From contig CAWDRG010000011.1 of the NCBI GenBank assembly GCA_963804645.1, positions 160,001 to 224,000 of the forward strand: DNA of 64,000 nucleotides. The letters run 5' to 3'. Shown here one piece after another: positions 1-64,000 of the stretch (position 1 is its first letter; every line of letters begins with the position of its first letter). The position numbers and the translations under genes were made by a program. This DNA comes from an uncultured Bacillota bacterium. GTDB taxonomy: Bacteria; Sysuimicrobiota; Sysuimicrobiia; Sysuimicrobiales; Segetimicrobiaceae. Below the pieces are notes generated by a model, which made no database searches, was not told the DNA's origin, and saw only the letters and a program-made list of their open reading frames with translations.

Positions 1-618
1 CGCGTGATCGCCGCCTATGACGGCGCGCAGGCGCTCGAGCTGTTCGAGCGCCACCAGCCGGGCTTTGTCGTCCTCGACGTCATGCTCCCCCGTGTCGACG
101 GCGTCACCGTCTGCCGGCGGCTGCGCGAGGGATCCGCGGTCCCGATCCTGATGCTGACCGCGCGGGTCGAGGAATCGGACACGCTGGCGGGACTCTCCGT
201 CGGCGCGGACGACTACGTCACCAAGCCGTTCAGCCCCCGCGAGCTCGTCGCCCGGGTCCAGGCGATTCTGCGCCGCACGGTCTCGCACGGCCGTGCCACG
301 TCCCGGCTCGTCCGCGGGGATCTCGTCATGGACGTGGACCGGCACGAGGTCACGATCGGCGGCCGGGGCGTCCACCTCACGCCCAACGAGTACAAGCTCC
401 TGCACGCGCTGATGGAGTTCCCCGGACGCGTGTTCACGCGCGAGCAGCTGCTGACCCACGTCTACGCGTTCGACGAGGCGGTGGTGGTCGACCGGACGAT
501 CGATGTCCGGATCGGCAAGCTGCGCGAGAAGCTCGGGGACAATCCCGCCCAGCCGCGCTACGTGGAGACCGTCCGCGGCGTGGGCTACAAGCTCGTGGAG
601 CCCAAGCGTGCGCGATAG
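1..618 (+). CDS. OmpR/PhoB-family response regulator (5' truncated by window edge)
   Basis: Receiver motifs LDVMLP, MLTAR and GADDYVTKPFSPREL, plus winged-helix C-terminus (RTIDVRIGKLREKL...VETVRGVGYK). The frame is open to the window start. Confidence 0.95.
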   Translation, partial: RVIAAYDGAQALELFERHQPGFVVLDVMLPRVDGVTVCRRLREGSAVPILMLTARVEESDTLAGLSVGADDYVTKPFSPRELVARVQAILRRTVSHGRATSRLVRGDLVMDVDRHEVTIGGRGVHLTPNEYKLLHALMEFPGRVFTREQLLTHVYAFDEAVVVDRTIDVRIGKLREKLGDNPAQPRYVETVRGVGYKLVEPKRAR

Positions 619-1675
619 GCTCCTCTGGCGGCTGCTCGGGGCCCAGCTCCTCGTCATCGCGATCGCGGTGGCGATCTCCGACACCATGATTACGAATCTC
701 GCGTCACAGTCATTCATGCAGATCATGCAGCGCTACCACATCGACCCCACGTCGGTCGAGCACGACTTTCTCGCCACGGTCCACCACGTGCTGCTGGTCA
801 GCAGCATCGCGGCGGCGGCGGCCGCGATGCTGCTCGGGTGGGTGCTGGTACGTCGGCTGGTCCAGCCGATCGGCGAGATGATGGTCCTGTCCGAACGCAT
901 CGCCGAGGGGGATTACGCGCGGCGCATCACCCCCCGGGGCCCCGATGAGCTGGTCCGCCTCGCTGAATCGCTGAACCGCATGGCGGCCGCGCTCCAGCGG
1001 GTCGAGGCCCTGCGCCGCGACCTCGTCGCGAACATCGCCCACGAGCTGCGCACGCCCCTCAGCACGCTGCAGGGCTATCTCGAGGCGCTGCGTGACGGCG
1101 TGACGCCGGCCACCCCCGCGACGCTGGCGTCCCTGCACGAAGAGGTGATGCGCCTCGTGCGCCTCGTGAACGCGCTGCATCAGCTGAGCCAGTTCGACGC
1201 GCGCATGTCCCGGCTGCGGCGGACCGAGGTCGACGTGCCGGTCCTCGCGCGCGGGGTGGTCGCCGCATACGCGCCGGAGTTTCAACGCCGCGGGTTCGTC
1301 GTCCACGAAACCTACGATCCGGCCGGGCAGCACGCGCACGCCGACGCGGATCTGCTGGGGCAGGCGCTCCGGACGCTGGTCGACAACGTGCTGCAGTACG
1401 CGCCGGACGGCGCCACGGTGACCGTGCGGACCACCCACACCGACCACGCCGTCCGGATCGCGGTGGAGAACACGGGCGAGGAGATCGCCGCGGAGGATCT
1501 CCCCCACATCTTCGAGCGCTTCTACCGAGGAGAAAAATCGCGATCGCGGGCCACCGGCGGCGCGGGGATCGGGCTGTCGCTCGTCCAGGAGATCGCGCGC
1601 GCCCACGGCGGGGACACCGGCGCCACGAGCGCGGACGACCTGACTGTCGTGTGGCTTACGGTCGCCGCCCGGTGA
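608..1675 (+). CDS. HAMP-domain sensor histidine kinase (BaeS-like)
   Basis: Two TM segments, HAMP, H-box AHELRTPL, FERFYRGEKSRSR and GGAGIGL G-box. GTG at 608 overlaps the regulator's end. Confidence 0.93.
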   Translation: MRDRLLWRLLGAQLLVIAIAVAISDTMITNLASQSFMQIMQRYHIDPTSVEHDFLATVHHVLLVSSIAAAAAAMLLGWVLVRRLVQPIGEMMVLSERIAEGDYARRITPRGPDELVRLAESLNRMAAALQRVEALRRDLVANIAHELRTPLSTLQGYLEALRDGVTPATPATLASLHEEVMRLVRLVNALHQLSQFDARMSRLRRTEVDVPVLARGVVAAYAPEFQRRGFVVHETYDPAGQHAHADADLLGQALRTLVDNVLQYAPDGATVTVRTTHTDHAVRIAVENTGEEIAAEDLPHIFERFYRGEKSRSRATGGAGIGLSLVQEIARAHGGDTGATSADDLTVVWLTVAAR

Positions 1676-1682
1676 CGCCGGC

Positions 1683-3344
1683 CTACCCCCGGTAGCCCGG
1701 CCGAATCACCGTCCGAAGATTCTTGACCTCCCCGATCGGCACCTCGATCAGCGCGGGCCGGTCGTGCGCGAGCGCCCCGGCGAGCGCCGTGCGCAGCGCC
1801 GCCGGCGTCTCCGCGCGCGCGCCGTCGATGCCGAACGTCTCCGCGAGACGCACGAACTCCGGGTTGAGCAGGTCGGACGCGATGGTGCGCCCGCCGAACG
1901 CCTCGCGCTGGGTGCGCAGCACGTTGCCAAACGCGCCGTCGTTGAAGACGATCGCCACGACGTTGAGGCGGTGGCGGGCCATCGTCGAGAGTTCCTGCAC
2001 GTTGTACATGAACCCGCCGTCGCCGTTGATCGACACGACCTTGCGCCCCGGCGCGCCGGCCTGGGCGCCGATCGCGTTCGCGAGCCCGTGCCCGAGCGTG
2101 CCCTGGTACCCCGATGTCAGGAACGTGCGCGGCGCGTACACGGGGAACCCGGCGTTGGCCCAGTAGCCGACCTGGGTCATCTCCGACACGAGGATGCCGT
2201 CGTCGGGTAGGACGTCGCGAATCGCGGCCCCGTAGGCCGCCTGCGGCTGCAGCGTCTCGAGCAGCGCCTGCGCCGCGGCCCGGGCGGAGGCGAGTTCCTC
2301 GCGGCGCGACGCCCGCGTCCGGTTGTGGCGACCGACCGCGGCGACGAGCGCCTCCAGCCCTGCCCGTGCGTCGCTCTGGATTCCGATCGTCACCGGACAG
2401 TTGCGGCCGATCTCTTCGCGGTCGACGTCGAGCTGGATGACCGTCTGGCCGGACCGCGGGCCCCAATCGGACCGCGCCGGCTGGTAAAATCGGGTGCCGA
2501 CGGCGAGCGCGACGTCCGACGTCGGGGTCAGTTCGGACGCGGCGACCATGGGCAGCGCGAGAGGGTGTCGGGCCGACACGGCGCCCTTGCCGTTGTCCGT
2601 CATGCACACCGGCGCTTCGAGCAGCTCCGCCAGCTGCCTGAGCGGCTCCCACGCCGCGGCCCGGAGGACCCCGCCGCCCGCGAAGATGATCGGCCGCACC
2701 GCGGCACCCAGCGCCCTGGCCGCCTGCTCGATCACCTCGGGATCTGGGGCGAGCAGCTCCCCTTCGACCCGCCCAACCGGCGAAACTTCGGCGGTCTCCT
2801 GCAGCGCGTCGGGCGGGATCTCGATCGCCACCGGGCGCGGACGCCCGGTCAGCAGCCGCCGAAACGCCTCGCGCACCACCTCCGGCACGTCGGCCGGCCG
2901 CGCCGCGCGCGCCGTCCATTTCGTGATAGAGCGGATCGCGCCCATCTGATCGCCGATCTCGTGCAGGAGCCCGCGGCCCATCCCGATGTCTCGGGAGGGG
3001 ATCTGCCCGGTAATGCACAGGACCGGCGAGGAGCACGCGTACGCGGTCGCCAGCCCCGCCGACGCGTTCAGCAGACCCGGCCCCGGCACCATGATGCAGA
3101 CGCCGACCCGGCCGGTCGTCCGGGCATAGCCGTCCGCCATGTACGAGACGGCCTGCTCGTGCCGCGTGTGGACGACGCGGAGCGCGTGGCGCTCCGCGTA
3201 GAGCGCGTCGAACGCCCAGTCGAGCTGGATGCCCGGCAGCCCGAACACGAGGTCGACCCCCTGCGCCCGGAGCGCCTGCACCAGTGCCTGCCCGCCGGTC
3301 AGCCGCGTCACCGTGCGGGACGTCCCGCCGGGACCCATCGCCAT
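1683..3344 (-). CDS. Thiamine-diphosphate-dependent enzyme (acetolactate synthase-like family)
   Basis: GGQALV..L...GVDLVFGLPG, RHEQ, GPG, and ThDP motif GDGGF...N(DG). GGAGGG RBS before the ATG. Confidence 0.9.
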   Translation of the reverse strand: MAMGPGGTSRTVTRLTGGQALVQALRAQGVDLVFGLPGIQLDWAFDALYAERHALRVVHTRHEQAVSYMADGYARTTGRVGVCIMVPGPGLLNASAGLATAYACSSPVLCITGQIPSRDIGMGRGLLHEIGDQMGAIRSITKWTARAARPADVPEVVREAFRRLLTGRPRPVAIEIPPDALQETAEVSPVGRVEGELLAPDPEVIEQAARALGAAVRPIIFAGGGVLRAAAWEPLRQLAELLEAPVCMTDNGKGAVSARHPLALPMVAASELTPTSDVALAVGTRFYQPARSDWGPRSGQTVIQLDVDREEIGRNCPVTIGIQSDARAGLEALVAAVGRHNRTRASRREELASARAAAQALLETLQPQAAYGAAIRDVLPDDGILVSEMTQVGYWANAGFPVYAPRTFLTSGYQGTLGHGLANAIGAQAGAPGRKVVSINGDGGFMYNVQELSTMARHRLNVVAIVFNDGAFGNVLRTQREAFGGRTIASDLLNPEFVRLAETFGIDGARAETPAALRTALAGALAHDRPALIEVPIGEVKNLRTVIRPGYRG

Positions 3345-3444
3345 GCTCTTCCCTCCCCGCGCACGCGCGCCTGAGTTTGCTTGTTTGTAGAACTGGCTCG
3401 TCGCCAACTGCTGCGTGTCGTGGTTCGCCGTCGGAGCGGTTGGC

Positions 3445-4545
3445 TCAAAAGTACACGACCTGCAGCGACGGGGGCGAGAATTTCGTGAGACAGGTGTTTG
3501 TCGCGTTCGGCACGAGGTAGTTATTTTGCGGCGCGTTCCCAGGCGTGTCGGGACTCATGAGAATGATTCCGTAGGGCAGGTCATAGGCTTCCGCCACCGA
3601 GGTCACGTCGATCGTACCCGTCGCTGGCCGGGACACGACCTTCACCTCCCCCTTCGTCGAGCCGAACAGGTTTCCACTAGGTCCGTCCCACCATGGGTCA
3701 ATCGCAGCCCGGACCCAAATCGAGCACCACCCACCCTTCGAGAGCGTGAAGTTTCCCGATGCCCCGCTGACCGTTTGCATCGCAGTGAGCGTCAGGTTGG
3801 CCGAGTATATCCGGACACCGCGGAGCCAGCCCGTATCGAATGCGACGCCCGCGAACGCGTTCATCCAGACCGACACCGACGCAACGCTTGAATTTTGACA
3901 CGATTGGGTCTCAACCGGCACGTGCGGCGCCGCCGCGTTGCCGACGTACGTACCGCTCTGCGTGTGTTTGCCCTGGCCCATATACGGGAGCCAGGGGAAC
4001 AGCACAGTCACGCCGGGGAGGCGCGGAGAATAGGATGCTCCGGATTGAGACGAGTTGGGGGGACAATTCAAGACGACAAGGTAGGGGACGACCGTTGCCG
4101 TACGACTGGGCTGAAGCGAACGCGTCGTCGCCGTCGCGCCCGGAGCATAGCAGTACCGCTGACTCACCGGAGAGGTGGCGCTGCCGACGTATGCCGCCAC
4201 CGCAAAGCACAGGTTGGCGTAGCCCGCCGCTGACCTTTTAATCACGTAGTAACGCGCCGGCGCCGTGCCCAAGAAATGTTCGCCGCGGCCGCCGTATTGA
4301 TACACCTTGTACCCGGAGATCGTTTTGTCCGACTCGTCCCAGATCAGTTGCAGGTCACCGGCTCTCACGGCTGCGTCACAGATGACGGCGAGCAGGCTGA
4401 GGGCCGACACACAATCCGCTTTGCTCTGCACCGGGCGTAGGTCCGTCGGCTGCGCAATCGCCGCGCCGGCGGAACGCGGGGCTCCTAGGGTCGTCAGAAC
4501 AACAACCAGGACCACCACGGCCGGCACGATCGGCAACTGCCTCAT
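3445..4545 (-). CDS. Secreted hypothetical protein, Cys-containing, possible fibronectin-III-like domain
   Basis: Signal peptide MRQLPIVPAVVVLVVV...AGA, LQLIWD..ISGYKVY segment, 8 Cys, GGAGA RBS, less GC-biased codons. Confidence 0.7.
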   Translation of the reverse strand: MRQLPIVPAVVVLVVVLTTLGAPRSAGAAIAQPTDLRPVQSKADCVSALSLLAVICDAAVRAGDLQLIWDESDKTISGYKVYQYGGRGEHFLGTAPARYYVIKRSAAGYANLCFAVAAYVGSATSPVSQRYCYAPGATATTRSLQPSRTATVVPYLVVLNCPPNSSQSGASYSPRLPGVTVLFPWLPYMGQGKHTQSGTYVGNAAAPHVPVETQSCQNSSVASVSVWMNAFAGVAFDTGWLRGVRIYSANLTLTAMQTVSGASGNFTLSKGGWCSIWVRAAIDPWWDGPSGNLFGSTKGEVKVVSRPATGTIDVTSVAEAYDLPYGIILMSPDTPGNAPQNNYLVPNATNTCLTKFSPPSLQVVYF

Positions 4546-4718
4546 GTCTTCTCCCGCGGTGCCGCGATTGACTAGGCTGAGACAGCCTCCGCACGCCAAC
4601 CTCGCTCCGCCCGATGGTCGGAGTTCGGCGGGCCGGAAGCGCGGACCTTCGGGGCCCCAACGAGGGGCGATTGAGCAACCGTCCGACGAACAAACGGAAC
4701 GCTCGCGGCCCGCGCCAA

Positions 4719-5423
4719 TCACGCGGGCGGAAGCGATTGCGCCGCCGCCCGGTCGGCGACCACGACGGCCGCGTCCGGACGCACCCGTCCCGCCGGGATC
4801 GATGCATCTCCACGAATCAGGCGCGCGAGCATCTCGGCCTTGTCCCCGCCCGTGACCACCCACAGGATGCTCCGCGCGCGGTTGAGGATCGGGTAGGTCA
4901 GCGTCATGCGGCGCCGGCCCTGGTATACGCCTGTCAGGGCGACGTCCACGTCGACGACGTCAAGCACGGGGTCGCCGGGCACGAGCGACGCCGTATGGCC
5001 GTCCGGCCCGAGCCCCAGGTGCACGAGGTCGAGCACGGGTGGGGAGCCTGCGATCTCGCGCAGCGTGTCAGCGTAGCGCCCCGCGGCGGCGTCCAGGTCC
5101 GGCGCCTCCACCGGCATGGCGTGGATCTGCTCGGGGCGCAGCGGCGCGCGCGCGAGCAGCGTGTCGCGGAGATGGGTCAGATTGCGGTCCGGGTCGTCGG
5201 CCGGAGCCACGCGCTCGTCCACCTGCGCGACGTGGACCCGATCCCACGGCAACCGGAGAGCAGCCAGCGCGCGCAGCATCAGCCACGGGGTGCGGCCGCC
5301 GCTGAGCGCACCGACGAACCGGCCGCGCGCGGCCGCCGCCGCGGTCGCCTCCTCGGCGATGATCGCGGCCGCCCGCTGCGCGACGGCGTCCACGTCCGCA
5401 CACACGTCAATCCGCACGAGCAC
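4719..5423 (-). CDS. pgl: 6-phosphogluconolactonase
   Basis: ALSGGRTP, VDER and LGLGPDGHTASL motifs; downstream of gnd. Start codon uncertain (5417-5438). Confidence 0.9.
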   Translation of the reverse strand: MLVRIDVCADVDAVAQRAAAIIAEEATAAAAARGRFVGALSGGRTPWLMLRALAALRLPWDRVHVAQVDERVAPADDPDRNLTHLRDTLLARAPLRPEQIHAMPVEAPDLDAAAGRYADTLREIAGSPPVLDLVHLGLGPDGHTASLVPGDPVLDVVDVDVALTGVYQGRRRMTLTYPILNRARSILWVVTGGDKAEMLARLIRGDASIPAGRVRPDAAVVVADRAAAQSLPPA

Positions 5424-5486
5424 CGCCCCCCGGCGCACCGCCCGGCCCCGCGGCCGAGCGCCCGCGCGGCGTCACACGCGCCGCGA

Positions 5487-6503
5487 TCATTTCGCGCGCT
5501 TCTCCATGTGACCGCCGAACTGGAACCGCATCGCCGACAGCAGCTTGTCCTGAAAATCGGACGCGCCGCGCGACGTGAAGCGCTGGTACAGCGCGGCCGA
5601 CAAGACGGGCACCGGCGTCCCTTCGTCGATCGCGGCCTTGATCGTCCACCGGCCTTCTCCGGAGTCCGAGACATGCCCCGTGAAATCGGACAGTTCGGCG
5701 TCCTGCGCCAGAGCGGTCGCCGTCAGATCGAGCAGCCACGAGGCGATCACGCTTCCGCGCCGCCAGAGCTCCGTGATGTCGGGGATGTTGAACTCGTACT
5801 GGTAGTACTCCGGGCGCCGCAGCGGTGTGGTCTCGGCGTCCGCCGCGTGGCGGGCCAGGCCGACGTTGGCGTCGCGCAGCACGCCCAGCCCCTCCGCGTA
5901 CGCCGCCATCAGGCCGTACTCGATCCCGTTGTGAACCATCTTCACGAAGTGGCCGGCCCCGTTCGCGCCGCAGTGGAGGTAGCCCTCCTCGGCGGTGCCG
6001 CCGAGCCGCTCGCGCCCCGGGGTCCGCGGCAGATCGCCCCGACCGGGGGCCAGCCGCTTGAAGATTGGATCGAGGTGCTGCACCACGTCCGGCTCGCCGC
6101 CGATCATCATGCAGTAGCCGCGCTCCAAGCCCCAGACGCCGCCGCTCGTCCCCACGTCGACGTAGTGGATCCCATTGAGCCGCAGCTCCCTGGAGCGCCG
6201 GATGTCGTCAACGTAGTAGGAGTTCCCGCCGTCGATCACGATGTCGCCCGCGGACAGATGCGGGACAAGGTCGCCCAGGGTCCGGTCCACGACCGCCGCC
6301 GGGACCATGATCCAGACCGCCCGCGGCGGCTCGAGGCGCGCGACCAGATCCGCGAGCGAGGAGGCGCCGACCGCGTGCTCCTGCGCGAGGGTGCTCACCG
6401 CCTGCGGCGACACATCGAACACCACGCACTCGTGGCCTCCCCCGAGCAGCCGCCGCACCATATTCGCGCCCATGCGCCCGAGCCCGACCATGCCGAGTTG
6501 CAT
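5487..6503 (-). CDS. gnd: Decarboxylating 6-phosphogluconate dehydrogenase (short type)
   Basis: [43 protein letters not shown] and MRFQFGGH. Confidence 0.96.
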
Positions 6504-6545
6504 CGCCCGCTCCTCTCCTCACCTCTGCGATCGGTGCCCGCTCCG

Positions 6546-6571
6546 CCGGGGGCGCGCAGGAGCGCCCCCGG
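6546..6571. repeat. GC-rich inverted repeat between pgi and gnd
   Basis: ccgggggcgc-gcagga-gcgcccccgg; no U-tract. Confidence 0.5.
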
Positions 6572-6630
6572 GTCGTGCCCCGACGGCGTGCGCACCGTCG
6601 ACCCGCCCACTCAGCGGCGCGGCGGACGCG

Positions 6631-8304
6631 TCAGGACGAGGGGGCCCTGGCCGCGCGGTAGCGGCGGATCAAGTGGTTCGTCGAACTGTCGTGGCGCAGC
6701 GCGGGTTCCGCAGCGTCCTCCAGCTCCGGGACGATCCGCTGGGCGAGCACCTTGCCGAGCTCCACGCCCCACTGATCGAACGAATCGATCCCCCAGATCA
6801 CGCCCTGGGTGAAGACCACGTGCTCGTACAGCGCCACGAGAGTCCCGAGAGTCGCCGGCGTGAGCCGCTCAGCGAGGATGGTGTTCGAGGGGCGGTTGCC
6901 TTCGAACACCCGATGGGGCACGAGCCACGCCGGCACCCCTTCGGCCGCGACCTCCCGCGGGGTCTTGCCGAACGCGAGCGCCTCCGTCTGCGCGAACACG
7001 TTGGCGAGCAGCAGGTCGTGATGCCGGCCGATAGGGTTGAGCGTCCGCTCGAACGCGATGAAATCGCACGGAATCAGCCGGGTCCCCTGATGAATCAGCT
7101 GGTAGAAAGAGTGCTGGCCGTTGGTCCCCGGTTCGCCCCAGTAGATCGGGCCGGTGTCGTAGGTCACCCGCGTCCCGTCGAGCGTCACGTGCTTGCCGTT
7201 GCTCTCCATCGTCAGCTGCTGCAGGTAGGCCGGGAACCGCTTCAGGTACTGTTCGTACGGCAGCACCGCCACGGTCTGCGCCCCGAAAAAATCGTTGTAC
7301 CAGACGCCCAACAGGCCCATCAGCACCGGCAGGTTGCGCGCGAACGGGGCGGTGCGAAAGTGCTCGTCCATCCGGTGGAAGCCGGCCAGCATCGCGCGGA
7401 ACGATTCCGGCCCGATCGCCAGCATCGTGGTGAGGCCGATCGCCGAGTCCATCGAGTAGCGCCCGCCGACCCAGTCCCAGAACTCGAACATATTGGCGGG
7501 ATCGATGCCGAACTTCGCCACCTCCGCCGCGTTCGTCGACACCGCCACGAAATGTCTCGCGACCGCGCCGACGTCGCCGCCCAGCCCGCCGAGCGACCAA
7601 GCGCGCGCGGTGTGCGCGTTGGTCATCGTCTCGAGCGTCGTGAACGTCTTCGAGGAAATGACGAACAGGGTCTCCGCCGGGTCGAGATCCCGCACCGCTT
7701 CGGCGAAGTCGGTCCCATCGACGTTGGAGACGAACCGAAACGTCATCGCGCGATCGCTGTAGTACCGCAGCGCCTCGTACGCCATCACCGGGCCGAGGTC
7801 GGAGCCCCCGATGCCGATGTTGATCACGTTGCGGATGCGCCGGCCGGTGTGCCCGGTCCACGCCCCGCTCCGCACCCGGTCGCAGAACGCGGACATCTTG
7901 TCGAGCACGGCGTGCACGAGCGGTACCACGTTCTGCCCATCAACTTCGATCGAGGTGCCCCGCGGGGCGCGCAGCGCGACGTGCAGCACCGCGCGGTCCT
8001 CGGTGACGTTGATCTTCTCCCCGCGAAACATCGCGGTGATCCGTCCGCGGAGGCCCGACTCGTCGGCCAGCCGAAGCAGCAGCCTGAGGGTGTCCGTCGT
8101 CGCGCGGTGCTTCGAATAGTCGAGGAACAGCCCCGCCGCCTCGACCGTCATGCGCGCACCGCGCTTCGGGTCGCGGGCGAACAGCTCCCGGAGATGCACC
8201 CGCCGGATCGCCCGATAGTGGGCCCGCAGCGCTTTCCACGCCGCTCGCTTGGGAAGCGGGGTGCTCGTCCGGCGCGTGGGACGCCGTGCGGGGCGCGTAG
8301 TCAT
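6631..8304 (-). CDS. pgi: Glucose-6-phosphate isomerase
   Basis: [35 protein letters not shown] and [10 protein letters not shown]. Confidence 0.97.
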
Positions 8305-8360
8305 CGACGGGCTCCTCTCGCGTCGTCGTCGGCTGCCAACACCGCGGAGACGATTGCCGG

Positions 8361-9437
8361 CTACCTCAGCGCCGCGGCCTTGGACGTCATCACATCCATG
8401 AGCCCGTTCCACGACTTGACGAACGCCTTGGCGCCCTCGTCCTGCAGCCGCGCCGCGAGCGCATCGATGTCCACGCCGGCCTTCGCGAACCGCGCCAGCA
8501 CCTCGTCGCTGTCCCCGCCGTCCGCCGGCAGCATCCCGCCGAGCTCGCCGTGCTCGGCGAGGGCCTTCAAGGTCGCCTCCGGCATCGTGTTGATCGTAAA
8601 CGGCGCCGCGAGCGCCTTGATGTAGAGGACGTCCGAAGCCGTGGGATCCTTGGTGCCCGTGCTCGCCCACAGCAGTCGCTGCGGACGCGCGCCGGCGTTG
8701 TAGGCGCGCAGCCAGCGGGGGGCCGTCAGTAGCTCGCGGGCCGCCTTGTACGTCCGCTTCGCGACGGCGATCCCGAGATGGTTGCGCAGGGCGTCGGGCA
8801 CGCTGCCGGCGACCGCGACGTCCCACCGACTGATAAACAGCGACGCCACCGACGCGACGTCCGGATTCAGGCCGGCGTCGATGCGCCGCTCGATGCCGCG
8901 CAGGTACGCGTCGGCCGCCGCCAGATACTGTTCGCGGGAGAACAGGAGCGTGACGTTAATCGGCACCCCCGCGAAGATCGCCTCCTCGATCGCCGGCACC
9001 CCCTCCGGCGTGCCGGGGATCTTGATGAAGAGGTTCGGGCGCCCCGCCCGTGCGTGGAGCCGCTTGGCCGCGGCCAAGGTGCTCGCGGTGTCGTGCGCCA
9101 AGAGCGGCGACACCTCCAGCGACACCCAGCCGTCCACGCCTTCGGTCCGGTCGTGGATCGGCCGGAACAGGTCCGCGGCTTGGGCGAGATCTTCGATGGC
9201 CAGCTCGAAGAACAGATCCTCGCCGGATTTTCCCGCGGCGCGCTTCTCCCGGATCCCCGCGTCGTACGCCGTGCTCTTGGTGATCGCCTGGTCGAAGATC
9301 GTGGGGTTCGACGTCAGCCCCGTGACCGAGAACTCCTCGACATAGCGGCGGAGCGTCCCGCTCCCCAGAAGATCGCGCGTGATGTTGTCGAGCCAGATGC
9401 TCTGTCCCAGATCGTGTAGCCGTTGCGTCGCGTTCAT
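8361..9437 (-). CDS. tal: Transaldolase
   Basis: [38 protein letters not shown] and LWASTGTK. Confidence 0.96.
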
Positions 9438-9562
9438 CGCCTCACCTCGGCAGTGGGTCACATCGCATCCTCTGTGCCCCGTATTTGGCGACCCGTCACG
9501 GACCGGCCTGCTTGTCCCCGAATCCCGTCGGAGGACCGGCGGCCGGACGCGACCCCCTCAGC

Positions 9563-11257
9563 CTACCCTGGTCCCGAGACGGCGCCGCGTAGCGCATTGT
9601 TAACGATCTCCGCGGCCTCGCGCACAATTGCGTGCAGGTGGGCCTGGTCCCGGAAGCTCTCGGCGTAGATCTTATAGACGTCCTCGGTGCCGGACGGTCG
9701 TGCCGCAAACCACCCGTTTGCCGCCACCACCTTGAGGCCGCCGATGGGGGCTTGGTTTCCGGGCGCGCGGGTCAGCGTGGCCGTGATGGCTTCGCCGCCC
9801 AACGTGGCGTCGGTGACGGCCTCGGGGCGCAGCGCCGCGAGCGCGGCCTTCTGCTCGCGGGTCGCCGGCGCGTCGATGCGCGTATAGTACGCGGGGCCGA
9901 ACTCCGCCGTCAGCTCCCGGTAGTGCTCCCCCGGGTCCTGGTCCGTCCGGGCGGTCATCTCGGCCGCCAGGAGGTCCATGATCAGGCCGTCCTTGTCTGT
10001 GGTCCACACGGTCCCATCGCGCCGCACAAAACTCGCGCCGGCGCTCTCCTCCCCGCCGAAACAGCACGACCCGTCGAACAGGCCGGGCGCAAACCACTTG
10101 AAGCCGACCGGCACCTCGTTCAGCCGCCGGCCGAGCCGGCGCACCACCCGGTCGATCATCCCGCTGCTGACCACCGTCTTCCCGACCGCGGCCTGCGCGG
10201 GCCACGCGGGACGGTGGGTGAGCAGGTAGCGGATCGAGACCGCGAGATAATCGTTCGGGTTCAAGAGGCCCGCGGATGGTGTAACGATCCCGTGCCGGTC
10301 TGCGTCGGGGTCGTTCGCGAACGCCACCCGATAGCGGGCTTTGAGGCCGACGAGGCCGGCCATCGCGTACGGACTCGAGCAGTCCATCCGGATCACGCCG
10401 TCGTGATCGACGGGCATGAACGAAAACGTCGGGTCGATCACCGGATTCACGACCGCGACGTTCAGCCCATACAGGGCGTTGATCGGCTCCCAGTAGTATC
10501 GGGACGCGCCGCCGAGCGGATCGACGCCGAGCGTGAGGCCGGCATCGCGGATCGCGGCCATGTCGACGACGCTCGCAAGATCGCGGACGTACGGCAGGAC
10601 CAGGTCGTCCGGATGGGTCGTGGCCGCGTGCAGCGCCGCCGGCGTCCGCCTGACCGCAGCGCTCCCCGCCCGCAGCAGCTCGTTGGCGCGTCGTTCGACC
10701 CACCCCGTGACGTCGGTGTCGGCCGGGCCGCCGTTCGTCGGGTTGTACTTGAAGCCGCCGTCCTCGGGCGGATTGTGCGACGGCGTGATCACGATCCCGT
10801 CCGCGAGATGATGCGCGCGCCCGCGGTTGTAGACCAGGATCGCCCGGGAGATCACCGGCGTGGGCGTGAACCCGTCGTCCCGCTGAATGATCGTCTCCAC
10901 CTCGTTGGCGGCCAGGACCTCCAACGCCGTGCGCTGGGCCGGTCCCGACAGGGCGTGCGTGTCCTTGCCCATGTACAGCGGGCCGTCGACGGCCTGCGCG
11001 CGCCGGTAGTCGCAGATCGCCTGGGTAATCGCGAGAATGTGCGCCTCGGTGAACGTGCCGCGAAACGGTGAGCCCCGGTGCCCGCTGGTCCCAAAGCTCA
11101 CCAGCTGAGCGGGGTCCTGCAGATCGGGCCGGCGGTCGTAGTACTCGCGTTCAAGCCGGGCGAGATCGACGCGCATCTCCGCGGGCGCCGTCCGCCCGGC
11201 GAGCGGCGACACCGCGCGGTCGAGTCCCGCGTCCTCCGTCTCTAGAGGACCGGGCAT
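9563..11257 (-). CDS. pgm: Phosphoglucomutase (alpha-D-glucose-1,6-bisphosphate-dependent)
   Basis: [14 protein letters not shown] (phosphoserine), DPDADR, GGEESAG and RPSGTE. Confidence 0.96.
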
Positions 11258-11469
11258 CGCCCCTCGGCGCGGCCGGCAGCCGCCGCCCGGTGAGTCGATC
11301 GGTTCTCCGCGCCGGCGATGGTCACGATCATCCTCCGCGCCCGGGCGGTGAGCCCGCGCCTCGCCCGGGCGCTGTGGTGCGTATCGTGCGGCGCCGGTCG
11401 GTAGTTCGATTCCCCGCCACCCTGCTCCTCCAGTGCCTCGCGCGAGGCGCGGGATCGGGCTCGTTCATA

Positions 11470-12228
11470 TCAGAGCGCGAGCTGGCCGCCGTCGACGATC
11501 ACGTTGGCCCCGACCATGAAGCTGCCCTCGTCGGACGCGAGCAGCACCGCCGCTCCGGCGACCTCGTCCGGCTGCCCGACTCGGGCGAGCGGCACCGGAT
11601 CGGTCCTCGACGCGCGAAACACCGGGTCTTGAAGGCGCTCCCGATTGATGTCGGTCTCGAACGCGCCGGGCGAGATCGCGTTCACCCGAATCCCGAGCGG
11701 CGCCAGCTCGACCGCCATGCACCGCGTGAGGGCGATCACGCCGCCTTTGAGCGCGCAGTAGTGGGCCTGGTTCGGCGTCGCGACGACCCCGCTGATCGAT
11801 GCGATGTTGATGATGGCCCCTCGGGCCCCGCGGCGTACCATCTCCCTCGCCACCCACCGGCTCGTCACGAAGTACCCGCGCAGGTTCACCCGGTAGAGCC
11901 GGTCCCAATCGTCCAGCGACAGCTCGAGCACCGGACCCCGCGCGAGCACCGCGGCCGCGTTCACCAGCACGTCAATCGGCCCGAGGGTCGCGGCGAGACG
12001 CTCGAGCGCCGCCGCGGTGCCGTTGGGATCGGCAACGTCCGCCTCCACGCCCGCCCCGCGCCGGCCCAGGCTGGTGACGGCCGCGACGGTGTCATCGGAG
12101 GCGCGGATGTCGAGCACGCCCACATCCGCGCCCTCGCGCGCGAACGCGAGGGCGATCGCCCGGCCGAGGCCGTTCCGTGCGGCCCCCGTGATCGCGGCCA
12201 CCTTGCCGGACAATCGCATCGTTCCCAT
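11470..12228 (-). CDS. SDR-family oxidoreductase
   Basis: TGAARNGLG, VNAA, YCALK catalytic motif, RVNAISPG and VDGG. Confidence 0.92.
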   Translation of the reverse strand: MGTMRLSGKVAAITGAARNGLGRAIALAFAREGADVGVLDIRASDDTVAAVTSLGRRGAGVEADVADPNGTAAALERLAATLGPIDVLVNAAAVLARGPVLELSLDDWDRLYRVNLRGYFVTSRWVAREMVRRGARGAIINIASISGVVATPNQAHYCALKGGVIALTRCMAVELAPLGIRVNAISPGAFETDINRERLQDPVFRASRTDPVPLARVGQPDEVAGAAVLLASDEGSFMVGANVIVDGGQLAL

Positions 12229-12268
12229 CCCGGTCTCCCCCGGCGGCATGCGTGCCGACCCGTCGGTC

Positions 12269-13708
12269 CTAGTGCGGACTGGCCGCCCACGGCGCCACGA
12301 GGTCGGGCGGCGCCCACGGCGGGACCGACGGCTCGCGGTCGCCCTTCGCCGCCGGCAGCGGTGCCGGCGCGCGTCCGGCCAGGTTCGCCGCCCGGCCGGA
12401 CGTGAACGCCGCGATCCTCGGCAGCGCGGCGCGCACCAACGAGTAGTGTTCCAGCGGACCGAGGTCCACCTGCTCGGTGAACCGGTCGGTCAGCTCCGGG
12501 ACCCCGGCGCCGCCGTTGATGGGTTCACCCAGCATGCTGGCCGTCAAGTTGATCCCGTCCCCCATGCCGTACGAGAACGCGGCCTCCGGCAGTCGTCCGG
12601 TCACCCCGGCCTGCGTGCCCGGGCTCTCCCGCGTCGGCCGGCGGGATCCGTAGAAGGCGTAGACGCGGATGCCCGGGGGGAGCGGCTGCGCGTTCAAGCG
12701 CTCGAGTTCCACGTTCTCGGCGCCCTTGGGGATCTCCCACGGCGCGCCGGGCGCCGGGCGCCAAAACGGGAAGGTCGGGAGGAAGCTGCGCGCCGCGGGG
12801 GTCCGCGCCAGCTTCGCCACCGGATACCAGGCGTAGATGTACGACATCACGGATCCTTCGTTCGGGACCGCGATCAGAAACAGGGCGTTGGTGATGCGCT
12901 TCCAACTCGGATCGAAGGCGGCGTCCCAGCGGGCAGGCAGCCCGCCGGCGCTGTACCCGACCACGTTGAAGCGGGACGCGTAGGCCGTCGGGAGCACCAC
13001 GTCGCGGACGTAGGCCGCCAGCAGGTGCGCGGTGTCCTCAAGGCCGAGGCGCCGGGACGCGTACGTGAACCAAAACAAGTTCGGTGACGGTCCGGTGTCG
13101 GTGTAGCCCCATCGCCGGAAAATGCTCAGCACGTGCTGCTGCTTCCCCCAGATTTCGTTGAGATAGCCGGGCACGAGCACGGTCGGCAGCAGGAGCAGTC
13201 CGGTCTGTCGAGCCGCGGCGGTCTCGGCACCCTGCCGGACCATAATCTCGAGCGTCACCGGGGTATTTTCGCCGGGAGGGGGAATCGGGGGAAAGTCCGC
13301 CGTGACCACGCCGCCGATGCGGCTCTGCCCGCCCGCGAGGTCGAGCACGACCGAAAAATGGTCCATGGGGCCGGCAAACGCGGTCGTCGGCTGCTCGATG
13401 GTCGCCCCGTCCACCGCGGCGGTCGCGCCGATCGTCTCCGGGAGGCCGGGCTGGAGCCCGGCGATCGACACGCCGAAGGAGACGCGGCCGGGGCCGATCC
13501 GCTCGAGACTGGCAATGTGGACGGCGAGGGGGATGGTCGCCTGTCCGGACGATGCTAGGAGCGACGCGAACAGCGCCGCGCAGGCTGCGGCGGCTCCGAT
13601 CTTCCACGCCGTCCGGCGTGCCGATCGACGGGCGCATGCCCGCGCACCCCGCGCCGCGCCGTCGGCGCTGCGCCGATACCAGATCGTATTCTCGTCGCCC
13701 CCGCTCAT
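12269..13708 (-). CDS. Secreted alpha/beta-hydrolase (lipase/acyltransferase-like) with N-terminal beta-rich domain
   Basis: Hydrophobic signal, LVPGY oxyanion segment, GYSAGG nucleophile elbow, PNEGS, GDG and late His (LEH). Start uncertain. Confidence 0.75.
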   Translation of the reverse strand: MSGGDENTIWYRRSADGAARGARACARRSARRTAWKIGAAAACAALFASLLASSGQATIPLAVHIASLERIGPGRVSFGVSIAGLQPGLPETIGATAAVDGATIEQPTTAFAGPMDHFSVVLDLAGGQSRIGGVVTADFPPIPPPGENTPVTLEIMVRQGAETAAARQTGLLLLPTVLVPGYLNEIWGKQQHVLSIFRRWGYTDTGPSPNLFWFTYASRRLGLEDTAHLLAAYVRDVVLPTAYASRFNVVGYSAGGLPARWDAAFDPSWKRITNALFLIAVPNEGSVMSYIYAWYPVAKLARTPAARSFLPTFPFWRPAPGAPWEIPKGAENVELERLNAQPLPPGIRVYAFYGSRRPTRESPGTQAGVTGRLPEAAFSYGMGDGINLTASMLGEPINGGAGVPELTDRFTEQVDLGPLEHYSLVRAALPRIAAFTSGRAANLAGRAPAPLPAAKGDREPSVPPWAPPDLVAPWAASPH

Positions 13709-13842
13709 CCGCACGCTGACGTCTCCAGATACGGCGGCGGCCGCTGCGCGATGCCGCGCGGTCATCCGCCCAAGAAAATCTTTGCCCATCTCGCGGGGCC
13801 GTCACACCACCCCATCGTCCCGCGGCGTCCCGTCTCCACCCC

Positions 13843-13872
13843 ATTGTAGTCCGCGCGACGCCGCCACCTCAA
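13843..13872 (-). promoter_or_regulatory. Possible sigma70 promoter for the hydrolase gene
   Basis: Minus strand TTGAGG-N18-TACAAT. Confidence 0.4.
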
Positions 13873-13963
13873 GCCTCGGGCCGGCCCGCCCGTGCGGTCA
13901 CGCGCGGGAGCCGCGCTCCAGAGCAGGACGCCTCCACGTGGTGCGTCGAACCAACGGAGCCAC

Positions 13964-14905
13964 ATGCGTTCCTACCTCCTGCGCCGGACGCTCCTGATCG
14001 TCCCGCTCATCTGGGGTGTCGTCACGCTCGTGTTCATCGTTGTCCATCTGCTGCCCGGCGACCCCGCAGCCGTGCTGCTCGGCCCGTTTGCGACCAGCGA
14101 TCGTGAGGTCGGACTGCGGCACATGTGGGGGCTCGATCAGCCCCTGATCACGCAGTACGTGCGCTACATGGAGAACGTCATCCAGGGCCAGTTCGGCACG
14201 TCGTTCCTGACGGGGGTGCCGGCCTCGACGCAGATCGCCGGCCTGCTGCCGTACACGATCGTGCTCGGCCTCGCCGCGCTCGTGATCGCGATCGGCGTGG
14301 GGATTCCGCTCGGGGTCGTCGCCGCGGTCCGGAACAACACCCCGAGCGACCACATGTCGTTGATCCTCTCGCTGGTGCTCGTCTCCGCGCCCAACTTCCT
14401 GGTCGGGATCGTGCTCCTGCTCGTCTTCTCCGGCCGGCTCGGCTGGCTGCCGCCGATCGGGGGCGGGACGTTCACACAGCCCGTGACGATCCTCACCCAT
14501 ACCATCCTGCCCTCGGTCGCGCTCGCGGCCGGGCTGCTCGCCTACCTCACCCGCATCACCCGGACGAGCCTCCTGTCGGCGCTGCGCGATGACTTCGTGC
14601 GGACCGCCCGCGCGAAGGGACTCGGCCGGAACGCGGTCGTCTTCCGGCACGCCTTCCGGAACGCGCTGCTGCCGATCCTGAGCATCCTCGGCCTCGCCGC
14701 CGGCGAGCTGGTCGGCGGCGCCGTGGTCATCGAGACCGTCTTCGCGCGGCCCGGCATCGGCAGCCTGCTCGTCAACTCTGTCACCGGCCGCGACTACGTG
14801 CAGGTGCAGGCCTGCGTGATCGTGCTGGCCGTCTCCTTCGTCCTGATGAATTTGGTCACCGACCTCTGCTACGCAGCGGTCGATCCCCGGATCCAGTACC
14901 GTTAG
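13964..14905 (+). CDS. Peptide/nickel ABC transporter permease (DppB/OppB type)
   Basis: LLPGDPA, GLDQPLITQY, DFVRTARAKGL, HAFRNA and IETVFARPGIG. Confidence 0.95.
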   Translation: MRSYLLRRTLLIVPLIWGVVTLVFIVVHLLPGDPAAVLLGPFATSDREVGLRHMWGLDQPLITQYVRYMENVIQGQFGTSFLTGVPASTQIAGLLPYTIVLGLAALVIAIGVGIPLGVVAAVRNNTPSDHMSLILSLVLVSAPNFLVGIVLLLVFSGRLGWLPPIGGGTFTQPVTILTHTILPSVALAAGLLAYLTRITRTSLLSALRDDFVRTARAKGLGRNAVVFRHAFRNALLPILSILGLAAGELVGGAVVIETVFARPGIGSLLVNSVTGRDYVQVQACVIVLAVSFVLMNLVTDLCYAAVDPRIQYR

Positions 14906-14916
14906 AGGCCGGTGAC

Positions 14917-15819
14917 ATGGCGCACGCGCACGCTCCCGTCGCTGCCGGCAGGCCCGCGGGGATCGCCCGGCCCCGCTGGCGCGGCTTCGCTCGGGTGCTC
15001 CGGCGCAACCTCCCGGCGCTGCTGTCGTTCGGATTCATCACCCTCCTGTTCATCGTCGCGGCCTTCGCGCCGCTGATCGCCCCGTACAACCCGTCCGTGG
15101 TCTCCGCCGCGGCGTCGTTCACCCCGCCGAACTGGCACCACCCGTTTGGCACGGATCTGTTCGGCCGGGACATCTTTTCCCGGGTCATCTACGGCACCCG
15201 GCTCTCCCTGCTGGTCGGCGTCGTCGCGGTCGCCATCGGCGCCACCGGCGGCTCGCTGCTGGGAATGCTGGCCGGCGTGAGCGCGCGCGGGATCGAACAG
15301 ACGATCATGCGGGCGATCGACGTGGCGCTGGCCTTTCCGCTGATCCTGCTGGCGATCTTGATTCTGGGGTTTTTTGGGTCGGGCGTCCAAAACGTGATGG
15401 TCGCGGTCGGCATCGCCTATCTGCCCCGCTTCGCGCGCATCACGCACGCGTCGACCTTGTCCCTGCGGGAGATGGAGTACGTGGACGCGGCCCGGGCGAG
15501 CGGCGCCGACACCGGACGCGTGATCCTCCGGCACATCCTGCCCAATCTGCTGCAGGTGCTCGCGGTCTACGTCACGTTTTCCATCCCGGTCGCGATCTTG
15601 ATCGAGGCCGGGCTCGACTATCTGGGGGTCGGCGTCCTGCCGCCGACCCCCACGTGGGGCGCGATCATCAACGAGGGGCGCCAGTCGCTCCTGCTGGCGC
15701 CGTGGGAGTCGGTGCTCCCCGGGCTCGTGATCATGTGCGCCGTGCTGGCCTTCAACCTCTTCGGCGAAGCGGTCGCGAACTTCCTCGACCCGAAGGCGAC
15801 GATCGGCCTCAACGGCTGA
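14917..15819 (+). CDS. Peptide/nickel ABC transporter permease (DppC/OppC type)
   Basis: HPFGTDLFGRDIFSR, EYVDAARASGA, HILPN and PTWG. Confidence 0.95.
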   Translation: MAHAHAPVAAGRPAGIARPRWRGFARVLRRNLPALLSFGFITLLFIVAAFAPLIAPYNPSVVSAAASFTPPNWHHPFGTDLFGRDIFSRVIYGTRLSLLVGVVAVAIGATGGSLLGMLAGVSARGIEQTIMRAIDVALAFPLILLAILILGFFGSGVQNVMVAVGIAYLPRFARITHASTLSLREMEYVDAARASGADTGRVILRHILPNLLQVLAVYVTFSIPVAILIEAGLDYLGVGVLPPTPTWGAIINEGRQSLLLAPWESVLPGLVIMCAVLAFNLFGEAVANFLDPKATIGLNG

Positions 15820-15837
15820 CCGGAGCCCCCGGCGCGG

Positions 15838-17406
15838 CTACTTGGAGAAGGTCACCTGCGAGAGCGGGTCGCCGCCGAACAGCACGAACGGCTCGTAGTT
15901 CTGGACCCGCGGGCTGACGAGCCACGTTTCCTTCAACACGTAGTACTCGACCGCCGGCACGTCGGCGGTAAGCCGCTGCTGAATCTGCTTCAACACCTGG
16001 TCCCGCGCCGCCGGGGTCGCCGCTGAGCGCTGCGCGTCGTAGAGCTTGTCGATTCCGGTGTACCGCGCGATGTTGAGCCCGGCCGGCGGATTCCCGGCGC
16101 CGATGAACGTGAGCGAGAACAGTCCGTCCGGGTCCGGAGACACCGCCGTCCCGATGACCGACGCGGGCGTCGTCGCCTTGATCCGCTCCTGGACGAGCGT
16201 GCCGCGCTCGAGCGGCCTCGGCTCCATGTTGATGCCGAACTGGGCGAGGTTGGCCGCGAGGAACTGCGCGGCGTTGATGTCGAGCGTATCATTGTACGTG
16301 GTGAAGAAGCCGTTGATCGGCAGCTTCACGCCCGATTCGCGGAGGAGCTGCCGCGCCTTCGCCGGATCGTAGGTGTTCTGCACGTTCACCGACGGGTCGA
16401 ACCCGGTCATCCCCGGCATCATGATGCCGGAGTACCCGGCGGTGCCGTAGCCGCGGAGGACCGCGGACACGAGGCCCGGATAGTCGATCGCGTACAGCAT
16501 CGCCTGGCGGACCTTGACGTTGTCGAACGGCTTGACGGTCGTGTTGATCTCAAGATAGTCCGTCCGCAGCGCGGTCTTCGCGATCACGACCACCCCGGGG
16601 GTGTTCTGATACTCGATCGCGATGATCGGGTCATTCGTGTTGACGATGTCGACCGCCCCCGCCTTGACGGCCAGCGCGGCCGTCTGGCTGTCGGCGATCA
16701 CCTTGAAATCGATCTGATCGATCGCCGGCTTGGACCCCCAGTAATCGGGGCTTCGGGCGAGCACGACGTCCTGGGTTGGCGTCAGCGACTTCAGCATGTA
16801 CGGGCCGCTGCCGATCGGGGTCTTCTCGTAGCCCGCTCGGCCGAGCTTGTCCCAGGCCGCCTTCGACATCACCCAGCCGGTCGAGGGCTCGACGTTTGCG
16901 ACGTTCCAGATGAACCCCAAGAACGGCGTCGCGAGGTGGAAGACCGCGGTGTAGGGATCCGGACACGAGACGCTGTCGACCGCCGCGGCCTGCGTCTTCC
17001 AGAACGATCCGTTGGCGGGATTCTTGTTGAAATCCCATGTGAAGGCGACGTCGGCGCACGTCAACTCGCCGTAGCCCCCCTGCCACTTCACGCCCTTGTG
17101 CAGCACGAACGTCCAGGTCTTGCCGTCGGGGCTAACCGTCCACGACGTGGCGAGGGCGGGACCGATCTTCCACGACTTGGCGTCCGCCTGCACCAGGGAG
17201 TCGTAGATCGAGTTCATGATGTTCGTATCTTCCCCGGTGGTCGTAAACGCCGGGATCTTGCTGGTCCCGGTCGAGATCTGCGCGTAGACCAGCGTGTTGG
17301 GGTCGGCGGCTCCCGCCGGCACCCCCGCCAGGACGGTCGCCACGAGACACGCGAGCGCGAGCACCAGCAGGGTCGAGCGGAACGCGGTCGCCGGGTGACG
17401 TCGCAT
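15838..17406 (-). CDS. ABC substrate-binding protein, family 5 (peptide/opine/nickel)
   Basis: Signal peptide, PALATSWTVSPDGKTWTF.L..GVKW, PIGSGPY and PFDNVKVRQA. Confidence 0.93.
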   Translation of the reverse strand: MRRHPATAFRSTLLVLALACLVATVLAGVPAGAADPNTLVYAQISTGTSKIPAFTTTGEDTNIMNSIYDSLVQADAKSWKIGPALATSWTVSPDGKTWTFVLHKGVKWQGGYGELTCADVAFTWDFNKNPANGSFWKTQAAAVDSVSCPDPYTAVFHLATPFLGFIWNVANVEPSTGWVMSKAAWDKLGRAGYEKTPIGSGPYMLKSLTPTQDVVLARSPDYWGSKPAIDQIDFKVIADSQTAALAVKAGAVDIVNTNDPIIAIEYQNTPGVVVIAKTALRTDYLEINTTVKPFDNVKVRQAMLYAIDYPGLVSAVLRGYGTAGYSGIMMPGMTGFDPSVNVQNTYDPAKARQLLRESGVKLPINGFFTTYNDTLDINAAQFLAANLAQFGINMEPRPLERGTLVQERIKATTPASVIGTAVSPDPDGLFSLTFIGAGNPPAGLNIARYTGIDKLYDAQRSAATPAARDQVLKQIQQRLTADVPAVEYYVLKETWLVSPRVQNYEPFVLFGGDPLSQVTFSK

Positions 17407-17517
17407 CGTTGCTCTGCCTCCCTTTCCGGATTGACGCATCGAGATCATCGTGGACCACTCACGCCGAGTTGGCCGATCCGCGTCCGCGCGGCCTCGCGCA
17501 GACGCGGCTTGCCCTCC

Positions 17518-17545
17518 AGTATACCTGCGCCGGTACGCCTTTCAA
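17518..17545 (-). promoter_or_regulatory. sigma70-type promoter of the substrate-binding protein gene
   Basis: Minus strand TTGAAA-N16-TATACT, about 110 bp upstream of the ATG. Confidence 0.6.
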
Positions 17546-17641
17546 AGGGCAAACGCCGGCGGCCGCCCGGAGCGGAACCAGCCGGCGCGGCGGTCCGCTC
17601 CGGCTGGTCGGCGATCTGTCGGGCGCGGTGGGCCGGCACCC

Positions 17642-19072
17642 TTAGGACACGTCCCGGTCCGACTTCCCGCCGAGATCGAGGCGGGACGACACGCTGCCCG
17701 GCGGGAGCTGCGCGGCCAGGACGTCCGGGCTCTGGATCGCACGGGGGATCTCGTCCACCGGGTCCAACTCGGCGATCGCCTCCGTGTCGAACGCCCCCAA
17801 CTCCGAGAACCGTCGGGCCGTGACGAGCACGCGGTTCTCGAGCGCGCCGATCACGCCGTTGTACGTGTGGACGGTGCTGCGCAGCTCGTGCCCCAGCCGG
17901 TTGATGTGTCCCGCGAGCTTCGCGATGCGGTCGTGGAGCTCACGGCCCAAGGCGCTGATACGCCGGGCGTTGTCCGCGACCTGCTCCTGCTGCCACCCAT
18001 GCGCGACCGCCTTGAGGAGCACGATCAGGGTCGCGGGGCTGGCGAGAAACACCCCGGACTGGGCCGCATCTTCCACCAGCGAGGGGTCCAGCCGCAGCGC
18101 CGTGAGATAGAGCGGCTCCGGGAGGAACATGACGACCAGCTCGGGCGTCTGCGCGAACTGCTCCCAGTAGCTCTTCGCGCTGAGCATGCGCATGTGCTCC
18201 CGCACCTCGCGCGCGCTCTCCTGGAGCTGCAGCTCTCGGGCGGCGTCGTCCTCGATCACCATCGCCTGCAGGTACGACGTCAGCGGGGCCTTGCCGTCGA
18301 TCGCGACGTACCGCTCCCCGGGGAGGCGCACGACGACGTCCGGCCGGAAGCGCTCTCTCGGCGTGCCGCCGAGGGTCGGCTGCACTTGGAAGTCCGAGTA
18401 TTCCAGCATGCCGGCGAGCTCGATGACGCGCCGCAGCTGGAGCTCGCCCCACTGCCCCTGCACCGGCGTCGCGCGGAACGCACCGGCCAGCTTCGCCGTT
18501 TCGCGCCGCAGGCCGTCCTGGCTTTCGAGCAGCCCGCGCACCTGATCGCTCAGGTCGTGATACGCGCCCGCGCGTGCCTCTTCGATCGCACGCACCGCCT
18601 CGTTGAACGACTGCAGAGTCTGCTGGATGGGCTGGACGAGCTGCTCGACCGCGGCCTGCTTCGCCTCCAAATCGGACGAGCCGTGCGCCTGCACTTCGCC
18701 CAGCTTCGCCGTGGCCAGCTCGAGGAACGCCGTCTGATTCTGCCGCAGCGCGTCCGCGGACAGGGCCTTGAACGCCTCCCCCAACTGCGTCTGCGCCTGC
18801 TCGAGGAGCGCGGTCTTGCCCTGGGTGAGGAGCGCCAGCTTCTCTTCGACGCTCCGGTGTTCGTGTTCCAGCGCCGTCTTCAGCGATGCCATCTCGACGT
18901 CGCGCTGCGTGAGCGCGATCGACTTGGCACGCATCTCCGTCTGTTCCTGTTCCAGCATCGATTGGGTGCGCGCGACCTGCTCCTTGAGCGCCATCAGCTG
19001 AGTCCGCTGCAGATACCACATCCCTCCGGCTCCCACACCGAGCCCGATCAGCGCGGCCAAGATGATAAACAC
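17642..19072 (-). CDS. rmuC: DNA recombination protein RmuC
   Basis: N-terminal TM, long coiled coil, GQWGELQLRRVIELAG, RPDVVVRLPG...IDGKAPL and VVMFLP. Confidence 0.93.
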   Translation of the reverse strand: MFIILAALIGLGVGAGGMWYLQRTQLMALKEQVARTQSMLEQEQTEMRAKSIALTQRDVEMASLKTALEHEHRSVEEKLALLTQGKTALLEQAQTQLGEAFKALSADALRQNQTAFLELATAKLGEVQAHGSSDLEAKQAAVEQLVQPIQQTLQSFNEAVRAIEEARAGAYHDLSDQVRGLLESQDGLRRETAKLAGAFRATPVQGQWGELQLRRVIELAGMLEYSDFQVQPTLGGTPRERFRPDVVVRLPGERYVAIDGKAPLTSYLQAMVIEDDAARELQLQESAREVREHMRMLSAKSYWEQFAQTPELVVMFLPEPLYLTALRLDPSLVEDAAQSGVFLASPATLIVLLKAVAHGWQQEQVADNARRISALGRELHDRIAKLAGHINRLGHELRSTVHTYNGVIGALENRVLVTARRFSELGAFDTEAIAELDPVDEIPRAIQSPDVLAAQLPPGSVSSRLDLGGKSDRDVS

Positions 19073-19355
19073 ACGTCACCCCCCCTGTGTTGACTCCGTC
19101 ACGCGGCCCGTTCGGTTCGGCCGTTCGCCCCCGACCCGGCCTCAACCCCGGTCGGGGGGACCCAGAACTTCCCCATTGCCCCCGCCGCTCCCTGTCTCGT
19201 CGAGGCGCCCGAGGACGCCCCTCCGGGGCCGGGGGGCGGGTGCACGAGGGCCCCACGCGGGGGGCTCGGGGAACGGCGAAGCTAGGGCAACCGGGACCGG
19301 ATCCGCGGCGCCCACCGCCCGCGCGATGCGCGCGGGGGACGCTGGCACAGCCGTG

Positions 19356-20576
19356 TCATCCGGCGACCGGATCGGCGAGCAGGGCGTCGGCCCGCTCGAG
19401 CAGCTCCGCGGTCCGCGACCCGAGCCGTGCCGCAGCGCTTCCCGCGTGCGCGCGCGCCTGGTCCAGCAGGTCGGCCTCCCAGGCCGCCCAGTGCCGGCGC
19501 ACCACGACGCTGCGCGCCTCGGGCTGCGCCTCCACCCACTCTTCCATGCGCTTCAGCCGCCACCACGCGGACGCGGCCGCGTAGTGCCCTTCCCCTATGG
19601 TCAGCGGTGCCGGCAGCGGCACGCCGACCGGAATCGGAAGAAACGCGGTCGTACACGGCGTCGTCATGGCGCACCACGCGATCACGGGGTCGCCGGAACA
19701 CGCGTTCAGCTCCACCACCATGCTCGCCGCCGTCGCGGTCGGATTTTGGCCGGGATGGATGCACACCGAGGGCCGTCCGGCTCCGTTCGGGTGGGGAATG
19801 CGCCCCGTCGCGATGTGGTCACGCAGATGCCGCATCGCTCCCGAGACATCCACGGCGACGGTCCGGTCGAGGTACCGGCAGCTCTGCGCGAAACGGCCCT
19901 CGGCGCCCGCCCGGCGGGCCGGATCCTCGAACGCGGCGCGGAAATCGAGCTTCGTGCCCACGGGCGCGGTCCACCACCCGCGGTCCCTGGCGTACGCCTC
20001 GATGCCGTCGGAGCACTCGTCCCAGTCGTCCCCGATCGTGGCGAGGTTGGAGATCGCCGCGGCGCGGGCCATCCGCTTCGCCACCCAGTGGCGCCGTGAG
20101 GTCTCGAGCACCCAGGCGCCGGCGCGGTCGACGATCATGAAGCTGTTGTGGTAGCGCCGGTCCTGATCCACGGCCGCGCTCCCGCCCTGCCCGTGCTCGT
20201 CGAGCAGGGCCGTCATCACGTCCTTGGCGGTCGCCGCGTCCCGTGCCCGCTCCAGCGCGAGCCGGACGAGGTCCATGCCGAGCAGACCGGTCGCGTCGAC
20301 GTCGTCGCGCGTGAAGAGCGCCGTGTTGCCGATGGCGACGCCGGCTTCGTTCACCCCGTGCTCGAACCCCCACAGCCACCACGGGCGGCTGCCGAGGACC
20401 GCCAGGGTGTGCGGCGCCTGATCGATCTCGAGGTACTGACACCGCACGGTCGACCCCGGATCGTAGGACCGGTGCGGCGCATGATACAGCGGCTGGCACT
20501 CAAAGGCGGGGCGGTCGCTGTTCTTGGCGAAAATCGTCCCGCGCTCGTTCCGAGCGGCTATCACGTCACAGCCCAT
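19356..20576 (-). CDS. C69-family dipeptidase / secernin-like Ntn hydrolase
   Basis: N-terminal MGCD nucleophile, FAKNSDR, WGFEHGVNEAGVAIGN and GMDLVRLALER. Confidence 0.9.
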   Translation of the reverse strand: MGCDVIAARNERGTIFAKNSDRPAFECQPLYHAPHRSYDPGSTVRCQYLEIDQAPHTLAVLGSRPWWLWGFEHGVNEAGVAIGNTALFTRDDVDATGLLGMDLVRLALERARDAATAKDVMTALLDEHGQGGSAAVDQDRRYHNSFMIVDRAGAWVLETSRRHWVAKRMARAAAISNLATIGDDWDECSDGIEAYARDRGWWTAPVGTKLDFRAAFEDPARRAGAEGRFAQSCRYLDRTVAVDVSGAMRHLRDHIATGRIPHPNGAGRPSVCIHPGQNPTATAASMVVELNACSGDPVIAWCAMTTPCTTAFLPIPVGVPLPAPLTIGEGHYAAASAWWRLKRMEEWVEAQPEARSVVVRRHWAAWEADLLDQARAHAGSAAARLGSRTAELLERADALLADPVAG

Positions 20577-20705
20577 CGACGCTCCCCCGATCCACGCTGT
20601 CCCGGTCCCGCCGGGGCCGGGCGCGGTCTCTGGTGACGCCGCTCTTCCCCGACACGGACCCGCTCCCCTGCCGCCGCGCCCCAGCGCACGAGCACGGCGC
20701 GCGGG

Positions 20706-21881
20706 TCACACGTACGGGACCACACCCCGTCCGGCACCCGTCGAGAATCGCGTCGGGGCAAACAGCGCGATGTCGTGCCGCGTCTCCCCGGACATCGCGA
20801 GGTCCGCCAAGATCTCCCCGACGACGCTCGCGAACTTGAACCCGTGCCCCGAGAATCCGGCGGCCACGGCGCATTGGGGCGCAGCCGGATGCGTCCCGAT
20901 CACAAAATTGAGGTCAGGGGTGTTCGTGTACAGGCAGGTCTTCGCGGCGATGCAGGGCCCGGCGAGCGTCGGCAGGCACTGCGCGAGATGCGCCCGCATC
21001 TGCTCGATCTCGGCGTCACCCACGCGCCGGTCGATCGTCTCGGGTGTGCACGGGCTCATCACCAGCGAGAACGCGACTTTCGCGCCGCCGCGCGGGCCGT
21101 CGTGGGCGGGAAATCCGTAGAAGCGTTCGCCGCCGTGAGGAATGCACACGTGGATCGGGAAGCGGTCCGGGAGAAACGGCGTCGTGCCCCCGACCGGGTC
21201 AAACCAAAACATCACCACGCGCGCGATCGCGAACGGGAGCTCCAACCGGGCCGCGGCGCCGAGGACCCAGGCGCCGGGCGTGAGGACGAGGCGCGCGGCC
21301 TCGTAGACGCCCGCCGGGGTCACGACGCGGACGCGATCGCCGGACGGCAGCGCCTCCCACCGCAGGACAGGCTCGTTGAACCGAAGGTCCGCCCCGTGCC
21401 GGGCGGCCTGACCGAGGGACGCGCGGACCGCCGCTTCGGGATGGAGGAACCCCGCGCCCGGCTCGTAGACCCCGACCATGTCGGGGGTCGGCGCGAACGG
21501 CGGAAACCGGCGGCGGATCTCACCGGGATCCAGCTGCTCGTGCGCGATGCCAAACTCCTCGGCGCTGCGCAGCCCGCCCTCGATGACGCTGTGGTCCGGG
21601 CGCCCCATCGCCAGCCCGCCGGTGATGGTCAGCAGCGACTCTCCGCTCTGGCGTTCAAGCTGCCGCCACAGCTCAAACGCGCGGTGCAGGAGCCGCACGT
21701 ACCCCCGTTCTTTGTACAGCGTCATCCGGATGATGCGCGATCCGCCGTGGCTCGATCCGCGGTCGTGGGCCTCGGTGTACTGTTCGAGCCCCAAGACGCG
21801 CTGGCCCCGCGCCGCGAGCTGGTGCGCGGCGGCGCTGCCCATCGCGCCGAGCCCGGCGACGATCACATCGAACGTGGCCAT
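20706..21881 (-). CDS. N-methyl-amino-acid oxidase (monomeric sarcosine oxidase / SolA family)
   Basis: GLGAMG, GSSHGGSRIIR, flavinylation Cys in TCLYTNTPD, GFSGHGFKF. Confidence 0.92.
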   Translation of the reverse strand: MATFDVIVAGLGAMGSAAAHQLAARGQRVLGLEQYTEAHDRGSSHGGSRIIRMTLYKERGYVRLLHRAFELWRQLERQSGESLLTITGGLAMGRPDHSVIEGGLRSAEEFGIAHEQLDPGEIRRRFPPFAPTPDMVGVYEPGAGFLHPEAAVRASLGQAARHGADLRFNEPVLRWEALPSGDRVRVVTPAGVYEAARLVLTPGAWVLGAAARLELPFAIARVVMFWFDPVGGTTPFLPDRFPIHVCIPHGGERFYGFPAHDGPRGGAKVAFSLVMSPCTPETIDRRVGDAEIEQMRAHLAQCLPTLAGPCIAAKTCLYTNTPDLNFVIGTHPAAPQCAVAAGFSGHGFKFASVVGEILADLAMSGETRHDIALFAPTRFSTGAGRGVVPYV

Positions 21882-21915
21882 CCGCATCCCTCCATGCCGC
21901 GCCGCGCGGCGCCCC

Positions 21916-22971
21916 TCAGGCACCGACGACGGCGGCGATCACGGCCAGCGCGTTGTCACGATAGATCTTGCGGAGATCTCCCTCGGACAGCCCGCGCCGC
22001 CGCAGCTCCGCGGTGAGCCCGGGCAGGTCCTCCGAGTTCTCCATGCCCGCAAACGTCGAGCGCACTCTGCCCGGCTTCGGCTGGCCGTCGAGGTCCGCGA
22101 TGCCCTGCGCGGCCGCGATGACGCGCTGATACCGGTAGAAGTCGGCGCCGATGCTGACGTGGTCGACGCCGGCCACCTCGATAAGGTGCTCGATGTGGTC
22201 GACCCACAGCGCGATCGTCGGGTCCTGCTCCGAGATGAAGCTGGCGACGGCCACCGCGCCGACGACCCCGCCGGACGCCGCGATCGCCCGAATCACGTCA
22301 TCGGTGAGGTTGCGCGGATGGCGCTGCAGGGCCCGGGCGTTCGCGTGGCTGGCGATCACCGGCTTCGTGGACACCTCAAGGATGTCGCGGGTCGTCTCGT
22401 CAGACCCGTGGGACACGTCCACGACGATGCCGAGACGGTTCATCTCCGCGACCGCGCGCCGGCCGATCGCGGTCAGACCGCCGCGATCCTCGTGCTCCCA
22501 ATCCCCGACGCCGAACATCGTCCGGCGCGCCCACGTGACCGAGACCATGCGCAGCCCGAGGCGGTGCAGCAGGCGGAGCGTCGACAGATCCTGCCCGAGG
22601 GGCTCGGCGCCCTCCAGCGCCAGCAGCACGGCGACCTTGCCCGCCCGGTTGATGCGTTCGATGTCGGCGGTCGAGCGCGCGACTTCGATGTCGTCCCGGT
22701 TGTCGTCGATCTCCGTGAGCAGGCCGTCGAGCGACCAGACCGCGTGGCGGAGCGCCGCTTCCGGGACATAGACCGATGGGGTGAAGATCGCCGCCACCAC
22801 GGTGCCGACGCCGCCCGCGCGAAACCGGGGCAGCCAGTAGGTCCTGAGCGAGTCGTAGACCCCGTCGAATCGCTGCTTGAGGATGGCGACGGGAAAATCG
22901 TCGTGCAGGTTCACGATCCCGATCTTCCGCGTGAGTGCCGCGTCCGCCTCGGTGAAGTACTCGCTGCTCAT
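21916..22971 (-). CDS. M19 membrane/renal-type dipeptidase
   Basis: LHDD, LALEGAEPL, VDVSH, IASHAN, RNLTDD and IGADF. Confidence 0.92.
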   Translation of the reverse strand: MSSEYFTEADAALTRKIGIVNLHDDFPVAILKQRFDGVYDSLRTYWLPRFRAGGVGTVVAAIFTPSVYVPEAALRHAVWSLDGLLTEIDDNRDDIEVARSTADIERINRAGKVAVLLALEGAEPLGQDLSTLRLLHRLGLRMVSVTWARRTMFGVGDWEHEDRGGLTAIGRRAVAEMNRLGIVVDVSHGSDETTRDILEVSTKPVIASHANARALQRHPRNLTDDVIRAIAASGGVVGAVAVASFISEQDPTIALWVDHIEHLIEVAGVDHVSIGADFYRYQRVIAAAQGIADLDGQPKPGRVRSTFAGMENSEDLPGLTAELRRRGLSEGDLRKIYRDNALAVIAAVVGA

Positions 22972-23042
22972 CGTTCCTCCCCCATCGTCACGTCCCGCGT
23001 CGAACCGACGAACACCCCGCCGCCCCGGCCGGTCGCGGCGGC

Positions 23043-24026
23043 TCACTCGGTCGCGACGGTCACGACCGCGCCGCCGCGCTCGATGCTCGCATACGCCGCG
23101 TCGAGCACCGCGACGCTGTGAAACGCGTCCGCGGCCGTCACCGGCGGCGGACCGTGGCCGAGGCACGCGTCGATGAACGCGCGGTCCTCGTCCACGTAGC
23201 CCCACCGATCGAGCTCGCCCGCCGACGGCAGCTGCTGCCATGGGGCGTGCGGCTGCTCGCGCGTCGTCACCCGCACGCGATCCAGATCCTCGGACACGGC
23301 GAGCGCGTGGTCCCCGTACAGCTCGACGCGCTCCTGGGGCGCGGCCCACGACGCGTGCCCGCACGTGGTGAACGCCACCGGACGTCCCCCGGGACACCGC
23401 AGCAGCATCGCAATGTCGTCGTAGTCAGGGTAGCAGCTCCGCCGACCGAGCGCGGACACGCTCTCCACCGGACCGATCAGCCACGCCACCATGTCGACGA
23501 GGTGGATCGCCGTGTCGTACATGAAGCCCCCGCAGACCGCCACATTCGTGTACCAGCTCGGGGTCAGCATGTCGCCGTCGTTCATCTTCACGTTCGCCGA
23601 CATGGGGACGAACCCCGCGTCGATCTGCCGCTTGAGAAACCGGTACGCGGGCGACCATCGTCGATTGAACCCCATCTGGTAGACGCGTCCGCTGCCCTTC
23701 GCGCGCGCCGCGACCCTCCGGGCGTCTGCGAGGGTGATCGCCATCGGCTTCTCGGAAAAAACGTGCAGCCCCCGGTCGAACGCCTCACACACCAGCGCCG
23801 CGTGATACACGTTCGGCAGCGTGATAAACACGGCGTCGATGCCCAGCTCCGCCAATGCTGCGAGCGTGGCACACGGGCGCGCCCCGACCGACTCGGCGGC
23901 CTCCCGGGCCACCGCAGCGGCCCCATCGGCGACGCCCGCGATCGTGACGCGCGGATCGGCCGCGAGCACGCTGAGGTGCCGTCTGCCCATCGTGCCCGCG
24001 CCGACCAGCCCCACCCGGATCACCAC
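23043..24026 (-). CDS. Gfo/Idh/MocA-family oxidoreductase
   Basis: GLVGAGTMG, SEKPM, GFNRRW and GG.MYDTAIH. Confidence 0.92.
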   Translation of the reverse strand: MVIRVGLVGAGTMGRRHLSVLAADPRVTIAGVADGAAAVAREAAESVGARPCATLAALAELGIDAVFITLPNVYHAALVCEAFDRGLHVFSEKPMAITLADARRVAARAKGSGRVYQMGFNRRWSPAYRFLKRQIDAGFVPMSANVKMNDGDMLTPSWYTNVAVCGGFMYDTAIHLVDMVAWLIGPVESVSALGRRSCYPDYDDIAMLLRCPGGRPVAFTTCGHASWAAPQERVELYGDHALAVSEDLDRVRVTTREQPHAPWQQLPSAGELDRWGYVDEDRAFIDACLGHGPPPVTAADAFHSVAVLDAAYASIERGGAVVTVATE

Positions 24027-24106
24027 AGACCGATCACTCCCTTCCTGCACGCCGCCGCGGTGATCCGAACGCCCCGCGTGTCTCGTGCCGTCGCACGCAC
24101 GGACGG

Positions 24107-25264
24107 CTACCGTCCCGGCGCGACCGGCAAGGGATCGACGCCGGACCCGACGGAGACCCGCCGTCCGGTCTCGGCCGCGAGCAGGAGCGCGTCGCAGACC
24201 CGCGCGCTTGCCGCTCCATCCTCGAACGTGGCGCCGACCTGCTCGCCGCCGGCCTCGACGGCTCGGCGGACGAATTCGTCAAATTGGTGGACGAAGGTGT
24301 GCTCCCACCCGATGATATGGCCCGGCGGCCACCAGCGCCCGCCGAACGGGTGGTCCCGTTCGGTCACGAGCACGTCGGCGAGCCCGCGCGCGGGACCGTC
24401 GCCGTGGTAGACGCGCAGCTCGTTGAGGCGCTCCAGATCGAATACCAGCGTGCCGCGCTCCCCGTTGATCTCGAACCACAGGTGATTCTTGCGGCCCGGA
24501 CACATCCCGCTCGCCTCCAGCGTCCCCACGGCGCCGGCGTGAAACTCCAGCGTCGCGACGACGGCGTCGTCCACGGTGACCGGCCGATCGGCCCCCCCGT
24601 CCGGTCGCTGCGCCGTATACGTGCGCGTGGACGCCGTGACGGCCGCGATCGGGCCGGCGAGGAAATGCGCGACATCGATCGCGTGCGATGCGAGATCTCC
24701 GATGACACCGCTGCCTGCCGCGTCGCGGTCGTGACGCCAGGTGAACGGCGCGGTCGGATCGAGCAGGGAGTCGTCGCTGTACCGGCTCCGAAAGTGGTAC
24801 AGGCGTCCGAGGCTCCCGTCAAGGAGCAGGCGACGGGCGAGCAGGACGGCGGGGACAAACCGGTAGTTGAAGCCGGTCATCGCCGCACGCCCCGACTCAC
24901 GGGCCGCCCGCGTCATCGCGGCGGCCTCTCCGCCCGTGCGGGCCAGCGGCTTCTCGCACAGGACGGCCTTGCCGGCCCGCAGGGCGGCGATGCTCGGTTC
25001 GGCGTGAAGGCTGGTGGGCCCGACATTGATCACCGCGTCGATCGCCGGGTCGTCGATGGTCGCATGCCAGTCCGTCGTCCCGCGCTCGGCGCCGAGACGC
25101 GCCGCCGCGGCCGCGGCACTCGCCGCGGTCCGACCCACGACGGCGACGATCCGGCCGGTCGCGGGCGCTTCGGGAAAGGCGTCGGCGTGCCGGCGGACCG
25201 CCGACACGTGCGCACGTGCGATGCCGCCGTGGCCGAGCACGGCGATCCCGAGGATGCGCGTCAT
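24107..25264 (-). CDS. Gfo/Idh/MocA-family oxidoreductase
   Basis: LGHGGIA, CEKPL, GFNYRF, GDLASH and WWPPGHIIGWEHTF. Confidence 0.92.
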   Translation of the reverse strand: MTRILGIAVLGHGGIARAHVSAVRRHADAFPEAPATGRIVAVVGRTAASAAAAAARLGAERGTTDWHATIDDPAIDAVINVGPTSLHAEPSIAALRAGKAVLCEKPLARTGGEAAAMTRAARESGRAAMTGFNYRFVPAVLLARRLLLDGSLGRLYHFRSRYSDDSLLDPTAPFTWRHDRDAAGSGVIGDLASHAIDVAHFLAGPIAAVTASTRTYTAQRPDGGADRPVTVDDAVVATLEFHAGAVGTLEASGMCPGRKNHLWFEINGERGTLVFDLERLNELRVYHGDGPARGLADVLVTERDHPFGGRWWPPGHIIGWEHTFVHQFDEFVRRAVEAGGEQVGATFEDGAASARVCDALLLAAETGRRVSVGSGVDPLPVAPGR

Positions 25265-25450
25265 CGACCGCATCCCGGCCGCGGCCGATCGACCGCGCCG
25301 GGCCGCGCCGAGTCGATGGCAGCGGCGGACGGACGCGCGGTGCGCCGCGCCCGTGCGGTCTCTCGCATGCCCCATGCCTGGTTCACACGCTCACCTCCAA
25401 CGAGATCCCCGTGTGCCGAAGCGTTGCCTCTCGCGTCGCACGCGCGATCG

Positions 25451-25858
25451 TCATCGACGAGTGGGAGAGTCGGGACGGACGGCGAACCTGCTCGCCCGAA
25501 CGCCCGCGCCGCACCATGCCGCCAGGGCCCCGTGAAAGACCACCGCGGGCCACAGCGCCCACCCGCGCAGGCCCACGAGACCGGCGTAGATGAGCAGGAC
25601 AGCGACAGCCGCGTTGTAGATCCACATCGCCGCCAACAAGCCGGTGGCGGCATGACTCCCCGCGTCGTTGCGCACCAGCCAGCAGGCCGCGCCCAACGAG
25701 CAGAGCGCGATCCCGGCGAGACGGGCCACGACCAGCGCGAGCGGCGTGTCGAGCGGTGCGCCGAGCAGGACCATGCTCACGACAGACGGGACCACGAGCA
25801 GCGCCAGCCCGGCCAGCATCTCGGCCACCGCCATCACGACGAGCAGCGTTCTCGTCAC
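25451..25858 (-). CDS. Small membrane protein (about 4 TM), unknown function
   Basis: Four hydrophobic segments; GGGGAGGG RBS before GTG. Confidence 0.7.
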   Translation of the reverse strand: MTRTLLVVMAVAEMLAGLALLVVPSVVSMVLLGAPLDTPLALVVARLAGIALCSLGAACWLVRNDAGSHAATGLLAAMWIYNAAVAVLLIYAGLVGLRGWALWPAVVFHGALAAWCGAGVRASRFAVRPDSPTRR

Positions 25859-26260
25859 TGTGCCCTCCCCGCTTCGTTGGACGACGTGCCCGTCTGCGCC
25901 GACCCGGCAGCGCGCGTGCCCCCCGGGATCGAACGTACCTGGCTCCAGTTCGGCGGCGGCGGGGTCTCACCCCGTTTCCGCCGAACGCCGCGTGCCCCGC
26001 CCCGGTCGATTCCGAACCTGGCCGCAGTGAGGATTCAGCCCGGTCGACGTGATTCCATTTCGCGATGGGCACGAATGAGGGCGCCCCGGGCTTGCCCCCG
26101 CCGTGACACCGTCACGATGTCTTCCTTAAGAAGAAGCTGCGGAGGCGGTCCGCTCGGCGCCGTAGACCCGCGGCACGAGTGCGGCGCCGCGCCGCCAACT
26201 CCGGGCGCACCGGGCACCTCCGTGTTCGTGCGTGGCTGGGAGGACCCCGAACGAGGCGCC

Positions 26261-27625
26261 ATGAACTCGTCATCACCGCCGCGGGCGCCGCGTCCTCGCC
26301 CGCCATCTCGGTCAGGGACCTCCGACACGACTCGCACAACCGAGATCCGCCTGGTGTACCTCGCCGGCCTCATCCAAGGGCTGGCCTTGGTGACATTTCC
26401 GGCCGCGAGTTCCATCCTCACCAGCCCGCGGGTGTACGGCCTCAGTGAGACCCAGTACGGGGCGATGTTCCTCCCGCAGGTTGCCCTGGCCATCGTGGCA
26501 TCGGCCGCAGCCCCGGCGCTGGCGCGCCGGTGGGGGCTCAAGCGGGTGTTTCTATTGGGACTCGGCGCCAACCTGGCGTCGATGATGCTCTTGGCGGGAA
26601 GCCGACTGCTCGTGTCCTCGCCGGCCGTGGCGTACGGCGCGCTGCTGGTGGCCACCGGGGTGCTTGGAGGAGGGTTCGGCGTCACCGTCATGACGCTGAA
26701 CACCTTCGCGCAGGAGTACTTTCCCGCCGCAGCCGACCGCGCGGTGCTGGCGATGAACGTCCTGCTCGGAGTTGGCACGACGCTCGGTCCGGCCCTCGTC
26801 GCCGTGTTTCTCGCGTTGGGCGCCTGGTGGCTGCTGCCGATTCTCACGGCGGCCGCGCTGCTCTGCCTCTTGGACATCAGCCTGCAGGCGTCGCTCACGC
26901 CCCACCCGCGGCCGACCGCCGACGCCGGAGGCCCCGCGCGATCTCCGGAGCGGCGTGCCGGCCGTCTCCCACGGCGGTTCTGGCTCTACGCCGGCGCCGT
27001 CCTGCTCTACGGCGTGATCGAGACGCTCTGCGGCAATTGGTCCACGCTGTACCTGATCCGTGAGCGACACGTGCCGACGCCGTCGGCATCACTCGCGCTA
27101 ACGATCTTTTGGGCGATGATGACCCTGGGACGGGTCGGCGCCGCGTTCCTGTCGACCAGAATCGCCGCACGGTGGATCTATCTCGTCCATCCCGTCGTGA
27201 TGCTGGTCGCGCTCCTGGTCGTGTCCCGCGCCACGACGACGGCCGGCGGCATCGCGGCGTTCGGTCTGGCGGGGCTCGCGTGCTCGGCCTTTCTCCCGTT
27301 GAGCATCAGCCTCGGAGGACAAGCGTTCTCGGATCTGACGGCGGTCGTATCGGGACAGCTGATCGCGTTCTATCAGATCGGCTACGGGATCGCGGCGTTC
27401 GGCGTGGGACCGCTGCGGATGGCGACCGGCGCCTCCCTCTCGACGATCTATGCCGGCGCCGCGGCGGCGGCCGCCGCGCTGGCCGTGCTCGCCGTGCGCA
27501 TCACCGTTCGGCCGCCAGACGGCCGCTGGCGACGGCGGCCGTCGCCGATCGTCCGACACCCCCAAACATCTGACCGTCGCGACGCAGCGTCCAACGCGCC
27601 CGACCCGCCTCGACGTCCCGCGTAA
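26261..27625 (+). CDS. MFS transporter
   Basis: About 12 hydrophobic segments and loop 2-3 motif LARRWGLKR. Only the 3' part of track ORF 24284..27625 looks coding. Confidence 0.88.
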   Translation: MNSSSPPRAPRPRPPSRSGTSDTTRTTEIRLVYLAGLIQGLALVTFPAASSILTSPRVYGLSETQYGAMFLPQVALAIVASAAAPALARRWGLKRVFLLGLGANLASMMLLAGSRLLVSSPAVAYGALLVATGVLGGGFGVTVMTLNTFAQEYFPAAADRAVLAMNVLLGVGTTLGPALVAVFLALGAWWLLPILTAAALLCLLDISLQASLTPHPRPTADAGGPARSPERRAGRLPRRFWLYAGAVLLYGVIETLCGNWSTLYLIRERHVPTPSASLALTIFWAMMTLGRVGAAFLSTRIAARWIYLVHPVVMLVALLVVSRATTTAGGIAAFGLAGLACSAFLPLSISLGGQAFSDLTAVVSGQLIAFYQIGYGIAAFGVGPLRMATGASLSTIYAGAAAAAAALAVLAVRITVRPPDGRWRRRPSPIVRHPQTSDRRDAASNAPDPPRRPA

Positions 27626-27739
27626 GAATCGCCCCCGGCACCGGGTTCCTCCCCGGCATCCCAAATTACTATCCCGACCCTATAGGCATGCCAGGCCCGG
27701 ATGGGTACGCTGATTGGAAATCGACACGCCGGAGACTGC

Positions 27740-28393
27740 ATGCCCACAGTTCAGAACTGCATGATTGCCCGGGCCGTGGTGTTGCCCGCCGACGCCACCG
27801 TGGGCGACGCGGTCGCGCACATGCGCGCTGAGGCGGTCGGGCGTCTCTGCGTCGTCGATCACGACCGGCTGGTCGGGATTGTGACGCGGTCGGATCTGAT
27901 GGGTGTCCTGCCGAGCGCGCCGACGGCCGATGCCGCGGAGGCGCAGGCGTTCTGGATGACCCCGGTGACGGCTGTGATGACGCCTCGTCCGATCGTCGTG
28001 GGGCCGGCCACCTCGGTCGCCACGGCCGCCAGACTCCTGCAGCGGCACCGCATCCAGGCGCTGCCCGTCGTGGATCGTGGCGCGCTGGTGGGCATCATCA
28101 CCACGCAGGACATCGTCGACGCCCTCGGTCACCATGTCGGCAGCGATATCCGCGGGGCGCAGATGTCGGTGGCACTCCCCAACGACCTGGCGGACCTGCA
28201 TCGGCTCACGGACGCCCTGGTCGCCTTGAAGGACGTGCTGTTCCCGCTGGCGCTGACGGTGCGGCTCAGCAAACACGAACGGCTCGCCCGGCTGATCGTC
28301 GGGACTGCCGAACCGCTCCGGGTCGCGGAGGAGCTCGCCGCGGCGGGCTTCAAGGTGTCCGGGCTCCGCGCCGACCCGGGGGCCTCCGCCTAG
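27740..28393 (+). CDS. CBS-pair protein with C-terminal ACT-like domain (AcuB-like layout)
   Basis: LVGIVTRSDL and LPVVD..LVGIITTQDI CBS repeats plus about 75-aa C-terminal domain. Confidence 0.85.
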   Translation: MPTVQNCMIARAVVLPADATVGDAVAHMRAEAVGRLCVVDHDRLVGIVTRSDLMGVLPSAPTADAAEAQAFWMTPVTAVMTPRPIVVGPATSVATAARLLQRHRIQALPVVDRGALVGIITTQDIVDALGHHVGSDIRGAQMSVALPNDLADLHRLTDALVALKDVLFPLALTVRLSKHERLARLIVGTAEPLRVAEELAAAGFKVSGLRADPGASA

Positions 28394-28473
28394 CGACTCC
28401 GACGACGGCGAACGGCCGCGCGTCGACGGTCCCCCAAGGAATCCCGGCGCGGCCGCTCGAACCGATCAGGATC

Positions 28474-29151
28474 ATGACGCCCCCCGCGACTCGCAAGCCG
28501 GCCAAAATCTCGGTCCTGCTCGCCGACGATCACGCGATCGTGCGCCAGGGAGTCAAGATGATCCTCACCGCGGAGCCGGACATCGAGGTCGTCGGAGAAG
28601 CCGAGGACGGCCTCCAGGCGATCGAAATGGCCCGAGAGTTAAAGCCGAACGTCGCGGTCCTCGACGTCAGCATGCCCCGGCTCAACGGCATCGAAGCCAT
28701 GCGGCAGATCCGCGCGGCGCTGCCCCAGACGCAGGTCCTCGCGCTCACGATGCACGCGGACGATACGTACGTGTTCCAGTGCCTGAAGGCCGGCGCCTCG
28801 GGGTACGTGCTCAAGCGCGCCGCGGCGACCGATCTCGTCCAGGCTATCCGGGCCGCCCGCCGCGGCGAAGCGTTCCTCTATCCGGCCGTCGCGACGGCGG
28901 TCGTGGCCGACTATCTGAAGCGGCTGGAATCGGGCGAGGGACGGGAAGCCTACGACGGGCTCACCGAGCGGGAACGTGAGATCCTGACGCTCGTCGCCGA
29001 GGGCGTGACCAATCAGGACATCGCGCAGAAGCTGTACATCAGCATCAAGACGGTGCAGACGCACCGGGCGCACATCATGGAAAAACTCGGCCTCCACGAC
29101 CGCACCCAGCTCGTCCGCTACGCGATCCGCAAGGGGCTCATCGAAGCCTGA
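28474..29151 (+). CDS. NarL/NreC-family (LuxR HTH) response regulator, no adjacent kinase
   Basis: LADDHAIVRQG, LDVSMP, LTMH, GASGYVLK and LTEREREIL...ISIKTVQTHRAHIMEKL. Confidence 0.95.
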   Translation: MTPPATRKPAKISVLLADDHAIVRQGVKMILTAEPDIEVVGEAEDGLQAIEMARELKPNVAVLDVSMPRLNGIEAMRQIRAALPQTQVLALTMHADDTYVFQCLKAGASGYVLKRAAATDLVQAIRAARRGEAFLYPAVATAVVADYLKRLESGEGREAYDGLTEREREILTLVAEGVTNQDIAQKLYISIKTVQTHRAHIMEKLGLHDRTQLVRYAIRKGLIEA

Positions 29152-29231
29152 CCCGTACACGCGCGCGCGCCGTGCCGCCGGGCTCCCCCAGCCCGACGGC
29201 ACGGACGTCGTCGTCGATCCGCCTGCGTGCG

Positions 29232-31715
29232 CTACGCCCCGGTGATCGGCGCCCAGTCGTTGGGGCCGGCGCCGCCGATGTACTTCTCGATCTGCACCAA
29301 TCCGGTGTGGCAGACCGGCCCCTGCGCCAGCTGCGACGTGCCGCGCTGGGCGGTGAGGTTATTGGCGCAGCCGCCCCGGTCCAGGCTGCCGATCGCCCCG
29401 GGCGTCTCCGGACGGTACCAGGCGCCTTCGTGGAGGATCACCACCTGCGGCCGCAGCCGCGGGGTCACCACCGCGCCGGCCAGCGCCTGCCCGCGGTCGT
29501 TGAACACGCGCACCACGTCGCCGGTCTGAATCGCGCGCGCAGCCGCGTCGGCCGGATTGATCCACACCGGCTCGTATCCGTTGACCTTGCTGAACTGATG
29601 CAGGGTGTCCACGTTGTCGTAGGACGAGTGCCGGCGAAACTGCGGGTGCTTGGTGATCAGGGCCAGCGGATACTGCTTCGCCTTCGCGCTGCCGAGCCAC
29701 TCGAACGGCTCCATCCACTGGGGCGTCGGCGGGCAGTCCGCGTAGCCGTACTTGGCGATCGCTTCGGAGTAGATCTCGATCTTCCCGGACGGCGTGTTGA
29801 GCGGGTTCGCGCCCGGATCCTTCCGGAACGCCGCGAATGCCACGTACGCCGCGCCTTCCTCGTCCACCGGCAGCTTGTAGTAGCCCACCTGCTTGAACCG
29901 GTCGTAGCTCATCGGGACCTTCCCGGCCGCGTAGAGCTTGCGCAGCCACGCGTCCTCGGTGTCCATCCCCAACGTGAACTTGTCCTTGAACCCGAGGCGC
30001 GCGGATAGCTCGGTGAACACCTCGAAGTCCGACTTCGACTCCCCGAGCGACGCGATGATCTGGTGCTGGTAGACGACGTACCGCCAGAACTGCGTGATGT
30101 CGTTGCGTTCGAACACGGTGTTGATCGGCAGCACGATATCGGCCATGCGCGCCGTCGGAGTCCACCAGCTGTCCTGGACAATGATCGTGTCGACCGTCTG
30201 GAGCGCGCGCAGGTTTTCGTTGATCTGATCGTGCTGATTCAGCACCGCGCCGCCCACCCAGTAGGCCAGCTTGACCGTCGACTTCCCGGGCATCGGATAC
30301 GGATACGTGCTGCCGTTGTGATGCACGGTGACCGGCGCGTTGAGCAGCGAGTATGCGAACTGCTGGTCCAAGAGCACCTGCTTGACCGGGTTCGCAACCC
30401 CCGGGAACAGGCCCGGCCCGGGCAGCGTCACGTGCGCGTCGCCCGCGCCGGCAAAGCCGGGGATCTCGAACGACAGCCCGCCGCCGGGCAGGCCGAACTC
30501 TCCCTTCATCGCCGCCAGCGTGATCAGCATCCGGACCTGCTGCTCCCCGTGATCGTTGCGCTGGATCCCGCGCGCGCAGGAGATCTTGACGCGCGGCGTC
30601 TGCGCGTACTCGCGCGCGAACGCGCGGATCCGGTCCGCCGGGATGTCCGTCAGCCCCGCGGCCCACTCCGGCGTCTTCGGCTGCTTGTCCGTCTCTCCCA
30701 TCACGTACTGCCGGAACGGTTCAAACCCGTACGTGTACGTGTCGATGAACGACTTGCTGTAGAGGTTCTCGGTGATCATCACGTAGGCCATCGCGGCCAT
30801 GAGCGCGCTGTCGCCGCCCGGGCGGATCGGCATCCAGACGTCGGCCATCTCGGCGGTCTGCGTGAACAGCGGATCGATCACGATCATCTTGATGCCCCGC
30901 TGCTTCATCGCCGCGAGCCAGTTCCGCACGCGCATGTACGACGGCCCGCGCACCTTCCAGTTGTCCACCGGGTCGGAGGCCCAGAAGATGAACGTCTTGG
31001 TGTTCTCGAGCGTGTCGGCCATCGAGTCGTCGGGATACATCTGCCCCCACGAGTACGGCGCCGCCCACTGCCAGCACGCGTAGCTCTTGTTGCCGATCAG
31101 GGTGGTGCAGCCCCCGTAGAGGTTGAGAAACCGCCCGACCTGTCCGAGTTTGGTGTTGAGGTTTCCGGCGGACTGCCAGCCGCCGATCACGCTGCCGAGG
31201 ATCGCCTCGTTCCCGTACCGCGTCTTGACGCGCTTGAGCTCCCCGGCGACCAGGTCGTAGGCCTCGTTCCAGGTGACGCGCCGGTACTTCGGCACGCCCC
31301 GCGTCGCCCGGTTGCCGCCGCCGCCCGGCTTCCAGTCCGCCCGCACCATCGGATAGAGGATGCGGTCCGAGGCGTAGACCCGATGGTGCCAGTTGAGCCC
31401 CATCGGCGACGCCTCGTTGTCGGGATAGTCGAGGCTGCCGAGCCGGACGATCCGCCCGTCCTTCACGTACACGTTCAGCAGCCCTTCGCTGTCGGCCGTC
31501 GTGAGCACCCGCTCCGTGCGGGCCGTCGGATCGAGCGGCGCATCGGGCATCGCCGCCGCGGGGGCCGAGGCCGCCGCCGCCCGCATGATCTCGGGTCCGG
31601 TCAGCAGCGCGGTTCCCGCCGTCGCCGCCCCCAGACCGAGGTGCTGCAAAAATCGCCGGCGGCTCACACCCGCCGGTCCGGCTGCCGTACGATCCACGTC
31701 ACTCGTCCCGCTCAT
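29232..31715 (-). CDS. Tat-exported Mo-bisPGD oxidoreductase (DMSO/TMAO/biotin-sulfoxide reductase family), divergent paralogue 1
   Basis: SRRRFLQ Tat motif, GWQSAG loop, Ser aligned to the Mo ligand (GNKSY), TPSGKIE and INPADAAARAI..GD.VRVFNDRG. Confidence 0.92.
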   Translation of the reverse strand: MSGTSDVDRTAAGPAGVSRRRFLQHLGLGAATAGTALLTGPEIMRAAAASAPAAAMPDAPLDPTARTERVLTTADSEGLLNVYVKDGRIVRLGSLDYPDNEASPMGLNWHHRVYASDRILYPMVRADWKPGGGGNRATRGVPKYRRVTWNEAYDLVAGELKRVKTRYGNEAILGSVIGGWQSAGNLNTKLGQVGRFLNLYGGCTTLIGNKSYACWQWAAPYSWGQMYPDDSMADTLENTKTFIFWASDPVDNWKVRGPSYMRVRNWLAAMKQRGIKMIVIDPLFTQTAEMADVWMPIRPGGDSALMAAMAYVMITENLYSKSFIDTYTYGFEPFRQYVMGETDKQPKTPEWAAGLTDIPADRIRAFAREYAQTPRVKISCARGIQRNDHGEQQVRMLITLAAMKGEFGLPGGGLSFEIPGFAGAGDAHVTLPGPGLFPGVANPVKQVLLDQQFAYSLLNAPVTVHHNGSTYPYPMPGKSTVKLAYWVGGAVLNQHDQINENLRALQTVDTIIVQDSWWTPTARMADIVLPINTVFERNDITQFWRYVVYQHQIIASLGESKSDFEVFTELSARLGFKDKFTLGMDTEDAWLRKLYAAGKVPMSYDRFKQVGYYKLPVDEEGAAYVAFAAFRKDPGANPLNTPSGKIEIYSEAIAKYGYADCPPTPQWMEPFEWLGSAKAKQYPLALITKHPQFRRHSSYDNVDTLHQFSKVNGYEPVWINPADAAARAIQTGDVVRVFNDRGQALAGAVVTPRLRPQVVILHEGAWYRPETPGAIGSLDRGGCANNLTAQRGTSQLAQGPVCHTGLVQIEKYIGGAGPNDWAPITGA

Positions 31716-31862
31716 CCACGCACCCCCTGGCGCATCCGCCGGTCAGCGGCATGCACACACCAATCGCCTCGGGGTACCACCCGCACCCAATTCGGCCCAC
31801 GCGTGCCGCGCCGTCGCCCTGGTTCATCACTTCGACGATAGCAACGGCGCCGCGCTCCGCCT

Positions 31863-31880
31863 ATCCGTCCGCGGCCCGAT
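31863..31880 (-). promoter_or_regulatory. ATCSG-N8-CSGAT site upstream of molybdoenzyme 1
   Basis: Read toward the gene: ATCGG GCCGCGGA CGGAT, 22 bp, then TATCGT (31835-31840). Confidence 0.75.
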
Positions 31881-31946
31881 TCCTCGCCGGGACGCAATGC
31901 CCCGGACCCGCGCGGGCGCGCGGGTCCGGGGAGACATCGCACGGCG

Positions 31947-32663
31947 TCAGAACGCGGCGCGCCGGGGGACGTGCATGGCGTGCCGCAGCCAGGCCTCGTC
32001 CCGCTGCAGGTACTCGTCCAAGAGACTCGCGGCTTCGCGATAGAACGCGGTCGCGGCTCCCGCCCGCACGTCCACGACCCATTCGGGCACCCAGCGGCGC
32101 AGATGCCGGTCGAGAAACTTCAGGCGCTTGGCGAGCGCCTCGGGGGCGTCGCCCGCCGCGAGCTGCTCGGCGGATTCCAGCGCCAAGTGCTGCATGATCG
32201 CCAGTTCGACCGCGATGTGATCGGCCGGCGCATGAAACTCGTCGCCGACCCGGACGCCCTCTGTGCGCAGCCACGTCGTGACGTCCCCGAGCGCCTCCCC
32301 GTAGAACCGCCGCTCCGGACTCGTGTACACCGATTCGTACGGCGGCGCGAGCCCGGGGCCCGGCCCGATAAACAACCGTGCGTAGTCCACGGCCATCTCC
32401 TCGACCGTCGTCCCGGGATCGAGGTCCCGGGACGACGTGAGGCACTGCAGGAGGGGCCCGGCTTCATCCCCGACGCCGCACGCCACGGCCAGTTCCACGA
32501 GCGACGCCCGCGTCTCGTCGCTGCACAGGCGCACCCACGCGTCCTGGGTCAGTTCACGCGCGAACGCGCCCGACAGCAGCCCGTACAGTTCTGCGCGGGC
32601 CGCCTGGGCCGCCGCCTGGCGGCCCCCCGGCGACTCTAAGACGTCCTGGCCGTTGGCAACCAT
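31947..32663 (-). CDS. TorD/DmsD-family maturation chaperone
   Basis: YARLF, PPYESVY, PADHIAVEL and FLDRHL..W; starts 1 bp after the stop of molybdoenzyme 2. Confidence 0.93.
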   Translation of the reverse strand: MVANGQDVLESPGGRQAAAQAARAELYGLLSGAFARELTQDAWVRLCSDETRASLVELAVACGVGDEAGPLLQCLTSSRDLDPGTTVEEMAVDYARLFIGPGPGLAPPYESVYTSPERRFYGEALGDVTTWLRTEGVRVGDEFHAPADHIAVELAIMQHLALESAEQLAAGDAPEALAKRLKFLDRHLRRWVPEWVVDVRAGAATAFYREAASLLDEYLQRDEAWLRHAMHVPRRAAF

Positions 32664-32664
32664 G

Positions 32665-35064
32665 TCAGGCTCCCGCCGGCGCCGTGAACGCCAGGACGGC
32701 CGGCGGCGTCCCCACATACTTCTCGATCTGCACGAGCGACGTGTGCGACGGGTTGCCGTCGGACAGCTTCGAGTTCGGTGCGTCGGTCGTCACGTTATTG
32801 ACGCTCCCGTGGCGGTCGAGCGTCCCGGCCGCCCCGGCGTTCAGCGGATCGTACCAGCCGCCCTCGTGCATCGCGACCACGCCGCGCCGCGTGCGCGCAG
32901 TCACGATCGCGCCCGCGAGCGTCTGTCCACGCCCGTTGTACACCCGCACGATATCGCCGTTGGCGATGCCCCGGGCGGACGCGTCCGCGGGATTGATCCA
33001 GATCGGCTCGCGTGCGCCGACCTCATACTGCTGCCGCAGCCGCGTCTCGTCGATCTGCGAGTGCAGCCGATCCGGCGGGTGCGGGGTGAGCAGATGCAGC
33101 GGGAACTGCGCGGTCAGGGGGCTGCCCAGCCACTCGCTCGGCGCGAGCCACGTCGGGTGCGGCGGGCAGTCGTCGTACTTGAACGACGCGATGGTCTCGG
33201 AGTAGATCTCGATCTTGCCGGACGGCGTCCCGAGCGGGTGGCTCTGGGGGTCGGCGCGGAAATCGCCGTACCCGACCAGCTGCTCGGCGGCCGCGGTCAC
33301 CGGGAACTCCATGTAGCCCTGCTTCCAGAACGTGTCGAAGTCGGGGAACGCGAGCCCGCGCTCCTGCGCCTGCTGCGCAGCGACCCCGTAGAACTGCCGG
33401 AGCCACGCCATCTCGTCCTTGCCCTCGGTGTACTGCGGGCCGAACCCGAGCCGCGCGGCCAGCGCGGCGCAGATGTCGAAGTCGTTGCGGGACTCGAACA
33501 GCGGCGGCACGACCTGCTGCATCGCCGCGATAAACGTGCTCGTGGCCACGAGGTCGTTGCGCTCGAGCGTCGTGGTGGCAGGCAGCACGATGTCCGCGTG
33601 CTTCGCGGTCGCGGTCCAAGCGTACTCGTGCACGATCGTGACCTCGGGCCGCTGCCAGGCGCGCACGACGCGGTTGACGTCCTGCGCGTGGTGGAAGTTG
33701 TTGCCGCCGGCCACGTACACCATCTTAATGTCAGGGTACGTGATCCGCTGGCCGTCGTAGTCGATCGTCTTGCCGGGGTTCAGCAGCAGATCGGTCCACA
33801 TGTTGATCGGCACGAAATCCTTCACAGGGTTCGTGCCCGTGGTCAGCCCCGGAACGGTGGGCGCAGTGCCCACCGGGGCGCCGATCCGCGCGGGGAAGTC
33901 GATCTGGATGCCGCCGCCGGGCAGCCCGAACTGGCCGAGCATCGCGGACAGCGTGATCATCATCCAGACAGGCTGCTCGCCGTGCGACGCGCGCTGCAGC
34001 GGGTAGCCGCCCATGAACACGGTCCTCGACTTCGCCATGCGGCGCGCGAGCGTGCGCATCGTATCGGCGGAGACTTCCGTGATCGAGGCGGCCCACTCGG
34101 GCGTCTTCGGCTGCCCGTCGGTCTTGCCGGTCAGATAATCGGCGAACTGGGCGAACCCGACGGTGTACTTATCGAGGAACGCCTGGTCGTGGAGCTTCTC
34201 CGTGTACAGCACATACGCCATACCGAGCATCATCGCCGTGTCGGTGTTCGGGCGGATCACGATATGCTCGGCCTTCAGGAACTGGTCGGTGTCCGTGACG
34301 AGCGGGTTCACGGACACGACGGGGATCTTCGAGTCCCGGAGCTGCGTCACGTAGTTCATGATCAAGTGGCCGCCGTCGCCGGACAGCACCTTCGCGTTGA
34401 CGAGCGGATCGTACCCGAACGTGACGACGAGGGTGCTGTTCTTGAGCAGGCTCGGCCACGCCGATCCGCGCGGCGCCGCGTCCCCGACGACGTGCGGGCT
34501 GATCACCGGCAGCGTCGGCGCGCTGTACGAGTTCACGTAGTAGACGAACCCGCCGTACTGGTTGAACATCCGCTGGATCGCTCCGACAGCCCCGTGGAAC
34601 TTCCCAGGGCTCTGCCAGCCGTAGCTGCCGGCGTAGATCGCGCGGTTGCCGTACTGCGTCTTCACGCGCTTCATCTCGCCCGCCACGATGTCCAGGGCCT
34701 CGTCCCACGACACCCGCACGAACGGCTCGCTGCCGCGCCCGGCCGTATCGCTGGCGGACCGGTTCTTGTAGAACCCCTGGCGGATCATCGGGTACTTCAC
34801 GCGGGCGGACCCGTACAGCAGGTCCGGCATGACGGTCACCATCGCGTTCGGATGCGGATCCTTCACGAACGGCATCGTGCGCACTACGCGGCCGCTCACG
34901 ACCTCGGATGTGAACAAACCCCAGTGCGCGTTATTCAGCTTGGTCACGACCATCGTGTCCGTTTGGCCGCTCACCGGGAGCGCCCCGAGCAACGGCGCCG
35001 CGGCCAGGCCTCCTACCACTGCGCCCCCCTGCCACAGAAACGTTCGCCGTGTAATCGGTTTCAT
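32665..35064 (-). CDS. Tat-exported TorA/DorA/BisC-type molybdoenzyme, paralogue 2
   Basis: TRRTFLW, AHWG, SYGWQSPG, NSYS (Ser ligand), QRASHGEQ and RLHSQ. Confidence 0.94.
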   Translation of the reverse strand: MKPITRRTFLWQGGAVVGGLAAAPLLGALPVSGQTDTMVVTKLNNAHWGLFTSEVVSGRVVRTMPFVKDPHPNAMVTVMPDLLYGSARVKYPMIRQGFYKNRSASDTAGRGSEPFVRVSWDEALDIVAGEMKRVKTQYGNRAIYAGSYGWQSPGKFHGAVGAIQRMFNQYGGFVYYVNSYSAPTLPVISPHVVGDAAPRGSAWPSLLKNSTLVVTFGYDPLVNAKVLSGDGGHLIMNYVTQLRDSKIPVVSVNPLVTDTDQFLKAEHIVIRPNTDTAMMLGMAYVLYTEKLHDQAFLDKYTVGFAQFADYLTGKTDGQPKTPEWAASITEVSADTMRTLARRMAKSRTVFMGGYPLQRASHGEQPVWMMITLSAMLGQFGLPGGGIQIDFPARIGAPVGTAPTVPGLTTGTNPVKDFVPINMWTDLLLNPGKTIDYDGQRITYPDIKMVYVAGGNNFHHAQDVNRVVRAWQRPEVTIVHEYAWTATAKHADIVLPATTTLERNDLVATSTFIAAMQQVVPPLFESRNDFDICAALAARLGFGPQYTEGKDEMAWLRQFYGVAAQQAQERGLAFPDFDTFWKQGYMEFPVTAAAEQLVGYGDFRADPQSHPLGTPSGKIEIYSETIASFKYDDCPPHPTWLAPSEWLGSPLTAQFPLHLLTPHPPDRLHSQIDETRLRQQYEVGAREPIWINPADASARGIANGDIVRVYNGRGQTLAGAIVTARTRRGVVAMHEGGWYDPLNAGAAGTLDRHGSVNNVTTDAPNSKLSDGNPSHTSLVQIEKYVGTPPAVLAFTAPAGA

Positions 35065-35161
35065 CGTCCGACCTCCCTCTCATGTCACGCCCATGTGGGC
35101 GTGTCGCCCTTGAGATATGCGTCCGTCATCCTCAGCCTACAGGGCCCGAGCGAAACGAGAC

Positions 35162-35179
35162 ATCCGTCCGAGGCCCGAT
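35162..35179 (-). promoter_or_regulatory. ATCSG-N8-CSGAT site upstream of molybdoenzyme 2/TorD
   Basis: ATCGG GCCTCGGA CGGAT, 22 bp, then TAGGCT (35134-35139). Confidence 0.75.
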
Positions 35180-35297
35180 TTCGCGCGCATCACCGCCCGA
35201 CCGCGCCCCGCGCCGGCGCAGGCCCCGGCGCGAGGCACACCGAACCACACGGGAGCACGCACCGAGCCACACACGCTTCCACGAGGGGGACACGTCG

Positions 35298-35621
35298 ATG
35301 GCACTTCCAACCGCGTACGAGGACTTTCAGAAGAAGTACCCTGGAATCTGGCAGGCCTACGATCGCCTCGGCGCCGCGGCGCACGCGGCCGGACCGCTCG
35401 ATGAGAAGACACGCGCGCTGGTGAAGCTCGGCATGGCGGTCGGACGCCAGGCGGAGGGGGCCACCCACGCGCATGTCCGGCAGGCGGTGCGGGCCGGAGC
35501 GACGCCGGACGAGATCCGCCACGTCGTCCTCCTGGCGATCACCACCCTGGGGTTCCCCGCGATGATGACCGCCCGCACCTGGGTCGAGGAATCCCTGTCA
35601 GGCCGGAACGCCACTCCCTAG
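35298..35621 (+). CDS. Carboxymuconolactone decarboxylase (CMD/AhpD-fold) family protein
   Basis: GPLDEKTRALVKL, HAHVRQA...GATPDEI and TTLGFP; no CxxC; GAGGGGG RBS. Confidence 0.88.
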   Translation: MALPTAYEDFQKKYPGIWQAYDRLGAAAHAAGPLDEKTRALVKLGMAVGRQAEGATHAHVRQAVRAGATPDEIRHVVLLAITTLGFPAMMTARTWVEESLSGRNATP

Positions 35622-35701
35622 GACGACCGCCTCACGAACGCGCGAGCGCACGGCGGCCCTCCCGGATCCGATCGCGGGAGGGCCGCCGCACGCCGGGACG
35701 G

Positions 35702-36418
35702 CTACTGCGGCTTCGCGTGTGTCTGCAGGTACTTGAGCACCAGCGCCAGATCTTCCCCGGCGAGCCCTCCGTTCGAGGCCATGGCCTGCAGGTTGCCCGG
35801 CCACTGGTTCGCCGTAAACTGGTCCGGCGCGTACAGCGAGTGACACGTGCTGCAGTGCGCCTCGTACACCTGGCGGCCGTGCGTCCAGACGGCCTGGACG
35901 TCGGACGTGAGCGCGCTGGTGGCGACCCAGCCGCTGAGCGTGACCTGCGTCCACACCGTGCCGTAACTGTCCTTCGTCTGCGCGCCGAGCTGCCGCTGCG
36001 CCTGGTCGGGCTGGGTCACGTTCGCGAGGATGATCCGCTCCCCGACCGCCGTCACGACCGCGTTGCTCCCGGCGGACGAGTAGCCGGTGATGCTCACCTG
36101 CGCGTCCGCCCCCTGCGTCGTCGTCACGGTCACGGGCGTGCCCGGGGTCACCGTCCCCACCGCCGCGCCACCCGGGGCCTTCAACAGCTGCGCGGTCCCG
36201 GTCGTGTACGAGGTGCCCGGCCCCGCGGCTGCCAGCGCCGGCTCGAGCGCGGACGCCGCCAGCAATGACGCGGCGGTCCCGCCCACCGCACGGGACAGGC
36301 CCGGAGTCTCCGGCGCCGGCCGCTGCTGGTCGGTCCCGAGTCGGCCCGCACCGCTCCAGCCCATCGCGATGATCGCGGCCGCGGCCGCCGCGATCACCCA
36401 TGAGTTCACACGTCGCAT
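35702..36418 (-). CDS. Exported monohaem cytochrome c resembling the C-terminal domain of TorC/DorC
   Basis: Signal/anchor, single CSTCH, followed by FTANQW...M...L..YLQ.HA. Confidence 0.85.
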   Translation of the reverse strand: MRRVNSWVIAAAAAAIIAMGWSGAGRLGTDQQRPAPETPGLSRAVGGTAASLLAASALEPALAAAGPGTSYTTGTAQLLKAPGGAAVGTVTPGTPVTVTTTQGADAQVSITGYSSAGSNAVVTAVGERIILANVTQPDQAQRQLGAQTKDSYGTVWTQVTLSGWVATSALTSDVQAVWTHGRQVYEAHCSTCHSLYAPDQFTANQWPGNLQAMASNGGLAGEDLALVLKYLQTHAKPQ

Positions 36419-36510
36419 TCGCCACAACTCCCTTCACTACGCACTGCCACGGACATCTCACGCGCGCCCTGATGGGAGCATACCCCACCGCGCCGCTCGG
36501 CGGTACCCCA

Positions 36511-38916
36511 TCAGGCGCCGGGCGGCGGGGTGAATGCCGTCACCGGCGGCGGGGTGCCCACGTACTTCTCGACCTCGACGAGCGCCGTGTGCGACGGATT
36601 CCCATCGGCGAGCCGCGAGCTCGGCGTATCCATGGTTACCATATTGACGTTGCCGTGGCGGTCCAGGGACCCGGCCTGCCCGGGGTTCAGCGGGTCGTAC
36701 CAGGACCCTTCCCGCAGGACCGCAACGCCGCGGCGGGTCCGGGCCGTCACGACGGCGCCGGCCAGCGTTTGTCCGCGGTCGTTGAAGACACGCACGATAT
36801 CCCCGTTCGCGATCCCACGGGCGGAGGCGTCCGCGGGATTGAGCCAGATCGGCTCCCGCTGTCCGATCTCGTAGTCCGCCCGCAGCGGAGTCTCGTTCAG
36901 CTGCGAGTGCAGCCGTTCCTTGGGATGCGGCGACAGCAGGTGCAGCGGGAACCGCGACGCGATGGGGCTGCCGAGCCACTCGGCCGGCGGCACCCACGCG
37001 GGGTGCGGCGGCACGTCGTCGTACTTGAACGAGGCGATCTTCGCCGAGTAGATCTCGATCTTCCCCGACGGGGTGGACAGCGGGGCGTTGTCGGGATCCG
37101 CCCGGAACCCGGCGTACGCGACCGCCTGGTTGGCGCTCTCCGGAATCGGAAACTGCAGAAATCCCTGCTGCCAGAACGCGTCAAACTCGGGCAGGTCGAG
37201 CCCGCGGGTCTTTCCCTGCTGCTGCGCGGCGGCGTAGAACTGCCGGAGCCACGCCATCTCGTCCTTCCCCTCCGTAAACTGAGGGCCGATCCCGAGCCGC
37301 GTCGACAGCGCCGCAAAAATGTCGAAATCGCTTCTGGCCTCGAACACCGGCGGCACCACCTGCTGCATCGCGATGATGAACTTGTCGGTCGCGAGCAGGT
37401 CGTTTCGCTCGAGCGTCGTGGTGGCGGGCAGCACGATATCGGCGTGCTTCGCGCTCGCCGTCCACACGTAGTCCTGGACGATGGTCACCTCGGGGCGGCG
37501 CCAGGCATCCAGCACGCGGTTCGTGTTCTGCGCATGATGGAACGGATTGCCGCCGGCCCAGTAGACCAGCTTGATCTCGGGATAGGTGATGCGCTGCCCG
37601 TCGTAGTCGATCGTCTGCCCTGGATTCAGCAGCAGGTCGACCCACATGTTGACCGGCACAAAATCCTTCACCGGGTTGGCCCCCGCCGCGAAGCCCGGCA
37701 TGCCCGGCGCGCTGCCCACCGGCACGCCGAGTCCGCCCGGGAAGTTGATGTTGGCGCCCCCGCCGGGGAGCCCGAATTTGCCCAGCATCGCCGAGAGGGT
37801 GATCATCGCCCACACGGGCTGCTCACCGTGCGACGCACGCTGCAGCGAGAAGCCCCCGATCAGCTGGGTGTGCGAGCTCGCCATCCGCCGCGCGAGGGTG
37901 CGGATCGTGGCCGCCGGGATGTCGGTGATCGCCGCGGCCCACTCCGGCGTCTTCGGCTGGCCGTCCGCCTTCCCCGTCAGATAGTCGGTGAACGCGTCAA
38001 ATCCCACCGTGTATTTGGCGAGAAACGCGGTGTCGTGGAGGTGCTCGGTGTACAGCACGTGCGCGAGCGCGACGATCAGCGCGGTGTCGGTGTTCGGCCG
38101 GATCGCGATCCGCTCCGTGCGCAGATACTGGTCCGTGTCGCTCTCGATCGGGTTCACCGACACGACCGGGGTCCCCTTGGCCCGCAGCTGGGCGAGATAG
38201 CCGGCGTCGTAGTGCCCGCCGTCACCGCCCGACAGCACCTCGGCGTTCACGAGCGGGTCGTATCCGAAGAGCACGACGAGGGTGGCATTCTGGATGATCG
38301 TCGGCCACGCGGACGCGAGCGGCCGGGGATCGCCCAGGACGTGGGGGGTGATCACCGGCAGCACGGGCGCGCTGTACGTGTTCACGTAGGAGACGTACCC
38401 GCCGTACAAGCCGAGCATCCGCTGGAGCCCTTGCACCGCCCCGTGGAACTTGCCGGCGCTCTGCCAGCCGTAGCTCCCGCCGTAGATCGCGCGGTTCCCG
38501 TACTGGGTCTTCACCCGCTTGATCTCACCCGCGACGATGTCGAGCGCCTCGTCCCACGAGACACGCACAAACGGCTCGGTCCCGCGTCCCATCGTGTCGC
38601 TGCTCGACCGGTTCGTGTAGAACCCGCGACGGATCATCGGATACTTGATCCGGTTCGGCGCGTACAGCACCTGCGGCATCGCCGCGACCATCCGGTTGGG
38701 GTTCGGGTCGTGCGGGAACGGCATCGTGCGCGTGCACCGATCCCCCGTGATCTCCGCGGTAAACGCCCCCCAGTGGGCGGCGTTGAGCCGCGCCGCCGGG
38801 ATAATGTCCGCGGCGGCCGCCCGTCCGGACAACTCCGGGATCAGCGGAACGGCCACCAGCCCACCGACCGCTGCGCCGCTCTGCCACAGGAACGCTCGTC
38901 TCGTCAGTCTCCCCAC
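36511..38916 (-). CDS. Tat-exported TorA/DorA/BisC-type molybdoenzyme, paralogue 3
   Basis: TRRAFLW, AHWG, SYGWQSAG, NTYS and RLHSQ; GGAGGAGG RBS before GTG. Confidence 0.94.
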   Translation of the reverse strand: MGRLTRRAFLWQSGAAVGGLVAVPLIPELSGRAAAADIIPAARLNAAHWGAFTAEITGDRCTRTMPFPHDPNPNRMVAAMPQVLYAPNRIKYPMIRRGFYTNRSSSDTMGRGTEPFVRVSWDEALDIVAGEIKRVKTQYGNRAIYGGSYGWQSAGKFHGAVQGLQRMLGLYGGYVSYVNTYSAPVLPVITPHVLGDPRPLASAWPTIIQNATLVVLFGYDPLVNAEVLSGGDGGHYDAGYLAQLRAKGTPVVSVNPIESDTDQYLRTERIAIRPNTDTALIVALAHVLYTEHLHDTAFLAKYTVGFDAFTDYLTGKADGQPKTPEWAAAITDIPAATIRTLARRMASSHTQLIGGFSLQRASHGEQPVWAMITLSAMLGKFGLPGGGANINFPGGLGVPVGSAPGMPGFAAGANPVKDFVPVNMWVDLLLNPGQTIDYDGQRITYPEIKLVYWAGGNPFHHAQNTNRVLDAWRRPEVTIVQDYVWTASAKHADIVLPATTTLERNDLLATDKFIIAMQQVVPPVFEARSDFDIFAALSTRLGIGPQFTEGKDEMAWLRQFYAAAQQQGKTRGLDLPEFDAFWQQGFLQFPIPESANQAVAYAGFRADPDNAPLSTPSGKIEIYSAKIASFKYDDVPPHPAWVPPAEWLGSPIASRFPLHLLSPHPKERLHSQLNETPLRADYEIGQREPIWLNPADASARGIANGDIVRVFNDRGQTLAGAVVTARTRRGVAVLREGSWYDPLNPGQAGSLDRHGNVNMVTMDTPSSRLADGNPSHTALVEVEKYVGTPPPVTAFTPPPGA

Positions 38917-39082
38917 TGCGACCCCTCCTCCCGATCACTCGCCCCGCGGGACCGCCGCCGGCGAGCCTCGGCCCAGATCTGCCTCACTGATCCGCCCCGC
39001 GCCGCCGCCCCCAAGGGCGCCGGACCGTCCCCGGGCGCAGGACCGCGGCGTAACCGCGCCCCTGCGCCCGCCCACGATGCTC

Positions 39083-41488
39083 CTACGCGCTCTGAGGCGG
39101 GGTAAACGCCGTCAGCGCGGGCGGCGTCCCCACGTACTTCTCGACCTGCACCAGCACGGAGTTCGTCGGGTTCCCGCCGGACAGCTGCGAGCTCGGCCCG
39201 TCCCACGTCAGGTTGTTCGCGCTGCCGTTCTTGTCGAGCGTCCCCACCGCGCCGGGCCTGAGCGGGTCGTACCACCCGCCCTGCCGGAACACCACGACCC
39301 CGGGCCGCGTCCGCGCCGTGATGATCGCCCCCGCCAGCGCCTGGCCCCGCCCATTGAAGACGCGCACGACGTCCCCGTTGGCGATCCCGCGCGCGGCCGC
39401 ATCGGAGGGGCTGATCCAGATCGGCTCCCGTCCGCCGACCTGGTACTCCTGCCGCAGCCGCGTCTGGTCGAGCTGCGAGTGCAGCCGGTCCAGGGGATGC
39501 GGAGACAGCATGTGCAGCGGGTACTGCGCCGCCAGCGGGCTGCCGAGCCACTCCGAGGGCGGGATCCACGTTGCGTGGGGCGGCGTGTCGTCGTACTTGA
39601 ACGAGGCGATCTTCTGGGAGTAGAGCTCGATCTTCCCCGACGCGGTGCCGAGCGGGTTCGCGCCCGGATCGGCCAAAAAGTCCGCGTACGCCACCACCTG
39701 ATTGGCGCTGTCGGGAACCGGGAATTCGAGATACCCCTGCCGCCAGAATGTGTCGAAATCGGGCATGCTCATGTTGCGCTGCGCGGCCAGCTGCTGGGCG
39801 GCGCCGTACAGCTGGCGCAGCCAGGCGTTCTCGTCTTTCCCCTCGGTGTACTGCGGCCCGAATCCGAGGCGATCGGCCAGCCCGGCGCAGATGTCGAAAT
39901 CGTGGCGCGCCTCGAACACCGGCGGGACCGACTGCTGCATCGCCACGATGTACCGGTCGGTGCCCAGGAGGTCGTTGCGCTCGAGCAGCGAGGTCGCGGG
40001 CAGCACGATGTCCGCGTGCTTGGCGGTCGGCGTCCAAGAGTACTCGTTGACGATGATCACTTCGGGGTGCTGAATCGCCTGGATCACCCGGTTGGTGTAC
40101 TGCGCCTGGTTGAAGTTGTTCATGCCGGCCCAATAGATCATCTTGATGTCGGGATAGGTGAGCTTCTGGCCGTTGTAGTCGACGGTCTTGCCCGGGCTGG
40201 AGACCAGGTCGGTCCACAGGTTCAGCGGCACGAAGTCCTTGACCGGGTTCGTCCCCGCGGACAGCCCCGGCAGCCTCGGCGCACTGCCCAGCGGCACGCC
40301 CAGACCGCCCGGAAAGTCGTTCTGCACCCCTCCGCCCGGCAGCCCGATCTGTCCGAGCATCGCGGCGAGCGTGATCATCGCCCAGATCGGCTGCTCCCCG
40401 TGCGACGCGCGCTGCAGCGAGTACGCGCCGATCATCACCGTGCGCGACGCGGCCATCCGGTGCGCGAGGGCGCGAATCGTGCCCGCCGGAATCTCCGTGA
40501 TCGGAGCCGCCCACTCCGGCGACTTCTCCTGCCCGTCCGCCTTGCCGCTGAGATAGTCCGCGAACTGCGCGAAGCCGACCGTGTACTTGTCGAGGTAGGC
40601 CTGATTGTACAGGTGCTCCGTATACAGCACGTGCGCGAGCGCCAGGAGCAGCGCCGTGTCGGTGTTCGGACGGATCGCGAGGCGCGACGTGCGGAGATAC
40701 TCGTCGGTGTACCCTTCGATCGGGTTGATCGACACGATCGGGATCTTCGAGTCGCGCAGCTGCGCGAGCCACCCCATGTCCAGGTGCAGGAAGCTCGCCC
40801 CGGCCTGAATCTTGGTGTTGACCAACGGATCGTAGCCGAGCAGCACCACGAGCGTGCTGTTCTTGAGAATCACCGGCCACGCCGACTGCCTCGGCGCCGG
40901 GTCGCCGATGATGTACGGCGCGATCACCGGCAGCACCGGGGCGCTGTACGAGTTGATGCGGTACACGCTGCCCCCGTACAGGTTGAACATCCGCTGCAGC
41001 GCCGCGCCGGCCCCGTGGAAGTTCCCGGGGTTCTGCCAGCCTGAGGCCGCGGAATAGATGGCACGGTTGCCGTACTGGGTCTTCACGCGCTTGATCTCGC
41101 CGGCGGTGATGTCGAGCGCTTCGTCCCAGGACACGCGCACAAACGGCTCCGTGCCGCGCTTTGTCGTATCGCTGCGCGACCGGTCGCGGTAGAATCCCTG
41201 GCGCACCATCGGGTACTTGACCCGGCTCGACCCGTACAAGAGATCGGGCAGCACGGTCACCATCGAGTTCGGATTCGGATCCTTGTCAAACGGCAGCGTC
41301 TGGACGAGGCGGCCGTTCATGACGTGCCCGACAAACGGCCCCCAGTGCGCCACGCTGAGGTTCGTCGTCATCGCGGTCTGCGCGACGGCGGTCTCGCTGA
41401 GCGTCAATCCCACCAACGGCGCCGCCGCCAGCGCCCCCGCTGTCAGGCCGGCCTGCTTGAGGAACGTCCGTCTCGTAGTCGAGTTCAT
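39083..41488 (-). CDS. Tat-exported TorA/DorA/BisC-type molybdoenzyme, paralogue 4
   Basis: TRRTFLK, AHWG, AASGWQNPG, NSYS and RLHSQ. Confidence 0.94.
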   Translation of the reverse strand: MNSTTRRTFLKQAGLTAGALAAAPLVGLTLSETAVAQTAMTTNLSVAHWGPFVGHVMNGRLVQTLPFDKDPNPNSMVTVLPDLLYGSSRVKYPMVRQGFYRDRSRSDTTKRGTEPFVRVSWDEALDITAGEIKRVKTQYGNRAIYSAASGWQNPGNFHGAGAALQRMFNLYGGSVYRINSYSAPVLPVIAPYIIGDPAPRQSAWPVILKNSTLVVLLGYDPLVNTKIQAGASFLHLDMGWLAQLRDSKIPIVSINPIEGYTDEYLRTSRLAIRPNTDTALLLALAHVLYTEHLYNQAYLDKYTVGFAQFADYLSGKADGQEKSPEWAAPITEIPAGTIRALAHRMAASRTVMIGAYSLQRASHGEQPIWAMITLAAMLGQIGLPGGGVQNDFPGGLGVPLGSAPRLPGLSAGTNPVKDFVPLNLWTDLVSSPGKTVDYNGQKLTYPDIKMIYWAGMNNFNQAQYTNRVIQAIQHPEVIIVNEYSWTPTAKHADIVLPATSLLERNDLLGTDRYIVAMQQSVPPVFEARHDFDICAGLADRLGFGPQYTEGKDENAWLRQLYGAAQQLAAQRNMSMPDFDTFWRQGYLEFPVPDSANQVVAYADFLADPGANPLGTASGKIELYSQKIASFKYDDTPPHATWIPPSEWLGSPLAAQYPLHMLSPHPLDRLHSQLDQTRLRQEYQVGGREPIWISPSDAAARGIANGDVVRVFNGRGQALAGAIITARTRPGVVVFRQGGWYDPLRPGAVGTLDKNGSANNLTWDGPSSQLSGGNPTNSVLVQVEKYVGTPPALTAFTPPQSA

Positions 41489-41590
41489 CCGTTCATCTCC
41501 CTTCCAGGGGCGTGCGCATGCTCCTCATCATTCTGCCGCGTGTGTGCGCACCACCATGTTCCAGCCTATCGACAGCCCCGGACACTGTGT

Positions 41591-41608
41591 ATCCGGTCGC
41601 TAGCCGAT
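41591..41608 (-). promoter_or_regulatory. ATCSG-N8-CSGAT site upstream of molybdoenzyme 4
   Basis: ATCGG CTAGCGAC CGGAT, 22 bp, then TAGGCT (41563-41568). Confidence 0.75.
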
Positions 41609-42027
41609 TTTGCGGCCAGCGCCCGCGCGACGGCCCGCGGGAGGCGGTCCGGCAAATACGTTCGGGACCCGATGGCACGCCGCGCGCGCGGGCCCTATCA
41701 TGTTGATGGAGCGCACGCGGCAACGTGCCGAGTCAAACGCCGCGATCGGGGAGACCGAAAGTCGGTTACGCGCACATCGGACAAGCCGCCCCCACGGAGA
41801 CGTGGTGGGGTCCGGAGAGCGCCAGCCGACGGTAGGCCCTGCGGTCGCGACCGAAGACGGCACCGGCTGCACGACAAGTGCGCTCCTCAATATTTGTGGC
41901 GGGCGCGGCGGGAGGCGCATCGCCGCGGGGACCACCCTCCGTCTGGACCGTCCCTCCGGCGCAGTCTGCGTGCGGAGCCGAAGCGAGCACCGGGGCCCGT
42001 CGGTCGGCGCCGCAGACGAAGATAGAG

Positions 42028-42056
42028 TGGATTCGCGGCCGAAAGCAGGCTACACT
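42028..42056 (+). promoter_or_regulatory. Possible sigma70 promoter of the small basic ORF
   Basis: TGGATT-N17-TACACT. Confidence 0.45.
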
Positions 42057-42106
42057 GGGACAGCACTGCGTACCGACGTCGATCGCAGATCAGAGGGGGC
42101 GTGTCT

Positions 42107-42232
42107 GTGAACCGGGTCCGACGGGTCAAGAGAAAGAAACATACCGGCAAGGCGCGCCGCAGGAAGCTGCTGACGGAACGTCGTCGCGCCGCGGCACTCT
42201 CCGCCATTCTCAAGCCGAGTGCCGCCAAGTAG
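42107..42232 (+). CDS. 41-aa highly basic microprotein (not in ORF track)
   Basis: GTG...TAG giving MNRVRRVKRKKHTGKARRRKLLTERRRAAALSAILKPSAAK; GAGGGGG RBS and promoter upstream. Confidence 0.55.
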   Translation: MNRVRRVKRKKHTGKARRRKLLTERRRAAALSAILKPSAAK

Positions 42233-42351
42233 GACTCCCGGGAATCGCGCGTTCCAGCCAGCCAGGGGATAGCGGGCCAGCGGGGTGACCGGGAGTACTC
42301 AACGCGCCGCCCGGCGGTCAGCCTGGCGGACGCCGGAACGCGTGAGGACGA

Positions 42352-43290
42352 ATGGGCGTGTCATTCGTACTCCAACACGACGAAACGATTCCACAAGGCG
42401 TTCGGCGGATCGTCCGCGGGTGCATCGACGACGCCTTGGAGCGGCTCACCGGCAACGGGGGCGTGGTGAGCGATGCCGCCGTGCACGAGGCGCGAAAGCG
42501 GTTTAAAGAGATCCGTGGGGTATTGCGCCTCGTCCGCGGCGAGTTGGGGCGTCCAGTATTTCGGCGGGAAAACCGTGTCGTTCGGGATGCAGCCCGTCCG
42601 CTGTCGGCGGTGCGGGACGCGGCGGTCCTGGTGGACAGCCTCGATCGCCTGATTGAGCAGTCCGCTGGACGCGTGACGCCAGACCAACTCGCGCCGCTCA
42701 GACAGATGCTCGTCGAACGTCAGCGCGCCGTACGCGAGCAGGTGATGGCAGGCGATCGGCCGGTGTCCGAGGTCGTCCGGCGCCTCGAACAGGCCAAGAC
42801 GCGTGTCGCCCGCTGGCCGCTCCGCCGGCGCGGCTGGAGTGCGATCAAAGACGGACTGCGCACCGTCTATGCGCAGGGCCGACGGGCCATGCGCGACGCT
42901 CGGGCCGGGATCTCCGACGAGGCGCTGCACGAATGGCGCAAGCGCGCCAAGGACCTGCGGTACGCCCTCGAACTGCTTCAGTCCATGGGGCCCGAGACGG
43001 TCGCACGCCTGGCCGGGCGCGCCCACCGGCTCACGGACCTGCTCGGGGACGATCACGACCTGGCCGTCCTGCAGACGATCGCGCGGGACGCTTCCGCGGG
43101 CGGCGCGGGTGACGAATACGCCCTGCTCGCGCCGCTCATCGCGGAGCGGAGAGAGACGCTGCAGCGCGACGCGATCGCGCTCGGAGACACGCTGTACGAA
43201 GAACGCCCGCGGGACTTTGTCCGCCGGTTGCAAGGCTATTGGAAGCTCACGCGACAGGCGCACGAGCCGGCGGCACCGGCTCGCGCGTAA
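42352..43290 (+). CDS. CHAD-domain protein (polyphosphate-binding family)
   Basis: VHEARKRFK, VRDAAV, LHEWRKRAKDLRY and LLGDDHDL. Confidence 0.92.
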   Translation: MGVSFVLQHDETIPQGVRRIVRGCIDDALERLTGNGGVVSDAAVHEARKRFKEIRGVLRLVRGELGRPVFRRENRVVRDAARPLSAVRDAAVLVDSLDRLIEQSAGRVTPDQLAPLRQMLVERQRAVREQVMAGDRPVSEVVRRLEQAKTRVARWPLRRRGWSAIKDGLRTVYAQGRRAMRDARAGISDEALHEWRKRAKDLRYALELLQSMGPETVARLAGRAHRLTDLLGDDHDLAVLQTIARDASAGGAGDEYALLAPLIAERRETLQRDAIALGDTLYEERPRDFVRRLQGYWKLTRQAHEPAAPARA

Positions 43291-43351
43291 CCGTTGAATT
43301 CCGGCCGCGTCCGACGGCGGGTCGGCGCCCGCGCCGCGGCCCGACGGCCGG

Positions 43352-43789
43352 CTACCGGACGACCAGCACCGGGACCCCGGCACCGTGCAGCACGCGTTCG
43401 CTCACGCTGCCGAGGATCAGTCCCCCGAGCTGCCCCAGCCCGCGGCAGCCGATCACGATCATGTCGGCCGGCATCTCCGCGGCCGTCTTCACGATAAGCG
43501 CCGATGGATCCCCGTTGCGATAGAGACGCGTGATCGGGACGTCCACGCCGGCGAACTCCTGGGCCGTGGTGTCGAGGATCATCTGCCCGGCACGCGCGAG
43601 CCCTTCCTCGAGAGTGTTGAAGTCGACCATCGTTTCGGGCCCGGCCCCACCGTAGGCGATCGCCGGGACGTGGCCGACGTTGATTAGGGTGATCTCGACT
43701 GGGCGCAGTTCCCGGGCGAGTCGGGCCGCGAGAGCCGCGGCGCGAAGCGCGTGCGGAGAGCCGTCAGTCGCGACGAGTAGACGCATCAC
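43352..43789 (-). CDS. Universal stress protein (ATP-binding type)
   Basis: LVATDGS and IGCRGLG...ILGSVSERVL...PVLVV. Confidence 0.94.
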   Translation of the reverse strand: MMRLLVATDGSPHALRAAALAARLARELRPVEITLINVGHVPAIAYGGAGPETMVDFNTLEEGLARAGQMILDTTAQEFAGVDVPITRLYRNGDPSALIVKTAAEMPADMIVIGCRGLGQLGGLILGSVSERVLHGAGVPVLVVR

Positions 43790-43904
43790 CCACCTCCTTT
43801 CACACCGCCGAACCGGACACGGTCAGTACGTCCGGAAAGGTCCCACCTGCCGCCGAGCCACTTCGCTTCCACCTCTAAGGTACCATCGGGCGCCTCGGCG
43901 AGGC

Positions 43905-43922
43905 ATCGGTCGCGCAGATGAT
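43905..43922 (-). promoter_or_regulatory. Motif site upstream of USP
   Basis: ATCAT CTGCGCGA CCGAT, 22 bp, then TACCTT (43877-43882). Confidence 0.6.
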
Positions 43923-43947
43923 TTGTCCCGCGCCGCCGCCGTCCAGG

Positions 43948-43965
43948 ATCGGCCCTGGGCCCGAT
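43948..43965 (+). promoter_or_regulatory. Motif site upstream of CBS-BON gene
   Basis: ATCGG CCCTGGGC CCGAT, 23 bp, then TATCCT (43989-43994). Confidence 0.72.
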
Positions 43966-44039
43966 GGCGCGCGGCGGCGGCCCCGCAGTATCCTAGAGTT
44001 AGTGCACGAGCAGGCACGTGGATTCGAGGAGGCGCGCCC

Positions 44040-44708
44040 ATGCATGCGCGAGAGATGATGAGTACGCCGGTCATCACCGTCCGCCCAGAAGCCCCGCTCA
44101 AGGAGGTCGCCGCGCTGATGATCGCGCGGGGAGTCAGCGGCGTTCCGGTCGTCGACCGGGACGGACGTCCCCTCGGCATGATCTCCGAATCGGACTTCCT
44201 CGCGCGCGAGGAAGTCGGACAGTACACCGGCGTCTTCACCCGCCTCGCCGAGACCTTCGGGGCGGGCGCAAAGGTCCACGGGCGCACGGCGGCGGACCTG
44301 ATGACCAGTCCGATGATCACGGCGGGCCCCGACACGACGGCGCGCGAGTTGGGACACCTGATGGCCGCCAACGCCATCAACCGCGTGCCCATTGTCGAGG
44401 ACGGACGCATCGTCGGTATCGTCACCCGGGCCGACGTGCTCCGGACGCTGATCCGTCCGGACGAGGCGATCACCGCCGAGATCCGGTGGCGGTTCGAGCA
44501 CGAGCTGTGGATCAACCCGGATGACCTCCGCGTCGAGACGCGGAGTGGGGTCGTCACGCTGGCCGGCACCGTCGAGACGCGCGCGGACGCGGAGCTCTCA
44601 AAGCGCTGGGCGCGCGCCGTCGACGGGGTGGTGGACGTCGACGCGCAGGGCCTCCGGTACGAAGTCGACGATCGTCGGATCCGGGCCACCACCGACCACG
44701 CTCGCTAG
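44040..44708 (+). CDS. CBS-pair + BON-domain protein
   Basis: VSGVPVVD and IVGIVTRADVL, then BON (V...GVVTLAG.V...VDGVVDV); GAGGAGG RBS. Confidence 0.9.
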   Translation: MHAREMMSTPVITVRPEAPLKEVAALMIARGVSGVPVVDRDGRPLGMISESDFLAREEVGQYTGVFTRLAETFGAGAKVHGRTAADLMTSPMITAGPDTTARELGHLMAANAINRVPIVEDGRIVGIVTRADVLRTLIRPDEAITAEIRWRFEHELWINPDDLRVETRSGVVTLAGTVETRADAELSKRWARAVDGVVDVDAQGLRYEVDDRRIRATTDHAR

Positions 44709-44858
44709 GGTCTGGCACGAACGCCGCGCTCACGGGGCACGCGCAGCCCGTGAGCGCGCTGATCCCGGGAGATGTCAGCGCACCGTCCGCGCGTCCCGGT
44801 CGTCGCCCAGGGGGACGCCAGGCCCGTCATGGCGGCAGCCCCGCCGGGCGAGCGATGA

Positions 44859-45989
44859 TTAGTCGACGCGCTTCTGGAAGCGGCTGATCGCCGCGGCAAA
44901 GACCACGATGCCGATGACCATCATCGGCACGATCTGACGCCACAGGTCCGGGAACCCGACTCCCTTGATCATAATGCCGCGGATGATCGTCACAAAGTAC
45001 GTGAGCGGCATGATGCTGCCGAGAATCTGCAGCGCCCGAGGCAGCGACTCACGCGGGAAGATGAATCCCGACAGCAGGATGCCGGGCAGGAGAATCAGCT
45101 GCGTCATCTGCGCGGCCTGCTGAAACGTCTTCGACACCGTGGAGACCAGCGCGCCGATCCCCAGCGTGCTGAAGAAGAACACCAGCGACATGGCGTACAA
45201 CAACAAGAGGCTCCCCTTGATCGGCACGTGAAACCACGCGCTCGCCAGAAACAGCGTCAGGGTGATCTGCACGTATCCGAGGCCGACGAGCGGGATCACC
45301 TTGCCGAGCATCAGCTCCAGCGCGGTGATCGGGGTCACCACCAACTGCTCCATCGTCCCCAGCTCGCGCTCACGCACGATCACGATGATCGCCTGGAACG
45401 TCGTGACAAACATCAGCACAATCGCGATCGTGCCCGGCACGAGAAAATTGACGTTCTCGAGGGTCGGGTTATACCAGGCGCGCGCCCGCACGTCGATCGG
45501 CAGCGCACTCGGCGCCCCTCCCGTCAGCCGCTGCGTCTGCTGGATCACGAGCTGCGTCGACAGCTCCTGGCCGATCTCGGACGCGATGCCGAGCACCGTG
45601 CGCGCCGACGTCGGCTCGGACGCGTCGACGATCACCTCCACCTGCGCGGTACGCCCGCTGCGGAGGCGCGACGCGTAGTCCGGCGGGATCCAGATCCCGA
45701 TCTTCGCCTGGCCGCCGTCGATCAGCCGACGCACTTGGTCGAACGTGCTCGTGTAGTAGTCGAGGTCGACGTAGGTGGTGTTCGTGAACGCGTTGAGCAG
45801 TGTCCGGCTCTCCAGGGTGTGGGACTCGTCGAAGACCGCGGTGGCGATGTGGGTGATGTCGTTGCTCAGATACCCGTACAGCATCAACTGGACGATCGGC
45901 AGCGTGATGACCGAGATCAGCGTCCGCCGATCCCGCAGAATCTGGATGACCTCCTTGCGGATGACCGCAAACAGGCGACGACGATTCAC
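44859..45989 (-). CDS. ABC-2 type exporter permease (YbhS/YbhR-like)
   Basis: RKEVIQILRDRRT, WYNP, VRERELGTMEQL and LSGFIFP. Confidence 0.94.
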   Translation of the reverse strand: MNRRRLFAVIRKEVIQILRDRRTLISVITLPIVQLMLYGYLSNDITHIATAVFDESHTLESRTLLNAFTNTTYVDLDYYTSTFDQVRRLIDGGQAKIGIWIPPDYASRLRSGRTAQVEVIVDASEPTSARTVLGIASEIGQELSTQLVIQQTQRLTGGAPSALPIDVRARAWYNPTLENVNFLVPGTIAIVLMFVTTFQAIIVIVRERELGTMEQLVVTPITALELMLGKVIPLVGLGYVQITLTLFLASAWFHVPIKGSLLLLYAMSLVFFFSTLGIGALVSTVSKTFQQAAQMTQLILLPGILLSGFIFPRESLPRALQILGSIMPLTYFVTIIRGIMIKGVGFPDLWRQIVPMMVIGIVVFAAAISRFQKRVD

Positions 45990-46957
45990 GGACGACCCTC
46001 CGCGGGCGCCTGCGGCGTCCCGGCGCCGGGCCGCTCGACAAGGGACACGAACGCGTCCTCAAGGGACGGGGCCACCGGGCGGACCGTGTCGACCAGCACG
46101 CCCCGGTCCGCCAAGGCCTTCCGGATCGCCGGGATCGCCGTGTCCGGGTCCTGCACCGTGACGTGAATGGCCCGCCCGAAGAGGGCCGCCTCATGCACCT
46201 CCGGGACCTGCGACAGCGCGTCGAGCGCCATCCCGTACTGCGCGGTCATGATCTCGAACAGCGCGCCCGACATCTCGCGACGCTCGATCTCGTCCGGCGT
46301 GCCCATGGCGATGATCCGACCGCCGAAGATGAACGCGAGCGTATCGCAGTGTTCTGCTTCATCCATATAGTGCGTCGTGACCATCACCGTCACCCCGTCC
46401 TCGGCGAACTGGCCAATGAGGTCCCAAAACTCCCTCCGGCTGACCGGGTCGACGCCGCTGGTGGGCTCATCGAGAAAGACCATGCGCGGGCGGTGCAGCA
46501 CGGCGCACCCCAGCGCCAGGCGCTGCTTCCATCCGCCCGACAGCGTCCCGGCCAGCGCGCGCTCGCGGCCCCGCAGATCGGCTCGGGCGATCCACTCGGC
46601 CGACCGGTCGCGCGCCTCGGGTCGCGATAGTCCGTACACCCCCGCGAAAAACGCCAGATTCTCTTCGACCGTCAGGTCGTCGTACAGGCTGAACCGCTGG
46701 GACATGTAGCCGATCCGCGCTTTGATCGCCTCCGGATCGCGCGCCACGTCGTAGCCGAGGACGTCCGCGCCGCCCGCAGTCGGGCTGAGGATGCCGCACA
46801 GCATCCGAATTGTGGTCGACTTGCCCGCCCCGTTCGGCCCGAGGAAGCCCCATACCGCACCGGAGGGGATCTCGAAGTTGAGATGGTCGACCGCCACGAA
46901 CGCCCCGAAGGTCCGCGTCAGGTCGCGGGCCCGGACCGCGGCCGGCCGGTCAGACAC
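45986..46957 (-). CDS. ABC transporter ATP-binding protein
   Basis: GPNGAGKST, LSGGWKQRL, LDEPTSGVDP and TTHYMDEAE. Confidence 0.94.
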   Translation of the reverse strand: MSDRPAAVRARDLTRTFGAFVAVDHLNFEIPSGAVWGFLGPNGAGKSTTIRMLCGILSPTAGGADVLGYDVARDPEAIKARIGYMSQRFSLYDDLTVEENLAFFAGVYGLSRPEARDRSAEWIARADLRGRERALAGTLSGGWKQRLALGCAVLHRPRMVFLDEPTSGVDPVSRREFWDLIGQFAEDGVTVMVTTHYMDEAEHCDTLAFIFGGRIIAMGTPDEIERREMSGALFEIMTAQYGMALDALSQVPEVHEAALFGRAIHVTVQDPDTAIPAIRKALADRGVLVDTVRPVAPSLEDAFVSLVERPGAGTPQAPAEGRP

Positions 46958-47909
46958 GGGGGGTGCCTCCGGACGCGGTGCGCCGCTCCACAATCTCGGA
47001 GACAAAGACATCTTCGAGGGACGGCGCAATCTGCACGGCGTCCCGCACCGTGACGCCGCCCGCGGACAGCCTCGCGGTGAGCGCGGCGATCGCCGCCTGC
47101 GCGTCCCCGACGACAATGTGGAAGCGATCGCCGATCACGGTCTCCGAGAGGATCTCGGGGGAGCGCTGGATGATTCGGCGCGCGGCCGCCCTCGGCTCGG
47201 CCACGAACTCGACGACATCGCCGCGCATGCGCTGCTTCATGACGGCCGGATCTGCGACGGAAATCAACTCGCCGGTGTGCAGCAGCCCCACGGTGGTGCA
47301 CCGATCCGCCTCGTCCATGTACGTCGTGCTGGCCAGGATCGTCACGCCGCCGCGGTTCAGGTCGTAGAGAATGCGCCAGAACTCGCGCCGCGACACCGGG
47401 TCGACCCCGGCGGTGGGCTCGTCGAGGAGCAGCACGCTCGGTTCGTGGATCAGCGTGCACGTGAGCGCCAGCTTCTGCTTCATGCCGCCCGAGAGCTGCG
47501 CGCCGAGCCGGTCTCGAAACGCAGCCAGCCCGCTGAACTCGAACAGCCGCCGGCTCCGTTCCTCGCGCACGTCCGGGGGCACGCCGAAGAGGTCCGCATA
47601 GAAGTTCAGGTTCTCCTGCACCGTCAGATCGCCGTACAGGCTGAACCGCTGGGGCATGTACCCCAGGCGCTCGCGCACGCGGTCCGGCTGTCGCCCGAGG
47701 TCGATCCCCTCGATCGTCACGGCACCCGCGTCGGCCGCGATCGCGCCGCAGAGCAGTCGCAGCGTCGTGGTCTTGCCCGCCCCGTCCGGCCCCAGCAGCG
47801 CGAAGATCTCGCCCCGCGGAACCTGAAACGACAGATGCTTTACGGCGACCGTCGCGCCGAATCGGCGGGTCAGCCCCTCGACGATGATCGCGGGCCGCTC
47901 CTGCGCCAT
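46950..47909 (-). CDS. ABC transporter ATP-binding protein
   Basis: GPDGAGKTT, LSGGMKQKL and LDEPTAGVDP; H-loop is STTYMDEA. The track ORF's 5' extension is spurious. Confidence 0.94.
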   Translation of the reverse strand: MAQERPAIIVEGLTRRFGATVAVKHLSFQVPRGEIFALLGPDGAGKTTTLRLLCGAIAADAGAVTIEGIDLGRQPDRVRERLGYMPQRFSLYGDLTVQENLNFYADLFGVPPDVREERSRRLFEFSGLAAFRDRLGAQLSGGMKQKLALTCTLIHEPSVLLLDEPTAGVDPVSRREFWRILYDLNRGGVTILASTTYMDEADRCTTVGLLHTGELISVADPAVMKQRMRGDVVEFVAEPRAAARRIIQRSPEILSETVIGDRFHIVVGDAQAAIAALTARLSAGGVTVRDAVQIAPSLEDVFVSEIVERRTASGGTPRV

Positions 47910-49219
47910 CACCGCGGCGTCCGATCGTGTTCCGTCCCGACCAAGATCTCCGCGTCGGCCGGCATACCGGGTTTCAGGCTCAACTCGTCGTTGGTGAGCT
48001 GGATCTTGACCGAAAACACGAGTTTGACGCGGTCGCCGACCGTCTGAACGTTGACGGGCGTGAACTCGCCCTTGCTGCTGATCTCGACGACGCGCCCCTC
48101 GAAGATCCGGTTCGGGAAGCTGTCGATGCTGACCCGCGCACCCTGCCCCACCTTGACCTCCGCGATCTGATCCTCCGGGACATACGCCCGCAGCCAGATA
48201 TCGTGCAGGTCGACCAGCGTGAAGAGGGGCGTCCCGGCCGCCACCACCTCGCCCACCTCGACGTACTTCGTCTGGACCACCGCCGCGCGCGGCGAGACAA
48301 CAACGTTGTGGCCCGCGATCACCTGCAGGTAGGTCAGATTGGCTCGGGCCTGTGCGAGCGCGGCCTGGGCGGCGGCCAGATCCTGCCGCCGCTGCGCGAT
48401 GACCGTGTAGCCCGCCTGCGCGTTTGCGAGGCCCGCGTGCGCCGCCGCTACCCCCGCGTGCGCCGCCGTCACCGCCTGCGTCTGGATCTCCACCTGCCGC
48501 AGATTCGTCCGCGCCGACGCGACGTTCGCCTGTGCCTGTGTCACCGCGTCCCCCGCGCTCCGCCGCTGCGCCACCGCCGCGTCGTATGCCGCCTGAACCG
48601 CGTCCACCTCGTCCGCCGAGACCGCGCCCTGCGCAAACAGCATCTTCTCCCGCCCCAGGTTGTTCCGCGCCGTCACGAGCGCCGACTCCGCGCCCCCCAC
48701 CTGCGCCTCCGCCGACGCCGCCTGCGCCGTGGCCGACGCCACCGCGTCCCGCAGCGTCCGCTCCGCAATCGCCAGCTGCGTCTCCGTCTGCGGCACGCCC
48801 GTCCCGGCCGTCGTCACCTGCGCCTGCGCCGCCCCCACCTGCGCCCCCGTCACCTGCTCCTGCGCCGCCACCGCCCGCTCCGCGTCCCCCACCTGCGCCG
48901 CCGCCTGCTGCACCGCCGCCTGGGCCGCCGCCACCTGCGCCGCCGCTTCCTGGGGCTCCAGCTCCGCCACGACCTCCCCCGCCTTCACCGTGTCCCCCTC
49001 GTCGACGGTCAAGCGGATGATCTGGCCGGCGACCTTGGGGCTCACGTCGACCTCGGTGGCCTGGATCGACCCGGACGCGAACAGACGACCGGCTTCCGCA
49101 CGCTGCTCGTACAGCCGCCATCCCGCCCAGGCCAGAAGACCCAGTGCCAACGCGACCAACGCGATCGTGAGGAGGATCCGGCCCCGTGGTGCGCGGCGCG
49201 CGGGCGCGTCGGCGGCCAT
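47909..49219 (-). CDS. HlyD-family periplasmic adaptor, copy A
   Basis: TM anchor, SGSIQATEV, EGDTVKAGEVVA lipoyl half, long Ala/Gln hairpin and EFTPVNVQT...LKPGMPA. Confidence 0.92.
   Translation of the reverse strand: MAADAPARRAPRGRILLTIALVALALGLLAWAGWRLYEQRAEAGRLFASGSIQATEVDVSPKVAGQIIRLTVDEGDTVKAGEVVAELEPQEAAAQVAAAQAAVQQAAAQVGDAERAVAAQEQVTGAQVGAAQAQVTTAGTGVPQTETQLAIAERTLRDAVASATAQAASAEAQVGGAESALVTARNNLGREKMLFAQGAVSADEVDAVQAAYDAAVAQRRSAGDAVTQAQANVASARTNLRQVEIQTQAVTAAHAGVAAAHAGLANAQAGYTVIAQRRQDLAAAQAALAQARANLTYLQVIAGHNVVVSPRAAVVQTKYVEVGEVVAAGTPLFTLVDLHDIWLRAYVPEDQIAEVKVGQGARVSIDSFPNRIFEGRVVEISSKGEFTPVNVQTVGDRVKLVFSVKIQLTNDELSLKPGMPADAEILVGTEHDRTPR
48568..49000. repeat. 433-bp exact direct repeat, copy 1 (inside HlyD A)
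   Basis: Identical, by line-by-line comparison, to 49878..50310 (offset 1310). Confidence 0.92.
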
Positions 49220-50505
49220 CAGCGCGCCACCCCGGCCCGTGTCGCATCGGCGAGGAGCACGACGTGCGCCTGCGTGCCCGGCCGAAGGAGCTGGTCGGGC
49301 GTGTCGATGCGAATTTTCACGCCGAACATCAGCTTCACACGATCCTCTTTGGTCTGCACGCTGACGCTCGTGAACTCCGGCTGATCGTTGATCTGCACGA
49401 TGCGGCCCGCAAACGTCCGCGAGGGCTGCGCATCGAGCGTGACCCGCGCGCGCTGTCCGAGCGTCACGCGCCCGATCTCGTTCTCGCTCAGATAGATGCG
49501 GATCCAGATGTCCGACGTGTTCAGCATCGTGTAGAGGGCCAGCCCCGCGGGGACCACTTCACCCACTTCGACGTTCTGCGTTTGAATCACACCGTCGCGG
49601 GGCGCCAACACGTCGTCGTGGCCCGCGATCAGCTCAGCGTAGCGAAGGGAGCTTCCCGCGCGCGCCAGCGCGGCTTGGGCGGCGGCCAGCTCCTGCCGCC
49701 GCTGCGCGATCAGCGTGTAGCCCGCCTGCGCGTTCGCGAGGCCCGCGTGCGCCGCCGCCACCCCCGCGTGCGCCGCCTCTACCGCCTTCTCCTGGATCTG
49801 CACCTGCATCAAGTTCGCCCGCGCCGACGCCAGGGCCGCCTCCGCCTGCGTCACCGCGTCCCCCGCGCTCCGCCGCCGCGCCACCGCCGCGTCGTATGCC
49901 GCCTGAACCGCGTCCACCTCGTCCGCCGAGACCGCGCCCTGCGCAAACAGCATCTTCTCCCGCCCCAGGTTGTTCCGCGCCGTCACGAGCGCCGACTCCG
50001 CGCCCCCCACCTGCGCCTCCGCCGACGCCGCCTGCGCCGTGGCCGACGCCACCGCGTCCCGCAGCGTCCGCTCCGCAATCGCCAGCTGCGTCTCCGTCTG
50101 CGGCACGCCCGTCCCGGCCGTCGTCACCTGCGCCTGCGCCGCCCCCACCTGCGCCCCCGTCACCTGCTCCTGCGCCGCCACCGCCCGCTCCGCGTCCCCC
50201 ACCTGCGCCGCCGCCTGCTGCACCGCCGCCTGGGCCGCCGCCACCTGCGCCGCCGCTTCCTGGGGCTCCAGCTCCGCCACGACCTCCCCCGCCTTCACCG
50301 TGTCCCCCTCACGCGCCAGCAACCGCAGCACACGGCCCGGCAGGTAGGCCGTCAGACCGACGGGCGTCGCTTCAATAGTGCCCGCGCCGCCGATCGGACC
50401 GGGGGGCGCAGATTGCGCGTACACCCACCATCCGACGGCCGCGACGACGACGAGCGCGGCCGCGATGCGCGCACCCACCCCAGGGCGGCGTGGTGCTGAC
50501 CCCAT
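49219..50505 (-). CDS. HlyD-family periplasmic adaptor, copy B
   Basis: TM anchor, GTIEAT, the same hairpin as copy A, EFTSVSVQT...LRPG. Confidence 0.92.
   Translation of the reverse strand: MGSAPRRPGVGARIAAALVVVAAVGWWVYAQSAPPGPIGGAGTIEATPVGLTAYLPGRVLRLLAREGDTVKAGEVVAELEPQEAAAQVAAAQAAVQQAAAQVGDAERAVAAQEQVTGAQVGAAQAQVTTAGTGVPQTETQLAIAERTLRDAVASATAQAASAEAQVGGAESALVTARNNLGREKMLFAQGAVSADEVDAVQAAYDAAVARRRSAGDAVTQAEAALASARANLMQVQIQEKAVEAAHAGVAAAHAGLANAQAGYTLIAQRRQELAAAQAALARAGSSLRYAELIAGHDDVLAPRDGVIQTQNVEVGEVVPAGLALYTMLNTSDIWIRIYLSENEIGRVTLGQRARVTLDAQPSRTFAGRIVQINDQPEFTSVSVQTKEDRVKLMFGVKIRIDTPDQLLRPGTQAHVVLLADATRAGVAR
49878..50310. repeat. 433-bp exact direct repeat, copy 2 (inside HlyD B)
   Basis: Identical to 48568..49000. 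Confidence 0.92.
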
Positions 50506-50572
50506 CGAACAACGCCTCCGTTTCCGCGGCTCACCGCCGGTGCTACCGTACCAAGCCCGACGCGCCCGAGCC

Positions 50573-50590
50573 ATCGGGCCGACAGCCGAT
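50573..50590 (-). promoter_or_regulatory. Motif site upstream of the HlyD/ABC operon
   Basis: ATCGG CTGTCGGC CCGAT, 22 bp, then TACGGT (50545-50550). Confidence 0.75.
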
Positions 50591-50711
50591 CCCGACCTCC
50601 AGGGGAGCGCGGACTCATGCCGTATTTGCCGCGCTTTGGGTACTTCTGCGCTGGCGGTACAAGTACCGTCTCGGGAGGCCCCGCATGCCGGCGGACGCCG
50701 GCTCGATGAAA

Positions 50712-50729
50712 GTCATGCCTCCGCCCGAT
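50712..50729 (+). promoter_or_regulatory. Degenerate motif site upstream of second CBS-BON gene
   Basis: GTCAT GCCTCCGC CCGAT, 22 bp, then CACACT (50752-50757, preceded by TGn). Confidence 0.5.
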
Positions 50730-50788
50730 GGCTCCCGCGGCCGATCGATGCCACACTGGACAGGGATAGACGTTCAGGAGGTCGGGCA

Positions 50789-51478
50789 ATGAAGTACGTC
50801 ACCGCGCGAGAGATCATGACTACGCCGGTCATCACCGTGCGACCCACGACCCCGATTCGCGACATCGCCGCGCTGATGCTCCACTCCGAAGTCAGCGGGC
50901 TGCCGGTCGTGGACAACGAGATGCACCTGCTCGGCCTCGTCACCGAGGACGACCTGCTGAGACGGGAGGAGGCACCGCTCGCGCAGCGCTCGGTCCTCTC
51001 CGAGCGCGCGCGCCCGCTGTGGCTCGAGCGGCTCCTGGAGCAGTATCAGGCGGCCGAGGCGGCGACGGCCCAGCAGCTGATGACGGCGTACGTCGAGACC
51101 GCCGACGAGGACACCCCGGCGCGCGACCTGGCGCGTCTCATGCTCAACCGGAAGCTGAACCGGGTGCTCATCCTTCGAAACGGCCGGCTCGTCGGCATCG
51201 TCACACGGGCCGACGTGCTCAAGGTGTTCGTGCGCAGCGATCAGGCGCTGGTCGATGCCGTGCGCGACACGCTGCGCCACGACCTCGATCTGGACCCGAC
51301 GCTCCTGACGATCACCTGCAAGAACGGCGTCGTCACGCTCGCGGGTGAGGTCGCCCGGCACTCGCAGCGCGCGCTCGCGATCAAGTGGCTGCGCACGATC
51401 GACGGGGTCGTCGGCGTCGACGCGGACGCGCTCACGTACCGCGTCGACGACCTGGCCCTCGGGCAGGTCGTCCGCTAG
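50789..51478 (+). CDS. CBS-pair + BON-domain protein
   Basis: VSGLPVVD, LVGIVTRADVL, NGVVTLAGEV...IDGVVGV; AGGAGG RBS. Confidence 0.9.
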   Translation: MKYVTAREIMTTPVITVRPTTPIRDIAALMLHSEVSGLPVVDNEMHLLGLVTEDDLLRREEAPLAQRSVLSERARPLWLERLLEQYQAAEAATAQQLMTAYVETADEDTPARDLARLMLNRKLNRVLILRNGRLVGIVTRADVLKVFVRSDQALVDAVRDTLRHDLDLDPTLLTITCKNGVVTLAGEVARHSQRALAIKWLRTIDGVVGVDADALTYRVDDLALGQVVR

Positions 51479-51497
51479 GCCCGGACCGTCCGATCCC

Positions 51498-54263
51498 ATG
51501 ACCGAGATCCGAGGAACGGCACCCCCCGGGGCGAAATCCAGCGGCATGACCGCCGCAGCCGCTCCGTATCCGTCGGGGCGTGAAACCGATGTCGTGCTCC
51601 GGGACGGCAGCACCGTCCACGTCCGCCCGATCAGGCCGGACGACGAGGCGCGCCTCCTGGAGTTGCTCCGCGGCCTCTCCGAAGAGGCGCGCGCGCAGCG
51701 GTTCTTCGGCACCACCTCCGACTCCGCGCTCGCGGCGTACGCCGCCCGGGCGGTGGTGGTGGACTACGTGCGCCGGTTCGGGCTGATCGCGATCGCGGGC
51801 GCCGCGGAACGCATCGTCGGGCACGGCTGCTACGACGCGAGCGCGGACGGCCAGGCCGAGGTCGCGTTCACCGTGGCCGATGAGTACCAGGGACACGGGC
51901 TCGGCACGATCCTGCTCGGCCATCTCGCGGAGATCGCCGCGCTCCACGGCATCCGGGTGTTCGAGGCGTTCGTCCTGCCGGACAACCGCCAGATGGCCGA
52001 TGTGTTCGCCAGCGCCGGGTTCCCGGTGCACACCGAGTTCACGGGGTATGAGCTGCGGGTCTCGTTTCCAACGTCGCTGACCGACGAGGCGCTCGACCGC
52101 TTCAACCGGCGGGATCAGATCGCCGCGGTCAACGCGCTCACGGCGTTCTTCGCCCCGCGCGGGGTCGCCGTGATCGGGGCCTCGCGGCGCCGGGGCACGA
52201 TCGGCGGGGAGTTGTTCCACAACCTCCTCACGTACGGCTTCGCGGGCCCGGTCTATCCGGTGAACCCCGAGGCGGCCGTCGTCCAGAGCGTGGTCGCCTA
52301 CCGGACGGTCGAGGAGATCCCAGGACCGGTGGACCTCGCGGTCATCGCGGTCCCGGCGTCCGCCGTCAGCGCCGCCGCGGAGGCGTGCGCCCGCAAACAG
52401 GTCCGGGCGCTCGTCGTCATCTCGTCCGGTTTCGCCGAGGTGGGGGAAGAAGGCCGCGCGCGGCAGGCCGAGTTGGTCCGCATCTGCGAGGAGACCGGGA
52501 TGCGGCTGATCGGCCCGAACTGCATGGGCATCGTCAATACCGATCCGGCGGTGCGGCTCAACGCGACGTTCGCGCAGCGGACGCCGCCGACCGGCCGGGT
52601 GGGATTTTCCTCCCAGAGCGGCGGACTCGGCCTCGCGATCATCGAGTACGCTCAGGCGCTGAATCTCGGCATCTCCACGTTCGTCTCCGCCGGCAACAAA
52701 GCGGACATCTCGGGCAACGACCTGCTCAACTACTGGGAATCCGACTCCAACACGGACGTGATCCTGCTCTACCTGGAATCGTTCGGCAACCCGCGCCGCT
52801 TCTCGCGGATCGCCCGCCGGGTCGCCCGCACGAAGCCGATCGTCGCGGTCAAGAGCGGCCGGTCGTCCGCGGGGGCCCGCGCGACCTCGTCCCACACCGG
52901 CGCGCTGCTGGCGGCCTCGGACACGACCGTCGACGCCCTGTTCCGGCAGGCCGGGGTGATCCGCACCGACACGCTGGAAGAGATGTTTGACGTCGCGACC
53001 CTGCTCGTGCACCAGCCGCCGCCGCCCGGCCGCCGCGTGGCGATCGTGACCAACGGCGGCGGCCCCGGGATCCTGTGCGCGGACGCCTGCGAGGCGCAGG
53101 GACTCACCGTGCCGGCGCTGGCCGCCGCGACGCAGGCGCGGCTCCGGGCGCTCCTGCCGCCGAACGCCAGCGTCCAGAATCCCGTCGACGTGATCGCGTC
53201 GGCCTCGGCCCAAAACTACCAGGACGCGCTCGAGGTGATTGTCGAGGACCCGGGCGTGGACGCGGTGATCGTCATCTTTATCCCGCCGCTCGTGACGCGC
53301 GCGGAAGACGTGGCGCAGGCGATCATCGCGGGCACGCGGGCCGTGCGCGGACGCAAGCCGGTGCTCACGGTGTTCATGTCGGCGCGCGGCGTCCCCGACG
53401 CGCTCACCGCGGCCGACGTCCGCATCCCCTCCTACACCTTTCCCGAGTCTGCGGCGATCGCGCTGGCCCGCGTCGCCCAGTACGGCGAGTGGCGCAACCG
53501 CCCGCTGGGCACCCCGCCGACCTTCGACGGCATCCGGCGGGAGGACGCCGCCGCGCTCGTCTCGGCGGCGCTCGGCCGGGGCGGTGGCTGGCTCACGCCC
53601 GAGGAATCGTACACGCTCCTCACCTGCTACGGGATTCCCGCCGCCGCGCAGCGTACCGCCGCGACGCCCGACGACGCTGCCCGCGCGGCGGACGAGATCG
53701 GCGGCGCGGTGGCGCTCAAGGCCGTGGGCGCGCAGATCCTCCACAAGAGCGAGTTGGGGGCCGTCCGTCTGGGCCTGCGCGGCGCCGCGGAGGTGCGCGC
53801 GGCCGCCGAGATGATGACCGCCTCGCTCACCGCCTCGGGCCATCCGCCGGACGGATTCCTGGTGCAGGCGATGACCGCGAGCGGCACAGAGATGATCGTC
53901 GGCGTGGTGCAGGACCCCCAGTTCGGAGCGGTCGTCGCCTGCGGAGCCGGCGGCACCCTCGTCGAGCTGATGCGCGACATGTCCGTGTGGCTCGCGCCGC
54001 TCGCGCGCGAGGACGCGGCGGACATGATCCGGTCCCTCCGCACGTATCCGCTGCTCACCGGGTTCCGGGGGCGCCCCGCGGCCGACGTCGCCGCGCTGGA
54101 AGACGTGCTCCTCCGGGTGAGCACCATGGCCGAGGATCTGCCCCAGATCATCGAGCTCGACTGCAACCCCGTGATCGTCCATCCGCACGGCGCCTCGGTC
54201 GTCGACGCGCGCATCCGGGTCGCGGCGACGGAACCGGCCTCGCTGCTGAAGCGCCGGGCGTAA
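51498..54263 (+). CDS. GNAT + NDP-forming acyl-CoA synthetase fusion (Pat-type protein lysine acetyltransferase architecture)
   Basis: LRDG.TVHVRPI and YQGHGLGT (GNAT); VIGAS, IGPNCMG, SQSG, GNKAD, SHTG; ATP-grasp HKSE.G.V...ELDCNP. Confidence 0.92.
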   Translation: MTEIRGTAPPGAKSSGMTAAAAPYPSGRETDVVLRDGSTVHVRPIRPDDEARLLELLRGLSEEARAQRFFGTTSDSALAAYAARAVVVDYVRRFGLIAIAGAAERIVGHGCYDASADGQAEVAFTVADEYQGHGLGTILLGHLAEIAALHGIRVFEAFVLPDNRQMADVFASAGFPVHTEFTGYELRVSFPTSLTDEALDRFNRRDQIAAVNALTAFFAPRGVAVIGASRRRGTIGGELFHNLLTYGFAGPVYPVNPEAAVVQSVVAYRTVEEIPGPVDLAVIAVPASAVSAAAEACARKQVRALVVISSGFAEVGEEGRARQAELVRICEETGMRLIGPNCMGIVNTDPAVRLNATFAQRTPPTGRVGFSSQSGGLGLAIIEYAQALNLGISTFVSAGNKADISGNDLLNYWESDSNTDVILLYLESFGNPRRFSRIARRVARTKPIVAVKSGRSSAGARATSSHTGALLAASDTTVDALFRQAGVIRTDTLEEMFDVATLLVHQPPPPGRRVAIVTNGGGPGILCADACEAQGLTVPALAAATQARLRALLPPNASVQNPVDVIASASAQNYQDALEVIVEDPGVDAVIVIFIPPLVTRAEDVAQAIIAGTRAVRGRKPVLTVFMSARGVPDALTAADVRIPSYTFPESAAIALARVAQYGEWRNRPLGTPPTFDGIRREDAAALVSAALGRGGGWLTPEESYTLLTCYGIPAAAQRTAATPDDAARAADEIGGAVALKAVGAQILHKSELGAVRLGLRGAAEVRAAAEMMTASLTASGHPPDGFLVQAMTASGTEMIVGVVQDPQFGAVVACGAGGTLVELMRDMSVWLAPLAREDAADMIRSLRTYPLLTGFRGRPAADVAALEDVLLRVSTMAEDLPQIIELDCNPVIVHPHGASVVDARIRVAATEPASLLKRRA

Positions 54264-54319
54264 CCTCGGCCGGACCGGGCGCCACCGACAGCGCGCCAGC
54301 GCGGGCATCGCCCTCCGTG

Positions 54320-54328
54320 TGGTATATT
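54320..54328 (+). promoter_or_regulatory. Extended -10 element of the kinase gene
   Basis: TG-G-TATATT ending 27 bp upstream of the ATG; no ATCSG motif at the 22-bp position. Confidence 0.5.
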
Positions 54329-54355
54329 GATGCGGACGGAAGAAGGTTGTGTCGC

Positions 54356-55540
54356 ATGCCGCTCGGAAACAAAACCGGGGTCTTTCGAAGCCTTTCCCAC
54401 GTCCTCAACCGGTCGTTCACGCTGCGGGAGGCTCTCGACGGCGCGCTGCCGCGCATCGTCGAGCTCGCGGAGGCCGACGCGGGCTGGATCTTCCTGCGCA
54501 ACGCCGAGACCGAGGCGTTTACCCTGGCCGCCGATGTCAATCTGCCGCCCTCCCTCCTCGTCGCCGGACGGCGGCGCATGGCGGGCGAATGCCGGTGCAT
54601 CCAGATGCTCCGGGACGGGATGCTGACGCAGCCGGTGAACCTGGTCGAGTGCCTCCGGCTGGAGCAGGCGCTGCCGAACTCGCCGGACCGGCACCAGCAC
54701 GCGACGATCCCGCTCTTGTCACAGAACGAAACTACGGTGGGGATCTTGAACCTGCTGCTGCCTCCCGAACGAACGCTGAGCGAAGCCGACCTCAACGTCC
54801 TCGAGGCGCTTGGGCACGAGGTCGCGGTCGCCGTGCAGCGCGCCCACCTGTTCGAAACGGTGCGCGACCGCGAGGCGACGACGCGGGAGTTGATGCAGCG
54901 CCTCATGACGTCCCAGGAGGAAGAGCGCAGGCGGATCGCGCAGGACCTGCACGACCACGCCGGGCAGATCATGACGGCGCTGATCATGCAGCTCACCCAC
55001 CTGATCGGACATCTGAGCACCACGGACACGCAGAAGCTCACCGGCGAACTGGAGCGCTTTCGGGGCATCGCCGAACAGGGTCTCGACGAGGTCCACAAGC
55101 TCGTGTACGACCTGCGGCCGCTCATCCTCGACGATCACGGGCTCGGCCCGGCGGTCACGTCCTACGTGGAAACGCACATCCGTCCCGCGGGGCTGGAGGT
55201 CGATTTCAGGACCGTGGGACTGGAGGGCCGGCTGCCCCAGGAAACTGAGATCGCGGCCTACCGGATCATCCAGGAGGCCGTCACGAACACCCTGCGCCAC
55301 GCGGAGGCGAAACGGCTCGAGATTCGGCTCGATCGACGCAAGGACTGGCTGATCGTCATGGTGCGGGATGACGGCAAGGGATTTGACGTCGAGGACACGC
55401 CGCGCGCTTCAAAGAGCCTCGGCCTTCACGGGATGCGTGAGCGGGCCGAACTGCTGGGCGGGACGCTGCAGGTGCTGTCGGTGCCGGGCGCCGGGACCAC
55501 GATCCTTACGCGGCTCCCGTTCCTCACGCGTTCCGCCTGA
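54356..55540 (+). CDS. Cytoplasmic GAF-domain sensor kinase (HisKA_3, AirS/YhcY-like)
   Basis: No TM; GAF with C-x-C-x17-C and HATIPL; EERRRIAQDLHD, QEAVTN..RHA, DDGKGF and LGL.GMRER. Confidence 0.9.
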   Translation: MPLGNKTGVFRSLSHVLNRSFTLREALDGALPRIVELAEADAGWIFLRNAETEAFTLAADVNLPPSLLVAGRRRMAGECRCIQMLRDGMLTQPVNLVECLRLEQALPNSPDRHQHATIPLLSQNETTVGILNLLLPPERTLSEADLNVLEALGHEVAVAVQRAHLFETVRDREATTRELMQRLMTSQEEERRRIAQDLHDHAGQIMTALIMQLTHLIGHLSTTDTQKLTGELERFRGIAEQGLDEVHKLVYDLRPLILDDHGLGPAVTSYVETHIRPAGLEVDFRTVGLEGRLPQETEIAAYRIIQEAVTNTLRHAEAKRLEIRLDRRKDWLIVMVRDDGKGFDVEDTPRASKSLGLHGMRERAELLGGTLQVLSVPGAGTTILTRLPFLTRSA

Positions 55541-55616
55541 GCCCCAGGCAACCCGGCCAGTCCCGCGTAGGAACGCGGGACCCCCCCGTAGGCCCGGGCG
55601 CTGTCTTCGCGTGGCC

Positions 55617-55802
55617 TCAGCTCGCCGGCCGCTCCGCGCCGGGCATTCTGGCCTCGGGCTTCGACACCGTCGCGGGGGGCGCTTCCTCGCCCGCCTCGCC
55701 GTAATAGCACTCCTCGCAGAACCGCATCACGATCCCGTCCCGTTCCAGTTCCTTGCGCACGGTGCGAAGGCCGCACTTCTCGCACGGCGATTGTGTCGTC
55801 AT
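55617..55802 (-). CDS. 61-aa CxxC...CxxC zinc-ribbon-like microprotein
   Basis: CEKC-x18-CEEC, GGGAGGT RBS and its own promoter motif. Confidence 0.75.
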   Translation of the reverse strand: MTTQSPCEKCGLRTVRKELERDGIVMRFCEECYYGEAGEEAPPATVSKPEARMPGAERPAS

Positions 55803-55864
55803 GGCCGGACCTCCCTGTGCTCGCGACTCTCACTTGACCCTACCATGGGACCCCGCCGACCGGC

Positions 55865-55882
55865 ATCGGGCCGACAGCCGAT
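55865..55882 (-). promoter_or_regulatory. Motif site upstream of the Zn-finger microprotein
   Basis: ATCGG CTGTCGGC CCGAT (identical to the 50573 site), 22 bp, then TAGGGT (55837-55842). Confidence 0.75.
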
Positions 55883-55967
55883 CTTCACCGCGATGGAACC
55901 CCGCCGACCGGGACGCAGGGCAGCGCGCCGTCCCGCGCGGTCTATCGTCTCAAGATCGGACCCGCAA

Positions 55968-55985
55968 ATCGGCTAGGCAACCGAT
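55968..55985 (+). promoter_or_regulatory. Motif site upstream of the CSP gene
   Basis: ATCGG CTAGGCAA CCGAT, 21 bp, then TACCGT (56007-56012). A possible second weak site lies at 55944-55961. Confidence 0.7.
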
Positions 55986-56050
55986 GCGAACCCGTCGGCC
56001 ATCGTCTACCGTAAAGGGGACGTGATGCGGATTCGCTGGAGGTCACGGCA

Positions 56051-56284
56051 ATGAACTCATCCGCGCCGGTACCGGCGCCACGAATCATCGGGACCGTCAC
56101 CTGGTACAACAAGGTGACTGGCTTCGGCTTTATCCGAGTCGAGGGCATGAGCGACGTGTTCGTGAACGAAGCCGCCATCGACGTCCCCGGCCGCCGGGTC
56201 CTGCGAGAAGGAGAAACCGTGGAGCTTGAGATCGTGAACCGCGACGGCCGGCGGGAGGCGACGCACGTCGTCCCGGTGAACTGA
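56051..56284 (+). CDS. Cold-shock-domain protein (degenerate)
   Basis: GTVTWYN...GFGFI...DVFV...L.EG..V; GGAGG RBS. Confidence 0.85.
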   Translation: MNSSAPVPAPRIIGTVTWYNKVTGFGFIRVEGMSDVFVNEAAIDVPGRRVLREGETVELEIVNRDGRREATHVVPVN

Positions 56285-56323
56285 AGGCACACCGGCGGGC
56301 CCAGGCGGCTACGCCGATGCGGC

Positions 56324-56363
56324 ACAATACAGCGCGCCCCGAGATTGGGGCGCGCTGTGTTGT
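56324..56363. terminator. Hairpin between convergent csp and usp (probable bidirectional terminator)
   Basis: 17-bp arms acaatacagcgcgcccc / ggggcgcgctgtgttgt with one G-U pair, 6-nt loop. Confidence 0.65.
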
Positions 56364-56373
56364 ACCGCGGGCC

Positions 56374-56793
56374 TCAGTGGACGATCAGCACCGGAACGCT
56401 CGCCCCGTGCAGCACCTGCTCGCTCACGCTGCCGAGAATCAGCCCTTGCACCCGGCCGCGGCCGCGACAGCCGACCACGATCAGGTCGGCGTGGACGCGC
56501 TTCGCCGTCTCGAGGATCGCCTGCGCCGGCTCGCCCTCCCGGGACACCGTGGTGACCCGGACGTGCGCGGTCGTGAACTGCTGCACGGCCTGGTCGAGAT
56601 ACCGGCGGCCCGCCTCCTCCAGCGACGCGTCGAGCGCGCCAAATTCCGCGCCGGCGCCGTACGCGAGGACCGGAATGTGCACGACGTGCACGACAACCAC
56701 CTCGGCGTTCGGCATGCCCGCGGTCAATCGGACCGCGAGCGCGACGGCGTGCTGCGCATGCGGAGATCCGTCAGTCGCGATGAGCAGACGCAT
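56374..56793 (-). CDS. Universal stress protein
   Basis: LIATDGS and VGCRGRG...ILGSVSEQVL...PVLIV. Confidence 0.94.
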   Translation of the reverse strand: MRLLIATDGSPHAQHAVALAVRLTAGMPNAEVVVVHVVHIPVLAYGAGAEFGALDASLEEAGRRYLDQAVQQFTTAHVRVTTVSREGEPAQAILETAKRVHADLIVVGCRGRGRVQGLILGSVSEQVLHGASVPVLIVH

Positions 56794-56838
56794 CCATCAC
56801 CCCCGCACCCCGCGTGTCGTCCCCGGCCTGCCGCGGCG

Positions 56839-57222
56839 TCACCGTCCGGCGCCCACCGGCGCGCGCTCGTGGAGGTTCAGGAACAACTGAATGATGTCGG
56901 CCGCGCTCACGATCCCGAGCACCCGTCCGGCCTCGACGACCGGCACGCGCCTGACCATCTGGTCCAGCATCAGCGCGGCGACCTCTTCGACGGGCGCGTC
57001 GGGAGCGACGGTCACCGGATCGGCGGTCATCACGTCACGGACGCGCTGGCCCAGTTTCGCCGAGAGATCGACGAAGCTCACCATGCCCACCATCTGCTGC
57101 CGATCGTCCACGACCGGAGCGCCGTGGATGCGGTAGTGGAGCAGAGCGTCCCGCGCCTCGATCACGGACGTCTCGGGCGCGAGGGTGACGACGTCACTGG
57201 TCATGATCTCCCGTACTTCCAT
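56839..57222 (-). CDS. Stand-alone CBS-pair protein
   Basis: VREIMTSDV, APVVD and VPVV...LGIVSAADI. Confidence 0.9.
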   Translation of the reverse strand: MEVREIMTSDVVTLAPETSVIEARDALLHYRIHGAPVVDDRQQMVGMVSFVDLSAKLGQRVRDVMTADPVTVAPDAPVEEVAALMLDQMVRRVPVVEAGRVLGIVSAADIIQLFLNLHERAPVGAGR

Positions 57223-57290
57223 GGCCACCACCCCTTCCGGTGCACTCCCGACCTGCGGCTTTACCCTAGCATCCGCGCGCGAGCCGGGGC

Positions 57291-57308
57291 ATCGGGTGTG
57301 GACCGGAT
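57291..57308 (-). promoter_or_regulatory. Motif site upstream of CBS-USP pair
   Basis: ATCCG GTCCACAC CCGAT, 22 bp, then TAGGGT (57263-57268). Confidence 0.75.
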
Positions 57309-57326
57309 TTCTCGGGGCGGGTCGGT

Positions 57327-58286
57327 CTAGACTCCAAATGTCCCTTCCAGCTCGAACAGCGCCGTGTCGAGCGCCCGCGTGCCCGCGAGCGCCTCTTCGA
57401 TCGCCATGAGGGTCACCCGCCCGTTCTGCAGACCTGCGACGACCCCCGACCGCCCGTCGAGCAGCGCCTGGGTCGCCGTCGCCGCCGACCGGCTCGCGAG
57501 AATCCGGTCGAACGCCGTGGGCGCGCCGCCGCGCTGAACGTGCCCAAGTACGGTCGCTCTGGTCTCGGCGCCCGTGCGCTCGGTCAACTGGCGCGCGAGC
57601 GAGGTTCCGCTGCCCGCGCCCTCCGCAATGACGATGATCGTGTGGGTCTTCTGCGCGCGCTGGCGCGCCTCGATCCGGGCGGCGACCGCGGCCAGCTCCC
57701 ACGGTGCCTCGGGCACGAGCACGATGTCCGCCCCCGTCGCCAGCGCGGCGTGCAGCGCCAGCCATCCGCACCCGCGGCCCATCGTCTCGACGATAAAGGT
57801 TCGTTCGTGCGACGACGCCGTGTCGCGAATCCGGTCGATCGCCTCGACGATCGTGTTCAGGGCCGTATCGGCGCCGATCGTGATGTCGAACGCGGCAAAG
57901 TCGTTGTCGATCGTCGACGCGACGCCGACGGCGTGCACGCCCCGCCCGTGCAGGGCCAGCACACCGGCCTGGCTCCCGTTGCCGCCGATCACCACGAGGC
58001 CGTCCACCCCGGCGCGCTGCAGCGCCGCGGCGCCCTCGGCCTGACCCGCCTCGGTCCGGAACGCGGGGCACCGCGCGGTATGCAGAACCGTCCCGCCCTC
58101 TTCGATGATCCCCCCGACGGAGTTGGAGCCCAGCGAGATCACATCGCCCTGGATCAACCCGATGTAGCCGCGCTGGATCCCGCACACTTCCACGCCGCGC
58201 GAGATCGCCACACGCACGGCCGCCCGGATCGCAGCGTTCATGCCCGGCGCGTCTCCGCCGCTGGTGAGCACCGCCATGCGCTTCAT
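57327..58286 (-). CDS. pfkA: ATP-dependent 6-phosphofructokinase
   Basis: TSGGDAPGMNAAIR, GGNGS, TIDND, ETMGR and LGHVQRGG. Confidence 0.95.
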   Translation of the reverse strand: MKRMAVLTSGGDAPGMNAAIRAAVRVAISRGVEVCGIQRGYIGLIQGDVISLGSNSVGGIIEEGGTVLHTARCPAFRTEAGQAEGAAALQRAGVDGLVVIGGNGSQAGVLALHGRGVHAVGVASTIDNDFAAFDITIGADTALNTIVEAIDRIRDTASSHERTFIVETMGRGCGWLALHAALATGADIVLVPEAPWELAAVAARIEARQRAQKTHTIIVIAEGAGSGTSLARQLTERTGAETRATVLGHVQRGGAPTAFDRILASRSAATATQALLDGRSGVVAGLQNGRVTLMAIEEALAGTRALDTALFELEGTFGV

Positions 58287-58319
58287 CGACCGGACCTCTC
58301 GGGCGCGCGCGGACGCCGG

Positions 58320-59030
58320 TTACGCAACGCGGCCCGCGCGGGCGCGTGCGTGCCGCGGCACGGATCCCTGGGCGCCCCGCAGGACGCCGCGGAGGTGTGT
58401 CCAGATGGCGCGCGCGACGGCCGAAGCGGCGGGCGCCGCTGGAACATCGATGACGCGCGCCTGCCGCCGCAGAAACCGGAGCATCGGGCCGGTCTCGCGG
58501 CGAAACCGGCGCAGGCGGCGCCGGACCACGACGGGGGTATCATCGGCACGGCCGCGGCCGAGCAGCCGCGGCACGAACACGCGGTCCGCGCCCCGAAGGT
58601 TGACGACGATGAGCGGGTTTGCGAGGCGCGCGGCCTGCAGCAGCCGGAGCAGCTCCTTGGCCTGCCCCAACGTCCGGGGATAGCCATCGAGGATCGCTCC
58701 GCGCTCGGCGATGGGCCGTCGCTCCTTCCGGAGCGCTGCCGCGACCTCCTCGCGCACCAAGCCGTTCGGCACGAGCCGCCCGGCCGCGACGTACCGCGCC
58801 ACCTGCCGCCCGAGCCGCGAGTGATGGCGGATCTCGCTACGGAGCTGTTCGCCGAGCGCGATATACACGAAGTGATGCCGCGCGGAGAGCAGCGCCGCCT
58901 GTGTCCCCTTGCCGGAGCCCGGCGCGCCGATCACCAGCACGATCGGGGACACCGGGCGCCCCTCGGGCCAACGCGCGGCGCGCACCGCGCCGCGCGCGAT
59001 TCGCGCGGGCGGCGTCGACGACCTTGCCAC
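58320..59030 (-). CDS. Adenylate/NMP kinase-family protein (short, LID-less, very Arg-rich)
   Basis: GAPGSGKGTQA, GRLVP, LDGYPR and RGRADD. Start 59030 has a GGAGGAGG RBS; alternative start 58952. Confidence 0.82.
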   Translation of the reverse strand: MARSSTPPARIARGAVRAARWPEGRPVSPIVLVIGAPGSGKGTQAALLSARHHFVYIALGEQLRSEIRHHSRLGRQVARYVAAGRLVPNGLVREEVAAALRKERRPIAERGAILDGYPRTLGQAKELLRLLQAARLANPLIVVNLRGADRVFVPRLLGRGRADDTPVVVRRRLRRFRRETGPMLRFLRRQARVIDVPAAPAASAVARAIWTHLRGVLRGAQGSVPRHARARAGRVA

Positions 59031-59209
59031 AGAGACCCCCTCCTCCCGTCTCGCTCGGCCGCGTGTCCCGGCGACACCGGATCGGGGGATCGACCCTCCC
59101 ACCGGGTTCCCGGCCGATGGCATGCGCAATACGCCGGTCGCGATGCGGCCGGCGCGCGGACGGCGAACGCCGCCGCCCGTGCGCGGCACCGGCACCGTCG
59201 GATGCCCGC

Positions 59210-59698
59210 CTAGTCGGCCTCGCCGGTCACGGCCACGACGACCTTGCGCCGCTCCACCGCCGGCCTCTTGGGCATCACGATCTCCAGGACGCCGTGGGAC
59301 AGCGTCGCGCGCACCTGCTCGGCCATGACATCGCCCGGCAGGGCGATCGTGCGCGCGAAACGTCCGGCGACGCGCTCATTCAGCAGCACCGCGCCCTCGC
59401 CGGCGACGGCGCGGGAGCCGCGGACCGACAGGATGGTGCCCTCGAGCGAGATCTCGACGTCCGATTCGCGCACGCCGGGAAGGTCCGCGGTCACGACGAA
59501 GGCGGTCTCCGTCTCGCAGACGTTCAGCGCCGCACCGTAGGACACGGCCTCGTCGACGAGCTGCGCGTCGCCGCGCAGTTGCTCGTCCATCCGCTGCACG
59601 CGGTCCCGCAGCGCCTCGAAATCCCGCCAGGGGTCCCAGCGGCCGGGATGCCACCACTGCATGCCAGGCTGCGCCGTCCGGATGTGAAGAAGCGCCAT
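59210..59698 (-). CDS. Hsp20/alpha-crystallin small heat-shock protein
   Basis: ADLPGV, ER..GRFARTIALP and ATLSHGVLEI.MPK. Confidence 0.93.
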   Translation of the reverse strand: MALLHIRTAQPGMQWWHPGRWDPWRDFEALRDRVQRMDEQLRGDAQLVDEAVSYGAALNVCETETAFVVTADLPGVRESDVEISLEGTILSVRGSRAVAGEGAVLLNERVAGRFARTIALPGDVMAEQVRATLSHGVLEIVMPKRPAVERRKVVVAVTGEAD

Positions 59699-59769
59699 CG
59701 GATCCCTCCCGCCTCACCAATGATCTCGCGAGTTCACCACACTCATACCATGCCGCCGCGGTCGCGGGC

Positions 59770-59787
59770 ATCGGACGTCCACCCGAT
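59770..59787 (-). promoter_or_regulatory. Motif site upstream of hsp20
   Basis: ATCGG GTGGACGT CCGAT, 22 bp, then TATGAG (59742-59747, preceded by TGn). Confidence 0.7.
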
Positions 59788-60020
59788 CTCGGCGCTACGA
59801 GGACCCGAGCCGCCGCCGAGCCCCCCCGGCGCGATCGGGCGTCCGCTCCGGGCGCTCTGCGCGGCTCCCCCCGCAGTCCGGATACCAGTTCCCGGTACAC
59901 CTGGCGCGTGCCGGTGATCTTCGATAGTATCTAAGGCAGTGCCTTGTGAGCGCTGGGACGGCCCGGGCGGCGGATCGCGGCGCGGACACCGTCGAGTCGG
60001 AGGAAACGGCCGGCGGCCGC

Positions 60021-60034
60021 GCGAAACGTTTCGC
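60021..60034. promoter_or_regulatory. Perfect palindrome resembling a LacI/GalR-family operator
   Basis: GCGAAACGTTTCGC, AT-rich with central CG, about 215 bp upstream of acnA. Confidence 0.45.
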
Positions 60035-60248
60035 CAGTGACAGTGACGCTCCGGCTCGTCGATAGTTTTTGACGGCCGCGCCATGTGCGCGCATGTCCGC
60101 CATCACGCGACCCGGCCGCATCGCCTCCAGCAACGCGTGCGGGTCCCCACGGTGAGGCGCCGCGAGGGTCGGACCCATCGACGCGGACCGTCAACGAGCA
60201 CCGTCGGCGTGACGCGGGACGCGCGCCCCGGATAAAGGAGGGGAACGT

Positions 60249-62942
<2,694 letters not shown>

Positions 62943-62987
62943 GCCGCAGGCCGTCGAGCGCCTCAGGGATCCTTGCTGACCGGTCCA

Positions 62988-64000
62988 GTGCAACCACGCG
63001 AGTTACCCGACGGCCTCGGCGTGCTCGCCGAGCTGGCCGCGGACATGCGCTGGACGTGGAGCCACGAGGCCGACGCGCTCTGGCGGGCCGTGGACGAGAC
63101 GACCTGGCAGCGCACCGAAAACCCCTGGGAAGTCCTGCAGGAGGTCCCCCAGGCCCGCCTCGCGGAGCTGGCGAACGACCCGGCGTTCATGGCCGAACTG
63201 CAACGCGTCGCGGACGCGCGCCGGGCCTATCTCGAGTCGCCCGGGTGGTACGGCCGCACGTATACGACGCCGCCGCTCCGAGGCGCTGCGTATTTCAGCA
63301 TGGAGTTCGGGCTGGGAGCCGCGCTGCCGCTCTACGCCGGCGGGCTCGGCGTGCTCGCCGGCGACTTCCTCAAGACGGCCAGCGATCTCGGCCTGCCCGC
63401 GGTCGGGGTCGGCCTCTTGTACCAGCAGGGATATTTCCGTCAGCTGGTGGACCCGACGGGCGCGCAGCAAGAGGCATACCCGTACAACGACCCCGCCGGA
63501 CTGCCGATCCGGCCGGTCGTCGCGCCCACCGGCGCGCGGCTGCGCATTCCACTCGAGCTGCCCGGGCGCACGCTCCGGGTCCGGGTGTGGCAGGCGCAGG
63601 TCGGCCGCGTCCCCCTGTACCTGCTCGACACGAACGACCCCCTGAACCGGCCGACCGACCGGGGCATCACGGGGGCGCTGTACGGGGGCGGACCGGAGAC
63701 CCGGCTGGCGCAGGAAATCGTGCTCGGCATCGGCGGCTGGCGCGCGCTCACCGCGCTCGGCGTGCCGGTGGACGTGTGCCACCTCAACGAGGGACACGCG
63801 GCGTTTGCGCTTGTGGAGCGGGCGCGGCAGTGCATGGTCCGCACCGGCATGACGTTCTGGGAGGCCCTGTGGGCGACGCGGGCCGGCAATGTGTTCACGA
63901 CCCACACCGCGGTCGCGGCCGGGTTCGATCTGTTCGCGCCCGCGGTGATCGAGCAGTACTTCGAGCAGTATCTCGCGGAGTGCGGCATCGCCGTCTCCGA
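62988..64000 (+). CDS. glgP: Alpha-glucan (glycogen) phosphorylase, 3' truncated (absent from ORF track)
   Basis: Translates as ...LAADMRWTW...YFSMEFGL...YAGGLGVLAGDFLKTASDLGLP.VGVGLLYQQGYFRQ...HLNEGHAAF...FTTHT. Alternative TTG start at 62973. Confidence 0.93.
   Translation, partial: MQPRELPDGLGVLAELAADMRWTWSHEADALWRAVDETTWQRTENPWEVLQEVPQARLAELANDPAFMAELQRVADARRAYLESPGWYGRTYTTPPLRGAAYFSMEFGLGAALPLYAGGLGVLAGDFLKTASDLGLPAVGVGLLYQQGYFRQLVDPTGAQQEAYPYNDPAGLPIRPVVAPTGARLRIPLELPGRTLRVRVWQAQVGRVPLYLLDTNDPLNRPTDRGITGALYGGGPETRLAQEIVLGIGGWRALTALGVPVDVCHLNEGHAAFALVERARQCMVRTGMTFWEALWATRAGNVFTTHTAVAAGFDLFAPAVIEQYFEQYLAECGIAVS

Follow-up and report, generated by a model that had tools for sequence, protein, structure and literature searches.

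A conserved 18-bp promoter palindrome and its probable NarL/LuxR-type response regulator in a bacterial lineage known almost only from metagenomes

LuxR/TraR-type activators bind as GerE-type helix-turn-helix (HTH) dimers to 18- to 20-bp dyads that are centered in the low −40s and substitute for the −35 element. In the oxygen-sensing NreBC system of staphylococci, a cytoplasmic sensor kinase and a NarL-family regulator control anaerobic respiration genes; the sensory part of NreB is a PAS Fe-S domain, and the GC-rich palindrome bound by NreC differs from the one described here. LiaS is a membrane kinase acting with LiaF, and LiaFSR/VraSR systems need a LiaF/VraT partner. PMC4482077 gives the LiaR operator frame as T(X)4C(X)4G(X)4A. 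The Dev box of DevR/DosR is a 20-bp palindrome in which the C-terminal domain of DevR contacts G4G5G6A7C8T9, and every DevR promoter has at least two boxes, bound cooperatively (PMC3177182); the proximal box lies 33 to 34 bp from mapped transcription starts (Table 1 of PMC3177182). Lys182 and Asn183 are the base-contacting residues of the DosR recognition helix, according to PMC4482077 and a work cited in PMC3177182.

We analyzed a 64,000-nt stretch of DNA (the window) in which a sequence-only reading had reported 11 intergenic copies of the palindrome ATCSG-N8-CSGAT, each at a set distance from a −10-like hexamer. The predicted operator sites, including a newly found one, and the two regulatory genes of the window are as follows.

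31863..31880, minus strand: predicted site 1 (exact), −10 box TATCGT at 31840-31835, before the S/N-oxide reductase-like gene 29232-31715
35162..35179, minus strand: predicted site 2 (exact), −10 box TAGGCT at 35139-35134, before TorA/BisC-like 32665-35064 and the TorD-like chaperone gene 31947-32717
41591..41608, minus strand: predicted site 3 (exact), −10 box TAGGCT at 41568-41563, before TorA/BisC-like 39083-41488 and 36511-38916; probably also drives the TorC-like gene 35702-36427
41656..41673, plus strand: predicted site 4 (one mismatch, newly found), −10 box TATCAT at 41696-41701, with the CHAD-domain gene 42352-43290 beyond about 640 nt that contain no convincing ORF
43905..43922, minus strand: predicted site 5 (distal half degenerate), −10 box TACCTT at 43882-43877, before the universal stress protein (USP) gene 43352-43789
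43948..43965, plus strand: predicted site 6 (exact, 23-bp spacer), −10 box TATCCT at 43989-43994, before CBS-BON gene ~44040-44708
50573..50590, minus strand: predicted site 7 (exact), −10 box TACGGT at 50550-50545, before an exporter operon (HlyD 49219-50505, HlyD 47909-49219, ABC ATPase 45986-47116, ABC-2 permease 44859-45989)
50712..50729, plus strand: predicted site 8 (distal half degenerate), −10-like CACACT at 50752-50757, before CBS-BON 50789-51478 and GNAT/ADP-forming acyl-CoA ligase 51345-54263, with the kinase gene further downstream
55865..55882, minus strand: predicted site 9 (exact, same as site 7), −10 box TAGGGT at 55842-55837, before the gene 55617-55802 for a 61-aa CxxC...CxxC zinc-ribbon protein
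55968..55985, plus strand: predicted site 10 (exact, 21-bp spacer), −10 box TACCGT at 56007-56012, before the cold-shock-domain gene 56051-56284
57291..57308, minus strand: predicted site 11 (exact), −10 box TAGGGT at 57268-57263, before CBS ~56839-57231 and USP 56374-56793
59770..59787, minus strand: predicted site 12 (exact), −10-like TATGAG at 59747-59742, before Hsp20 59210-59698, adenylate-kinase-like 58320-59195, and ATP-PFK 57327-58286
28474..29151, plus strand: NarL/LuxR-type response regulator (REC and GerE HTH), window copy, downstream of the CBS gene 27701-28393
54356..55540, plus strand: soluble sensor histidine kinase (GAF - HisKA_3 - HATPase_c, 394 aa), −10-like TGGTATATT at 54320-54328

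A pattern search of the window recovered all nine exact copies where they had been placed; 100 dinucleotide shuffles averaged 0.90 copies, with a largest count of 6 and none (0/100) reaching nine. The two copies read as degenerate (43905 and 50712) have an intact promoter-proximal half as described, the copies at 50573 and 55865 are the same 18-mer letter for letter, and the spacers of the 11 original sites, when re-read, again measured 22 bp in nine and 23 and 21 bp in one each. Their hexamers had also been read correctly, CACACT and TATGAG being the two that are not TANNNT. Three divergent regions with one copy per direction had been recognized, and these stand, but a fourth pair exists, formed by 41591 and the twelfth, one-mismatch site opposite it at 41656 (ATACGTTCGGGACCCGAT-22-TATCAT). 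The first 27 kb had been thought free of convincing intergenic copies; it contains no exact copy and only seven with one mismatch, none of which (0/7) has a −10 box at 21 to 23 bp. Rfam returned no match over the whole window, including the 640-nt leader after site 41656.

Genome-wide (5.3 Mb), the exact palindrome occurs 84 times, about the chance rate. The reading had proposed scanning the genome for conserved −10 spacing; in such a scan, TANNNT follows exact copies at offsets 21, 22, and 23 in 4, 13, and 4 cases, against 0 to 2 at every other offset from 5 to 49. Copies with one mismatch peak at the same offsets (8, 14, and 9, where the background is about 4). When coding DNA was crudely masked, 18 of the 21 composite sites (dyad plus −10 box) proved non-coding, compared with 25 of the 63 exact copies that lack a −10 box. 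Two of these 21 sites, C17:14678 and C8:113231, fall within duplicated, identical stretches upstream of an ISL3 transposase and probably lie outside the regulon. The genome has a second island of sites on contig C22, and scattered sites precede genes for a P-type ATPase, Nramp, a PntA-like protein, baeRF, and further Mo-enzymes, as well as GAPDH-neighboring USP and CBS genes.

Of 38 sites, 27 have a 22-bp spacer, 6 a spacer of 23 bp, and 5 one of 21 bp; the extended consensus is rrA-ATCGGnY-N4-RnCCGAT-R. The outer bases of the half-site (A1 T2 C3 S4 G5) are near-invariant; T2 and A17 occur in all 38 sites, Y7 in 37 (25 C, 12 T), and R12 in 37 (24 G, 13 A). These promoters look weak: conservation in the −10 box is limited to T, A, and the last T, a TG extension is absent, and the only −35-like sequence is a poor aTGgc made by the site's own end. 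When the DNA upstream of 37 to 38 sites was searched for a second box, no fixed offset between −100 and −10 showed enrichment. A narrow full-text literature search for an ATCGG/CCGAT response-regulator operator found no such operator.

The target genes are transcribed in peat metatranscriptomes. At six promoters, contigs assembled from four metatranscriptome runs of one study end 3 to 21 nt inside the predicted starts, although ends of assembled contigs cannot show true 5′ ends. The RNA ends, all compatible with the predicted starts, fall at 41541 for site 41591 (predicted start, ~41556), 44022 for site 43948 (~44001), 55817 in three of the four runs for site 55865 (~55830), 56029 and 56030 for site 55968 (~56019), 57253, 57250, and 57244 for site 57291 (~57256), and 59725, 59721, and 59717 for site 59770 (~59735). 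None of the 32 matches listed, which leave out 63 further pieces, spans a site. At the USP gene 43352-43789, contigs reach no further than 43684 and 43688, leaving about 185 nt to the predicted start; stretches without contig cover (e.g., 45003-46336 and 49005-50338) are not evidence of silence.

The composite pattern extends through the lineage. Across 94 species genomes (the GTDB phylum-level and class-level sets are identical), it was found in 82, while a reversed-pattern control gave 0 to 1 hits per genome; the motif, with nine copies in the window where 0.90 are expected and with its fixed spacing, marks a real and conserved promoter set. The median number of sites is 7 in genomes with the regulator (n = 69) and 1 in those without it (n = 25), and likewise 7 with kinase or regulator (n = 75) versus 1 with neither (n = 19), relatives not being independent in either comparison. 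In many genomes the kinase and regulator genes lie side by side or overlap (e.g., G041, G042, G043, G025, G056, G024, G059, G058, G040, G023, and G029). The pair in G041 is located on the margin of a 150-kb island that contains 19 sites, and no site with at most one mismatch and a −10 box was found within ~5.8 kb upstream of this operon. Thirteen of 30 regulator loci, our own genome included, have a site and −10 box facing the regulator gene within 220 bp, and 17 have no nearby oriented site; such self-directed sites occur at 10 of 15 loci in family f1, at 3 of 15 elsewhere, and at 2 of the 4 named close-relative loci. Outside the lineage, 75 loci with 39 to 56% identical regulators yielded only two stray hits, neither upstream of the regulator gene.

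The genome (G000) encodes two copies of the regulator that are 82% identical, one in the window at 28474-29151 (Response_reg, E 2.5e-29; GerE, E 2.4e-22) and one at G000:C22:29299-29988 (E 2.5e-27 and 1.2e-21). The protein aligns full-length with the VraR, NarL, and DevR structures and has the receiver and GerE HTH of the NarL/FixJ family; LiaR/VraR are its best solved homologs (E 5e-49 to 4e-45), and DevR is fifth (E 3e-34). Its recognition helix reads KTVQ[S/T]H where DevR has KTVKNY. The sequence-only reading had nominated the window copy, a NarL-family regulator, but this copy has no good site of its own; it is the C22 paralog, of the same kind, that carries one (ATCGGGTCTCCACCTGAT-22-TAGCTT), divergent from a CSP promoter, and this paralog is the only classical transcription factor gene behind sites in the genome.

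A candidate partner kinase, overlooked earlier, lies within the motif island at 54356-55540. By domain search it is of the HisKA_3 type that goes with NarL/FixJ regulators, and Pfam places one GAF region at residues ~50 to 190. Searched with phmmer against solved chains, it matched the ATP-binding domains of DevS and DosT, not their GAF domains, and its best NCBIfam rows are far under cut-off (MctS, 139 of 700 bits; LiaS, 112 of 450). We regard it as the likely partner. A search beside the window regulator turned up no kinase: the ORFs at 25383-27664 have no Pfam family, and the frame 25949-27625 is an MFS transporter.

We consider it probable that the dyad is the operator of this NarL/LuxR-type response regulator. 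The soluble GAF-HisKA_3 kinase would phosphorylate the regulator, which would then bind as a dimer to one dyad per promoter. With its edge 22 ± 1 bp upstream of a TANNNT box, the dyad would span ~−52 to −35 and replace a proper −35 element, and the bound regulator would recruit RNA polymerase from there; the overlap with the −35 region at this spacing bears out the class II activator geometry that had been suggested. The predicted set of induced genes includes those for respiration (TorA/BisC-type S/N-oxide reductases with TorD- and TorC-like partners), for stress (USPs, CBS, CBS-BON, Hsp20, cold-shock proteins, and an Rv2629-like baeRF factor), and for energy and other functions (PFK, the adenylate-kinase-like protein, the ADP-forming acyl-CoA ligase, the HlyD/ABC exporter, and the regulator itself), and together they may constitute a dormancy-like and anaerobic program. 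We infer which protein binds, that it activates and does not repress, that kinase and regulator are partners in this genome, and that the targets are co-induced; oxygen, redox, or energy limitation as the signal is a guess. A bolder version, which we put forward tentatively and rather doubt, is that the lineage independently invented a DosR-like regulon of dormancy and anaerobic respiration that commands up to seven TorA/BisC-type S/N-oxide reductases, that replacing the specificity lysine of a NarL-family regulator by glutamine gave it the new, unusually sharp operator ATCGG...CCGAT, and that its single-GAF kinase senses a ligand other than a haem-bound gas.

Another dimeric transcription factor might instead bind the dyad, with the NarL-type regulator gene a mere target, and we judge this unlikely, though it has more in its favor than the other alternatives considered here. 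Three genomes have sites without a regulator ortholog, namely G005 (17 composite sites; 86% complete, 460 contigs, and only a kinase fragment), G003 (5 sites, with the kinase), and G036 (4 sites, with the kinase, at 96% completeness), and in the last two tblastn found no regulator next to the kinase. Against this, the regulator gene is often at contig ends and is therefore easily lost from draft assemblies. Genus g10 presents the converse, with both proteins in 8 of 8 genomes yet only 0 to 2 sites in each, and the minority of regulator loci with a nearby oriented site (13/30) also fits a different binding protein. An Rrf2-family regulator and a sigma-70-family gene are likewise behind sites in G041, but no transcription factor other than the NarL-type regulator is behind sites in both G000 and G041, the regulator and kinase co-occur with the motif across the 94 genomes, and the dyad matches the NarL-family frame.

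A protein bound at ~−52 to −35 could equally get in the way of RNA polymerase, so the dyad could be a repressor operator at which the regulator or some other protein occludes the −35 region and its release induces the genes. The seemingly intrinsic weakness of the promoters speaks against such a role, as do a geometry equal to that of DevR-activated promoters and the fact that the self-regulated two-component regulators of the family (DevR and LiaR) are activators, and we find repression distinctly improbable. A reading of the CCGAT end as a −35 element recognized by an alternative sigma factor seems scarcely credible. The fixed spacing to the −10 box, the better-kept proximal half at 43905 and 50712, and the sigma-70-family gene behind a site in G041 would suit it, but a 22-bp gap is too long for sigma-70-type −35/−10 pairs, and both halves of the two-fold dyad are near-invariant in most sites. 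We rejected this reading, along with chance and a repeat element, on the two-fold dyad and on the divergent promoters, each of which has its own complete dyad.

With the NarL-type regulator as the probable binding protein, a lineage of mostly uncultured, high-GC bacteria known almost only from metagenomes gains a testable regulatory code consisting of an 18-bp operator, a fixed geometry, a candidate pair of regulator and kinase, and a list of targets. Genes induced by stress and anoxia can be predicted from the motif, among them many that encode proteins without a known function (CBS-BON, baeRF, CHAD, and zinc-ribbon). Since its targets resemble those of the DosR dormancy regulon of mycobacteria but its operator and recognition helix do not, the system may offer a natural experiment in which the specificity of a NarL-family regulator shifted (Lys to Gln) with the promoter architecture kept. 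It reveals a new operator in a known family and no new kind of mechanism.

Among described systems, LuxR/TraR activators have the dyad-over-−35 layout that we predict here, but they are ligand-binding and not controlled by phosphorylation, and their sequences and regulons are unrelated. The likeness to NreBC drawn here is at the family level (a NarL-family regulator, a cytoplasmic kinase, and anaerobic respiration). The dyad, written T2-N4-Y7-N4-R12-N4-A17, fits the LiaR-type 16-bp frame across the 38 sites; unlike in LiaR/VraR, however, the outer ATCGG bases are near-invariant, and the base-contacting Lys177 of LiaR (PMC4482077) is Gln here. The kinase is soluble with a GAF domain, in contrast to the membrane kinases LiaS and VraS, and the targets are stress, energy, and anaerobic-respiration genes (USP, Hsp20, CBS, and Mo-enzyme), whereas those of LiaR/VraR concern envelope stress.

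DevR/DosR-DosS/DosT of Mycobacterium tuberculosis and OsdR/OsdK of Streptomyces coelicolor likewise join a NarL-family regulator to a cytoplasmic GAF-HisKA_3 kinase. Self-regulation is common to our system and DevR/DosR, and the distance from site edge to predicted start, ~34 to 35 bp (a spacer of 22 ± 1 bp, the 6-bp hexamer, and ~7 nt), agrees with that of the proximal Dev box. Shared gene content includes USPs, Hsp20, a CBS protein, phosphofructokinase, a P-type ATPase, an Fe-S protein, and Rv2629-like baeRF (mycobacterial names in part from Table 1 of PMC3177182). Operator, recognition helix, and kinase differ. Aligned on the inner C-N4-G, the Dev box and our dyad share no more than two G positions and the inner C, and the 16-nt OsdR consensus AGGGCCGATCGGCCCT differs from ATCGGnY-N4-RnCCGAT; each promoter here has one dyad where DevR uses tandem boxes. 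Glutamine stands in place of DosR Lys182, a position at which DosR, LiaR, and NarL all carry Lys, and Ser/Thr in place of Asn183. DosS/DosT-type kinases have two GAF domains, the first binding haem, and for the kinase here Pfam finds one GAF region, to which the solved GAF domains of DosS/DosT gave no phmmer match; our lineage is labelled Bacillota where DevR/DosR belongs to the Actinomycetota. The earlier statement that the motif is not the DosR box thus holds for its letters but not for its kind: with a LiaR-type NarL-family frame, the DevR/DosR geometry, and DosR-like gene content, it is best described as a new operator within a known kind.

The dyad ATCSG-N8-CSGAT matches the window nine times, always within 31863-59787; 100 dinucleotide-preserving shuffles of the window gave a mean of 0.90 matches, and none reached nine. 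Everything that the sequence-only reading had described around these sites, named here by their start coordinates, is borne out in the flanks: two degenerate copies (43905 and 50712), eleven -10-like hexamers, spacers of 22 bp (nine sites), 23 bp (one), and 21 bp (one), and identical 18-mers at 50573 and 55865. A twelfth site, 41656(+), can be added: it has a single mismatch, TATCAT lies 22 bp beyond, and with 41591 it forms a fourth divergent pair. The motif is thus real, at a frequency far above what chance would give. The same reading had proposed a whole-genome scan for enrichment and conserved -10 spacing. The source genome (G000; 5.3 Mb, 22 contigs, ∼70% G+C), in which the window is C11:160001-224000, carries 84 exact copies, about the chance rate, and TANNNT follows them 4, 13, and 4 times at offsets of 21, 22, and 23 bp, versus 0 to 2 times at each other offset from 5 to 49. 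One-mismatch copies give 8, 14, and 9 (background, ∼4), an excess that suggests ∼40 operator-bearing promoters in the genome. A crude GC3-based coding mask, which spans just 63% of the genome, puts 18 of 21 composite sites (dyad, spacer, and -10 box) outside coding sequence, versus 25 of 63 exact copies without a -10 box. Two identical AT-rich copies outside the window (C17:14678 and C8:113231), each an exact dyad with TATCTT upstream of an ISL3-family transposase (L014), are probably part of an insertion sequence, not of the regulon.

Across 38 sites from the source genome and an island in a relative (G041), the consensus is rrA-ATCGGnY-N4-RnCCGAT-R, lying 22 bp from the -10 box in 27 cases, 23 bp in 6, and 21 bp in 5. 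Only the T, the A, and the last T of the -10 box are conserved; the consensus shows no TG extension and no -35 hexamer, except a poor aTGgc made by the site's own end, and upstream no secondary box is found repeatedly at any one offset. A dyad overlapping the -35 region could instead mediate repression, a reading that we regard as improbable for promoters of this build: predicted starts lie ∼34 to 35 bp from the site edge, and in DevR-activated promoters the corresponding distance between the proximal Dev box and the mapped start is 33 to 34 bp (Table 1 of PMC3177182). Assembled RNA contigs from four metatranscriptome runs of one peat study cover parts of the window's island and end near predicted starts at six promoters.

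RNA contig ends and predicted starts (window positions)
Site 41591: contig end 41541; predicted start ∼41556
Site 43948: contig end 44022; predicted start ∼44001
Site 55865: contig end 55817 (three runs); predicted start ∼55830
Site 55968: contig ends 56029 and 56030; predicted start ∼56019
Site 57291: contig ends 57253, 57250, and 57244; predicted start ∼57256
Site 59770: contig ends 59725, 59721, and 59717; predicted start ∼59735

None of the 32 listed RNA pieces crosses a site or -10 box. The contig ends are in keeping with the predicted starts, a weak hint, since contigs are blind to true ends and the runs come from one study. At the USP gene 43352-43789 (43303-43688 covered), contig coverage breaks off at 43684 or 43688 in every one of the four runs; this is ∼105 nt into the called ORF (start 43789) and leaves ∼185 nt to the predicted start. 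Strain variation, a misplaced start, or an internal 5′ end could be the cause. Separately, ∼640 nt (41702-42351) separate the start predicted from site 41656 from a CHAD-domain gene (42352-43290); this stretch has no convincing ORF or Rfam match, one RNA contig spans 42105-42411, and the stretch could be an RNA that lacks annotation or a long leader.

The nearest records with a name are MAGs under the label "Bacillota bacterium," and the GTDB class of the source genome and its phylum both consist of the same 94 species genomes, in one order, 7 families, and 31 genera. The composite pattern ATCSG-N8-CSGAT-N21-23-TANNNT is found in 82 of 94 genomes and at most 28 times in any one; the reversed pattern, used as a control, turns up 0 to 1 times per genome. 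As a regulon operator, the dyad is real, sharply defined, and conserved throughout the phylum-level lineage.

The only classical transcription factor among operator targets in the source genome is a NarL/LuxR-type response regulator on another contig (C22:29299-29988), whose site, ATCGGGTCTCCACCTGAT-22-TAGCTT, is divergent from a CSP promoter. It shares 82% identity with the regulator that the sequence-only reading had put forward (28474-29151), which sits after a CBS gene and has no good operator site of its own. Neither copy adjoins a kinase gene; a HisKA_3 search of the whole genome led to a soluble 394-aa GAF-HisKA_3-HATPase_c kinase within the window's island (54356-55540), downstream of the operon driven by site 50712. 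An extended -10-like TGGTATATT just upstream (54320-54328) makes a promoter of its own possible, so the kinase may be expressed constitutively besides read-through from site 50712. Regulator orthologs occur in 69 of 94 genomes (E ≤ 1e-60) and kinase orthologs in 71 (E ≤ 1e-50), and in many genomes from different families the regulator and kinase genes lie side by side or overlap (e.g., G041, G042, G043, G025, G056, G024, G059, G058, G040, G023, and G029). From this adjacency, they appear to behave as a cognate pair that is split apart in the source genome.

Composite sites per genome by regulator and kinase content
Regulator present: n = 69; median 7 sites
Regulator absent: n = 25; median 1 site
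Kinase or regulator present: n = 75; median 7 sites
Kinase and regulator both absent: n = 19; median 1 site

Site count tracks kinase or regulator presence (Mann-Whitney P ∼1e-7 to 1e-8, values that overstate significance because related genomes are not independent), and one unpublished genome, G034, has neither protein and no sites. Of 30 regulator loci, 13 have a site and -10 box aimed at the regulator gene within 220 bp (10 of 15 in the family to which the window belongs, 3 of 15 elsewhere), and so do two of four loci in named close relatives. Among 75 loci outside the lineage with 39 to 56% identical regulators, there were two stray matches only, neither upstream of the regulator gene. We consider that the operator is probably bound by this self-regulated NarL-type regulator, an activator overlapping the -35 region, under the GAF kinase. 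That a different protein binds the dyad is a lesser possibility, to be weighed with the genomes in which sites and regulator part company: G005 has 17 sites, no regulator ortholog, and only a kinase fragment (86% complete, 460 contigs), and G003 (5 sites, 94% complete) and G036 (4 sites, 96% complete) have the kinase without the regulator. The best NarL-type proteins of these three have a different recognition helix. The regulator gene is often at contig ends, and its loss from draft assemblies is therefore plausible. In one genus (G026, G031, and G064 to G069), all eight genomes encode the kinase (∼40% identity) and regulator (63 to 66%) despite 0 to 2 composite sites each; operator or spacing may have changed there.

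Targets were assigned by Pfam and NCBIfam. Window sites precede four paralogs of TorA/BisC-family S/N-oxide reductases, whose best rows fall slightly under curated cut-offs, together with a TorD-like chaperone and a TorC-like cytochrome fragment. Also behind these sites are two USPs, CBS and CBS-BON proteins, HlyD/ABC-2 exporter genes, a GNAT-fused ADP-forming acyl-CoA ligase, a 61-aa CxxC...CxxC protein, a cold-shock protein, and an Hsp20/adenylate-kinase-like/ATP-PFK operon. Beyond the window, targets include further Mo-enzymes, a P-type ATPase, Nramp, an Fe-S flavoprotein, a PntA-like gene, a second CSP, CBS, USP, and a baeRF protein, which shows a weak relationship to the Rv2629 ribosome hibernation factor family. 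In all, the operator precedes six TorA/BisC-type paralogs (29232-41488, with the four in the window; L001, L013, and L015) and one type II DMSO-reductase-family enzyme; so many S/N-oxide reductases under one control is unusual. G041 (4 contigs) has 19 sites in a 150-kb island with a kinase-regulator operon at its edge. HlyD, DoxX, baeRF, CBS, and USP targets are common to both genomes, and G041 adds a hemerythrin, HypA, a V-ATPase subunit, malic enzyme, citrate synthase, a full-length sigma-70-family gene (L152:11223-12329; G041:C1:707223-708329), and an Rrf2-family regulator (L156:19122-19613), the last two suggesting a regulatory cascade.

The operator-regulator system is useful and testable, if less surprising than the sequence-only reading judged, and a full-text search found no account of this operator. 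The best solved regulator homologs are LiaR/VraR (E, 5e-49 to 4e-45), then NarL (2e-35) and DevR (3e-34), and no NCBIfam equivalog covers regulator or kinase. The dyad fits T2-N4-Y7-N4-R12-N4-A17, the LiaR frame T(X)4C(X)4G(X)4A given in PMC4482077; with a soluble kinase and targets outside the envelope genes, the system is not LiaFSR/VraSR. The recognition helix KTVQ[S/T]H is conserved among orthologs, with Gln at the position of Lys177 (LiaR), Lys182 (DosR), and Lys188 (NarL), a lysine described in PMC4482077 as important for consensus recognition; its replacement would help to explain why the operator is distinct. The system resembles M. tuberculosis DevR/DosR and Streptomyces OsdR in its NarL-family regulator and cytoplasmic GAF kinase, in promoter geometry and self-regulation, and, strikingly, in gene content (USP, Hsp20, CBS, PFK, P-type ATPase, Fe-S protein, and Rv2629-like factor); the baeRF protein behind a site in both genomes (L007, C22:30945-32129; G041 L151:16882-17982) parallels Rv2629 of the mycobacterial DosR regulon. 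However, the ATCGG...CCGAT dyad matches neither the Dev box half-site G4G5G6A7C8T9 (as given in PMC3177182) nor the OsdR consensus AGGGCCGATCGGCCCT, DosR Lys182 and Asn183 are replaced, each promoter has one dyad versus at least two boxes in the DevR system, and Pfam shows one GAF region in the kinase, without sequence match to the DosS/DosT GAF domains. On operator, helix residues, box number, kinase GAF region, and the lack of an NCBIfam equivalog, we place the system outside the DevR/DosR/OsdR orthologous group.
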